Shown: piece after piece, positions 1 through 34,582 of the stretch
Position numbering within the stretch: position 1 is the first letter of the stretch
Layout: each line of letters begins with the position of its first letter
IMG/VR virus record: IMGVR_UViG_3300037044_000209
Span: 1 to 34,582 of that record
Length of the DNA stretch: 34,582 bases
Reading direction: 5' to 3' (one strand)
From: a virus
Taxonomy: Duplodnaviria; Caudoviricetes
Translations under genes and position numbers: made by a program
Notes under the pieces: generated by a model
Told to the model about the DNA's origin: nothing
Seen by the model: only the letters and a program-made list of their open reading frames with translations
The model's database searches: none

Positions 1-174
1 CTATCCAATGCTAGGCTCGTTTTTCATTTTCTCAATTTCCATTTTTAAATACAACGCTTTGCTCTTATCGACTCTAAACTCCGGCCATCTCTTATCATGG
101 ATACTTTTTGGGTAGTCTTTCCACTTAAGTCTTAATTTTTCCAAACTATTTTCTAAATCTTGAATTGTTACCAT
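1..174 (-). CDS. Hypothetical 57-aa protein (not in ORF track)
   Basis: Manual translation MVTIQDLENSLEKLRLKW...NEPSIG*; start overlaps the end of 168..542; TAG at 1-3. Confidence 0.7.
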   Translation of the reverse strand: MVTIQDLENSLEKLRLKWKDYPKSIHDKRWPEFRVDKSKALYLKMEIEKMKNEPSIG

Positions 175-542
175 CTATTCTTTTTTAACAAATTAGGTAT
201 TGTATCGCTGGTTGCTTTAATTATTGCTTTACACATTTCAATATCACTAGATCCTACATGGACCTCTTTCTTAAATATTTGTTTTAATAATTCATATATT
301 CTTGTTCTAGTGCAAATTCTTGCTTTCCAGTAAGTATCAATTCTGTCGTGAGTTTTTATTCTCAACTGCCTTAGTTCTTTATTTGCGAGAGTTCCCAGGG
401 GTTTCTTTGTGTTGTTATGGCAACCGACATAAGCGTCACAATCTTTACAGTAATAGCACATATAAGATTTACCAAAATTTTTACCATATATCATTTTGTT
501 CTCACACCAAATAGCCTCTTTCCCACAATATTGACAAATCAT
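168..542 (-). CDS. Zinc-finger protein (DUF3268-like)
   Basis: CxxCG...CxxCDAYVGCH...PLGTLANKELRxLR..H..D..W signature. Confidence 0.8.
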   Translation of the reverse strand: MICQYCGKEAIWCENKMIYGKNFGKSYMCYYCKDCDAYVGCHNNTKKPLGTLANKELRQLRIKTHDRIDTYWKARICTRTRIYELLKQIFKKEVHVGSSDIEMCKAIIKATSDTIPNLLKKNRW

Positions 543-952
543 ATTTCTCTGTAAACTGGTATTCTATTTTTTAAAATCATTTTATAACCCCTTTTGTTAT
601 TTTCTTTATTTCTTTTGTATGTATGCTCTGCCCTACTAGTTCCAGTATGGTGTAGCATACTAGTTGTTACGGTGTACCCTACTAGTTGATACGAATTTAC
701 CTTGCCTTTTCCAGGTCTAGTGACTTTTATAAATCCATTCTTTTCCAAACGATCAATTGACTCTATAGCCGACGAATGCCCACACCTTGTGACTTTTTCA
801 ATTTGACCAAAGGAAATTTTGTCAGATTCTTTTTTCCAGCCGATTGTTTTTCTAAATATAACAAGTAATATTCTTAAATCTAAACCAGTAAGCTCTGCCC
901 TACTAGTTAGCCATTCCAAATATGAGTTTTCTATGTTTGTGTGACCATTCAC
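539..952 (-). CDS. Phage replication initiator, lambda O N-terminal-like
   Basis: LRILLVIFRKTIGWKKESDKISFGQ plus wHTH; GTG start; internal iterons. Confidence 0.8.
   Translation of the reverse strand: MNGHTNIENSYLEWLTSRAELTGLDLRILLVIFRKTIGWKKESDKISFGQIEKVTRCGHSSAIESIDRLEKNGFIKVTRPGKGKVNSYQLVGYTVTTSMLHHTGTSRAEHTYKRNKENNKRGYKMILKNRIPVYREI
625..687. repeat. Three 17-bp iteron-like repeats (putative origin)
   Basis: GCTCTGCCCTACTAGTT (625-641), GGTGTAGCATACTAGTT (649-665), GGTGTACCCTACTAGTT (671-687), next to an AT-rich tract at about 560-620. Confidence 0.7.
892..908. repeat. Fourth, distal iteron copy
   Basis: GCTCTGCCCTACTAGTT, identical to 625-641. Confidence 0.65.
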
Positions 953-1050
953 CTTAGGTCACCAAAAAAGCCGGAGTTATTTGTAGTTGAGACAACAAGC
1001 CCCTCCGGCTTATGTGGTGATGTAAAGTGAGAAAATGGCTTGTGTCTCAT
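949..1050 (-). CDS. Putative 33-aa leader peptide coupled to the initiator
   Basis: MRHKPFSHFTSPHKPEGLVVSTTNNSGFFGDLR*; TGA overlaps the initiator GTG (GTGA); ATG 7 nt after a -10 box. Confidence 0.55.
   Translation of the reverse strand: MRHKPFSHFTSPHKPEGLVVSTTNNSGFFGDLR
964..1011 (-). terminator. Terminator/attenuator hairpin upstream of initiator
   Basis: AAGCCGGAG...CTCCGGCTT followed by TTTT; loop complementary to 1037-1049. Confidence 0.7.
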
Positions 1051-1057
1051 TACATTC

Positions 1058-1086
1058 ATACTAGAGTACCAAATCAGTCTTGTAAA
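1058..1086 (-). promoter_or_regulatory. Sigma70-type promoter of the replication operon
   Basis: TTTACA-17-TAGTAT. Confidence 0.6.
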
Positions 1087-1107
1087 CTAGTAAAAACTAT
1101 ATCAGAT

Positions 1108-1155
1108 AAAAAAACACCCCCGAGCACGCTTTTTAGAGGAGCCACCCAAGGGTAT
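1108..1155 (-). terminator. Intrinsic terminator after excisionase-like gene
   Basis: G.U-rich stem ATACCCTTGGGTG/TGCTCGGGGGTGT followed by a T-run. Confidence 0.65.
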
Positions 1156-1173
1156 ATTTTAAGAATACACATT

Positions 1174-1368
1174 TTAAAAACCTTTGTCAAATAGTTTATT
1201 GACAGTTTGCTTTTCCAGCCATTTTAGAAGGTCGCTTTCCCTGATACGAACATTCCTATCCAATCGGATATAAGGAATTTGGTTTCGGGAAATGAGAAGA
1301 TACAATTTTGCCTTTGATACCTTTAGGTATGAAGCTACTTCGGGTACGGTCATAATCCTGTCGTCCAT
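1174..1368 (-). CDS. Excisionase-family (HTH_17-like) DNA-binding protein
   Basis: MTVPEVASYLKVSKAKLYLLI...IPYIRL..NVRIRESDLLKW; SD AGGAGG. Confidence 0.85.
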   Translation of the reverse strand: MDDRIMTVPEVASYLKVSKAKLYLLISRNQIPYIRLDRNVRIRESDLLKWLEKQTVNKLFDKGF

Positions 1369-1613
1369 CTTCCCTCCTGTAATCTCTCCACAATCTTTTC
1401 CACATAAGCACCGACAATTGCCTGTCTCATTTTTACCGGCATACCGTTATTGAACTCAACACTCGGAAACGGTGGTAAATCATCAATAGATAAATCCTGT
1501 CTAATTTCAAATTTAGTTGTGTTACTTTCTGTCAGACAAGGAACGCATTGGTCTGATAAATAATTACTGCATATTTTGCAGGTTGTGTATTTTGATAAAA
1601 TAATTTCTTTCAT
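1350..1613 (-). CDS. Hypothetical Cys-motif protein
   Basis: CxxC...CxxC; start moved to ATG 1613, which follows a GGAG SD. Confidence 0.6.
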   Translation of the reverse strand: MKEIILSKYTTCKICSNYLSDQCVPCLTESNTTKFEIRQDLSIDDLPPFPSVEFNNGMPVKMRQAIVGAYVEKIVERLQEGRWTTGL

Positions 1614-1659
1614 AATTTTTTCTCCACGGCAGAGGAAGGTAGTCTGCCGTGATTGAAGC

Positions 1660-1917
1660 CTATTCAGTCCGGTGATACCTGTCGCATATTTGGCAATAGT
1701 GCATTCCCAGGTACTCATTTGGCTTATCACCATTTTCCGGTTTTTGGTTCGCTACGTTCAAACCATTTCCAGCTACATGGTACCTTTGACACTTTTTGCA
1801 GTAATGCAAGACCAAGTATTCACTCGGCTCGTTCACCTTTTTGGCGGGGATGACGATTGATAACAATCCCTTCCCTACATTCCGCAAGATGATTCCGGCT
1901 TCGTTTACGGCGGTCAT
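1660..1917 (-). CDS. Small protein with duplicated HYCxxCxRYH motif
   Basis: EYLVLHYCKKCQRYH and EYLGMHYCQICDRYH; SD GAGGAGGT. Confidence 0.65.
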   Translation of the reverse strand: MTAVNEAGIILRNVGKGLLSIVIPAKKVNEPSEYLVLHYCKKCQRYHVAGNGLNVANQKPENGDKPNEYLGMHYCQICDRYHRTE

Positions 1918-1973
1918 GACTACCTCCTCTGCTGCCTTAACGGGACTAACGTTGCCCGTTTTAGCCCAAGTTG

Positions 1974-3491
1974 TTAATGATCAATAGTTGGTCTTGTTTC
2001 TGCTTTTACCTCCTGTGTATGCCGTCTATTGATAACCTCCAAAGCATCTCGAACTCTTACCCCTTTATCTTTCAAAAGGTCTAGTTTGACTTCCTCTAAT
2101 AAGGCTTTGCTATCAGAATCTATAATGGGGCTGGTCTTTGTTTCTAATATGTGCCGAATATAATGATCCATCCTTTGTTCACTAACATGCCGGCGGATAA
2201 TACATTCTCTTCGTTTCATTCGCTGAATCCAGTTGCCAATTTCCAAATATTGGCCTCGATCATTTTCGATTACTGGCTGGCGACTCGAATCAGTTGCCGG
2301 TAATTTCTCCATCTTTGGATCATATTTGAATAATTGTTGAGCTATCTCAAATGCTTCATTGAAATTTGATACCGCAAAAGATACGACATTCCCCAAAGAC
2401 CAAATATGAGGGCGGAGTTCCTCACTCATCTGGGCTAATTCCTGTAAAACAATGTAAAGCTGTAATTTTCGACTTCGGTATTGTGGTGAAAGTTGAGAGA
2501 GTTCCGGTGCCATTCCAGGAATTGAGAGAAGGGAGTAAACCTCATCAAGTACCAAAGAAACGGGTTTCTCATTTGGATCAGCCGGCCTTCTCCTTTTTAT
2601 TTCAGCCAAAATTAGGGAAAAGGCTTGGGTAAATAGGTAATGTTGAGCTTGTTCTTGACCAATCATTTTTGCACCGTCAATTATGACCATCTTTCCACCC
2701 TCAATGGCTTCTTTAGGAGTCCAGCCTGGGTGGTAATAACCTAATCTTGCCTTAACCTCCCGGATATCGGTAAGATTAAGTAATGACCGGAGAGCATAAG
2801 TCCTCATTTCTCTTTCTCCAGATTTGATGTCTTGACTCAGATATTCGCAATTTAAAAACCAAGCGGTTTCAGGTATTTTTGATCCATATTTTTTCAACGC
2901 ATTTCGTAAAAAACCTTTATCCACCATCAAACGTTTCGTTTCCGTAATCTGCCATGTTTCCTGTGAATCGATTTCGTCATTTGATATCGCTGTAAGCATA
3001 CGGAAGAAATGAGGGGCGATTTCATTGACTGCTAAACCTCCCAAAATTGGGGCATTTTTTATCAGGTGAGGGGATAGCTTTGATAAATTACTGACAACTC
3101 TTTGGATCTGTTCTTCGTAATTACCACCATAAGCAAGTGAAAACTCCGGCATGGGAATTACCCAATCAGGGTTTCCCAACTGGTCATAAACAACTCTTCT
3201 AAGATAACCATTTCTCTTGGTTGGCTCTTCATTGAGAAGCATCGTTAGAATGCTGTCAGTGATCGATCCGCTCCAATCTAGGACAAAGACCGCCCTGTCG
3301 GGATATCGTTTGAAATAATCGACCAGGTGACGTGCTAGACTGGTGGTTTTACCTGTTCCCTGTTTTCCAATATAAAGAGTTCCCATGGTCAATCCTTCGT
3401 CAAACAACTCGTCTTCTTTTCCAATCGCCAAAGAAGAAGAAATTGGATGGTACCCAAAAAGCAATCTATTTATAGTTCTAAGATTGAGCAT
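1974..3491 (-). CDS. VirD4/TraD/HerA-superfamily P-loop ATPase (coupling-protein-like)
   Basis: Walker A GKQGTGKT, VFVLD, Walker B LVLDEV, RSRKLQLYIVLQELAQ, GNVVSF; no obvious TM segment. Confidence 0.75.
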   Translation of the reverse strand: MLNLRTINRLLFGYHPISSSLAIGKEDELFDEGLTMGTLYIGKQGTGKTTSLARHLVDYFKRYPDRAVFVLDWSGSITDSILTMLLNEEPTKRNGYLRRVVYDQLGNPDWVIPMPEFSLAYGGNYEEQIQRVVSNLSKLSPHLIKNAPILGGLAVNEIAPHFFRMLTAISNDEIDSQETWQITETKRLMVDKGFLRNALKKYGSKIPETAWFLNCEYLSQDIKSGEREMRTYALRSLLNLTDIREVKARLGYYHPGWTPKEAIEGGKMVIIDGAKMIGQEQAQHYLFTQAFSLILAEIKRRRPADPNEKPVSLVLDEVYSLLSIPGMAPELSQLSPQYRSRKLQLYIVLQELAQMSEELRPHIWSLGNVVSFAVSNFNEAFEIAQQLFKYDPKMEKLPATDSSRQPVIENDRGQYLEIGNWIQRMKRRECIIRRHVSEQRMDHYIRHILETKTSPIIDSDSKALLEEVKLDLLKDKGVRVRDALEVINRRHTQEVKAETRPTIDH

Positions 3492-4194
3492 TTTGTGTCA
3501 ACGGGTAAGTTTTCCCGTCCTCCCCCCAGATGTAAATTGGGGCTGATAACTGTTCACCAATAGGAACAGATTTGAAAGTTTCAAAGTCGGTAAAAAATAC
3601 CGGCAATCCAATAGGTATAATCTCCCAAACAAACTTCTGAACTTTTTCTCTTGGCACGTCGATAACAAATATGATGATACTTTCGGTACTAAATCGGCTG
3701 TTTATTATTGAGAGGTTATTTTTATAAGAAGTCAACTTGTTTTTTATGTTGTTGTATTTCTGGAAATTGTCCTTGGTGCTATATTCCACCAATATCATCT
3801 TTCCATTGGGGAATTTGATACCTACATCTGGGATACTTCGACATCCAAAAAACTTTCTTTCTGGGATTACAAGGGACTCCATATTTGACCTCCAAAATCT
3901 GACCATACATTCGGTACAACCTAAACCATGAGCAATCAAGTAAATAATGTCTGGGTTTCTAACTCGGCGGGGGCAAGCATAGACCAGTCGTTTCCCAAAG
4001 TTTGTTGAAAATAATGACCTGGCTCTAGTCTTCGGGTTGTCGTAGTTTTTTACTAGTCTTGGCAAAATTACCTCAGTCCTTCGATGTCGTTTCGTCGTGC
4101 CGGTAAACCAGATGATGTAGTGCTCTTTGGCGGCCCAGTGAAATAATTGGGAGACCTCTAAATACTTTAGTTGAGATAAGGTGGCCTTCTTCAT
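3478..4194 (-). CDS. Replication-relaxation (Replic_Relax)-like nuclease/relaxase
   Basis: N-terminal wHTH-like region, HxL motif, PD...ExS..K...Y catalytic-like pattern; coupled to the ATPase. Confidence 0.6.
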   Translation of the reverse strand: MKKATLSQLKYLEVSQLFHWAAKEHYIIWFTGTTKRHRRTEVILPRLVKNYDNPKTRARSLFSTNFGKRLVYACPRRVRNPDIIYLIAHGLGCTECMVRFWRSNMESLVIPERKFFGCRSIPDVGIKFPNGKMILVEYSTKDNFQKYNNIKNKLTSYKNNLSIINSRFSTESIIIFVIDVPREKVQKFVWEIIPIGLPVFFTDFETFKSVPIGEQLSAPIYIWGEDGKTYPLTQNAQS

Positions 4195-4276
4195 ATTTCT
4201 TCCCTTATGGGGTGGAGAAAAAAGGCACTAAAAATTTTCCTCCACATAATAAACTTAACATTTCCATTGATGTTTA

Positions 4277-4588
4277 TCAATTAAAGAAAAACAATCGGAT
4301 GATAAAAATTGTCAAACTGGCTAGTACCAACCATCCCAAAATTAGAGTAATGCTGGCGACTATTTTTGCTCCTGTTCGTAAGGCTGGATGATAGCCTAAA
4401 GGTAATCCTGCTTCTGTTGCTTCCTCTATCCAATTATCAGCAATCCTATCAATAGACTTTGGAATTCCTACATAAATACTGGTGATTGAAGTAATGGTCA
4501 AAAAAAACATCATCCTAAAAAACCTGAGTATCCAGGGGAATAAACCCCTCAAAATAGAAAAAACTAATCGAACCAAGTTCCTAAACAT
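4277..4588 (-). CDS. Membrane protein
   Basis: Two hydrophobic helices; SD GGAGGT. Confidence 0.7.
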   Translation of the reverse strand: MFRNLVRLVFSILRGLFPWILRFFRMMFFLTITSITSIYVGIPKSIDRIADNWIEEATEAGLPLGYHPALRTGAKIVASITLILGWLVLASLTIFIIRLFFFN

Positions 4589-4995
4589 ACATACCTCCCA
4601 TCTTTTAAAACTGCGATAAGCATTGGGTCATAAGCACATAAAGCTGAAAGGAAATATAATAATCCGATTCCAATCACCGAAAATACTGTAACCAATGCTC
4701 CTAGACTGTTTTCTACTGCTTTTTGATTAGCTTCTTTTCTCTTTTCTTCCTGTTCTCTTTTGGCTTCAATTACCTGAATATCTTCGGCAATTAGAAACCC
4801 CTGAACTTCAATTCCCTGGGAAAGAAATTCAAAAAGTCTTTTCTGGATATCCGGGGGAACTTTCCCTAGATAATCTTGAGCCGGCATAATCCACCAGTTG
4901 CCGATCTGACAAGGGGATTTAACTAACTCCCCATATCCGATGACCTCGAAATCATTTTGGATTTTAAAATCTAATTGGCTTGTTTTGGTTTCCAT
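4564..4995 (-). CDS. Membrane-anchored hypothetical protein
   Basis: Coiled coil followed by one TM helix; SD AAGGAG. Confidence 0.7.
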   Translation of the reverse strand: METKTSQLDFKIQNDFEVIGYGELVKSPCQIGNWWIMPAQDYLGKVPPDIQKRLFEFLSQGIEVQGFLIAEDIQVIEAKREQEEKRKEANQKAVENSLGALVTVFSVIGIGLLYFLSALCAYDPMLIAVLKDGRYVCLGTWFD

Positions 4996-5019
4996 TTTTT
5001 ACTCCTTGCGTATAATTTA

Positions 5020-5047
5020 AGATATTCCCAACCAACCGACAATATCT
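5020..5047. promoter_or_regulatory. Inverted repeat in divergent promoter region
   Basis: AGATATT-N14-AATATCT between 4995(-) and 5062(+). Confidence 0.35.
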
Positions 5048-5061
5048 GAGGGGAAATCAAG

Positions 5062-6087
5062 ATGTCTGAATTTTTTAGAGAGAAAATCGTTAAATTAGAG
5101 AGCCTTGATGAGAGGGAAAAGGTAATCCTCGACTTTATCATGGCGGATGTAAATGTCAAAATTGTTGACATTGCCAACCAAATTCACCTTGGAGAGAGTA
5201 CAACTCGTAATACTTTGTCGGGTATATTCACTAAACTGGGTGTACCGGCTGATGAGCGAGACAAGCGTGGTTTTGTTGTCAGAGAGTATTCAGAGGCCTA
5301 CAGAGAGAGGTATCTGAAGGTTGGAGAGATACCCTCTCAACCCCAAAATAGCCCCGTTAGCGAGCCCAGGATTGACGTTTCCCCTCCGAGCCGAAGGGTA
5401 AGTCAACGAGTTGTCATAATTGGAATAATTGGCGGTTTTGCCCTAATATCTATTTGCTCAATTATATTCCTTTTGGTTTTTTTGAGAGTTTTAAATCGAC
5501 CTATGCCGGTAGTGATGGCCAGTGCAATGCCACAAACTGTAGTTGAACAAAATACCCCAGAGCCTGTATATGTCTATGAAACTGCCACCCCAGAAACTGT
5601 AGTGATAATTCCTTCGACTGCCACAAATGTTCCAACTTACACCTCAGTTCCTCCAACCCCAACGTATCTTCCGACACCAACACGAAAAGACCTTTATGCT
5701 CAAGGCGAATGGACATATTTAAGAGAGAATGTTTTTATTTCTCTTGACCAAGATTTTTGGACTGCTTGGTGGGCTAGTTGTATTAATGACCCAGGTTTTG
5801 TTGTAAATTTTGAAGTTAGAAATGAAGGAACGAGTGATTTTTTAATGCGTTTTGACAAAATGTCTTTTTCGGCAGTCGACAATACAGGAAAGTCATATCA
5901 GTTAACCGGTTCTGGTTCAGGACAATGTGAAGACTTTGGTATCTACAGTGAAACGGTGCGAGATGGAGGAAGTAGGTTTTTTGTTATAGCCTTTGCTGGA
6001 CAGATACTTGTTGACGCTAGATATATAGATATAACAATCAATGATATTTCAGGTAGTGGAAAAATTGTATTTAGAAAGAATCTGTAA
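5062..6087 (+). CDS. LuxR-type HTH, TM helix, Pro/Thr linker, extracellular beta-sandwich (DUF4352-like)
   Basis: LDEREKVIL...IANQIHLGESTTRNTLSGIFTKLGV; long hydrophobic helix; PTPT linker; FSAVDNTGKSY. Confidence 0.7.
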   Translation: MSEFFREKIVKLESLDEREKVILDFIMADVNVKIVDIANQIHLGESTTRNTLSGIFTKLGVPADERDKRGFVVREYSEAYRERYLKVGEIPSQPQNSPVSEPRIDVSPPSRRVSQRVVIIGIIGGFALISICSIIFLLVFLRVLNRPMPVVMASAMPQTVVEQNTPEPVYVYETATPETVVIIPSTATNVPTYTSVPPTPTYLPTPTRKDLYAQGEWTYLRENVFISLDQDFWTAWWASCINDPGFVVNFEVRNEGTSDFLMRFDKMSFSAVDNTGKSYQLTGSGSGQCEDFGIYSETVRDGGSRFFVIAFAGQILVDARYIDITINDISGSGKIVFRKNL

Positions 6088-6127
6088 ATTATTCAGTGAA
6101 TAAAATTTTTAATCTAAGGAGATAAAG

Positions 6128-6730
6128 ATGAAACCATTAGATGGTGCTTGGGAACACCTATCAAAAATTGAGGAATATTCATATACGTGTGGTTATTGTG
6201 GTACGAAAACCGGGGTTAATGTTGGCTATCAGGTAGGCTTACCAACGCACAAAATCTATATATGTGGTGGTTGCAAGAGACCTTCTTTCTTTGAAGTAGA
6301 TAGAGATTATAACGAGATTTATCAAACTCCGGCACCAGCTTATGGTGATGACTTACAGAATCTTACTAAGGAAATCGAACAGCTTTATAAACAAGCAAGA
6401 AGATGTATTCAAGCAGGGGCATATACAGGCTGTATTCTAATTTGCCGAAAAATCTTAATGCACGTCGCCGTAGAAGAAGGGGCTAAACCAGGAGAATCTT
6501 TTCTGTCTTATGTTACATACCTTCAAACAAACAACTACATTCCGCCGAAAGGTAAAGGTTGGGTAGACTACATTAGAGAAAGAGGAAATGAAGAAAATCA
6601 TGAAGTGGTGTTGTCAAATTTGGGGGACGCAACTTTGTTGATCGATTTTACCTCTATGTTGTTAAGAAATGTTTACGACTTTCCTGCCAGAGTTCCAAAA
6701 CCTCCAACTACTACACCAACTGTTTCATAA
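6128..6730 (+). CDS. Zn-ribbon plus DUF4145 (HEPN-like) protein
   Basis: CGYCG...CGGC; LYKQARRC..GAYTG..LICRKIL; IRERGNEENH (RxxxNxxxH); SD AAGGAG. Confidence 0.8.
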   Translation: MKPLDGAWEHLSKIEEYSYTCGYCGTKTGVNVGYQVGLPTHKIYICGGCKRPSFFEVDRDYNEIYQTPAPAYGDDLQNLTKEIEQLYKQARRCIQAGAYTGCILICRKILMHVAVEEGAKPGESFLSYVTYLQTNNYIPPKGKGWVDYIRERGNEENHEVVLSNLGDATLLIDFTSMLLRNVYDFPARVPKPPTTTPTVS

Positions 6731-6752
6731 CTTTCTATTGTAGTAGTAGATT

Positions 6753-6989
6753 TTAGTTTCCACCCAATTTTTGAGCAATTTTATAAGCTCCTGAGCTTGA
6801 TATTCCAACGGCAAGTCCTACCTCAATGCTCGGCAGTCCAAACCATTGAAGAAAACCAAAAAGCCCTCCGGCAATTACTGCCAAGACAAATTTAATAAAA
6901 GATCCCCAATTTTTATCTATGGCAAATTGGAGACCATTAATTAAGCCGATTATAACGAATCCTGCTATTGCAAATTGTTCTAAATTCAT
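6753..6989 (-). CDS. Probable holin
   Basis: 78 aa, three short hydrophobic segments, GLAVGISSSGAY; directly downstream of the endolysin. Confidence 0.7.
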   Translation of the reverse strand: MNLEQFAIAGFVIIGLINGLQFAIDKNWGSFIKFVLAVIAGGLFGFLQWFGLPSIEVGLAVGISSSGAYKIAQKLGGN

Positions 6990-7064
6990 TGTTGTTTTTA
7001 ACTTATAATTTTTTTTATATTTGGTTAGCAGTTCTAAAACTTTACTGCTAAAGAAGTCTAATTT

Positions 7065-7850
7065 TTAAAGAGTCTTGGACTTTATGGATAAAATCCACTT
7101 GTCGATAGACTCTTTATTAGCTAAATAAATATTTTTAATACCCAATATAACAAGGTCTATCCCTTTTTCTAAACTTTCTTGACACTTTTTAAGAGATGAG
7201 TTGGCATCTCTCAGTTCACCGCTCACTTTATCAAAATCAATTTTTAAATTATGGATGTTACTTTCCAGTTTTGGAATATCTTTAGCCCATCCAATCATGG
7301 CATTAATAGCACCTTCAGCGTTACCGTCTTTCAAGCGTTTATCGGTCTTCCAAAAACCATTAAATTTCTCTAAAACTATTTTTTCTTCTTGTGTCATATT
7401 ATCTTCGTTGATTAACTTAATAACTTTATCAATATCTAATGTTCCAGGGCAAGCAGTGGGTTTATCAGAAACTTCTTTATGCCCTTTAATATGTTGGCGG
7501 TCTACAGGGATTTGGTAACGACTACAGATGTCTTTGACTAACTCAGCGAGAGTGTTGTATGTTGCTTCGGTAATAGGAAGATTTGGACCACCTTCGTTTT
7601 CAATTCCTATGCTCTGGCGGTTTACCAATAAATTACCAGCGTGCCAGGCACAATCTTCTTCTTTGACGTATTGATGAATATCATTATCCCCAACTCCGTA
7701 ATGTGCCGAAGCTAATCGAGTGGGTGATTGAAAGGTAGCGTCACATGATTCTAGGCTTCCGACTATCCAATGTAAAATTACAAATTGGATTTTGTTATTG
7801 TATCTACTACCGTAGTTATTAGAATGAGCTCCTATCCATTTTATATTCAT
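7065..7850 (-). CDS. N-acetylmuramoyl-L-alanine amidase endolysin (Amidase_2) with C-terminal coiled coil
   Basis: ILHW, SAHY, AWHAG, SIGIE, GHKEV..TACPG motifs. Confidence 0.92.
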   Translation of the reverse strand: MNIKWIGAHSNNYGSRYNNKIQFVILHWIVGSLESCDATFQSPTRLASAHYGVGDNDIHQYVKEEDCAWHAGNLLVNRQSIGIENEGGPNLPITEATYNTLAELVKDICSRYQIPVDRQHIKGHKEVSDKPTACPGTLDIDKVIKLINEDNMTQEEKIVLEKFNGFWKTDKRLKDGNAEGAINAMIGWAKDIPKLESNIHNLKIDFDKVSGELRDANSSLKKCQESLEKGIDLVILGIKNIYLANKESIDKWILSIKSKTL

Positions 7851-7927
7851 CTATTACTTAATATATAAGCGATACAGCCCAATGTTAGGATAATTGACAC
7901 ACCTTGGGCAAGCGTGTAGTCGTTCAT
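7847..7927 (-). CDS. 26-aa single-TM microprotein (not in ORF track)
   Basis: MNDYTLAQGVSIILTLGCIAYILSNR*; ATGA overlaps at both ends. Confidence 0.7.
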   Translation of the reverse strand: MNDYTLAQGVSIILTLGCIAYILSNR

Positions 7928-8277
7928 ATTTGTTGATTTTTTTCTGTCTGCCCGTCATTGTGCTTTCGGGCATGACTGAACAAATAATAAAGTAGCATGT
8001 AAGTAGCAAAGATGATTATTTTGTCAATTATTAAAAAGAGGGTATCTGGAACTAAATTTTTTTGATTATTTATCATAGCCACGACTGCGTAATAAATAAA
8101 GTAAAGATTCTCAATTAGGATAGATGTAAACAAAGCTAATAATACTAATCGTGTTTTTCTGAGTCCGTTAAGAGTATTTCGCTTATCCCAATAGCTTATA
8201 AAAATAGGAATAATTATTAGTAGAAGGGGAATACATTGTAAAGTTCTGAAAATAATGGTTAGTGTTATATTATTCAT
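7924..8277 (-). CDS. Three-TM membrane protein in lysis cassette
   Basis: Three hydrophobic helices; ATGA-coupled. Confidence 0.65.
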   Translation of the reverse strand: MNNITLTIIFRTLQCIPLLLIIIPIFISYWDKRNTLNGLRKTRLVLLALFTSILIENLYFIYYAVVAMINNQKNLVPDTLFLIIDKIIIFATYMLLYYLFSHARKHNDGQTEKNQQI

Positions 8278-8471
8278 TTCCCAATCCTCACATCTTCTAT
8301 TTCTCTAATAACTAAGTCTATATTTTTTGATTCAATAATAAATTTAAACCGTTTATTGATTCTCTTCAGGTCATTGATAGCCTGTTTTTTTTCAACAAAT
8401 AAAGCCTCCCTTTCTTGGTTTATTTCATCGTGTCCATTTAAACCTAGTAATTTTTTTATCCATGATGTCAT
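8274..8471 (-). CDS. Hypothetical coiled-coil protein
   Basis: ATGA-coupled on both sides; amphipathic N-terminus. Confidence 0.6.
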   Translation of the reverse strand: MTSWIKKLLGLNGHDEINQEREALFVEKKQAINDLKRINKRFKFIIESKNIDLVIREIEDVRIGK

Positions 8472-8692
8472 TGTTTATTACCTCGTATGAGGGAAAGGAC
8501 GTTTTCTAAAGTCTCTTTCGTTTGAGCCATAAATAACCTGTCTTGACTAGAATAAAACTTTAAATCATTAAGTCTGTCTTCTCTCTCCTTCTTATTTTCC
8601 TTATAGAGAAAAACAATCGTGATTAATGCAATGACCAAAAGAACTCCCAAAATTCCTGTTTCAGTTAGTTTTTGAAGAGATGAGTCAAACAT
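8468..8692 (-). CDS. Holin-like protein (N-terminal TM plus coiled coil, BhlA/UviB-like architecture)
   Basis: GILGVLLVIALITIVFLY followed by a charged helix. Confidence 0.55.
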   Translation of the reverse strand: MFDSSLQKLTETGILGVLLVIALITIVFLYKENKKEREDRLNDLKFYSSQDRLFMAQTKETLENVLSLIRGNKQ

Positions 8693-8736
8693 TATTTATA
8701 TCTCCCCATTTAGTAAATTATTTTGAGTAGGCATAG

Positions 8737-9501
8737 TTAGAAGAAATTAAAGAAGCCACTACCAGCTGGAATGAAAAATGTTCCAGAAGAAGTAAACTTA
8801 TGGATAGTGTCTGCACCTGATGTAGTAATTGTTCCACCAGTACAAACAGGTAAGTCTGCTGTTGTATATCTAATTATTACTATACCTGAGCCACCAGCTC
8901 CTCCTGGACGTGAACCTCCACCTCCACCTCCACCTCCACCAGTATTAGCTGTGCCAGCAAATCCGTCTTGAGCACCATACCCTCCATTTCCACCACCACC
9001 TGCTCCACCAACACCAGCACTTACATTCTGTCCACCTGCTCCACCTCCACCGGCATATGTTACGGCTGATCCAGATATTGAATTTGAAGTGCCAGCACCA
9101 CCCTTTCCCTCGTTTCCTGAAGCATTTGCGGCATAACCTGCTTGACTAGAGCCACCACCTCCACCTCCACGATAGGACACGGCTGTGCCAGCTCCACCAT
9201 CATATCCTTGACCTGCTGTACCAGAACCCCCTGCACCATTAGTATAAGAGTGTCCACCACCAGAACCTCCATTACCCGGAGTAGACCATCCCCTTCCTCC
9301 TCCGATTGCAGTCAATGTACTAAAAACGGAATTGTTGCCATTATTCCCAGAAGACCCTCCTGAACCAACTGTTACAGCATAAGAACCTGGATTTACTCCA
9401 AATGTTGCATTATATATATACCCACCAGCCCCACCACCACCGTTGGCATCGGTACCACCTCCACCTCCACCAGCAACAACTAATACTTTAACTGTAGCCA
9501 T
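8737..9501 (-). CDS. Glycine-rich virion/tail fibre protein
   Basis: VLVVAGGGGGG...GGSGIVIIRY...IHKFTSSGTF phage glycine-rich domain. Confidence 0.8.
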   Translation of the reverse strand: MATVKVLVVAGGGGGGTDANGGGGAGGYIYNATFGVNPGSYAVTVGSGGSSGNNGNNSVFSTLTAIGGGRGWSTPGNGGSGGGHSYTNGAGGSGTAGQGYDGGAGTAVSYRGGGGGGSSQAGYAANASGNEGKGGAGTSNSISGSAVTYAGGGGAGGQNVSAGVGGAGGGGNGGYGAQDGFAGTANTGGGGGGGGGSRPGGAGGSGIVIIRYTTADLPVCTGGTITTSGADTIHKFTSSGTFFIPAGSGFFNFF

Positions 9502-9502
9502 T

Positions 9503-10723
9503 TTAGAAATTATTCAAAACTGCTAACAAATCCCATTTAGTGTCAATAGTATTGAAAATAAATCCCATATATAGGGTTTTATTGACTACTGTAGTCGTGG
9601 GTAAGGCTAAATCAGTTGATGCTCGGAATTGAGTATCATAAGTCAAAGCTCTGGCTGTACCATTATCTTTGACTCTAATGATTAGTTTTTGTCCGGCAAC
9701 AGGAGTACCACCTGGATTGTTAAATTTCAAAGCACCAGCTTGAGCGGTTACTTGGAAGACATCACAATCAGCAACACTTAAAGAAGTTCCCGTATCAGTT
9801 GTATAAGAAGCGGCAGTAACGATACGAGGTTCAATTCTTTTATTTGTAAATGTAGTAGTAAGAGAATCAAAATAAGTTTTCAAAATTGACTTTACATAAG
9901 CCCATGACAAAGTTTTGAGCACATTTGAAGCCTCGGTGTCAATAATAGCCACTTTGTCGGCATCAGCCATTGTAGTTTTTGCGTCAGCTCCTTGTATTGA
10001 AGATCCAACATTACCAGCGTCAGTGACATCAGCGGCAGTTTCAATTCCAGATAACTTTGTCTGTTCGGTAGCTGAATATTGCTTGTAATTAGTACCATCA
10101 GGTACACCGTCTTGGGTTGTACTAGCCGGAAGCGAAGCTGCCTCAATTTCGGAAATGGTTTTTCCACCATCTTTTAAAAGTTTTCCTGTTATTCCATCAA
10201 ATGTTGCAACTCTATCAGTAGTAGAAGAAGCTGGGCCAACAACGTCACCAGCTCCTTCACCATCAATACCTTTTTGAGCCACAAGTTCCCAATAGGTAGC
10301 ATTAGGAGGCTCTTGATTGGTATTTGTCAAAATACAAATATAAGAACTTCCTAACCTATAAACCACATCCCTTGCTACATATTCGGTAGCTGAACTCCAT
10401 TCTCCTTGCCATTCAACTCCTGGTATACCCTGAACTCCTTGTTCACCTTGTGTTCCCTGTTCCCCTTGTATACCTTGAATACCCTGTATTCCTTGCTCTC
10501 CTTGTGGGCCGGTTGCACCAGTAGCTCCTGTTTCACCTTGGATACCCTGGTCTCCTTTAGAAGCTAACAAAGCCCAATAAGTAGCATTTGGTGGTTCGTT
10601 ATTCGTGCTATTAGCTATACAAGTGTAGGAGCTTCCCCCGTGTGAAACAAAATCACCAACAGTATAGGCAGTGGCACTTATCCATGCTCCTTTATTTAGA
10701 TCTGAATATAGTTTGTCAGCCAT
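9503..10723 (-). CDS. Tail fibre with collagen repeats and two CBM5/12-like modules
   Basis: W...TAY.VGD.V...GSSY.CI......PPNATYW twice, flanking Gly-X-Y repeats. Confidence 0.8.
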
Positions 10724-10763
10724 AAGCGTTTAAAAAAACACAACGCCTTTAATAATAATAGCA
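10724..10763 (-). promoter_or_regulatory. Late-module leader motif, copy 4
   Basis: TGCTATTAT-7-GGCGTTGTG-TTTTTTTA-AACGCTT-ATG. Confidence 0.75.
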
Positions 10764-10765
10764 AA

Positions 10766-10957
10766 TTAAGCAATAGTTTTGGACTTGTTAGACCAAGATG
10801 AGGTAGTTTTGGACTTGTTAGACCAGTAATCATCTTGTGATTGATAGATCAAAACCAAATCTTCATCCGCTCCCAGTAAAATCTGATTACCGTCTGGAGT
10901 GAGTATTCTCCCTCTTTCGATGGTAGATGATACTTTGGTTTTATTTGACCAAGCCAT
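10766..10957 (-). CDS. Small virion-associated protein with WSNKxK repeats
   Basis: Three WSNK(T/S)K motifs; exact 22-bp DNA repeat at 10774-10795 and 10804-10825. Confidence 0.6.
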   Translation of the reverse strand: MAWSNKTKVSSTIERGRILTPDGNQILLGADEDLVLIYQSQDDYWSNKSKTTSSWSNKSKTIA

Positions 10958-11247
10958 TAGCCGTAATAACTGATATTGAGAGTTGCATCACTTGCGTCTT
11001 GCCTAATAGCCTTAAAAGCATTCAAAGCTTTAGGGTCATAGATTTCTATGAATGTATCGGCTTTTTGCAATGTTCCGACCGAAGAGGTGGGATTTGTACC
11101 ATCATCACGCCATCTAATCGGTTGGGCTTCCACTCCAATAACTGCTCTAATTGCTTTTGCGGGAACAGAAAGACCGACTGCGGTGGTTGAGACAGTTAGT
11201 TGCTGATAACCTAAAGGTTTAATTCCTGCTGGAAATGTTGCTATCAT
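10957..11247 (-). CDS. Small beta-rich virion protein (decoration-like)
   Basis: Downstream of coat; IRWRDDGT.PT...G pattern. Confidence 0.55.
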   Translation of the reverse strand: MIATFPAGIKPLGYQQLTVSTTAVGLSVPAKAIRAVIGVEAQPIRWRDDGTNPTSSVGTLQKADTFIEIYDPKALNAFKAIRQDASDATLNISYYG

Positions 11248-11270
11248 AATTATTTATTTTAAAATTTAAT

Positions 11271-11292
11271 CCCTCCCCCTTTCGAGGGAGGG
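11271..11292. terminator. GC-rich intergenic hairpin
   Basis: CCCTCCC...GGGAGGG; weak U tract. Confidence 0.45.
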
Positions 11293-11303
11293 TAAAGGAC
11301 ATA

Positions 11304-11768
11304 TTAGCACGCTCTCAAAACCAAGTAATTGATTATTGCGTCAGTGCTTGGGTCACCTGATAGGGTAAAATTTACTGCATTAGAAGCAGCAGCAGTCTGA
11401 ATCAAAGTTACATTGTTTGTTCCATTATCTTCGATAGAAGCAATGGCAATATCTGTAGCTAAGGCACCAGTTACGGTTGCAGATTCAGCAGTATCACCAC
11501 CAGCAGTCGTGTGTTGACCGGAGGCTACTACACGATGAGAAGGTTTGATAAAGGAAGCAGAAGATGTAGTACCTATATTTTCATAGACTCCCTTGAGACC
11601 TGTAGCCACATCGGTGTCAATAAATAAAGCTCCTTTAGAATACCCTGAACCTGTAGGAACAGTTGTACCAGTAGCTAAAAGAATTTTTCCATCATTATCT
11701 CTAATGAGGGTTCGAATACCACTTTTAACTAAACCACCTAATTTTATTTCTCTATTAAATACTTTCAT
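11304..11768 (-). CDS. Head decoration/fibre-like protein
   Basis: Immediately after coat; Ala/Thr-rich beta character. Confidence 0.55.
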   Translation of the reverse strand: MKVFNREIKLGGLVKSGIRTLIRDNDGKILLATGTTVPTGSGYSKGALFIDTDVATGLKGVYENIGTTSSASFIKPSHRVVASGQHTTAGGDTAESATVTGALATDIAIASIEDNGTNNVTLIQTAAASNAVNFTLSGDPSTDAIINYLVLRAC

Positions 11769-11772
11769 AATT

Positions 11773-11864
11773 AAAAAAACCTCTAAATAATAATTAGAGG
11801 TAAGTTTTTCTTGTGTCCCCCTCAGCGTTAGCCAAGGGGGAGGAACTTAAAGTTCACTTACCTC
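11773..11864 (-). terminator. Terminator with competing multibranch structure after the coat gene
   Basis: ACCTCTAA-7-TTAGAGGT plus T-run; its 5' arm can instead pair in GAGGTAAGT/ACTTACCTC, enclosing two hairpins. Confidence 0.6.
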
Positions 11865-11873
11865 AAAGGACAA

Positions 11874-13031
11874 TTAGAAATTGCTTGCATCAAGAACCAT
11901 CTTGACTGAGGCAATTTGACCATCGGAGAACATTTCAGTTCCCATGCCAATGATTCCTTTCGGAAGTTTGGCAAATCCAGCTTCTTTGCTTTCTACTTCA
12001 AGGTCAACGAATTGCATAACTGCATCAATAGCACCTCGAATCATGAAGATTGAGGATTGCTGTTGAGCTGACCAAACATTGGTAGCAGCAGTGAAAGTCT
12101 CACTAACGGAGATATCACCATTACCAGTGAAAGCCATAGCTTCAGCAGTCGTACATTTTACGTTTCTCTTTCTGCGGAGAATGAAAGCGTTCATGGGACT
12201 GATATCAACATAAGTTGTACCAGCACCACTATTACCTTCAACAGCAGCTTTCAGGTTAGCCCTGGAAGTCGCCACATCAGAACCAATGTCGACATCGCCG
12301 GCATCAGTTGGAGAAGCAACGAATTTAAAAGTAACACCCGCAATGGTAACCGTATCATTAGCGGTTGGGTTGGTATCCATGGTCAAAGTAGCAGACCAAG
12401 GAAGGTTGTTGTTTTCAACAACTGTCCACCCATGCCAAGGGCCAATAACACCATTGGCTAAAACACTATCACCAAGTCCAGATTCTCTTTCAGATTTTGC
12501 TCTTCGGAGAATTTCTACAGCATGAGGGCCTAAGACTACCGCTCTCATCGAAGAATCACGAGGAACATCGAAAGAACCGAGTTTTGAACCAGCTTCTTGA
12601 AAGATATCGAGAATATTAGTGGTTGCAAGCTCGAATGCAGTTCCACTATTGATTGAGTGGAAAGCATTGGGAATCTCACTAAGATACTTTTGCTCGAACG
12701 CATTCATCAAACCACGACGAATCGAGGTAAGAGAGTGTTGCAAAAGGTCATAGGGAGACTGATTGCTCTCAGTAATATCGATATCCTCAGCCGCATATTG
12801 GAAGGTATCAACTTCTAACGTACCTTTACTTGCTGATTTGGCGGTGAAACTAATATCAGTGTGGGGAGTATAAGTCCCGATTTGAGCATGAGATAGAATT
12901 GGCTTGTGAGCCTTTCTACCATCAGTGCTGATTAAATTTTCTAGAGATTGATTTGCTAAGTAAACAGCTGAATTGGCTGTATATAGATCTACTTGCAAAT
13001 CACCCCAGAATTCTGCTTTTACATCAGTCAT
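11874..13031 (-). CDS. Major capsid protein (P22 coat-like, with insertion domain)
   Basis: 385 aa after scaffold; HK97-fold-like pattern (NGVIG.WHGW.V.ENNNLP) and a beta insertion. Confidence 0.8.
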   Translation of the reverse strand: MTDVKAEFWGDLQVDLYTANSAVYLANQSLENLISTDGRKAHKPILSHAQIGTYTPHTDISFTAKSASKGTLEVDTFQYAAEDIDITESNQSPYDLLQHSLTSIRRGLMNAFEQKYLSEIPNAFHSINSGTAFELATTNILDIFQEAGSKLGSFDVPRDSSMRAVVLGPHAVEILRRAKSERESGLGDSVLANGVIGPWHGWTVVENNNLPWSATLTMDTNPTANDTVTIAGVTFKFVASPTDAGDVDIGSDVATSRANLKAAVEGNSGAGTTYVDISPMNAFILRRKRNVKCTTAEAMAFTGNGDISVSETFTAATNVWSAQQQSSIFMIRGAIDAVMQFVDLEVESKEAGFAKLPKGIIGMGTEMFSDGQIASVKMVLDASNF

Positions 13032-13085
13032 AATTTTAGGTTGAAAATAAATAAAATAGAACGATGGGAGAAATCAACCTGAAAG

Positions 13086-13733
13086 TTATTGTGTTTGCCT
13101 ATATTTTTCCCTCGCCGCCCTTGCTTCATTCCAGGCTTTTCTGCCTTCTTCAGTATCAAGTGCAAAATCTGCTGGATTCAATGGTTTAGAAGGATCGATA
13201 TTGGAAACATACCCTGCTTTGCCTGAGCGTTTTGGAGTGGCATTTTTTATCCTCTCCTCACGTTCAGCTTCCTCTTTCCTTGATTGGATATAAGGAAGAT
13301 TGGCTGCTTCTCTCACGGAAATCCCTTTTAATTTGGCTAAGTCTTTAATTTCGGCTTTCAGTTCATCTGATAGTCCAAGACTTTCAAGGTCTCTTTCTTC
13401 CAGAATCTCATTAAGCGTACTTTTTACTAAATCGCCAACATCAGGCGTTTCCTTGTTGGATTTATTATCCTCTCCGTTGTCGGAGTTTTTTGAAGTCACT
13501 TTGGCTTTCTCCCTCCAGTTAATCTTTTGCTTTATTGCTCCAGTTAACTTTTCATGGTGGGATTTTTCCCGGCTAACTAACTTTTCGAGTAGATCAACAT
13601 CATCATCTGGGTTTAAACCAAATTCTTCTGCTAATTTATCTCTAAGTTCGTCTTCCTTGACTTCCTTAGTTGCCTCTTCATCAGCCTTAAGCTCATCGGG
13701 AGAGACCACGATGTTGTTTTTATCTTCGTCCAT
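13086..13733 (-). CDS. Capsid scaffolding protein
   Basis: Acidic coiled-coil protein directly upstream of coat. Confidence 0.75.
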   Translation of the reverse strand: MDEDKNNIVVSPDELKADEEATKEVKEDELRDKLAEEFGLNPDDDVDLLEKLVSREKSHHEKLTGAIKQKINWREKAKVTSKNSDNGEDNKSNKETPDVGDLVKSTLNEILEERDLESLGLSDELKAEIKDLAKLKGISVREAANLPYIQSRKEEAEREERIKNATPKRSGKAGYVSNIDPSKPLNPADFALDTEEGRKAWNEARAAREKYRQTQ

Positions 13734-13752
13734 AGGACTATATATTTATAAA

Positions 13753-13844
13753 TAACCGCCATTTGGCAGTTAAGATGGGGGGCCGGTAAGCGTTGTGGAA
13801 AACCAACCCCTCAACTAAAATGTCAAAGGACGCAACGCTTGCCG
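13753..13844 (-). ncRNA. Putative structured RNA with CACAACGCTT loop
   Basis: Stem GGGGTTGGT/ACCGGCCCC (two U.G pairs, favouring the minus strand), loop TTTCCACAACGCTT; upstream complement AAGCGTTGCG; 3' hairpin TAACTGCC-AAAT-GGCGGTTA. Confidence 0.55.
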
Positions 13845-13848
13845 ATTT

Positions 13849-14124
13849 TTAAAGTGTATTTTGTTCAATTATATGTCCACATGAAGGACATTTGATACCG
13901 TGTTTGATTTTTTCAAAATTTACGACAAATTTTCTTTTAGCTGCAAACTCTTTGGCGAGGTCTACAAATTTCTCTCCATGGGTTTCTAAACTATATTTTC
14001 TAACCACATAGCTTCCGTTATAGACCACAGCCTCAATTTCTGGGGACACTTCATTGCCTTGTTTTGGGGCATCTGGAATAATCGATGATTTTACTTCTTT
14101 TTTTACTGCTTTTAATTTATTCAT
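13849..14124 (-). CDS. Hypothetical basic protein with CPSCG knuckle
   Basis: Start moved to ATG 14124, 5 nt after a -10 box. Confidence 0.65.
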   Translation of the reverse strand: MNKLKAVKKEVKSSIIPDAPKQGNEVSPEIEAVVYNGSYVVRKYSLETHGEKFVDLAKEFAAKRKFVVNFEKIKHGIKCPSCGHIIEQNTL

Positions 14125-14129
14125 AATTG

Positions 14130-14159
14130 ATACTAACAATTAATAATAATGTTTGTCAA
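14130..14159 (-). promoter_or_regulatory. Sigma70 promoter, near-leaderless transcript
   Basis: TTGACA-18-TAGTAT with TGn extension. Confidence 0.65.
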
Positions 14160-14293
14160 ATAGTATCTGCACTGGATAAAACCTTTTTTCGTTCTGCCGT
14201 ATCTAACATTCTGTAGGCTCTCTTTGCCAACCAATAGGGGATATCATGCTTTTTAGCTTCACGACGTAACTGTTTATACTTTTTACCACTCAT
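14156..14293 (-). CDS. 45-aa basic protein (not in ORF track)
   Basis: MSGKKYKQLRREAKKHDIPYWLAKRAYR...; ATGA-coupled. Confidence 0.65.
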   Translation of the reverse strand: MSGKKYKQLRREAKKHDIPYWLAKRAYRMLDTAERKKVLSSADTI

Positions 14294-14433
14294 AAGCCGT
14301 AATGTTTTAAAACTTTTACTTTTTTCTTTTGCCTTTCACGCAACAATTTTTCTCTTGGGTCTGGATTTTTAGCTCTTCTTACCGCTTCATCCAACCAAGA
14401 ACGTATTTGAGCTTTCGTTACTTCGTTTGACAT
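14290..14433 (-). CDS. 47-aa basic protein ending YGL (not in ORF track)
   Basis: MSNEVTKAQIRSWLDEAVRRAKNPDPREKLLRERQKKKVKVLKHYGL*. Confidence 0.7.
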   Translation of the reverse strand: MSNEVTKAQIRSWLDEAVRRAKNPDPREKLLRERQKKKVKVLKHYGL

Positions 14434-14438
14434 TGTTA

Positions 14439-14699
14439 TTAAAGTCCGTATTTTCCCCCGGCCTTTTTAATTTCTGATTCAGTTCGTTCTTTTTTCTCCT
14501 GAAACTCAATAAAAGGTCTTAAAATCTCAAGCAACTTTGCTTTGGTCTTTCCTCTAATCTTGGCTTCTTCTCCAGCCTGTTCATTCGTCATATCCCCCAA
14601 TCCGGAAACATTATCCATTTCCTCAATCTTTCCAAGAATATAGTCTGCAAACTCGACAAAATCAGGGTTTGATTTTAGCTTCCTAATTAGTTCTTCCAT
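14439..14699 (-). CDS. Small helical head-assembly-region protein ending YGL
   Basis: 86 aa, helical; resembles small proteins that usually follow portal genes (by eye). Confidence 0.65.
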   Translation of the reverse strand: MEELIRKLKSNPDFVEFADYILGKIEEMDNVSGLGDMTNEQAGEEAKIRGKTKAKLLEILRPFIEFQEKKERTESEIKKAGGKYGL

Positions 14700-14704
14700 A
14701 TTTT

Positions 14705-14713
14705 ATTGTAGCA
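14705..14713 (-). promoter_or_regulatory. Extended -10 promoter, near-leaderless
   Basis: TGCTACAAT 5 nt before ATG 14699. Confidence 0.55.
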
Positions 14714-14722
14714 AATTAATAA

Positions 14723-16219
14723 TTACAAACCATAATTTTTTTGAACAAGTCCACGCCTTTCTTCTCGCTGGTGTTTTAATATCGCCTGTTTAAACTCGTC
14801 TATTGGTGATTCAGCTATCTCCAACTGCATGGCAAATGCATCGATGGTATCGTCATTAGCTCCTTTTGGAAATACAAACATTTCTTTTTCCAAGTCTCCA
14901 CATTCACCGTCAATATGGAATATTCCGCCGGCAGAATAACGGGGAATTAATCCTCTGATTCTGACTTCTTTTTGGGTTTTATTATGTTTTAGGGGATAGA
15001 TAGACGGGAATTTGTCTCTCCTCGCACATTCATCATCCAAAAATGGTTTTAAAGTCTTGAGATAAACTGTCTCCTCAATTCCTATTTTCTCAAAGCCTTC
15101 ATCATGGAGGGTAAAGATGTAATTTATCAGCTCTTTGGGGTCAAAATGAACTCTCATTGCCCTAATATTCCATTTGTTTTGTCTGTCAACATAATTTCTG
15201 ACTATTCCTGTGTAGTCATTTTCAGCTTCCTTTCCCCCAGGGTCTATGGTGGCAAACTTTCGGGTATCCAATGCCTCAATCTCTGACCATGAGCGATTCT
15301 TAATCCAATATTCTTTAAATTCCTGATTTTCCGAAGTAATGGGTGTGCCTTGATAAAGGGCTGCGAATTCATACGGTCCAAGAGTATTCTCAATTTTATA
15401 TAATTTATCCAAAGGAAATTTCTCTGGCCATAAAGCTTCACCTTTCTTTCTACATTCTTCATCTTCAGTAGCGATTGCCGGAAAGTTTATTAAATTCCAC
15501 TTGTCATAATGTTCTACCCCTTCCTCCCTATTCTTTTTTTCCTCTTCTAAGAGCCTCCCTACCAAATCATCTGTATGCCAGCGGGTGTTTAGTATGACAA
15601 TGGCGGTAGCTCCTTCCTGGCGGGTGTAGAAGGTCGACCTATACCAATTCCAACGTGAATCTCTTATCGTCTGCGACTCGGCTTCTTCTCTGTTTTTAAA
15701 TAAGTCATCAATGATTCCGATTTTAAAACCCTTTCCGGTAAATGCTCCACCGGCACCGGAGGCCATATAACTTCCCCCTTCATCTGTTTTCCAATAACCT
15801 TTAGCTTTTGCATCTGAACGTAAGCGGGTAGAAAATATTGCCTGATATTGGGATGATTGCATAATATCCCGTGTTTCTTCACCGAATTTGGTAGCCAATT
15901 CACCAGAATAAGAACCGACCATAATCGGCCAATCAGGGTGATGCCCTAATACCCAAGAGGGAAATTTCTTGGTAGATACCTCACTTTTTCCATGTCTTGG
16001 GGGAACGGTGACGATAATCCGGGCATCTTCTCCCCGTTCAACCTTTTCCATGGCCGTCTGGAGAATAGCTGATAATGTCTCATGGAACCATGTGTCTTGA
16101 TAGATTTTGTCTGTAGCGATTGCAAAATCAATTAGATTTTTCTTCGCTTGATGAATCACCATTGCTTCTGCCTCTTGCGGCAATACGCTCGGCAATCCTG
16201 TCGATTTGTCGGTCATCAA
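14723..16219 (-). CDS. terL: Terminase large subunit
   Basis: PPRHGKS Walker A, IIDD Walker B, TRWHTDD, DPG...DYTG and DDTIDA nuclease motifs; true start may be 16162. Confidence 0.95.
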   Translation of the reverse strand: MMTDKSTGLPSVLPQEAEAMVIHQAKKNLIDFAIATDKIYQDTWFHETLSAILQTAMEKVERGEDARIIVTVPPRHGKSEVSTKKFPSWVLGHHPDWPIMVGSYSGELATKFGEETRDIMQSSQYQAIFSTRLRSDAKAKGYWKTDEGGSYMASGAGGAFTGKGFKIGIIDDLFKNREEAESQTIRDSRWNWYRSTFYTRQEGATAIVILNTRWHTDDLVGRLLEEEKKNREEGVEHYDKWNLINFPAIATEDEECRKKGEALWPEKFPLDKLYKIENTLGPYEFAALYQGTPITSENQEFKEYWIKNRSWSEIEALDTRKFATIDPGGKEAENDYTGIVRNYVDRQNKWNIRAMRVHFDPKELINYIFTLHDEGFEKIGIEETVYLKTLKPFLDDECARRDKFPSIYPLKHNKTQKEVRIRGLIPRYSAGGIFHIDGECGDLEKEMFVFPKGANDDTIDAFAMQLEIAESPIDEFKQAILKHQREERRGLVQKNYGL

Positions 16220-16628
16220 ATTTATTGGTTACTTCACCACTAATCTCGGTACTAATTTCTTCTTTCATTCCATGATTAGCAGAAAGTATTAATTTTGTAA
16301 TTGTAGGGTTATAGTATCCTCCCAACCCTTCATCTATTAGACGTTGTAGCTGTTCTTGTTTAATTCGCTCCAAAGCTTCGTCAACTTCTGAATGGATAGC
16401 TCTCCAATCATAAATAGTCCTCTTGGCATGACCCAAGTAAGCTATAAAGCCCTCAATAGTGGGCAATCTTACCTGATAAATTCTAGAAACTCCGCCCCTT
16501 TTATTGGTTACAACTTCAACATGATCCTGACGTTTTTGGAGATATTCCTCTAGCTTCTTCTTAAACTTTTCCCGATTATAAGATGTCGGTCTGCCTGTTT
16601 TCTTGGTGTAGTGATATTTTTTTGGCAT
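16128..16628 (-). CDS. terS: Terminase small subunit (gp3-like)
   Basis: GRPTSY, PTIEGF..YLG....IYDW, YNPTITKLILSANHG; upstream of terL. Confidence 0.85.
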   Translation of the reverse strand: MPKKYHYTKKTGRPTSYNREKFKKKLEEYLQKRQDHVEVVTNKRGGVSRIYQVRLPTIEGFIAYLGHAKRTIYDWRAIHSEVDEALERIKQEQLQRLIDEGLGGYYNPTITKLILSANHGMKEEISTEISGEVTNKFDDRQIDRIAERIAARGRSNGDSSSEEKSN

Positions 16629-16681
16629 AGCATTATGCTAGTATAATAACATTTCACAACGCTTACTAAATAATGATAGCA
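16629..16681 (-). promoter_or_regulatory. Late-module leader motif, copy 3
   Basis: TGCTATCAT-9-AGCGTTGTG-N17-CATAATGCT-ATG; 9-bp stem with two G.U pairs. Confidence 0.75.
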
Positions 16682-16741
16682 TAGACAAATTCCATTATAT
16701 AATTCTCCTTAAATTTTGGGAATAAATACAAGAGGGACATT

Positions 16742-17296
16742 ATGATATGCATTTCGTGTGGCAAAGAACTACCTGACCAAAGCTTATTTTGCTTATACTG
16801 TGGAAAAAAGCAAGAGAGAACCACCGCCGAAAAAGATCCTAGGTTTACCCCCATATCGCTAAATGTATTTAGATTTGATTCAATCGGGCCGAAGGAAGTA
16901 CGGAAGGGAGGTTTCCTTAGTGTTGACAAAATCGGACGAGGTTTTTATTTTAGTCTCATGCTGCTTAACTACGAAAACAAAAAAGTTATTTCAGATGGCA
17001 AGTTAATAATAGTTATGACTAGTGCACCCATAGGTCTTGGGGCTCCAATTCTTGAAGCAAAGGCTGAAGTCGCTCAAAAATATGCTAGTGCAAAAAATAT
17101 ATTGTTTAGTAAATCAATTGAATTGACCAAGGCAGATTTCGACGAAAATTACAACTACCAGTATGTTCAAATGACACCCCTTGTGTTTGTCGATACAATT
17201 CCATATGGGACGGAAGGCGTTTATTTGCACGTTTGGTTTGTCACAGATGAAGGAAAATGCGTATATGACAATTTCCATGCACCTTTTTGGCATTAG
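16742..17296 (+). CDS. N-terminal zinc-ribbon accessory (moron-like) protein
   Basis: CISCGKELPDQSLFCLYCG; opposite strand; SD GAGGG. Confidence 0.75.
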   Translation: MICISCGKELPDQSLFCLYCGKKQERTTAEKDPRFTPISLNVFRFDSIGPKEVRKGGFLSVDKIGRGFYFSLMLLNYENKKVISDGKLIIVMTSAPIGLGAPILEAKAEVAQKYASAKNILFSKSIELTKADFDENYNYQYVQMTPLVFVDTIPYGTEGVYLHVWFVTDEGKCVYDNFHAPFWH

Positions 17297-17391
17297 TAGG
17301 AAAAACTTAGATTATCGTCATTGATCCTGCGATAAGGATAAATAATTTCTATATATTAAATTGGAGAAGGCTTGCTGTAAAATAAAATTAC

Positions 17392-17589
17392 ATGATATTT
17401 GTCATCGGACTATTTTGTTTACTGGCAACATTTGGTAGTTTGGCAAAAATAATCTCCGGTAGGTGGTTTGATGATAATTATGTGTCCAGCTTTATCACCA
17501 AAGGTTTTTCTCTGATTTTCCAAACAATTTCACCAATAATCGCAATTTTCTTTATCTATTGCGTTTTCTCTTTAATTCAGAACCCTTAA
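17392..17589 (+). CDS. Small two-TM accessory protein
   Basis: Two hydrophobic helices; TAAAAT 8 nt upstream. Confidence 0.55.
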   Translation: MIFVIGLFCLLATFGSLAKIISGRWFDDNYVSSFITKGFSLIFQTISPIIAIFFIYCVFSLIQNP

Positions 17590-19133
17590 TTTGCGGACTC
17601 TTTTAGAATCTTAATTATTCCATCTTCAAGGGAAGAGTCTTTTGTAACTTTCAAGAGTTTATCGAGCTTTTTGAGATTCTTGCTTAGAACATTTTCAAGG
17701 TCTATAGAATTTAAAACCTTCAAACCGACATTACTTGGTAACAAACGAGAAACAAACCCTGACAATGTATTAAAGGTGGCGGCATTAACAACATCTGCTG
17801 CTCCCCTTGATACCTTTTCCAGTACCCCTCTTTTCTTGGCTTTTTGATATAAGGCATTAACCTTTTCTTCCATTTTTCCAACTAATCTGTTGGTATTGTA
17901 TAAATCACTCATTCTTTCATCCAACATTTTTACCGTATTATCAGGCATAAGATTGCGAACTACATTTTTAATCCCCTTTCTAGTATTTTCAAATGCTTGA
18001 GCGTTCACGCTAGTTAAAGCGTCTCCTAGTTTACTAAATGCCTTTTTACCAAACTCTTTATTATAAATTCTCGATAAATCATTCAATTCTCTAAGAGATA
18101 ATCCCTCTTTAGCTAATTTTTCCTTTAATTGAATAATCTCGGCTCTTTTTGGGGCATCCTTAATACTTACATAAAGCTCATCTAATTGATTCAAAGCATC
18201 ATCTACAAAATTTTGTTTAATAGCTTTGTCTCCAACTTTAGTCACGGTAACTAAAGCATCGGATTTTAGTTGACCAACCTTTGTGCCAGCTTCTTCCAAT
18301 AAATCATCAACTTTTGTGGCCAATGCTTCAATGCCATCATCAATTCTTTCACCTAACTCAGTATAAGTTTTAATACCTTCGGTGTTGATAGTTGATAAGG
18401 CTTTTTTTGCTTTTAAAACATCATCAGTTTTACCCTGAACTATTTTTCCAACAACAGTATCAATTTCGTCGGTGGCACTGGCAATTCTTGCTGCTCGATT
18501 AGCGTCAATCACTTTATCTGTGACTTTGGAAACAGCCTTTATTCCCTGTTGAGTTCCTTTGACTGTTAACTGAGCCCCTTTAACGTAAGGGACAATAGCG
18601 GCTATATTTACTACATCTTCGAGGTCTTGAGCGGCTTCTGGGTGTTTTTCTTTAAATTCACCTAGCTTTTGCATGACATTTTGGGCAAATTCTGTTTCAC
18701 TTACCTTTTCAAGTCCTTTTAATGCTAAATCTTCAGCAAATTTCGGGGCAACTAATTTTAAAACACTCAATTCAAGATCACCGACTAGTCCTCCAACCTG
18801 ACCACCGACTCTTAACATCGTCCTTCCCTGACCGTCCTCAATTCTTTTTTTAGCATCCTCTTGGTCTTTGGGGACAATTGCCTCTTTAATGTTTGAGCCT
18901 CTTTCTTTGAAAGCGTCAACTACATCAGTTCCAAATTCTTTCACCGCATCTACAGGACTTCCTATGGTTTTATTATTTGGTAAGTCTTCAATCTGTTTTC
19001 CATAGACAGGATATTTCTCGACTATTTTTCCGACTAAATCCTCATCTTTCATTTGAGAATATGGAGTTCCATCACTGGCTATTCCATCGGGATATTTTTC
19101 TCTGATAGTTTTGGCAAAATCTGCTGTTTTCAT
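17586..19133 (-). CDS. Putative DNA ejection/internal virion protein
   Basis: 515 aa helical; N-terminal FAxxIRxKYP...Y....D..L......KYP.Y motif; position. Confidence 0.65.
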   Translation of the reverse strand: MKTADFAKTIREKYPDGIASDGTPYSQMKDEDLVGKIVEKYPVYGKQIEDLPNNKTIGSPVDAVKEFGTDVVDAFKERGSNIKEAIVPKDQEDAKKRIEDGQGRTMLRVGGQVGGLVGDLELSVLKLVAPKFAEDLALKGLEKVSETEFAQNVMQKLGEFKEKHPEAAQDLEDVVNIAAIVPYVKGAQLTVKGTQQGIKAVSKVTDKVIDANRAARIASATDEIDTVVGKIVQGKTDDVLKAKKALSTINTEGIKTYTELGERIDDGIEALATKVDDLLEEAGTKVGQLKSDALVTVTKVGDKAIKQNFVDDALNQLDELYVSIKDAPKRAEIIQLKEKLAKEGLSLRELNDLSRIYNKEFGKKAFSKLGDALTSVNAQAFENTRKGIKNVVRNLMPDNTVKMLDERMSDLYNTNRLVGKMEEKVNALYQKAKKRGVLEKVSRGAADVVNAATFNTLSGFVSRLLPSNVGLKVLNSIDLENVLSKNLKKLDKLLKVTKDSSLEDGIIKILKESAN

Positions 19134-20164
19134 ATTCCTAAAGGATTATTAATATTTCCACCTTGTAAAAGTTTTAATGGGTCGGTAGTATTCCCAGACC
19201 GGGGAATTAATGGGGACATATCAACTCCCACTGTGGGAGAATAACGATTGGCAAGATATTCGGATATTGCCTTTATTCCCTCAATATTTTCCTGTTCTTG
19301 CTTTGTTTCACTTGGTAGTGATTCCATTAAAAATTTCCTTTCAGCGTCTGATACTTGTGCTCCTGAAATTGCTTTGATAAATCTGGCAGTATAGACATTC
19401 ACCAAGGCTGCAAATCGATCTTCTTCTGGTTCAGTCTTTCCTAAAGTTCTTTTTCCGGGGATAGCTTTAACTCCAAACACACTAACTCCTTTTCTTGAAG
19501 CTCCGACTATCGGCCCGGTGGCAATTCCACTTTCAATTGCTTGGATAATCTCTTGGCCTGTTTGCAAAGTCCCCAACGATTCCATTACGCCTTCACGCTC
19601 ACTTTGAGAACCCAAAGATTGAGCCTTTGAAGATACTTGAGATTTAACCGAATTAATGATTTTCTGTTGCTCTGGCAATGGTAAGGTATCCAAATCAGCA
19701 TATTGATTTTCAGATTGATCACCCACTGAAGCTAATAAATCGTAAGTTTGGCCTATCTTGTCGAGTTCTGTGATATCTGTAACCCCATTATTAAAGGCGT
19801 CTCTCAATATCTCAACTTTACTTTTTCCTCCGAAAGGATCTGAAACATTAGTCTTTATAGAATTAATACTCTCTATACTCTCATCAGTTGTAGTTTCTGT
19901 AGATTTAGTGGATAAGATTTGTTGTCTTTGTTTTAAAGCATTTTGGATATCTGCCTCTTTAGCTCCTCCAATTTTTAGAGTATTTAAAAGTTGCTCATCT
20001 TCTGGTTTAACTTGAAATGTTTCTTTTTTGTTCTTATCCGTACTGACTGTACCTGCTTCTACCCAACCATTAGGCTCGTATTTCCATGTTTTTCCAGAAG
20101 AAGGGTCTTTCCAAATTGTTCCGACTCCTCCTGATGGAGTAAATTGTGGTTTATTTATATTCAT
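19130..20164 (-). CDS. Putative DNA ejection protein
   Basis: SGAQVSDAERKFL...LP motif; start moved to ATGA overlap at 20164. Confidence 0.65.
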   Translation of the reverse strand: MNINKPQFTPSGGVGTIWKDPSSGKTWKYEPNGWVEAGTVSTDKNKKETFQVKPEDEQLLNTLKIGGAKEADIQNALKQRQQILSTKSTETTTDESIESINSIKTNVSDPFGGKSKVEILRDAFNNGVTDITELDKIGQTYDLLASVGDQSENQYADLDTLPLPEQQKIINSVKSQVSSKAQSLGSQSEREGVMESLGTLQTGQEIIQAIESGIATGPIVGASRKGVSVFGVKAIPGKRTLGKTEPEEDRFAALVNVYTARFIKAISGAQVSDAERKFLMESLPSETKQEQENIEGIKAISEYLANRYSPTVGVDMSPLIPRSGNTTDPLKLLQGGNINNPLGI

Positions 20165-21543
20165 GCTATTTTTTTCCATCCTGAACTAGTATATTGCCAG
20201 ATTTCACCTGTAGATGGATCAACATAAACAGTCCCAACTCCTCCAGATGGACTGAATTGAGGTGATTGACCTGTTGTTTGAGTTGAATCTTGAGTGTTAT
20301 TCACTGATTGATAACTCATAGTGGATGTATCACCAGCCAATATCTTTTTTAAATAATCATCAGCTGTACTGGTAGTCGATCCACTTCCTGTTGCAGGCAT
20401 TTTATAGTAATAAGTTTTACCCTTGCTATCGGTGAAAGATTTTAATTGTGCTGCGGGGATACCTGATGGATTTGTGACTAATACCCCTCCGGCGGATGTA
20501 AATTGGTTGGCGGTATCTCGAACTTCTTTAGAATATTGATAATTAGCTAGTTTTTGATTGATTCCCTCTACTGTGTCATTCAAACTAACTCCAGATTGAG
20601 CCATAGCCATGGCAGTATCAGGATTAATCATCAATTCTTTGATGTAATCGGATGTTGCCTGTGCTCGGCCAAGGTCATTTTTCAAAAGGTCTGTTTGCTC
20701 TTGGGCAAGTTTACGATCTTCAGCGGTAAGGGTGATAATGTCTCTATTGGCAAGATTTAAAACCGTTTCGTAATATCCCAACCGATCCATTCTATCTTGA
20801 GTAATTGCTCCGATACTTCGGTCAATTGAATAATAGGCGTTAGCCAGGTAGGTGTTTTGTAGACTGACAACGGCAGAAATGACTCCAGCTCTAGCTGATA
20901 CATCATCCATGGTTTTCTGTACCCTTGGATTTCTAATCGCTGCTAATCCGGTAGTTTCCTGTTGTTGTTTAATAAGGTTGTTACCTTCGGTTAAAAGTTG
21001 GTCTAATTCATTCAACAATTCTCTCTGTTGGAAAATAACCTCATCAGTTCCATACCTTTCCCTCTCTGACTTTTCTAGTTCCTCCCTAAAAGGCGTAGTA
21101 AGCTTGTCAACTTCTCCTAAAGCTGCGGTCTCTTTTGCCTTGGCTGCATCGAGTTCACCTTGGGTTTTAGCTCTTTGTTCGTTTAAATTTACCTCAAGTG
21201 CGTTTCGAGCTTTTTGAACTTCCTCATTTAAACCGAATACATAATTCTGATTAGCTCCTGTCGTATAAGCTGGAGTTACTCCTGGGGTGATACTTTGAGC
21301 AGATACATTGGCAAGATATTGGTCAAATTGTTGGAGAGAAACACCTTGGGCGGCAGCTGAGGCGGATCTGACTTCCTGATTTACTGCTGAACCAGCTCCT
21401 TGTTGATTAGATTCAGGGTGAATTACATTAGGATCTGATAAGGTCCCATTCCAATATTGTCTGCCTTGATACCATCCACCAGTTTGAAATCCCCCTGATG
21501 GTGCTGTAATTCCTAGTTGAGTTGGATTATAAGTATTTGCCAT
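20161..21543 (-). CDS. Putative DNA ejection protein
   Basis: Gln/Ala-rich coiled coil; start moved to ATG 21543 after the leader hairpin. Confidence 0.6.
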   Translation of the reverse strand: MANTYNPTQLGITAPSGGFQTGGWYQGRQYWNGTLSDPNVIHPESNQQGAGSAVNQEVRSASAAAQGVSLQQFDQYLANVSAQSITPGVTPAYTTGANQNYVFGLNEEVQKARNALEVNLNEQRAKTQGELDAAKAKETAALGEVDKLTTPFREELEKSERERYGTDEVIFQQRELLNELDQLLTEGNNLIKQQQETTGLAAIRNPRVQKTMDDVSARAGVISAVVSLQNTYLANAYYSIDRSIGAITQDRMDRLGYYETVLNLANRDIITLTAEDRKLAQEQTDLLKNDLGRAQATSDYIKELMINPDTAMAMAQSGVSLNDTVEGINQKLANYQYSKEVRDTANQFTSAGGVLVTNPSGIPAAQLKSFTDSKGKTYYYKMPATGSGSTTSTADDYLKKILAGDTSTMSYQSVNNTQDSTQTTGQSPQFSPSGGVGTVYVDPSTGEIWQYTSSGWKKIA

Positions 21544-21584
21544 GCGTTGTTTAAAACACAACGCTTTATTAAAAAATTATAACA
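21544..21584 (-). promoter_or_regulatory. Late-module leader motif, copy 2
   Basis: TGTTATAAT-10-AGCGTTGTG-TTTTAA-ACAACGC-ATG. Confidence 0.8.
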
Positions 21585-21588
21585 AAAA

Positions 21589-22485
21589 TTAATCAGCTAT
21601 TTTGTCTTTAAAAATAATAACCCTAAAACTAATAGTAAGAGTACCGGGTAAATTAACTACTAAAATTGAATTAGAACCTGATGTTGTATCTCCTAACCAG
21701 CTATTTGTCGGACTACCATCATTGGTTATTAAAAATCCCATTGCATTGCCTGATGTCCAATTATTTCTGGCAATAATTTCTTCTAAAGAAGATTTTATGT
21801 TTATTTGAAAACTAAAAGGAGTAGAAGCAGGATTCTGATTTTGTGATGTATAAGCAGTTGTACGACTTCTTCCCATTGGATTACTACCAAAATCTCCGGT
21901 ATTATCTTCATCAATTCCATAAGTTTTCATCTTAGTATCCGAAGTACTACTTCCTTTCTGAGCTACATAAGCATCTATATAAGCCGCAGATACCGATTGA
22001 TTCTTGGTTAAAGTAATACCGGCAAACCTCATAGCACCAGACATATTTCCCATACCATCCGCATCATTGTTGCCTACAACATATAAATTCCTACCACTTC
22101 CCCCAGACCATTCACCAAAATAATCATTTAGACTATAAATTTGCCTATTATATGGACTGGCATAGGAATAACCAACTGTAATACCGGTGGTGGTGGCATA
22201 TGCCCAAGGGTAATAATCAAATCCAACTCCATAAGGGATATCGGGTAATAACCTTTCTACTGATTCGTCAGACCGTTTGTAATAAATCAAAAAAGCGGGT
22301 ACATACCCCAAACCATGAGAAACAGTAGACGATTTCTCGGTATCACCAGCTGAAAAGGAAACGGATGTCGTAGAAGAAGAATGGAGTTTAAACATAGAAA
22401 AGGTATTGATATCAACGCTCAAATCCCTCATATCAGTAGAATGAACTGATTTTCCCGGCTTAGCTATCTTTATTCCGTGTGTCAT
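21589..22485 (-). CDS. Tail protein, paralogue 3 with inserted beta-sandwich domain
   Basis: GIKIAKPGKSVHST...HGLGYVP core plus about 170-aa insertion. Confidence 0.65.
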   Translation of the reverse strand: MTHGIKIAKPGKSVHSTDMRDLSVDINTFSMFKLHSSSTTSVSFSAGDTEKSSTVSHGLGYVPAFLIYYKRSDESVERLLPDIPYGVGFDYYPWAYATTTGITVGYSYASPYNRQIYSLNDYFGEWSGGSGRNLYVVGNNDADGMGNMSGAMRFAGITLTKNQSVSAAYIDAYVAQKGSSTSDTKMKTYGIDEDNTGDFGSNPMGRSRTTAYTSQNQNPASTPFSFQINIKSSLEEIIARNNWTSGNAMGFLITNDGSPTNSWLGDTTSGSNSILVVNLPGTLTISFRVIIFKDKIAD

Positions 22486-22886
22486 AAGCCGTCATCTCCA
22501 AAAATAAAGTAACTAACCTTAACAGATTTGGTTGAAGCAGTAGTATTATTTACTCTAATTTTCAAATAGGTAGTATCAACATAAGTTGTTGCCGAATCAG
22601 GATTAACTAAGACATAAGAAGAAGGAAAACCATCCGCAATACTGGGAATACTCACTCCACAATAGAAATGACCTGAAGCCAATTCAGCAAAAACCCAACA
22701 CATTGGCACAAAATCAAGCCCATGTGTTACTGATACATCAGTATATGAGCCGGCATTGACATTGATTGAGGCAGTATTTTCACTATAAATCTTTATGGTC
22801 TCATAATCAGAATTAAAGATGTAGTCATTCGGATTAGTACTGGTTACACTCTTTCCTGATTTGGCTACCTTTACTCCATAACTCAT
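22482..22886 (-). CDS. Tail protein, paralogue 2
   Basis: GVKVAKSGKSVTST...HGLDFVP. Confidence 0.65.
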   Translation of the reverse strand: MSYGVKVAKSGKSVTSTNPNDYIFNSDYETIKIYSENTASINVNAGSYTDVSVTHGLDFVPMCWVFAELASGHFYCGVSIPSIADGFPSSYVLVNPDSATTYVDTTYLKIRVNNTTASTKSVKVSYFIFGDDGL

Positions 22887-23185
22887 ATTGCTTGATGATA
22901 AAGAATGTAATATCTAATATCAGATTCGGCTCTAACATAAGTAGAATCAACACTACTACCTGTTGTTTCAATCTGTCCGACAATTCCTGCTTTGGTTGAT
23001 GAAAACTTGACCATGGATAGAACTATCGGGACGTACCCTAAACCATGAGCATAAGTCTGTCCATCATTAAGCGTGCCAGAATGTTTGACCTTTAAAGTCT
23101 CTAAATCCTCTCGGATAACAAAATCATTCGGGTCTGTTGAGTAAACACTCTTTCCGTGTTTTGCAATTCTAAAAACATTTGTCAT
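22883..23185 (-). CDS. Tail protein, paralogue 1
   Basis: FRIAKHGKSVYST...HGLGYVP. Confidence 0.65.
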   Translation of the reverse strand: MTNVFRIAKHGKSVYSTDPNDFVIREDLETLKVKHSGTLNDGQTYAHGLGYVPIVLSMVKFSSTKAGIVGQIETTGSSVDSTYVRAESDIRYYILYHQAI

Positions 23186-23550
23186 TAAGTTGGGTATAAA
23201 CCAATAAGGACAATATCGTTGGTGCCGTCATTGATTACTATACTGCCTCCTAAAACCTGTTCTTCTCCATTCTTTGTAAGATAAGCATTAGCAGTAAGGC
23301 TGGTAACAGTTGTATTCCCTTCCATATCAACTTTAAAAGGAGCTTCTCCAAAATCTGCTGAACCTAACCAAATCCCCTCACTGCTTTGTCCAAAAACTTT
23401 ATTGCCATATCCTCTCACTAATTTATCAGAAAACGCCTGTAACCCTCCAATATTTTGTCCCAGTGGCATATCTCCGGCGATATACTCCGTCATCAGTTCC
23501 TGACTGGCGGATTTTAGTGACATTCTTGGTGATAGATCAATTGTTTTCAT
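23185..23550 (-). CDS. Tail needle/hub-like protein
   Basis: GIWLGSADF.EAPFKVDMEG; C-terminal I.INDGTN..VLIG; follows nozzle. Confidence 0.5.
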   Translation of the reverse strand: MKTIDLSPRMSLKSASQELMTEYIAGDMPLGQNIGGLQAFSDKLVRGYGNKVFGQSSEGIWLGSADFGEAPFKVDMEGNTTVTSLTANAYLTKNGEEQVLGGSIVINDGTNDIVLIGLYPT

Positions 23551-24980
23551 TACCTTTCAACAAAGTTTCCTAAACAAGTAATCTTTCTAATTGGACAATT
23601 AGCACTCGCACTACCATTCTGATAACTAATAGCCACTCGTAAATCTTCAACAGCCGGCAGATTAATGGTTTTAAAAACATGTCTGGTTTTACTAGTCCCT
23701 GTTATCTCAAAAGCACTGGATGTTTCTGCTCCTTGGTTGCCTTCAAGGGTTAAATCTGCCCTTGCTCCTGCTCCCAATGCCTTGGTACTTACAATAACCG
23801 TATGTACCCTACCCAAACTCCTTTCTTTAGTCAAATCAACCAAAACACTTTTCCAACTGCTGTCAGTTGAATAACCATTAAACTTGGCAAGACGGTGGTT
23901 ACTTGACCCATCCGTAGAGGCGACAATGGGTATCCCAAAGGGAGCAGCTATCCCCCCCACGGTGGCATAACCACCATCCGCCAAGTCTGAAATTTGGATC
24001 GGCAATTGCTCAACTTGAGCACCGAAGGAAAACACATCAGCCCCAGATACGAAGATGATCGTGTTTTTATAAAGTGTTTTTTGCCGATGGTTTGGTAGAG
24101 AGCCCGAAAAATATCGAAGCGGTTTTAGTTGTCTTCCTGAAATCCAGCCTATCGCATAGCCATCAGCTGATAAATCCTCGTAAGCCACATAAACAATTCC
24201 GTTTAAAACATAAAGAAAACCTATTTTCTGACTGCCAATTCCAACTTCATCTGAGAGTATATTGGACATTGCTGAACCATCATAAAGATAAATTTGACTT
24301 CTTCTCCCTTCTCCGTAATTTACTGCTATCCACCAAAGATTTGAATGGAAAACAACATCGGCAACTTCTGCACCTTCCCCAAAATCTAGCTTTTGTATAT
24401 CTAGGGTTGCTGACCCTTCGACATAAACTCCAACATATCTTCCATTACCAAAAACCATAATATCTTCTTTAGCAGCGACTGGATGTGGTGCATTTTCTAA
24501 TGCTGCATCAGTTGTAGAACCCCAGTCAGGATCAATTACTTCTGTAGATAAAGGCATTTGGAAAATATCTCCACCAGAAGATTTGTTGAAAAAGCCATAC
24601 AAGTTAGCCTTGAGCCTAATTAAACTCTCACCACTCGTCATATTAGTTACTGCTTGAGGCCAAGAAGGTGTACCACCACTCGTGACTGTGGTTGAAGACA
24701 ACTTGAATAATTTAGTTGTACCGATAGCGTAGGTGGTGTCTGAGGCTGTGGGTTTATCTAGGATAAAACGTATGAGCTGATCGACTACTCCTGCTTGGGT
24801 ACCGTTGGTTAGGTCGGCTAATGCTGGAGATTGCTGTAAAAACCCAGGGTTAGAAATAACGTCTGCTTTCATCTCTGAAGCCTGGCCTTTTGAGCCTTTA
24901 AAAGTTTTGGTGTCGATATGAGCTAATGGAGAGAATCCATCTCCAAAATCTTCAAATGTAATTGCAAATTGAGTATCCAT
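23550..24980 (-). CDS. Tail nozzle/stabilisation protein (P22 gp10-like beta-propeller)
   Basis: 476 aa beta-rich; F.DF..G N-terminus; podovirus context. Confidence 0.65.
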   Translation of the reverse strand: MDTQFAITFEDFGDGFSPLAHIDTKTFKGSKGQASEMKADVISNPGFLQQSPALADLTNGTQAGVVDQLIRFILDKPTASDTTYAIGTTKLFKLSSTTVTSGGTPSWPQAVTNMTSGESLIRLKANLYGFFNKSSGGDIFQMPLSTEVIDPDWGSTTDAALENAPHPVAAKEDIMVFGNGRYVGVYVEGSATLDIQKLDFGEGAEVADVVFHSNLWWIAVNYGEGRRSQIYLYDGSAMSNILSDEVGIGSQKIGFLYVLNGIVYVAYEDLSADGYAIGWISGRQLKPLRYFSGSLPNHRQKTLYKNTIIFVSGADVFSFGAQVEQLPIQISDLADGGYATVGGIAAPFGIPIVASTDGSSNHRLAKFNGYSTDSSWKSVLVDLTKERSLGRVHTVIVSTKALGAGARADLTLEGNQGAETSSAFEITGTSKTRHVFKTINLPAVEDLRVAISYQNGSASANCPIRKITCLGNFVER

Positions 24981-26746
24981 TATGCATTGACCGGTGGCTC
25001 TTGCGGTTTACCGGCTCTATTTACTGGTTGCCCTTGTTGTGAGGGAACTTCTAATAGTTGAGGTTGTGGTTGTCTTGGAGGTATAGGAATATTTCTTGAT
25101 CGATATATCTGATCCAATATCCAGTTAATTCTCTCCGGGTCTTGTTCAAAGCCAATAAGTTGAGTCAAGTCTTGTAGTTGTTCTGAGAGGTCGTAATTTT
25201 CTCCAGTGATGGTGACAAACAATCTGGGCATTACTGCTTCCCAAATCTTTTTAGTGTTTTTGATGGCTGGATCGGCTTTCTTAATTTCCTCCAACTTTTC
25301 TTCTTTTATTGCTACTGCCGTTTCTTTGGTGTGTGGGCCAATGGCAACTAGATTTTGAGCATACCAACTATCGACTAATATCTCTCGGAGTTGGTCCATG
25401 ATATCGGTTTCACCTACAAACCTGAATACATCTTTACCTTTCATGTCCTTGATAAGTTCCGGTAATACCCATTCTTTGAAGACTCGCTTATAAGGTAGAG
25501 TAATTTTTTGTCGTAAGAGGACAAATAACTTGCCGGCATTCTGATCCATCAAGAGTCCCATTCTAAACGGTGTATTTGAAGGTGGGGTATCACCTCTAGT
25601 TACTTCATAGGAATTGGATAGCTTATCAGCATCGGTCATTAGTCTGTTCCAGTCGGCAATCAACTGGTCAAGGCTTCTCATTCGGACATCAACCTGTTGC
25701 AAATCATCAGTAATGACAATATCTCCATTGTCCATATCAGCTCTGATATTCTGTAAAACCTTAGCATCTCCACTTCGGAAGATGACCTTAGAAGCCCATT
25801 CAAGCCCTCTGGCTAATTGATTACCGATTTCATTGGCTCTAATCTGGTGGTCGAATAAGAGTTCATACATTCCCACTCTCCAAAACCTACCTTCAAACTT
25901 ACCTCGGTGAGCAAAGATGTAATGATCAGACATTGTTCCGGTTAATTTATCAGCAAATAGGGTGTATTTCTCACCTGTACCGCTTTCTTTCAGGCCGGCA
26001 ACAACTACCTTGGCTAGAAAGTATTTATTTTCATCTCCAGTATCTTTCCCTTTAGCTTGGTTAAATTCCAGTTCATTGACTTCACCAGTAAACTCAAATA
26101 CTTCATACCTTTTTCCAGTAGCTGAAATCGGGGTAGTTTGAGTAGAGGCTTTAAAAGACTTATTTCCCAAATTCTCAATGACTAAATCTATATTCTCCTG
26201 ATCCCATTGTTTCATTCCTTTGAGTTGAGAGGCTGTCATTTCATGACGTTCAAGAATATCGGTATCATCAATCGTTTGAGCCTTCTGATTGGTAACGTAG
26301 GTATTTAAAACGTCAATAATCTCATATCCACCGTCTACTCTTTTAAAACCGATATTTCCATTAGCCACAAACTCTTCAACAGAAGACTTCAGTTTAATAT
26401 CCTCCCCTTTTTTCGACATCCAAGACTTTAGGGTAGCGTTAGAGAGGAAAACGGCAGCAAAATCCTTTATCGGGTTTTGGGAGAACACCATGATATTTTT
26501 GGTATCAAAGCGGAGATTCTTGATTTCATTATCTGCCCGAGGAGAAGTGATATCGAAGTAGTAGTTATAACTCAAATCCGGATTAATCTTTTCCCCGGTC
26601 AAATCCCTATTACGGAATTTATAGATACGGTTTATCAAATTATGCTGGCTAAAATGGACTCCCGGACTTATCTCAATCTTGCCAGAAATGTAACTACCTA
26701 TCTCGCTTTCTAATCTTTTAAAAAGGGTTGATTGTATCTTTTTCAT
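24980..26746 (-). CDS. Portal protein
   Basis: 588 aa; GRFWRVGMYELLFDHQ..ANE..NQ; Q/P-rich C-terminal tail. Confidence 0.75.
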   Translation of the reverse strand: MKKIQSTLFKRLESEIGSYISGKIEISPGVHFSQHNLINRIYKFRNRDLTGEKINPDLSYNYYFDITSPRADNEIKNLRFDTKNIMVFSQNPIKDFAAVFLSNATLKSWMSKKGEDIKLKSSVEEFVANGNIGFKRVDGGYEIIDVLNTYVTNQKAQTIDDTDILERHEMTASQLKGMKQWDQENIDLVIENLGNKSFKASTQTTPISATGKRYEVFEFTGEVNELEFNQAKGKDTGDENKYFLAKVVVAGLKESGTGEKYTLFADKLTGTMSDHYIFAHRGKFEGRFWRVGMYELLFDHQIRANEIGNQLARGLEWASKVIFRSGDAKVLQNIRADMDNGDIVITDDLQQVDVRMRSLDQLIADWNRLMTDADKLSNSYEVTRGDTPPSNTPFRMGLLMDQNAGKLFVLLRQKITLPYKRVFKEWVLPELIKDMKGKDVFRFVGETDIMDQLREILVDSWYAQNLVAIGPHTKETAVAIKEEKLEEIKKADPAIKNTKKIWEAVMPRLFVTITGENYDLSEQLQDLTQLIGFEQDPERINWILDQIYRSRNIPIPPRQPQPQLLEVPSQQGQPVNRAGKPQEPPVNA

Positions 26747-26764
26747 TAAAGGGTATGAAAACTA

Positions 26765-27469
26765 TTAAAGTCCATAAGCATTTACGGATTGTTTTTTTAA
26801 CCTAAATCTGGTTCTATCATCAGGACTTCTTCTGGCGTAATGCTCCTGAATTGTCGCCCTGATTCTTTCTTTTTCAGACATTAAAAAAGAAGCTTTTTCT
26901 TTCATCCCATTTGCCAGAGCATAACGGAGGGAAGCACCGATAGATAAGTATTGATGGAATTGTGGATTAAATCCAGGCTTTTCGTCTGTATCAGCAGTCG
27001 AGAAATGATTAGCTCCTCTTTGGAACTCTAATTCATATTCTATTGCTGACGATGGCACTGGTATTGGAAAGATAGCATTATCGATTTTGTAGTACTTATA
27101 AGGTGTCCCGGTGGAGTTTAAATCACTATCAGATAATTCTCGCCTAGTTACCGAAGTTAGAGTTTTATATACCCCACTAGTATCTTTAATTCTTACCCGA
27201 TGAATCACCATACTTCCATCAGGTATGGTTACATGGTCTTCACTTGTAGTAATGGTAGCAATTGGAAAGTCTGTATTAGTAATATCGTCCCACATGAAAT
27301 TGGGATCGGCTTTAAAAAGTTCGGAGACTACCTCATCCAGAGAGATGTTGACATTTCGTGTTCTATCGGCCAAGGCGTAATCACTGTTGAATGTTGAGCC
27401 GTCAGCAAATAACAAAAAATCGATGTCTGCGACAATCGAATTACTTTTATCTGTAGGATTAAATTGCAT
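26765..27469 (-). CDS. Head-tail adaptor/connector protein
   Basis: GTPYKYY...IFPIPVP, FHQYL..GA..RY pattern; start moved to ATG 27469; ends YGL. Confidence 0.7.
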   Translation of the reverse strand: MQFNPTDKSNSIVADIDFLLFADGSTFNSDYALADRTRNVNISLDEVVSELFKADPNFMWDDITNTDFPIATITTSEDHVTIPDGSMVIHRVRIKDTSGVYKTLTSVTRRELSDSDLNSTGTPYKYYKIDNAIFPIPVPSSAIEYELEFQRGANHFSTADTDEKPGFNPQFHQYLSIGASLRYALANGMKEKASFLMSEKERIRATIQEHYARRSPDDRTRFRLKKQSVNAYGL

Positions 27470-27535
27470 AGCCGTTGAGATACTAATCACAACGCTTTAA
27501 AAATTATAGCATTTCTAATCTTGGTGTGTAAATTA
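27470..27535 (-). promoter_or_regulatory. Late promoter and leader motif, copy 1
   Basis: TTTACA-18-TATAAT (TGn), 6 nt, then AGCGTTGTGA-TTAGTA-TCTCAACGGCT-ATG. Confidence 0.8.
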
Positions 27536-27617
27536 GTTTGAGAAATAAAACTTGATATGGTTGCTAAATGCGGGGATAGTGCCACAATTAATTCAAATCC
27601 CCTCTTGAATAACTATA

Positions 27618-27839
27618 TCAACTCCTTTTCTCAGGCACAAATAGAGGGAGGTCGTCCGAAAGGGTAGGGGAGGGGATTAAGTCATAATTCTCCGTAAATC
27701 TCCGCAAGGCGATATCTACAATCAGTGTCATGGGTTGTCCTGTTATCTCGGAAATACTATGCAATTCCCTTATTCGCCGGCTATGAATTCGTGGTTGGTA
27801 TAATCGCTCATCGTCTTTCCAACTCATTCTCTCTGTCAT
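27618..27839 (-). CDS. Small RHH/CopG-like DNA-binding protein
   Basis: YQPRIHS..IRELH.IS..TG.PMT..VD.AL: strand followed by two helices. Confidence 0.5.
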   Translation of the reverse strand: MTERMSWKDDERLYQPRIHSRRIRELHSISEITGQPMTLIVDIALRRFTENYDLIPSPTLSDDLPLFVPEKRS

Positions 27840-28015
27840 TTTAAAGGGTAGTAAATTAAATCACGACTTGCAGAAAACAGAATAACCCAAATTCCAACTA
27901 TCACCCAAATCAAGATAACAATAAAGTATGGGATGTTCTTCGGGTCAGTGATTGTATCGATAACCGCATTTCTAATAGCCAGTTTTGTCTTTTCCCAAAT
28001 TTCTTTTAAACTCAT
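27836..28015 (-). CDS. 59-aa single-TM protein (not in ORF track)
   Basis: MSLKEIWEKTK...YFIVILIWVIVGIWVILF...; ATGA-coupled both sides. Confidence 0.7.
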   Translation of the reverse strand: MSLKEIWEKTKLAIRNAVIDTITDPKNIPYFIVILIWVIVGIWVILFSASRDLIYYPLK

Positions 28016-28809
28016 TTGCCTCTAATAAACATAATGACATCTTCTTTATCTCTGGTACAGGGCATACAAGCAACTTCAATCTCGCTTTTTACTCCTACCC
28101 GTAATTTAAGTCCACATTCAGGGCATTCCCATTTATTCAATGTTGACCTCCCTTTTGGTCGTGCTTTAAATTTATCAGGATATAATTCCCACCAATCAGT
28201 AATACCGTCTTCTGGTATTTCTCCTTCTGGTCGTGTTATACCGTACTCTTTCATCAAGACCTCAAACACACCATCAGCCGGAGCGATATGACAACCAACT
28301 ACTGGCTTGGGGTGTAAGCCAAAATATTCTGCCTTTTTGACAAACTCGGCATTGTGGGTATTGTTTCCTTTTTTGTATGGATGCTCCCCCACATTTTGTT
28401 GCCAGAGATGGATCATTTCATGCAGTAAAGTTTCCAAAGCTCCCCATTGGCCAAATCTCCACTCGATACCTTCCGCTCCGGTTATATAGTGAACTCTATT
28501 AAAATTTATCTCGTATAAAAGTCCATGGTCATTTCTGGCTAAGGTGTAAGCTGCTTCAGTCTCCACCCTCATTCTTTCAAAACCGATAACTGGGTCGGGT
28601 AAAGGAGGTTTTCCAGGCACGGCAATAGGATCAAGTAACCTCTGTTTAAAAATCCTTGCCCAACGGTTTAAAAACTTGTACTGCTCATTAAACTCCCAGT
28701 CTTTTGCTCCTTCGACATAATCATTTAACACGGGTTGGATTTTTGTCTGGTCCCTGGTATTGGTAATTAATACCCCCCTTTGGGCTATCTCAGGTAATTT
28801 TTCTTTCAT
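28012..28809 (-). CDS. SprT-like zinc metalloprotease with C-terminal Zn finger
   Basis: TLLHEMIHLWQ...H.AEF; CPECG...CMPC; TGTTAAACT 5 nt upstream. Confidence 0.8.
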   Translation of the reverse strand: MKEKLPEIAQRGVLITNTRDQTKIQPVLNDYVEGAKDWEFNEQYKFLNRWARIFKQRLLDPIAVPGKPPLPDPVIGFERMRVETEAAYTLARNDHGLLYEINFNRVHYITGAEGIEWRFGQWGALETLLHEMIHLWQQNVGEHPYKKGNNTHNAEFVKKAEYFGLHPKPVVGCHIAPADGVFEVLMKEYGITRPEGEIPEDGITDWWELYPDKFKARPKGRSTLNKWECPECGLKLRVGVKSEIEVACMPCTRDKEDVIMFIRGK

Positions 28810-28824
28810 AAATTAGTTTAACAT

Positions 28825-28962
28825 TTAATTTTTCTTTCTAACTTGATTCATTTTTACCCCCAGTCTTTCAGCATCCTCTTTGCTTAACCAAATCTCTTTA
28901 AATGGACTATCCCCCTCTGAAAAGTGGTCTAATGGAAATGACTTTTTATTAAAGTTCGGCAT
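28825..28962 (-). CDS. 45-aa hypothetical protein (not in ORF track)
   Basis: MPNFNKKSFPLDHF...; fills the gap in the operon. Confidence 0.45.
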   Translation of the reverse strand: MPNFNKKSFPLDHFSEGDSPFKEIWLSKEDAERLGVKMNQVRKKN

Positions 28963-29305
28963 ATTTAGATTGATAATAATTAACAAGTTCTTTTAGGTCT
29001 AAATTTTTAACAGTTGTCCGGCGGACTTCTTTGGCTGTTTCATAAAACTTTGGATATTCCTTTTTTAACCACTCTGCAAATTCAAGCGGTTCCTGGTGAC
29101 TCCACCTCAAATGACACGTATAGCACATGGTAATGGCGTTATACTCATTCCACCTTCCGGCTAAATTTCTTCTTCCTGCGATATGAGCACATTGTAAAGT
29201 ATCAGTTCGAGAGCATTTTAAACATTTTCCATCTCTTTTTCGGATGTATTGAGAGAATAGTTTGTCTAATTTTTTATAAAGCGTTTTTCTATTTTCTCTT
29301 TTCAT
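28949..29305 (-). CDS. NinG/Rap-like HNH nuclease
   Basis: LDKLFSQYIRKRD..CxxC....QCAH...R.....RW...N....CxxC. Confidence 0.8.
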   Translation of the reverse strand: MKRENRKTLYKKLDKLFSQYIRKRDGKCLKCSRTDTLQCAHIAGRRNLAGRWNEYNAITMCYTCHLRWSHQEPLEFAEWLKKEYPKFYETAKEVRRTTVKNLDLKELVNYYQSKYAEL

Positions 29306-29626
29306 TTATGTATGGGGTGGGGTGGTAGGTCTAAACTTTTTACACTTTCTGCACACCAAAGCCTTATTGTCACATTCTAAGTCATACTCGTGTTTACACT
29401 CTTCTTTAGGTTTATCGGCTTCCTCACAACAACAAGGCATACTCTCACATATGTAACAGGGTGATAATTTATCAAAACTTTCTTCCCAATTAGTGTAGTG
29501 AGGGAGGTTGTAACCTTTATCAGGTTTATCTGCTAGGGCTAGGAGTATGTTTTGCAACTCTTCGCAATACCAGTTTTGCTCTTTTAACCATTGGTATATT
29601 TCAATTCTTGAAAATTTATATTTCAT
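29306..29626 (-). CDS. Cys-rich hypothetical protein
   Basis: Mosaic of Cys clusters; LADKP/EADKP repeat. Confidence 0.55.
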   Translation of the reverse strand: MKYKFSRIEIYQWLKEQNWYCEELQNILLALADKPDKGYNLPHYTNWEESFDKLSPCYICESMPCCCEEADKPKEECKHEYDLECDNKALVCRKCKKFRPTTPPHT

Positions 29627-30083
29627 TTTTATTTAAACTTTTAATACAGTTTTTAAAAATTTCTTTCCATTCTTTTTCAGTTGGTTCTTTATCCCATCGG
29701 GTATCTCTGCCAATCCACTTATACCAAATACAACCAGTCTTGGTGGGTTTGTAAAAGAAGTTTGGTGCTGAACCCCATTTAAACCAATGTCTACCGTACT
29801 TATCTAATAGTTCTTTTTTCATCTTAGTGTAGTTTTTATTCTCTTTTGGGTCGTTCATCATACACCATAGGCATTCATCGTATTCATCACACCAACAGAA
29901 CGGATGCATCATAAAAGTATCGTTTTCAAATTCAACACCATACCCAAATTCACCCCCTAATCCAAAGCCGCCTCCACTACCATCATCGTGACCACTTTTA
30001 ACTAGAAACTCGGTTAAATTTACCAAATCACAATCAATATCTGATGTTGCCTTTGGTGGTAATACTATTGTTAATTTTTTCAT
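29616..30083 (-). CDS. Hypothetical phage protein
   Basis: FENDTFMMHPFCWC, PNFFYKPT, WYKWIGRD motifs; start moved to 30083. Confidence 0.65.
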   Translation of the reverse strand: MKKLTIVLPPKATSDIDCDLVNLTEFLVKSGHDDGSGGGFGLGGEFGYGVEFENDTFMMHPFCWCDEYDECLWCMMNDPKENKNYTKMKKELLDKYGRHWFKWGSAPNFFYKPTKTGCIWYKWIGRDTRWDKEPTEKEWKEIFKNCIKSLNKNEI

Positions 30084-30087
30084 ATTT

Positions 30088-30327
30088 CTATTTAATTTTA
30101 AATTGGTGAGCATTGGCGGTAGTGGGAGTATCAACAACTTGCTTCTCCTCAGAAACAATTAAAGCCTTTCTCAGTGGCTTTTGCCTACCACCGCCTTGCC
30201 CATGTAATTTTTTTGAGACCCTATTACCTAAGTAAATTTGCTCTTTTTCAACCTCATATTTCTTGACGATCATATCAATCCTCTTCTGTAATCCTTCTAA
30301 AGCTCGTTCTCTTTGTTGTGGTGTCAT
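30088..30327 (-). CDS. Hypothetical basic protein
   Basis: ATGA-coupled. Confidence 0.55.
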   Translation of the reverse strand: MTPQQRERALEGLQKRIDMIVKKYEVEKEQIYLGNRVSKKLHGQGGGRQKPLRKALIVSEEKQVVDTPTTANAHQFKIK

Positions 30328-30644
30328 ATAAATATCCCTTGTCCGTTATCTTCACGGTAAATAAAAGTTCCTTTAGTAGCTGATTTTATTCCCCTTCTCT
30401 TTCTCACCAGTTCGCTAGTTGGACCAAGTTCCGGGTAGAGTTGTTGGATTTTCTGTCTTGCTCTTCTGATACTTTCTGGAGAGGTGGCTTTTAAAAAATC
30501 ACATTCTTTAATAAAATCGCCGTATGCGTCGCCATAATCTATAAGACCTTCTTCTTCCCAAAATTTCCAAATTAACCTCTTATCGCTGTTTCGGGTATCT
30601 GGGTAATTTTCTAAGATAGTTTTCAACCTGTCGTAAGTTTTCAT
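30324..30644 (-). CDS. Putative wHTH-like DNA-binding protein
   Basis: IL..YP.TRNSDK.L...ESIRRARQKIQ. Confidence 0.6.
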   Translation of the reverse strand: MKTYDRLKTILENYPDTRNSDKRLIWKFWEEEGLIDYGDAYGDFIKECDFLKATSPESIRRARQKIQQLYPELGPTSELVRKRRGIKSATKGTFIYREDNGQGIFI

Positions 30645-30653
30645 AGTTTAAAA

Positions 30654-30803
30654 TTAATCAATAAATTTATCTAACTCCTCAGATAAGATATCAGCTAACT
30701 CCATTAAATCTGCTTTATACCCTGCCGGTCTTCCCTTCAACCTTTCCATCTCATTTAAGATACATTGGTAGTTTAGGCATAATAGCCTTTTTGATAGGTT
30801 CAT
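30654..30803 (-). CDS. 49-aa hypothetical protein (not in ORF track)
   Basis: MNLSKRLLCLNYQCILNEMERLK...; AACTATG start like neighbours. Confidence 0.6.
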   Translation of the reverse strand: MNLSKRLLCLNYQCILNEMERLKGRPAGYKADLMELADILSEELDKFID

Positions 30804-30805
30804 AG

Positions 30806-31342
30806 TTATTTGTTCCAGCAATGTTTACTAGCGTTCCAAGGTTGAAAACCTCTGGATTGATATAACTTATAAGCACACTTGATATTGTCTTGAAAATCCC
30901 ATCTTTCACCTTCACACTTGTTGCCATCCCATGTTCCAATAATTATCTGGAAAATTCCGGTGGCGGTTGATGTTGGATTTTTGGCTTCCGGTCTAAGACC
31001 TGACTCACATTTAGCTATTCTAATCATGGTCATAATGTCTTGATTTTCTACTCCTAATTCTTCCCCAACATCACGAATACAAGTGATTGGATCAAAACAA
31101 TATGGGGTTTCTATCGCTTTTACCTCAATCGTCTGTTTATGGGTCGCTGGTAAAGCCTCTGGGGTAACTTTTGGCTCATTGAAAGCTCTCCAAAGAGTTA
31201 CTGTCAAGATGGTGCCGGCAAGGAAGCCCAGAATAAGAGCTGATAACAGAATTTGATTCCTGACTCTTTTGGCCTCAGCCTGTTGTCTTTGTTTGTAGGC
31301 TCTACCTGTTTTAGTCCGAAAGTCTATTGTTGATATGGTCAT
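30806..31342 (-). CDS. Membrane-anchored lytic transglycosylase (SLT-like)
   Basis: TM helix; IAKCESG, ATGIFQI..TW, NI..A, G..PW.AS. Confidence 0.85.
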   Translation of the reverse strand: MTISTIDFRTKTGRAYKQRQQAEAKRVRNQILLSALILGFLAGTILTVTLWRAFNEPKVTPEALPATHKQTIEVKAIETPYCFDPITCIRDVGEELGVENQDIMTMIRIAKCESGLRPEAKNPTSTATGIFQIIIGTWDGNKCEGERWDFQDNIKCAYKLYQSRGFQPWNASKHCWNK

Positions 31343-31349
31343 AGTTTTA

Positions 31350-31832
31350 TTAAATAGGTAAATTTTCTTCTAACTCTCTAATCTGATTTTGGTAATCATC
31401 CCTCATTTCCTCCATTTCCTGTTCTACGTTTTCAGTGTTGACTACAATTAGAGAACCGATTAGTTTTTGAAGTCTAGGCACAATAAATTCCTCAATATTT
31501 TTCTGGGCTTCTTTTTCTACTATCCACTTCATATTCTGACTAATCCATTCTTTGGTGTATTTGGCTACCAGTTCTCTAAGTTCTTCAATAAGAATTTTTT
31601 TAGCTTCTTCTTTTAGCCATTCACCGCTATAACCTCTTTCTTTAAAGTCGTTCAAGTTTATGGCTTGTTTAATATCTGAAACCACCGATGACTGTATCCA
31701 GTTTTTTATCTCTCTTTTAGCGGACTCTTGGATGGAGTTATAAACTGTAGACCCATCAATATAGGTTTCTTTTTCCAACAGATCCTTCGTTATTTTATTA
31801 AAATCAATTTCTACAATTATTTTATTTTTCAT
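31350..31832 (-). CDS. Hypothetical coiled-coil protein
   Basis: Helical; start moved to AAAACTATG at 31832. Confidence 0.65.
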   Translation of the reverse strand: MKNKIIVEIDFNKITKDLLEKETYIDGSTVYNSIQESAKREIKNWIQSSVVSDIKQAINLNDFKERGYSGEWLKEEAKKILIEELRELVAKYTKEWISQNMKWIVEKEAQKNIEEFIVPRLQKLIGSLIVVNTENVEQEMEEMRDDYQNQIRELEENLPI

Positions 31833-31836
31833 AGTT

Positions 31837-32013
31837 TTAGTCTTCATTTTTAATTATTAAATTAGACAATGATTTTGACCAAAGGGATATTTCTATCTCT
31901 TCACCTGTATTGGTGGTGATGGTTATAAGTCGGCATTTATTACTTGAGGTCTTTGAATGGTAAATATCCGATTTTGTGATTTCCTCGACGTTGTAGATGT
32001 TTAGATCAGTCAT
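31837..32013 (-). CDS. Small hypothetical protein
   Basis: Start moved to AAAACTATG at 32013. Confidence 0.6.
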   Translation of the reverse strand: MTDLNIYNVEEITKSDIYHSKTSSNKCRLITITTNTGEEIEISLWSKSLSNLIIKNED

Positions 32014-32017
32014 AGTT

Positions 32018-32269
32018 TTATAAAATAATATTTCCATGCTTATCAAAACGACCACCAAGGGTTTTAATGGTCTGCAAAAATTGATTTAGTAACCCAATCT
32101 CTTTATCGCTCATATTAGAGACTGCCCCAATGTTTCCGAAAAACATACTCATCAGGTCTAATTTTTTTCTGACTTGCTCCGAGGTACAACCGAGTTCATA
32201 TAATCTGGCATAGGCTTCTTTTACAATGATTTCACGAAAATCTGCTTCTCTGATATCTTGGTTTGTCAT
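32018..32269 (-). CDS. Hypothetical protein
   Basis: ATGA-coupled to upstream gene. Confidence 0.6.
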   Translation of the reverse strand: MTNQDIREADFREIIVKEAYARLYELGCTSEQVRKKLDLMSMFFGNIGAVSNMSDKEIGLLNQFLQTIKTLGGRFDKHGNIIL

Positions 32270-33021
32270 TTTTTGGAATTTAAACGGGTAATGATATCGG
32301 AGGCTTGCTGTTTGGTTAGTCCGGCAATGCTTTGAACTTCGAATTCTGTTTTAAATTCTTCCTCTGTCAATCCTTTGGACTTGATGATGGTAAAAATAGC
32401 TCTCGTCTGAGCTTCGGAGATTTCCCCTGTCATTGGTTTGGGTTGACGTGGGGTTGTTTCATATCGGGGAGCTGGTCGAGAGCCTCCATTATCTCCGCTC
32501 AATATTTCTTTTGGCATATCCTCTAAATCTTGTGTGAAGAAGTCGGATAAACCGCCTGTTCGTAATACTGCGTCAATCTGGGCCCTTTTCTCAGCAATTT
32601 TGATGGCGTTATTAGCTGTCCATCCTTGTTTCTCTCCAATACTAGCTGAACCTCTACCCTCACCAACTATAACTCCATTATTTGAGACTAAATCGCATTT
32701 ATAACAGAATAGTCCGGAAACTTTTCCCGACATTTCCCATGTATCATCATCTCTTTCAAATGATGGTCGGAAGTGAAAAAGTGAACAAAATTTTTCACTC
32801 CCTGGCTTGAATAGGGAGGGCTTGCTTTCGACTTCCGTTCCGTCTCTTTTGGTAAATTTGATGGTGCCAAAATCAACCCCTGCTTTCATGTGTTGGGTGA
32901 TGAATTCGGTTATGAGTTTTCGTTGTTCGGTTTCTTCTTTTATTCTCACTTGTAAATCTTGGGTGGTTAGGACTGGAGCTTGATTTATTTTTACGATATC
33001 GGTCATGTTTTCTGGTGACAT
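32266..33021 (-). CDS. Putative single-strand annealing/recombination protein
   Basis: LFKPGSEK, N.AIK.AEKRA.IDAVL, FTQDLED, linker and C-terminal S.AQ...LT..QAS..I helical domain. Confidence 0.55.
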   Translation of the reverse strand: MSPENMTDIVKINQAPVLTTQDLQVRIKEETEQRKLITEFITQHMKAGVDFGTIKFTKRDGTEVESKPSLFKPGSEKFCSLFHFRPSFERDDDTWEMSGKVSGLFCYKCDLVSNNGVIVGEGRGSASIGEKQGWTANNAIKIAEKRAQIDAVLRTGGLSDFFTQDLEDMPKEILSGDNGGSRPAPRYETTPRQPKPMTGEISEAQTRAIFTIIKSKGLTEEEFKTEFEVQSIAGLTKQQASDIITRLNSKK

Positions 33022-33027
33022 AAATAG

Positions 33028-33165
33028 TTAATTTAAAACTAATAAATTTTCAAAAATATGTTGTGCTTTTTCTCTGATTATTTCATCCTGGCAAGTAATA
33101 TCACACTCTTCCATGGCTAATTCCCATGCTTTGTCTAAAATTATTTGATTGTTTTGGATGGACAT
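33028..33165 (-). CDS. 45-aa hypothetical protein (not in ORF track)
   Basis: MSIQNNQIILDKAWELAMEE... Confidence 0.5.
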   Translation of the reverse strand: MSIQNNQIILDKAWELAMEECDITCQDEIIREKAQHIFENLLVLN

Positions 33166-33256
33166 TTATTTCTAAATTTGTAATCTAATGTATTTTTACA
33201 TATATGGCATGTTGAGTAAAGGGGTAAATCTGATACAAACTAGGTCAAATTTAGTT

Positions 33257-33439
33257 TTATGCTTCTAAACTATCGATTCTTTTCTTACACCAGCGAATAA
33301 TGGCGTAAAGTCGAGATTGGCTAATGCCGTATCGCTTCATCACCATATCCCTTTGTTTTTTGTTGAGATTTTCATCTTTTTTCCAGATATCAAATATCTC
33401 AAAGTTTCTTTCAAATTTTGATTTCGGTTTAGTTCCCAT
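33257..33439 (-). CDS. Small Mor-like HTH regulator
   Basis: RNFEIF...KRYGISQSRLYAII; divergent from integrase. Confidence 0.65.
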   Translation of the reverse strand: MGTKPKSKFERNFEIFDIWKKDENLNKKQRDMVMKRYGISQSRLYAIIRWCKKRIDSLEA

Positions 33440-33477
33440 GTTCTATATATGCTATAATTTTATAGAACAAGTGTCAA
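33439..33477. promoter_or_regulatory. Overlapping divergent promoters with operator-like inverted repeat
   Basis: Minus: TTGACA-17-TAGCAT; plus: TGCTATAAT; TGTTCTATA-N13-TATAGAACA. Confidence 0.7.
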
Positions 33478-33502
33478 GAATCATAAAAGAAAGAAGGAAG
33501 GA

Positions 33503-34582
33503 TTGAAAAGAAGAAGTCGAGGGGAAGGTTCAATTTACCGGCGTGAAGATGGTTTGTGGGTTGGTCAAATATATGTTGCCGGAAAGAAAAAAGTAAAATA
33601 TTCAAAGATTCAAAAAGAAGTTCGGGAATGGCTTCATCAACAAAAAGACTCTGTGAATAAAGGGATATTTATTGATAAAAAGGACATCACCTTAACAGAT
33701 TTTCTAACTCGCTTCATAGAATCCCAAGAGTCAACACTACGCCCTAAAACAATAGAAAGCTACAACTACCTTATCAGAGTTCATATAGTGCCGGAACTGG
33801 GGAATTGTAAACTTTCACAACTTAGGCCGGATATTATCCAAGCCTTTTACACTTTAAAAGTAAATTCTAATCTATCAAAAAGAACCGTCCAGTATATGCA
33901 CGCTGTACTCCACAAGGCATTAGACCAGGCTATGAAATGGGGTTTGGTAGCAAGGAACGTAGCCGATTTAGTGGACCCTCCAAGACCGACAAAAAATATT
34001 CCTAAAACATGGACAGTCGAACAATCAAAAAGATTTTTAGAACAGGTAAAAGACTCTCGTTTTTTTCCTATGTACTGTTTAGCTTATATCGGCCTTCGAG
34101 AAGGGGAGATCCTTGGCCTTGCTGTCAAGGACTTTGATAGAGAAAACCATACCATTACCATCCGTCAGGCTCTCCAATATATTACCGGTAGGGGATTGAT
34201 TATTGCCGAACCTAAAACAGAATCATCAAAAAGGACAATCAAGTTGCCTGATTTTGTTTATGAGGCTTTGGTAAATCATCCAGTAAACAAGGATCAGGAG
34301 TTATTATTTGTCACCTCAAATAACACCCCCTTCAATCCTCGAAATTTCGTCAGAGATTTTAAATCACAGACGAAAGAAGCCGGATTGCCAGAGATTAGAT
34401 TCCATGATTTACGTCATTTCGCTGTATCTTTTCTTATCAATGAGTTAAAAATCCCACCTAAAGTTGTGCAGGACATTATCGGACACGCTACTATCAATCT
34501 CACCATGACCGTTTATTCCCATTCAAATACGGATCAGCAAAGTGAGGCCATGGAGAAAATGGGGAATGCTTTTGCAATTTAA
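33503..34582 (+). CDS. int: Tyrosine recombinase/integrase
   Basis: GEGSIY arm-binding N-terminus; GLREGE, PKT, FHDLRH, IGH, VYSH catalytic residues; TTG start with SD-like AAGGA. Confidence 0.95.
   Translation: MKRRSRGEGSIYRREDGLWVGQIYVAGKKKVKYSKIQKEVREWLHQQKDSVNKGIFIDKKDITLTDFLTRFIESQESTLRPKTIESYNYLIRVHIVPELGNCKLSQLRPDIIQAFYTLKVNSNLSKRTVQYMHAVLHKALDQAMKWGLVARNVADLVDPPRPTKNIPKTWTVEQSKRFLEQVKDSRFFPMYCLAYIGLREGEILGLAVKDFDRENHTITIRQALQYITGRGLIIAEPKTESSKRTIKLPDFVYEALVNHPVNKDQELLFVTSNNTPFNPRNFVRDFKSQTKEAGLPEIRFHDLRHFAVSFLINELKIPPKVVQDIIGHATINLTMTVYSHSNTDQQSEAMEKMGNAFAI

Follow-up and report, generated by a model that had tools for sequence, protein, structure and literature searches.

The stretch of DNA analysed here, referred to as the window, is the 34,582-nucleotide record IMGVR_UViG_3300037044_000209. 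It belongs to a temperate virus whose hosts are likely ultra-small groundwater bacteria (Patescibacteria-like). The window ends were trimmed at genes, and none of the four DNA sequencing runs that span the region lists a difference at the leaders. Four late modules on the minus strand share a leader design. These are the adaptor/portal module (first-gene ATG at 27469), the ejection-protein module (ATG at 21543), the terminase module (terS, PHROG 606, ATG at 16628) and the fibre/lysis module (tail fibre, PHROG 5073, ATG at 10723). The same strand carries a scaffold-like ORF (13733-13086), so labeled from gene position and composition with no family match, followed by the major capsid protein (MCP) gene (13031-11874; PHROG 267). 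These two genes (11874..13733) are predicted to form an operon gated by a switch in the leader that precedes them. We know of no mechanism for the silencing and coordinated switch-on of late genes in temperate phages of Patescibacteria-like hosts.

Each of the four module leaders comprises an extended −10 promoter, a 10-nt box and a 3′ arm that adjoins the ATG, all on the minus strand. In the adaptor leader these are TGCTATAAT (27503..27511), AAGCGTTGTG (27488..27497, at the predicted +1) and TCTCAACGGCT (27470..27480), and in the ejection-protein leader TGTTATAAT (21576..21584), AAGCGTTGTG (21557..21566) and ACAACGC (21544..21550). The terS leader has TGCTATCAT (16673..16681), AAGCGTTGTG (16655..16664), an inner hairpin that is kept in orthologues, and CATAATGCT (16629..16637). 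The tail-fibre leader has TGCTATTAT (10755..10763), AGGCGTTGTG (10739..10748) and AAACGCTT (10724..10731). Phages of Patescibacteria-like hosts seem to place a host-type extended −10 promoter before each virion module.

The first-pass annotation had described these leaders as four minus-strand copies of RGCGTTGTG, each preceded by TGnTAnnAT and followed by a complementary arm and the start codon. All four copies are present, the −10 element precedes them by 6, 10, 9 and 7 nt respectively, and the 3′ arm ends 0 nt before the ATG in every case. The leaders fold into hairpins of −8.7 to −11.7 kcal/mol (z = −1.1 to −2.6), and shuffling the box-to-ATG stretch gives p = 0.033, 0.003, 0.003 and 0.007. 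Scanning the window finds five copies of RGCGTTGTG against 0.11 expected. None of 300 first-order Markov resamples reaches five copies, and the combination of −10 element and motif is absent from all 300. The annotation correctly reported that no SD is present, but this is a weak argument because the absence of an SD is normal in this window; of the 22 other genes examined, an SD-like word precedes only 5. Pairing is indeed kept with the help of G:U pairs, as it also noted, but 6 of 7 possible 3′-arm transitions would preserve pairing anyway. The box follows the extended −10 at the spacing where orthologous genes start leaderless, and adaptor orthologues in phages that lack the capsid-leader switch have the same −10 element 6–7 nt before the ATG. 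The dispersed box is predicted to lie at the transcript start.

The fifth copy had been overlooked. It is a plus-strand match (13789-13797) that corresponds to the anti-box of a bistable minus-strand element, the scaffold/capsid leader switch (13840-13745). A TTGACA / TGTTAGTAT promoter (14130..14159, minus strand) at the leaderless start of ORF 14124 likely drives a transcript that, we infer, runs into the switch. Reading along the minus strand, the switch begins with its own box AAGCGTTGCG (13831..13840), which is the 5′ strand of helix P1. There follow the inner hairpin P2 of the OFF fold (13807..13830), segment X, the 5′ strand of the antiterminator (13802..13825), and the anti-box CACAACGCTT (13788..13797). 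The anti-box has one mismatch to the switch's own box; it is a perfect complement to three of the dispersed boxes and has one wobble to the fourth. Segment X*, the 3′ strand of the antiterminator (13764..13787), overlaps the 5′ arm of a terminator-like hairpin TAACTGCC-AAAT-GGCGGTTA with a weak U tract TTTATAAA (13745..13772), a hairpin that was not called by a consensus scan of the window. In the predicted OFF fold the box:anti-box helix coexists with the terminator, while the predicted ON fold is a 20-bp antiterminator with the anti-box looped out. Helix P1 and the antiterminator are mutually exclusive.

Both helices are backed by covariation. Across 20 relatives P1 is 97% paired, and both partners have changed in 5 of its 10 pairs; the antiterminator is 90% paired, with such double changes in 16 of 20. 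Slid-alignment controls for the two helices are at most 57% paired. The OFF and ON folds lie within 6.5 kcal/mol of each other in 20 of 22 leaders. P1 is present in all 22 nascent folds, and in most leaders the ON fold overtakes the OFF fold 20–32 nt past the anti-box, before the terminator is complete. By a rough criterion 15 of 26 box-type switches have a U tract, as do 5 of 5 distant ones, leaving 11 of 26 without. Private changes among the 26 switches fall in the box alone in nine and in the anti-box alone in one, so that by sequence the switch keeps its anti-box better than its box. Of all copies of the box, the one in the switch is the least conserved, its private changes reaching 4 nt. 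Five distant lineages have the same architecture with unrelated P1 sequences.

The distribution of the switch is patchy, with at least five changes forced on a quick MCP tree, and the GenBank relative MW202577 (MCP 56%) is without it. A covariance model search in the phylum of relative G012 matched 1 of 151 genomes, namely the prophage itself, and we therefore rejected a host chromosomal element in the genomes searched. Translational coupling to ORF 14124 was rejected as a general explanation given that its stop lies anywhere between 5 and more than 40 nt from the box and that a promoter of their own is present in many switches. Scanning the window against Rfam gave two weak matches (E = 0.2 and 0.78), neither at the leaders, and a gathering-level scan of 13 loci, four with switches, gave none. 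A collection scan with the −10 plus box pattern returned 120 loci, mostly chance, among which two (L025 and L101) were judged relatives by tblastn to the leader genes. Three spaced-pattern scans added 357 loci, of which four were relatives, all known already.

The 44 leaders compared have eight distinct 5′ cores against 30 distinct 3′ arms. The 3′ arms end at the start codon in 40 of 44, and 4 of 44 are without the lock hairpin. The arms are imperfect in 38 of 44, and the loop between them ranges from 3 to ~30 nt, the inter-arm spacing also being given as up to ~40 nt. Many lock hairpins are predicted to reach −9 to −17 kcal/mol unaided. A count-based control for the hairpins (40/44 against 24.8 expected) is lenient, and we prefer an energy-based control, by which the fold is more stable than that of shuffles (p ≤ 0.05) for 33 of the 44. 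That the box is kept while the 3′ arms drift, that most leaders outfold their shuffles, and that this box also makes up the OFF helix of the covarying switch, supports the earlier proposal of an RNA structure blocking initiation, as a prediction. The companion proposal, that the fixed arm is recognized in trans, is also supported, the trans factor itself being inferred. The interpretation as a whole was incomplete because the overlooked covarying switch gives the polarity (box paired = OFF) as well as a candidate partner.

The dispersed box is restricted, among the records scanned, to phages with the switch. In 18 switch records, 38 of 63 late starts have it, against 0 of 44 in 19 switchless records; most of these are fragments, and the genomes are related so that the counts are not independent. 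Genome-specific variants of the box match, in sequence, the anti-box of their own genome. Over 45 targets, 53 positions differ from the genome's own switch box and 24 from the complement of its own anti-box. Core mismatches occur in 1 of 45 targets against the own anti-box and in 6 of 45 against the clade consensus. In the relative G011 both anti-boxes are CACAACGTTT and three targets, terS included, are AAACGTTGTG. There the cis arm of terS keeps the ancestral C, making it the sole target that breaks cis pairing while the trans match is kept. Further matched variants occur in G007, G012 and G165. Position 10 is mismatched to the own anti-box in 7 of 45 targets, and in G001 three of four targets agree here with the switch box rather than with the anti-box. 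When pairing beyond the 10 nt is scored, the own switch is not ranked first in most genomes. The switch anti-box is the only free perfect complement of the box in the phage records scanned. Apart from the cis 3′ arms, neither the near-complete records nor the integrated G011 prophage have a second sense-strand anti-box, and four records of 35–41 kb have no extra one. A 9-mer anti-box between early ORFs of G164 (at 2471) was judged to be chance.

Our preferred reading, to which we give a probability of roughly 0.45, is that the 10-nt boxes pair in cis to hold their genes OFF, and that the scaffold/capsid leader RNA unlocks them in trans. Host sigma-70 would transcribe the late modules without a phage activator, and the box, paired with the bases just before the ATG, would hold each of the four genes OFF. 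In the scaffold leader P1 would form first during transcription, so that most transcripts would end at ~90 nt; in lineages without a U tract the P1 fold may hide the scaffold SD instead. The short terminated RNA is predicted to have nearly the same energy as a fold in which the anti-box is looped out. With increasing phage copy number and leader RNA, the anti-box loop would capture free 5′ boxes, unmasking the four start codons and pushing new scaffold leaders into the antiterminated fold. Such a late switch would consist of RNA and work by positive feedback. More tentatively, the circuit might be made of RNA only, with the terminated leader as a self-amplifying key, copy number as the trigger, a 10-nt seed and no protein activator; its key sequence might then be reprogrammable, as the unrelated P1 sequences of the five distant lineages suggest.

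The predicted energetics bear on this in both directions. Freeing the anti-box costs ≤3.2 kcal/mol in 11 of 15 terminated RNAs. With the box uncaptured, opening the start region of the four targets costs 9.4, 8.0, 7.3 and 9.2 kcal/mol, and on capture of the box the costs fall to 2.2, 0.6, 5.0 and 3.1 kcal/mol, in the same order. Net binding to the folded targets is weak, at −2.7 to −6.9 kcal/mol at 37 °C, corresponding to a predicted Kd of ~1e-5 to 1e-2 M, and the toeholds are 2–3 nt. No chaperone was identified. Freeing the anti-box of G165 would take as much as 12.5 kcal/mol in the terminated RNA and 7.0 in the ON fold, yet this genome has three boxed targets.

A protein could sidestep these weak RNA–RNA energetics. 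If a phage or host RNA-binding protein captured the single-stranded box, opening the four starts and preventing P1 so that the antiterminator could form, the same polarity and the same co-occurrence would be expected as with the leader RNA. Moreover, as box and anti-box covary in cis, most of the matched variants fit a protein of drifting specificity equally well. We nevertheless consider this possibility less likely than the leader RNA, though plausible. The switch's own box, expected to be a prime binding site, is the least conserved copy, and the P1 sequence is wholly different in the five distant lineages. No protein family is common to most switch records yet missing from switchless ones, no co-distributed family specific to switch-bearing records was found, and a search for regulator proteins found none among 30 window proteins (Pfam) or 47 (PHROGs). 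Small basic ORFs between terL and scaffold, counted by eye, occur at 15 of 21 switch loci and at 0 of 13 switchless loci with listed ORFs, but they are three unrelated families and are missing at 6 switch loci. ORF 14124 contains a CxxC knuckle, and its Com-like Atlas neighbor is a weak one (0.79, a lead only), but the ORF has one CxxC against the four Cys of Com. It is universal among the records, switch or not, and its fold searches gave weak results (best Z = 3.3, E = 0.11), and it was rejected as the trans factor.

A PyrR-like repressor that stabilizes the box helix, keeping late genes OFF in the lysogen until its loss on induction turns them ON, is improbable. The P1/antiterminator/terminator layout is that of the PyrR attenuators as outlined in PMC7430163, and since in most leaders the ON fold overtakes its rival while the terminator is still incomplete, a stabilizer of P1 would have a role. 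However, arms that are imperfect in 38 of 44 leaders, with loops of 3 to ~30 nt, present no common duplex surface, many locks are already strong alone, and there is no candidate protein and no PyrR match in Rfam. The DNA operator at +1 that the first-pass annotation offered as the alternative fares worse, and we regard it as very unlikely. Here the 10-mer, reversed at the anti-box, would be the site of a regulator, and the hairpins would be secondary. The box overlaps the predicted start point, and since box and anti-box are one double-stranded sequence the genome-specific variants fit here too. Left unexplained are the covarying antiterminator, the inner hairpins, the arms at the start codon (40/44) and an inter-arm spacing that ranges from 3 to ~40 nt. 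The small ORFs 27839 and 33439 have by eye a ribbon-helix-helix and HTH look with no Pfam match, but are in at most 5 of 11 switch records. Least probable of all, we think, is a separate small RNA of phage or host that carries the anti-box and acts as the key, with the scaffold leader only a target. Wobble-compatible covariation suits any RNA partner, and the records are mostly incomplete, the window itself being cut at gene ends. Against this, neither the integrated G011 prophage nor the four 35–41 kb records have an extra anti-box, and the better conservation of the switch anti-box over its box is left unexplained. Of nine host-side matches to the anti-box in G011 and G012, eight fall inside long ORFs and one inside an ORF of 73 codons, and Rfam gave no RNA for them; being at chance level and inside ORFs, they led us to reject a host sRNA as key. 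The box as a non-canonical SD or rRNA partner was likewise rejected, the sole 16S checked (G013, host status not established) being without the full anti-box.

The arrangement can be set beside known systems. IsrK of the Salmonella prophage Gifsy-1 is a short terminated leader RNA that acts in trans on its own long transcript, shifting fold A to fold B and freeing a ribosome-binding site (PMC4825925). As described there IsrK acts at its own locus, whereas here several unlinked virion transcripts have copies of one 10-nt box at their 5′ ends, and the home-locus output would be antitermination. In P4 immunity the leader-derived CI RNA pairs with seqA and seqC sites in the nascent transcript and decides termination (PMC4825925). 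That pairing promotes termination and keeps lysogeny, whereas here it would activate late genes and control translation as well. Neither IsrK nor P4 CI has an Rfam match in the window, sequence having been compared through Rfam only. SreA and SreB are terminated riboswitch leaders that act as sRNA on an unlinked mRNA (PMC4825925); they derive from SAM riboswitches and repress, whereas the proposed key would activate. Synthetic STARs prevent terminator formation in trans (PMC5648800), but they are engineered, and they pair directly with the terminator arm, over a far longer stretch than here.

The PyrR and TRAP attenuators of Bacillus have an anti-antiterminator, an antiterminator and a terminator, with the element repeated at several sites (PMC7430163). 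The switch has the same layout of mutually exclusive helices. In the account given there, those attenuators depend on a metabolite-binding protein and on a conserved sequence for its binding, neither of which was found here among the proteins and leaders scanned: P1 is free in sequence across lineages, and there is no PyrR or TRAP binding motif in the leader alignment and no Rfam match at the leaders. In mom of phage Mu the start of a late mRNA is locked in a hairpin, much as predicted here, and is opened by the trans factor Com, whose four-Cys zinc finger recognizes CC(N)2-3GAG in a neighboring loop at one target (PMC6483171). CC(N)2-3GAG is absent from the four leader sequences, read directly, and no four-Cys Com protein was found in the phage. 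A BglG/LicT RAT does not describe the element, whose antiterminator is a self-stable 20-bp helix opposed by P1, and none of the 30 window proteins has a CAT/PRD match in Pfam. A T-box has no Rfam match, and the leader of ~95 nt is without stem I. Our literature search, mostly of open-access articles without supplements, found no description of the element.

The covariation-backed element would link the termination or translation of the capsid operon to that of the other modules by way of a single 10-nt box. Should the leader RNA be the key, engineered toehold and STAR circuits would have a natural counterpart with several targets, and the phage a protein-free lytic timer. Even were the trans factor a protein, this would be an undescribed phage regulon with natural allelic variants.

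The late genes of this phage appear, from comparison of their sequences, to form a real, conserved RNA regulon, in which a 10-nt box (core RGCGTTGTG) would lock one capsid attenuator together with the start codons of four modules. The first-pass annotation proposed hairpin locks abutting the start codons of four late modules. The four copies of the box on which it relied are present on the minus strand (adaptor, 27488-27496; ejection, 21557-21565; terS, 16655-16663; fibre, 10739-10747), a number far above chance expectation, and their leaders are predicted to fold into the hairpins described. A motif scan of both strands returned these four and a fifth match that had been missed, in the leader upstream of the scaffold and capsid genes (13840-13745, minus strand), here termed the switch. 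Across 44 target leaders, 33 fold better than shuffles at p ≤ 0.05; 4 of 44 lack the lock hairpin by a count criterion. The observation of a fixed 5' arm with drifting 3' arms extends to these 44, with 8 distinct 5' cores versus 30 distinct best 3' arms. Two further arguments carry little weight. The targets do lack an SD, but SD-like words are the exception in the other genes examined too (5 of 22), and the G.U pairs do occur, but six of seven transitions in the 3' arm yield G.U through composition alone.

Among related phages, the box stands at 38 of 63 late starts (adaptor, portal, ejection, terS, fibre) in 18 records with the switch, and at none of the 44 such starts in 19 switchless records. 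Although the records share ancestry, the distribution of the switch over a quick capsid tree is patchy, well-supported branches forcing at least five changes. The element upstream of the box is likely to be a real promoter. In the same genes of switchless relatives TGnTAnnAT typically lies 5-7 nt before the ATG, a leaderless layout (27/44 starts), and an extended −10 is present in 33 of 44 box-bearing leaders, with a modal gap to the box of 6 nt. From this layout and gap, the predicted transcript 5' end coincides with the box or falls within about 5 nt of it. Two leaderless extended −10 starts in the late region of the window (14700-14713 and 14125-14138, minus strand) have no box, and therefore not all late promoters are locked.

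The switch consists, on the minus strand, of the box, an inner hairpin containing segment X, the anti-box CACAACGCTT (complement of the box), segment X* and a terminator-like hairpin whose 5' arm is overlapped by X*. Relatives provided 22 distinct switch leaders initially and 26 in later counts; the alignment took in 20. From it RNAalifold chose the X:X* (antiterminator, ON) helix of 20 pairs, which is 90% paired and shows two-sided changes in 16 pairs; slid controls reach 38-54%. The box:anti-box helix P1 (OFF) is 97% paired, with both sides changed in 5 of 10 pairs. As predicted structures, these are well supported by comparison. The two helices cross each other, and at their lengths should be mutually exclusive. 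P1 is present in all 22 predicted nascent folds. In 20 of 22 leaders the predicted energies of the two full folds differ by 6.5 kcal/mol or less. A U tract is found in 15 of 26 switches, and is weak in the window. In 7 of the 11 switches lacking it, the P1 fold is predicted to raise the opening cost of the scaffold start by at least 2 kcal/mol, because X* pairs with purines around the start, including the SD in several. The polarity would thus be the same in all switches, with the paired box OFF.

In five distant lineages, whose capsids are 41-49% identical where measured, the whole architecture is kept before the scaffold gene with unrelated P1 sequences (L632:9213-9299, L640:6053-6150, L639:9167-9265, L641:7278-7375 and L164:4937-5022); dispersed boxes were not found in the available fragments. 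The prophage of genome G011 (locus L207) has a second switch (L207:18377-18460) before a holin-like and endolysin-like pair, labels given by sequence character rather than family scan. The same element therefore appears to gate lysis in this prophage.

The scaffold region has other features. The scaffold start codon lies within a conserved GTCCT-ATG-GAC mini-hairpin (13731-13740, minus strand), found also in most relatives (e.g. L141:13220-13254, L151:12890-12921), and most relatives, switch-bearing or not, have a GCC-n-GGC hairpin and A run just upstream of this start. These hairpins might constitute an independent site through which the scaffold protein regulates itself. Scaffold leaders of two other types occur at this position, with a small hairpin that overlaps a long terminator (L169, L634, L635) or a long GTGGCACTG...CAGTGCCA hairpin (L626, L627, L629, L642, L643, L654). 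Directly upstream of the scaffold leader, nearly all relatives keep a small ORF (13849-14124, minus strand) whose R..HG..A core is invariant and which usually has a C-terminal CxxC; its confident structure model (pLDDT 89) gave no clear fold match. Five of 11 records with the switch, but none of 5 without it, have a 45-aa Lys/Arg-rich ORF (14156-14293, minus strand); in other switch loci the small basic ORFs of this interval are unrelated to it. Strong hairpins follow the capsid gene and ORF 11768 (11270-11292 and 11779-11840, minus strand), two being called terminator-like.

The record comprises 34,582 bases, with genes nearly all on the minus strand, including integrase, excisionase, terminase subunits, a portal-sized gene, major capsid protein, SU10-type adaptor, tail fibre and endolysin. 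Thirteen metagenome runs from groundwater and coal contain its sequence, and 7 of these are possible sources. A relative, the G011 prophage, lies integrated within a 129-kb contig belonging to a 1.2-Mb genome titled Gammaproteobacteria. This title looks mislabelled, ribosomal S3 being closest to Levybacteria/Patescibacteria among named matches; nine of its best 120 homologues are organism-named (Levybacteria 5, Patescibacteria group 3, Parcubacteria 1). Further relatives come from bins assigned to Shapirobacteria, Paceibacterota and Woesearchaeota, where their contigs are short or consist of phage alone. On the basis of the S3 matches and these bins, a Patescibacteria host is likely. Named integrase matches are to Anaerolineales and Shapirobacteria. 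A mobilisation-like block (1174-6087: excisionase, TraD-like ATPase at 1974-3491, a 238-aa ORF and a LuxR-like/DUF4352 ORF), unusual for a phage, is common to G001-G004 and G006 and was not found in G005, G011 or G012. The first ejection-type protein carries a PQF(S/T)PSGGVGT...W repeat at its C-terminus, and the following protein has it at its N-terminus (20161-20270 and 20050-20179, minus strand).

What recognises the box may be judged from its variation. Within the switch the asymmetry is opposite to that of the targets, with box-only changes in 9 of 26 and anti-box-only changes in 1 of 26. Across 45 targets in 15 genomes, 53 positions differ from the genome's own switch box, versus 24 from the complement of its anti-box. 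Where box and anti-box disagree (12 positions), all targets match the anti-box at 10, the exceptions being G001 position 10 (opposite) and G002 position 1 (mixed); the test is weakened because the anti-box is usually also the clade consensus. Targets and anti-box have private variants in common in G011 (position 3), G007 (5), G165 (1 and 6) and G012 (10). In G011 the terS box is changed and its own 3' arm is not, the lysis switch has a changed anti-box and unchanged box, and the terS 5' end (L207:9508-9521) is complementary to the switch (L207:12617-12630) over 14 contiguous bases (GAGAAAACGTTGTG), exceeding the 10-nt box.

We favor, at a probability of about 0.45, a key formed by the leader RNA of the switch, which would recognise the boxes in trans. 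To free its anti-box, the terminated RNA would pay a predicted 1.0 kcal/mol in the window and no more than 3.2 in 11 of 15 relatives, and box capture is predicted to open three of the four start regions strongly and terS modestly. If its 5' end is free, the box could wind into a loop, and a short leader RNA accumulating with phage DNA replication would give a delayed, self-reinforcing switch. Yet for targets that have already folded, the predicted net binding energy is only −2.7 to −6.9 kcal/mol, the anti-box of G165 is mostly buried, and in most genomes longer pairing shows no preference for the own switch. A protein activator could instead bind the free box, a plausible but less likely reading; among ORFs of at least 30 aa in 11 records with the switch and 5 without it, all families found in at least seven of the former occur in the latter too. 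That the box is a DNA site, as its place beside a probable promoter might suggest, seems very improbable. Slightly more so is a separate, unseen RNA as key: a second free perfect anti-box was not found on the sense strand of the window, G002-G005 or the integrated G011 prophage.

A PyrR-like repressor acting on P1 is improbable too. The helix layout of PyrR attenuators matches the switch (PMC7430163). The lock logic of Mu mom resembles that of the target leaders (PMC6483171), and IsrK of Gifsy-1 and P4 CI RNA would work similarly if the key here is RNA (PMC4825925). By sequence-level tests the element belongs to none of these. There is no Rfam match for the leader element, and no description of it was found in the literature searched (main texts, with few subscription papers). 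The RNA regulon is thus apparently undescribed before. That the circuit is free of protein is a tentative reading, and such a circuit would be a new kind of system.

Follow-up and report, generated by a model that had tools for sequence, protein, structure and literature searches.

A conserved, apparently undescribed RNA element with two predicted states, and matching, putatively locked late leaders, in a large family of uncultured phages

Described systems and comparison with the present locus

In temperate phages, the timing of late genes is the work of proteins, namely antiterminators, late sigma factors, and activators. Antisense RNAs of the C4/CI type are matured by RNase P. Among the described systems, IsrK of Gifsy-1 is a prophage RNA that has a leader part and a short trans form, two folds, and a leaky terminator, and activates by competing with its own cis pairing (PMC4825925). 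It has a single target, its own read-through mRNA, and works via orf45/anrP on protein regulators (PMC4825925). The C4 RNA of P1/P7 and CI of P4 are reported to display the complement of the target in a loop, with a target copy upstream in the same transcript and with RNA and target changing together; they repress an antirepressor or replication operon via blocked translation or termination and confer immunity (PMC12197685, PMC4825925).

Designed STARs and toehold switches turn a gene on through a trans RNA that pairs with the 5' side of a hairpin, either a terminator or one that conceals the start, and one RNA can drive several targets as a single-input module; they are engineered and use long linear toeholds (PMC5648800, PMC4737173). 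In the IS10 RNA-OUT/RNA-IN pair, the first contact is made between the loop of a long hairpin and the unpaired 5' end of its target mRNA; the RNA is a cis-encoded antisense that forms a long duplex with a single target and represses it (PMC4737173). Another account names phage sRNAs in general terms only (PMC13501541).

The window analyzed here, i.e., the whole stretch of DNA, is a whole virus record of 34.6 kb, in which an element of ~105 nt (13740-13844, minus strand), called the key element, lies ahead of the capsid genes. One of its loops, the key, is complementary to a short motif, the box, in the leaders of late genes. The key element is a real, conserved, and apparently undescribed phage RNA element with two predicted states and with matching, putatively locked late leaders. 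By analogy, it appears to work most like IsrK and designed STARs, with the loop-to-5'-end geometry of IS10 RNA-OUT. Like IsrK (PMC4825925), it is a predicted leader RNA with two folds and a terminator; unlike IsrK, one key loop matches three to eight unlinked late leaders directly, and neither sequence nor structure homology to IsrK was detected in Rfam and phage BLAST searches. As with STAR and toehold targets, the box makes up the 5' side of a hairpin predicted to terminate transcription or to conceal the start, but the key system has a toehold of 1-4 nt or the nascent state only, a loop as trigger, and its own cis mask.

A loose analogy to C4 had been drawn in the initial annotation, and it holds for the layout: the complement lies in a loop (predicted, covarying), and a target copy, the cis box at 13831-40, lies upstream. 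It fails for the model match and the type of target, since a scaffold candidate and the major head protein follow the key and the targets include terS, adaptor, and fibre genes. Unlike in C4/CI, the targets are virion-gene leaders with a single short box and a layout suggesting activation. The key element is not a member of the C4/CI type; it would be a form of activating antisense control. The covariance-model search of Rfam proposed in that annotation gave no match to the key element at E<=5 in the window, where two sub-threshold matches lie elsewhere, and no element match at gathering score in six related loci, which returned tRNAs only. Similarly, no DNA match was found in GenBank phages, and no published account in a search that covered main texts and few subscription papers; motif lists in the supplements of large ncRNA surveys may bear on the novelty.

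The phage record, its relatives, and hosts

Proteins of the window match an integrase, terminase subunits, a major head protein, a tail fibre, and an endolysin. For its coat protein, 578 relatives were found, 121 of which were aligned, and 50 viral, 74 metagenome, and 8 genome loci were collected; a usable scaffold leader was present in 106 loci, which collapsed to 68 distinct leaders. Related loci are labeled L### and relatives among genome records G###, with G006 being the source of L132. GenBank phages contain one coat relative at 56% identity, whose proteins are all hypothetical.

Two relatives are integrated prophages with host genes at their flanks. The named relatives of the G006 flank protein are mostly Patescibacteria (Levybacteria, Roizmanbacteria, Harrisonbacteria, and others), and the title of the G006 record reads Gammaproteobacteria; three further loci sit in Patescibacteria MAGs. 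At the family level, the window's own host aside, this prophage and MAG evidence points to Patescibacteria as hosts of these uncultured phages.

The window has some further features. Regions 1174-6730 and 33503-34582 carry an excisionase-like gene, the gene of a 505-aa ATPase, cargo genes on the plus strand, and the integrase; the related phages compared have no counterparts of these genes, which may belong to a second mobile element or stem from a chimeric join. Four 21-nt direct repeats, iteron-like, lie at 621-687 and 888-908 within an O-like replication gene. Terminator-like hairpins follow the coat gene (11773-11904) and a 154-aa gene (11270-11292); an Rfam match to manA-II in this region was weak (30 bits vs. 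a gathering score of 100) and was judged to be chance.

Table 1. Features of the window connected with the key element and its boxes (positions on the window; ATG, start codon).
Feature	Position	Strand	Elements	Gene or remark
Target leader 1	27469..27511	-	TG-extended -10, 27511-27503; box, 27498-27488; anti-box arm, 27479-27470; ATG, 27469	SU10-type adaptor, first gene of a portal-like operon
Target leader 2	21541..21584	-	-10, 21584-21576; box, 21567-21557; anti-box arm, 21550-21544; ATG, 21543	460 aa, without family match; 'ejection' is the label of the initial annotation
Target leader 3	16626..16681	-	-10-like TGCTATCAT, 16681-16673; box, 16665-16655; anti-box arm, 16638-16629 (two G.U); ATG, 16628	Terminase small subunit (terS)
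Target leader 4	10721..10763	-	-10-like TGCTATTAT, 10763-10755; variant box, 10749-10739; anti-box arm, 10731-10724; ATG, 10723	Tail fibre
One-mismatch box copy	50..59	-		Inside early-region ORF, without hairpin, chance level; doubtful member of the box set
Promoter-like site	14122..14159	-	TTGACA-18-TAGTAT, TG-extended	Ends 5 nt before zinc-ribbon ATG
Zinc-ribbon ORF (CPxCG)	13849..14124	-	91 aa	Stop ~8 nt before cis box
Cis box 'a'	13831..13844	-	AAGCGUUGCG core, 13840-13831	Masks key in closed fold
Inner hairpin, closed fold	13806..13831	-		Same bases as 5' arm of long stem
5' arm of long stem, open fold	13802..13827	-		Predicted fold and covariation
Key loop a'	13788..13801	-	UUUCCACAACGCUU	Exact complement of late-leader box
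3' arm of long stem	13762..13787	-		Last 11 nt double as 5' arm of terminator-like hairpin
Terminator-like hairpin and A/U tail	13740..13772	-	Hairpin, 13772-13753	U-run weak in window
Head operon downstream of key	11874..13733	-	215-aa scaffold candidate, 13086-13733; major head protein, 11874-13031	Scaffold candidate without family match, named from position

Two predicted folds of the key element

In the closed fold of the key element, the 5' box pairs with its complement and the terminator-like hairpin comes next; in the open fold, the complement of the box is displayed in the loop of the long stem (Table 1). The closed form is the minimum-energy fold of 13753-13844 on the minus strand (-34.3 kcal/mol, z -3.13), and the loop-displaying form lies ~5 kcal/mol above it as a single structure, the ensemble populating both. 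The initial annotation had described the 14-nt loop (13801-13788), its 9-bp closing stem, the hairpin at 13753-72, and a cis helix with two C.A mismatches on the minus strand that pairs more cleanly on the plus strand, all of which were reproduced; its loop-displaying fold exists as a populated alternative, the minimum-energy fold being the closed form. Assembled contigs from two other runs (X8, X10) span the key element with zero differing letters, so it is not an assembly artefact.

The key element was found in 36 of the 68 distinct scaffold leaders (the window and some near-identical pairs counted), at coat identities of 41-86%, and its presence is scattered across the coat tree, with 14 changes on 65 rows. 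Across 29 aligned copies, 81% of 749 cells are paired in the closed fold, with double-sided changes in 20 of 26 pairs (10/11 in box:key, 4/7 in the inner hairpin, and 6/8 in the terminator), and 78% of 518 cells are paired in the open long stem, with double-sided changes in 16 of 18 pairs; slid registers drop to 26-49% paired. The covariation scores of both folds were reached by 0 of 500 shuffles, a control that is inflated by relatedness. Judged from this alignment, both mutually exclusive folds show compensatory changes. When the cis box is blocked in the folding model, the loop is exposed in 28 of the 29 copies (mean ensemble gap, ~4 kcal/mol); with the cis box unblocked, the closed form is dominant in 13.

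In stepwise folding of the window copy, the closed form comes up first. If the box is blocked, the terminator's 5' arm is held in the long stem at 86 nt, and the terminator is back by 92 nt. At equilibrium, the loss of pairs from the 3' hairpin on blocking the box exceeds 2 bp in just 5 of the 29 copies. Since the terminator re-forms by 92 nt and is clearly weakened in so few copies, antitermination by the key's own switch would be kinetic at best, and these models support antitermination within the key element itself weakly. The terminator-like hairpin is followed by 5-7 U in many relatives vs. the weak U-run of the window.

The cis box lies 1-48 nt past the upstream stop codon in 28 of 29 copies and has its own -10 in 10. 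In the window, the promoter-like site in front of the zinc-ribbon ORF is the likely source of the key-carrying transcript, as its sequence suggests. A second full key was found in G006 (L132:14948-15050; G006:C3:120410-120508) before holin-like and peptidase-like ORFs, with a partly shortened 3' arm, and a model search shows the key to be present in the 1.8-kb L087, which is outside the counts made on loci of at least 10 kb. The same model found no key elsewhere in key-less phages in the sequence stretches searched, and no host-encoded key outside prophages in three MAGs (150 candidates scored per MAG).

Boxes in the late leaders

On the minus strand of the window, AAGCGTTGTG occurs exactly at 16655-64, 21557-66, and 27488-97, with a variant box (AGGCG...) at 10739-48 whose one change is a G.U against the key loop; its exact complement lies at 13788-97 and the cis copy at 13831-40. 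The motif search thereby confirmed all coordinates of the earlier claim that three leaders carry the motif exactly and a fourth pairs with one G.U. With up to one mismatch, the window has 7 matches vs. 1.13 expected, and 7 was reached in 0 of 100 shuffles. All four leader boxes lie downstream of a TG-extended -10-like element, and each opens a hairpin that closes, with its 3' arm, at the ATG. The -10 element just upstream of every box had been overlooked in the initial annotation, as had the terminator-type targets of relatives.

The target leaders of relatives (terS, 21543-type, and fibre genes) were chosen by protein homology, and a box was found in 26 of 39 leaders of key-bearing phages vs. 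0 of 33 of key-less phages. A -10 hexamer (at least 5/6) lies 4-11 nt upstream of 25 of these 26 boxes, compared with 7% among 851 background windows. In 19 of the 33 key-less leaders, the distance from the -10 to the ATG is just 3-13 nt, as in leaderless messages, so the box hairpin reads as an insert between promoter and start codon. The boxes would lie at the 5' ends of late transcripts, the starts of which are predicted. A DNA pattern for target leaders, used as a search query, retrieved only two contigs, both already known.

By an ungapped pick that misses some arms, the anti-box arm ends 0-2 nt before the start codon for 28 of 47 boxes and at a U-run for 5 of them; four of these five belong to prophage G005 and the fifth, between scaffold and coat, to L067. 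Of the eight boxes in G005, one stands ahead of the zinc-ribbon gene upstream of the key and another ahead of a gene for a short membrane protein. The U-run terminators built on the box in relatives speak for activation by box capture. When the box is blocked, the predicted accessibility of the last 10 nt ahead of the start codon rises from 0.11 to 0.42 for terS and from 0.31 to 0.85 for the fibre.

The box could instead be a dsDNA site or promoter-proximal element for a late activator, or the opposite strand could be the functional one, with the hairpins secondary. Such a role is highly improbable. The constant distance of 4-11 nt between box and -10 element would suit it, the fold of the plus strand of 13753-13844 is nearly as good (z -2.88), and that strand gives better pairing in the outer long stem and in the cis helix of the window. 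However, G.U exceeds A.C on the late strand in the inner hairpin (54:13) and the inner long stem (32:10), G.U makes up 56 of the 423 cells of the anti-box arms, and U-runs follow the hairpins on the late strand. With a ratio of 13:13 for the terminator, 7:12 for box:key, and 8:35 for the outer stem, the late strand is favored overall and the outer long stem dissents; both bases of the conserved outer-stem mismatch have a partner in another helix. The caveat of the initial annotation, that an antisense transcript is possible, is weakened by the G.U bias of the two inner helices, the promoters, and the U-runs, and it remains in view of the outer long stem, whose pairing is better on the opposite strand.

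Boxes without a hairpin were also observed at or over start codons (L146:15598(-), L113:1623(-), L148:2481(-), L151:6683(-), L144:13531(+), and L033:4432(+)), and an early 63-aa gene with such a box is conserved in two phages, the G003 copy being in a portal leader. They are possible triggers or repression targets. As triggers, they were rejected at control level in seven of eight genomes, with about one per genome vs. 0.3-1.9 with shuffled keys; the exception is G001, with 3 vs. 0.28 in the shuffled-key control.

These copies bear on the possibility that the pairing is real with another direction or sign, i.e., that box transcripts hold the head leader open, which would then be a sensor, or that the key is a constitutive antisense repressor like C4/CI. 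At the hairpin-less start-codon boxes of G001, L113 (before the early operon's first gene, conserved), G002, G003, G004, and L033, binding could only repress or trigger; in L076, a promoter lies directly before the key without a cis box; and known phage loop-antisense RNAs mostly repress (PMC12197685, PMC4825925). On the other hand, capture of the 5' arm of a terminator cannot repress (five cases), blocking of the box in hairpin leaders increases the predicted pre-start unpairing of terS and fibre, and the unhairpinned copies are, except in G001, as frequent as with shuffled keys. Sensor and repressor together are held to be quite unlikely.

Proposed pairing between the key and the boxes in trans

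Among loci of at least 10 kb, box hairpins occur in 18 of 26 key-bearing and 1 of 22 key-less ones (Fisher p 4e-6, kinship ignored). With correction for the tree, only four independent pairs are left, none of them opposite (median p 0.5), which is an underpowered comparison. The 8 key-bearing loci of this size without a box hairpin include all five of a deep branch (coat 41-43%), which has kept the switch with different box sequences and without hairpin targets. The complete genome G001 also has no box hairpin; it carries unhairpinned copies only, one of which lies just before the first gene of the early operon and is conserved in L113. The ancestral state may have been a cis attenuator or sensor, which one clade extended to a regulon.

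Trans covariation was analyzed with 48 boxes from 17 phage records. Box position 2 is G in 3/3 boxes of the sole phage whose key calls for G vs. 0/45 elsewhere, position 4 is A in 3/3 boxes where the own key calls for the change vs. 0/45 elsewhere, and position 6 is A in 1/1 vs. 0/47. Matches to the own key amount to 458 vs. a permuted mean of 435, reached in 0 of 20000 permutations. Match counts are inflated by the selection of the 47-48 boxes, each of which had been scored against the key of its own phage, with a threshold that admits consensus boxes. These are three events in three lineages, in which unlinked boxes deviate exactly where their own key does. The covariation of loop and targets in relatives that the initial annotation had proposed as a check was therefore borne out.

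Key and boxes pair better than the hairpins do themselves: against 47 boxes, the key gives 403 Watson-Crick pairs, 8 G.U, and 12 mismatches in 423 cells (95% Watson-Crick), and the boxes' own arms give 305, 56, and 62 (72% Watson-Crick, 13% G.U), which argues that the locks tolerate an RNA-only wobble and that the key is the stronger partner. The cis box:key pairing (197/207, 95%) is as good as that in trans (403/423). In L132, the terS box changed along with the key and its hairpin arm retains the old base. Deviations confined to the cis box outnumber those confined to the key by only 6 to 1.

By hybrid energy, the four box leaders of the window rank 1-4 of 53 (-15.4 to -16.7, the next being -12.3). 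Net of opening, binding to the folded box leaders (-5.5 to -7.6) is not distinctive against two non-box leaders (-7.8 and -8.0); capture is thus most plausible on nascent RNA.

Hairpins can also be kept from forming by RNA-binding proteins, as is the case for BglG/LicT-type antiterminators. A host or phage protein of this kind might read the single-stranded box and prevent the hairpins, in which case the scaffold leader would be a cis attenuator, the 'key' its anti-box arm, and the long stem an antiterminator. Several results are compatible with such a reader: the closed fold, which has the lowest energy, is laid out like the hairpins of the four target leaders, the cis box:key pairing covaries, the deep-branch phages retain the switch without hairpin targets, and the sign of the terminator-type boxes is accounted for equally well. 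Trans covariation is also expected if the protein reads all boxes and the key just tracks the cis box. Nevertheless, the key arm rarely wobbles (3 of 207 cells in cis) vs. the other anti-box arms (56 of 423), and the cis box, which would be needed intact, deviates more often (window, L019, L025, L033, L037, and L132 vs. L075). It is not recognizable in L076, where key and targets are kept, and it differs in L129, which is near-identical to the window and has the same loop. The wide differences in box sequence between clades are incompatible with a fixed host protein, and no phage protein both common to and specific for key-bearing phages was found among the 9 contigs and 50 loci compared. A protein reader is considered unlikely.

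The individual candidates were discarded as follows. The zinc-ribbon ORF is present in 27/27 key-bearing and 21/23 key-less relatives, and it and the 86-aa and 46-aa proteins were rejected as box readers because they occur in key-less phages too; a 44-aa ORF is confined to key-bearing loci, yet to only 7 of 27. An Atlas search for box-reader candidates gave leads only, all below 0.9.

Proposed mode of action

The favored reading, put at a little better than even, is that the key is a trans-acting RNA that captures the boxes and unlocks late transcripts, like a natural STAR or toehold switch. The activating phage RNA proposed in the initial annotation gains from loop/target covariation, co-occurrence, hybrid ranks, and U-run terminators, and is graded overall as partly supported only.

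As seen in the sequence, a late module consists of a host-type -10, the box, and a complementary arm that reaches to the start codon or a U-run. The late promoters would need no phage factor, and the hairpin formed by the box would silence the message, either through concealment of the start region or through transcription termination. From the covariation, the head-operon leader appears to maintain a closed fold with the key masked and an open fold with the key in the loop. Once the cis box is occupied or removed, the loop would bind free 5' boxes so that the locks fail to form, probably on nascent RNA ahead of the synthesis of the anti-box arm. Loop binding to new nascent copies of its own leader would provide positive feedback, which may increase read-through into scaffold and coat. 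The first trigger might be a ribosome that halts 1-48 nt before it reaches the cis box, a processing step, or an unhairpinned box in an early transcript.

The wider proposal, that a widespread family of temperate Patescibacteria phages has an RNA-only late programme, in which 5' box hairpins lock all virion, packaging, and lysis messages and a self-masking leader unlocks these together with itself through positive feedback, is more tentative and falls somewhat short of even. If it is true, an unlocking leader would replace the Q protein or late sigma factor while host promoters stay on, and one RNA loop unlocking three to eight separate late transcripts via terminators and start-hiding hairpins would be the natural counterpart of designed STAR/toehold circuits. 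It would be a natural single-input module combining both devices, with a specificity code that varies among phages and natural key/box pairs that are likely orthogonal. A hairpin between the -10 and the start codon would convert an apparently leaderless message into a regulated one, and the system would offer a view of gene-expression control in phages of reduced, uncultured hosts.

Variant leaders

Several scaffold leaders deviate from the common layout. The keys of L084 (~9165-9260) and L113 (~9200-9265) have an additional hairpin within the loop or stem, so the key scaffold tolerates insertions. The leaders of L040 and L041 are identical except for the 5' arm of the long stem (~9170-9190), one being fully complementary to the 3' arm, either as an assembly artefact or through conversion in the inverted repeat. 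L129:9449-10168 is a fragment with the zinc-ribbon gene, key, and truncated scaffold within a non-phage 116-kb contig, which would be either a phage remnant or a misassembly.

In the scaffold leaders of L043-L046, L012, and L133-L135, long plain hairpins replace the key without a box or complement; they have 16-24 bp in L012 and L044-L046, with shorter helices in L043 and L133-L135. The key-less L136 has three direct CTCCGT repeats after the -10 in both the scaffold leader (~2780-2830) and the fibre leader (~5920-5965), probably a different late control that is read by a protein. In addition, many loci have a short GC hairpin immediately ahead of the scaffold ATG, together with a run of A and the conserved sequence GTCCT (window 13731-13740; L009, L014, L018, and L027 among others), in key-less phages too, and this arrangement reads as a second, separate translation signal.

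Follow-up and report, generated by a model that had tools for sequence, protein, structure and literature searches.

Four proteins encoded by an uncultured short-tailed phage, the large terminase (TerL), the head-tail adaptor and two small proteins of 47 and 86 residues (p47 and p86), end in the tripeptide YGL. We propose that one pocket at the wing loop of the portal is probably used in turn by p86, p47, TerL and the adaptor, and that p47 is a likely mimic of the TerL tail. The phage is an SU10/P22-like temperate podophage, and the window is the whole stretch of its DNA that was analysed (34,582 nucleotides). The features concerned are as follows.

14290..14433, minus strand: p47, whose C-terminal 22 residues probably mimic the TerL tail (homologues, pS>pN, profile match); YGL and stop codons TAC GGC TTA TGA at 14290-14301, stop at 14290
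14439..14699, minus strand: p86, of no known family, ends in YGL (homologues, pS>pN); TAC GGA CTT TAA at 14439-14450, stop at 14439
14723..16216, minus strand: TerL, 497 aa, Terminase_6N type (PF03237, E 3.7e-18; phrog_38, E 9e-95); TAT GGT TTG TAA at 14723-14734, stop at 14723
24980..26746, minus strand: portal protein, 588 aa, the proposed common partner (AF2 model, Foldseek, VIA)
26561..26590, minus strand: portal wing hairpin, residues 53-62, predicted pocket wall (co-variation of residue 61 with tail -4 and of residue 54 with tail -3)
26765..27490, minus strand: head-tail adaptor of the SU10-adaptor family (PF24175), 241 aa from GTG, 234 aa in its database form; TAT GGA CTT TAA at 26765-26776, stop at 26765

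Results

A shared C-terminal motif

A six-frame scan of the window finds YGL followed by a stop at the end of exactly four open reading frames (ORFs), all on the minus strand, and confirms the ORFs and codons first listed in an earlier note on this DNA. Three of these genes lie side by side in the window genome. The 58 likely genes of the window, picked by hand, encode 10,674 residues with four occurrences of YGL, every one C-terminal; there is no internal YGL, and the remaining 54 genes do not end in it. The probability that four termini have a tripeptide in common by chance is about 2-4e-5 (4 of 200,000 random draws; analytic value 4.4e-5).

Conservation of the C-termini in homologues had been set beforehand as a check, and the tails are retained in relatives of all four proteins. 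The motif takes the looser form x-[YFH]-G-[LFI] in close relatives and is often acidic (D-hydrophobic-G-L) in distant ones. The earlier description of a basic segment plus YGL therefore applies to the window lineage only and does not extend to most distant clades, where the tail is acidic. Similarly, the YGL-COOH proposed there stands insofar as the termini are conserved; the end is not strictly YGL, and many adaptors of distant relatives, like some homologues of p47, carry the motif internally, with up to about 20 residues after it. A shared docking motif is expected to recur on non-homologous proteins beyond chance and to be conserved in their homologues, and the tails show both traits. The motif is not universal: Gly is missing from several TerLs of genomes with Lys or Arg at portal residue 61 (K/R61), and G-L from most distant p86 tails. 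The related loci contain 2,187 other unique ORFs, of which 37 have a hydrophobic-G-hydrophobic terminus. Ten of these resemble unassigned TerLs or TerL fragments by eye (8 were scanned, and all 8 were confirmed), and no fifth tail-bearing family is evident among the 2,187.

p47 and p86

The 47-aa ORF is a real gene, as the earlier note had supposed. Specifically, it has 103 homologues, 96 of which end in [YFH]G[LFIVM], and it is under purifying selection (pS 0.44-0.76 versus pN 0.13-0.23, 4 pairs). Judging from sequence, the protein likely folds as two helices. The proposal that p47 resembles a stand-alone TerL tail is borne out by a profile match, in which the last 22 residues of p47 align in register with the TerL tail (HH profile, single pair, probability 92.8%, E 3.8e-7). 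The p47 and TerL tails share an invariant Arg at -14 (30/30 and 25/25, respectively), and both have K/R at -11, V/I/M at -7 and mostly K/R at -5. The two proteins agree on Asp at -4 in 49 of the 50 genomes in which both tails are readable, the lone exception being a register error. In 46 of 74 relatives, at most 60 nt separate the p47 and portal genes. The p47 gene may well have originated from a TerL 3' end.

p86 is also conserved. It has 347 representatives at 50% identity, 89 of the 150 listed having xG-hydrophobic at most 2 residues from the end; 32 of 39 matches end in xG[LIF], and pS exceeds pN (0.71-0.78 versus 0.16-0.22, 2 pairs). Agreement of p86 with the TerL tail is limited to the last three residues (profile probability 1%). 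Searches of Pfam with 30 p86 relatives, of PHROGs with 40 p86 and 147 p47 relatives and of the PDB with p47 and p86 gave no convincing match, short helical proteins being easily missed, and an Atlas search for p47 and p86 gave matches under 0.9 or none.

TerL tail and adaptor arm

The TerL tail comprises about 30 residues past the conserved nuclease-end motif. It is helical, has an invariant Arg and G-L, and carries YGL at its end; the exact end [YFH]G[LFI] is found in 41 of 43 TerL homologues (duplicates included). The TerL bodies of relatives fall into six clusters at <30% identity, Terminase_6N and Terminase_3 types among them, and a viral scan with the L040 TerL as query returned only the L040 TerL itself. 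According to the passages available, TerL C-termini are required for portal binding in P22, T3, lambda and SPP1, and residues 483-499 of P22 gp2 are its C-terminal prohead/portal-binding tail (PMC5290284; PMC13595956, section 13). The window TerL has the same trait, a charged, hydrophobic extension after the nuclease domain. Unlike the window tail, the P22 tail is described there as basic and proline-rich, with no helix ending in aromatic-G-L. The passages on P22, T3, lambda and SPP1 describe no mapped pocket and no copy of the tail on other proteins, whereas the tail of the window family is conserved, matched to the portal and a helix ending in aromatic-G-L.

The adaptor scores 28.2 bits against PF24175 (SU10_adaptor), above the Pfam gathering cut-off of 27, and most of its homologues carry the same domain. 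The C-terminal arm after the last helix is conserved, with the motif at its distal end: among 120 listed homologues (of 251), 80 end exactly in [YFH]G[LFIVM], and 89 have the motif at most 3 residues from the end. In the sections seen of the structural reports, SU10, P22, Pa223 and P74-26 all have adaptor arms that terminate at the portal (PMC9509320, PMC5290284, PMC12407722). The SU10 arm ends between the wing loop of one portal subunit and the stem of the next (PMC9509320), and the adaptor site is occluded in the P74-26 procapsid (PMC12407722). The window adaptor is akin to the proteins bearing the SU10/T7-type embracing loop and the P22 gp4 C-terminal arm in its PF24175 family and its portal fold, as far as these are covered in the excerpts (PMC9509320, PMC5290284, bioRxiv 2025.06.11.659172). 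It differs in that the tip of its arm has the sequence of the TerL tail and of the two small proteins.

Structure prediction of the portal

The portal was modelled with AF2 from a 150-row alignment (pLDDT 82, pTM 0.76; a 10-sequence alignment gave pLDDT 48). The model has the wing-stem-clip-crown fold of the SU10/T7/P22 type. The portals of SU10, N4, Pa223 and T7 match it best (Z 20-24.5, about 300-460 residues aligned), including N4 (VIA Z 24.5, rmsd 6.2, 457 aligned) and SU10 (VIA Z 23.2, rmsd 6.8, 445 aligned), and the top Foldseek match is the SU10 portal 7z44 (E 1.6e-12). A PDB sequence search with the portal profile gave no match, and the portal is present in 1 of 50,697 GenBank phage records, where it is annotated as hypothetical. 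By position, as opposed to residue-level superposition, hairpin 53-62 probably corresponds to the SU10 wing loop.

Prediction of portal complexes with each tail had been suggested in the earlier note; it was run with p47 only. Two copies of portal 5-435 plus p47 scored 0.34, against 0.00 for the best of three controls, a weak signal for which no interface is given. Contacts agree between runs in at least 68%, and partner pLDDT is at least 62. Of 157 solved complexes, 116 attain the mark for this score, as do 2 of 215 mismatched pairs; at 0.60 or below it is attained by only 18 of the 157 and by both mismatches. These counts are only approximate for portal plus p47 (own alignments, three chains).

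Co-variation of the tails with portal residues

Across 105 portal-bearing genomes, acidic tails (DYGL type) go with K/R at portal residue 61, and non-acidic tails go with E/D/N/Q. All 38 genomes with Asp tails have K at portal 61, and none of the 42 in the other clade has K or R there; this column ranks first among the 588. The window portal itself has N61 and I54, and the relatives L040 and L106 have K61. Counting an acid anywhere from -6 to -3 in all 70 TerLs, the split is 42/44 with K/R61 versus 2/26 with other residues. With an acid strictly at -4, it is 17/25 versus 0/25 for TerL, 34/53 versus 0/26 for p47 and 16/50 versus 0/25 for p86; the strict acid is absent from 16 of the 44 K/R61 TerLs. 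In the adaptor arm, D-[YFH] is found by eye in 10/13 versus 0/36 (by regular expression 9/13 versus 2/36, three rows being out of register). As a control, the C-terminus of the portal itself has an acid at -4 in 4/63 versus 1/42. Twenty further TerLs, outside the derivation of the rule, give 11/19 versus 0/1 for the strict acid.

Tail class follows the portal lineage and not TerL ancestry, even where the TerL body is of another family: it agrees with portal clade in 36 of 37 and changes five times on the TerL tree. A second trait points to the same hairpin. Portal 54 is aromatic in 12 of 16 genomes with a small residue at tail -3 and in 0 of 54 others, again the top of 588 columns; in a subset of 48 genomes the best columns for this trait are 59 and 126 and not 54. 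Portal 220, 335, 126 and 420 also track the tail split, and scaffold columns follow tail class less closely than portal 61. The switch to K/R61 maps to one event on the portal tree, and Fisher P values are therefore stronger than the evidence warrants. Tree-aware sign tests were under-powered, with none significant (p 0.125-1) and none in the opposite direction.

Alternative explanations

The four proteins might all bind the portal at separate sites, with TerL and p47 sharing one (for example, the clip) and the ends of p86 and the adaptor being look-alike helix caps in grooves of their own. Indeed, x-G-hydrophobic is a common helix C-cap, and p86 and the adaptor match TerL in the last 3-7 residues only. 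Portal residues 126 and 335 (the latter in the clip) show the split as well, and P22 offers a precedent, gp4 and TerL being described on different portal faces in the part of PMC5290284 consulted. We regard this arrangement as unlikely. The adaptor arm and the p86 tail turn acidic together with the TerL and p47 tails, in one and the same set of genomes, which disfavours generic capping because capping predicts no such joint switch, and no other window gene ends in YGL.

An improbable reading takes as the shared partner either the major capsid protein that surrounds the portal vertex or a cleft formed by capsid and portal together, with portal 54 and 61 as mere lineage markers. The capsid and portal trees are congruent (5 versus 5 changes), and three capsid columns (57, 146 and 178) tell the two groups apart with roughly the same power as portal 61; the change at residue 146, which is D/E in 23/23 non-K61 genomes and 0/35 K/R61 genomes, runs in the charge-compatible direction. 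That TerL tails instead attach to the capsid, on hexons around the vertex, is offered as speculation in a 2025 preprint (PMC12407722). Against a capsid partner, the adaptor arms of SU10, P22, Pa223 and P74-26 end on the portal in the accounts cited above, two separate tail traits select portal columns seven residues apart, and p47 travels with the portal gene. In addition, portal 61 undergoes full charge reversal, scoring 1.25 versus 1.0 for the best capsid column in the same genomes.

A role as C-terminal degron or PDZ-type ligand, through which a host protease would time the turnover of assembly proteins, is very unlikely for the tail. Host proteases that could read such tails include ClpX, Lon and Tsp-like enzymes; basic residues followed by a hydrophobic C-terminus, as in the window lineage, resemble protease tags, and members of the window clade nearly always have the motif as their very last residues. 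But one bearer is a structural virion protein, the motif does not always end the chain with a free carboxylate, as such a signal must, being internal in the distant adaptors and p47s noted above, the other 54 window genes do not end in YGL, and the tail charge flips with a portal residue. The earlier note had preferred portal docking to a degron, and the co-variation of tail and portal hairpin sequences favours that choice, with the capsid protein still competing as partner.

Duplication of 3'-end DNA or repeated gene conversion with no common function can practically be dismissed: three of the four genes are adjacent, the last 45 nt of TerL and p47 have 23 bases in common and p47 may well derive from a TerL 3' end, but the tails are kept even where TerL bodies are unrelated and gene order is altered, pS exceeds pN, and codon comparison in 20 genomes gave no signal (Gly-codon identity 0.37 within versus 0.32 between genomes, stop-codon identity 0.37 versus 0.38).

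Discussion

In the one-pocket mechanism that we propose, the four tails would dock at one site, a pocket in the portal ring with wing hairpin 53-62 as its predicted wall, and this pocket would serve the four proteins at different stages of head assembly. The acid at tail -4 would face K/R at portal 61, and the small residue at -3 would face aromatic portal 54. p86, the gene of which precedes those of scaffold and capsid, would likely bind the portal first, while the prohead is being built. TerL would then place five tails in five of the twelve pockets; p47, likely a free copy of the TerL tail by its sequence, would guard the empty ones by filling them and barring the adaptor. Once headful cleavage has taken place, twelve adaptor arms would displace the TerL tails and p47 and lock the tail on. 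We infer both this binding order and the guard role of p47; the role as portal chaperones or competitors that time packaging, which the earlier note gave to the two small proteins, is likewise putative.

Only tentatively can the parts be joined in one scheme. Head assembly may run through one twelve-fold portal pocket with a two-residue code (61 versus tail -4, 54 versus tail -3), and p47 may be a dedicated free terminase-tail copy that plugs the pockets left by the five-tailed motor and gates the hand-off from motor to adaptor. An acquired foreign terminase would then have to adopt a matching tail.

Clamp-binding and SSB-tail peptides provide a parallel, in which unrelated proteins bear one short tail and compete for a pocket on a ring-shaped hub. 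Here the proposed hub is the viral portal, and the clients are successive assembly factors. Among portals, the clip is described as a dual site for terminase and plug proteins and the wing as the scaffolding site, in the section seen of PMC13386823. In that system, too, different assembly proteins use the portal one after another; its sharing is at the level of domains, whereas here one linear motif with a residue-level code (54, 61) and a small mimic are proposed. The literature searched, in the passages available and mostly without subscription journals or supplements, yielded no motif common to TerL and adaptor and no small competitor.

Atomic portal-TerL structures are scarce, according to section 13 of a 2026 review (PMC13595956), and this family offers a residue-level, testable answer, for which natural swap pairs exist. 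If true, the one-pocket reading would show where the tail of the motor docks and how the portal is handed from motor to tail. p47 would be a candidate for a new class of assembly factor, a stand-alone mimic of the terminase tail, and the same reading would explain how terminases from different families are exchanged on one head module.

Phage and host setting

The window is an entire assembly, a temperate phage genome of 34.6 kb and 38% GC whose genes include an integrase, TerS, the large terminase TerL, a scaffold-like protein, an HK97-type capsid protein, a tail fibre, and an endolysin. A 505-aa protein (window 1974-3491, (-)) has a weak match to TraG-D_C, whose cut-off of 22 bits it narrowly misses at 21.7; it is possibly a coupling-protein-like ATPase inside the prophage. 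The window's TerL occurs at four loci of the genome collection, in two Patescibacteria bins, one Gammaproteobacteria bin, and one Woesearchaeota bin, and the leaders of the inspected p47 and p86 starts (47-aa and 86-aa proteins) are AT-rich, with no obvious Shine-Dalgarno sequence. A Patescibacteria host is therefore only tentative.

The features considered are:
14290..14433 (-), p47
14439..14699 (-), p86
14723..16216 (-), TerL
24980-26746, podophage portal protein, 588 aa
26765..27490 (-), head-tail adaptor, SU10-type, PF24175; gene preceding the portal gene

The AF2 model of the portal (150 rows, pLDDT 82) is best matched structurally by the SU10, N4, Pa223, and T7 portals.

The YGL ends are conserved

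The shared tail is a real feature. Exactly four ORFs of the window end in YGL-stop, with the codons that the earlier note had reported, and YGL occurs nowhere else in the 58 likely genes (10,674 residues; chance 2-4e-5). The termini are kept in homologues: x-G-[LFI] ends 41/43 TerLs, 35/35 p47s, and 32/39 p86s (duplicates counted for these three). It also ends 80/120 among the adaptors listed and 96 of the 103 database homologues of p47. Tails from one genome agree in their Gly codon about as often as tails from different genomes (0.37 vs 0.32; 20 genomes), and gene conversion therefore fails to account for the shared ends.

A module of 29 residues, with 62% identity between its copies (E 5e-12), is common to two adjacent proteins that are likely ejection proteins from their position between nozzle and terminase; it may be a head-to-tail pairing module:
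residues 428-456 of protein 20161-21543 (-), module copy 1, C-terminus
residues 11-39 of protein 19130-20179 (-), module copy 2, N-terminus

Both copies are also present in the related locus L065. The 349-aa protein at 19130-20179 and two relatives (L024:8-208; L065:11903-12922) carry a different second terminal motif, a conserved NPLGI end.

p47 resembles a free TerL tail

Sequence comparison indicates that the 47-aa ORF is a genuine gene: it is conserved, with pS of 0.44-0.76 against pN of 0.13-0.23 in four pairs. Its proposed likeness to a stand-alone TerL tail is borne out by a profile-profile probability of 92.8% across 22 columns. Counting from the C-terminal end, end-aligned profiles of TerL (30) and p47 (25) share an invariant Arg at -14, K/R at -11, V/I/M at -7, mostly K/R at -5, and aromatic-G-L/F. 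Judged from these profiles, p47 is likely a mimic of the TerL tail. The likeness of p86 to the TerL tail is confined to the last three residues, and that of the adaptor to about the last six. No more than 60 nt separate the p47 and portal genes in 46/74 genomes, and no more than 1 kb in 64/74. At L069:3342-4181, a 279-aa gene, homing endonuclease-like by eye, separates portal and p47 homologue.

Tail class follows the head module

Relatives were gathered by portal-based scans down to ~35% portal identity, and the loci were merged into 143 genomes, 105 with a near-full portal. Tails of distant clades are acidic, of D-hydrophobic-G-L type. In 50 genomes the TerL and p47 tails could both be read, and 49 of these are concordant for Asp at -4. 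A tree built from the TerL bodies without their tails shows 5 changes of tail class, and the class agrees with portal clade in 36/37 genomes. Where sister TerLs belong to different portal clades, their tails differ to match (L040 vs L004; L200 vs L072/L196; L212 vs L147/L194). The TerL bodies fall into 6 clusters below 30% identity, Terminase_6N and Terminase_3 types among them, and the additional TerLs scanned are confirmed terminases. Tail class tracks the head module rather than the terminase, and TerL itself is therefore unlikely to be the tails' partner.

Five TerL genes are long (760-840 aa) with large insertions (L004:286-2775, L032:3874-6174, L044:6697-9219, L045:387-2879, L167:252-2564); a LAGLIDADG_3 match in that of L167 suggests inteins.

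Tails co-vary with portal residues

Portal residue 61 is the best class separator of 588 columns, being K in 38/38 Asp-tail genomes and N/D/E/Q in 42/42 genomes of the other clade. By a blind rule for tail charge, an acid at -4 was found, in K/R61 vs other genomes, in 17/25 vs 0/25 TerLs, 34/53 vs 0/26 p47s, and 16/50 vs 0/25 p86s; the control, the portal's own C-terminus, gave 4/63 vs 1/42. The adaptor arm reads D-[YFH] by eye in 10/13 K61 vs 0/36 other genomes (9/13 vs 2/36 by regex, three rows being out of register). Twenty TerLs found later, 8 of them first spotted by the G-hydrophobic end and not by the acid, gave 11/19 vs 0/1, and an acid within -6..-3 is present in 42/44 vs 2/26 of all 70 TerLs. 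When the columns are ranked by another trait, whether p47 has a small residue at -3, portal 54 comes first (aromatic in 12/16 vs 0/54 others). Residues 55, 57, and 59 also follow tail-trait splits.

In the AF2 model, portal 53-62 lies between wing helices 34-45 and 67-78, and positions 54 and 60 are each a single bridge residue. From its position, this segment probably forms a hairpin equivalent to the SU10 wing loop; in SU10, the tip of the adaptor's C-terminal loop sits between the wing loop of one subunit and the stem of its neighbour (PMC9509320).

Alternative partners

The residue 61 switch is a single event on the portal tree, so the P values of the contingency tables do not count as independent evidence. 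Sign tests restricted to independent pairs were not significant (p 0.125-1), and none pointed the other way. Within the K61 group the motif has partly decayed: some TerL tails lack the Gly, and most p86 tails are affected. Complex prediction for two portal copies (5-435) plus p47, all as alignments, scored 0.34 (best of 3 controls 0.00), with runs agreeing on at least 68% of contacts and partner pLDDT of at least 62, and its output gives no interface. The mark was reached by 116/157 solved complexes and 2/215 mismatched pairs, counts that apply only roughly here, and at scores of 0.60 or below by 18/157 solved complexes and both mismatches. This weak support shifts the odds for portal docking only slightly and does not locate the site.

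That the tail-bearing proteins use separate sites on the portal is unlikely. Published descriptions count against one shared pocket: gp4 and TerL of P22 are described on different portal faces (PMC5290284), and in the procapsid of P74-26 the site for the adaptor is occluded (PMC12407722). The capsid as partner is rather improbable; the capsid and portal trees are congruent, which counts against a portal-specific reading, and the split in tail class is also marked by capsid columns 57, 146, and 178. In the 48 genomes for which a capsid gene was available as well, portal 59 and 126 ranked above 54 for the -3 trait. A degron is very improbable, the motif being internal in distant adaptors, and duplication without function is hardly credible as the origin of the shared tails.

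Proposed docking order

TerL-tail and adaptor-arm binding to the portal are each known separately. A targeted search of largely open-access literature, including passages of PMC5290284, PMC9509320, bioRxiv 2025.06.11.659172, PMC12407722, PMC13386823, PMC11728703, and PMC13595956 (with section 13), found no motif common to TerL and adaptor, no residue-level code on the portal, and no free TerL-tail mimic. In homologues it is established that adaptor arms end on the portal and that portal binding requires TerL tails (PMC5290284, PMC9509320, PMC13595956).

Probably, the tail-bearing proteins use one portal pocket in turn. The docking site would lie on the portal, with p86 binding at prohead assembly, TerL together with p47 during packaging, and the adaptor last; p47 may fill pockets of the dodecameric portal left empty by the pentameric motor. 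In the K61-portal clade of L068:4875-11746, L089, and L091, p47 was not detected beside the portal, and the adaptor retains the acidic arm motif. This clade is a natural test case for the dispensability of p47.
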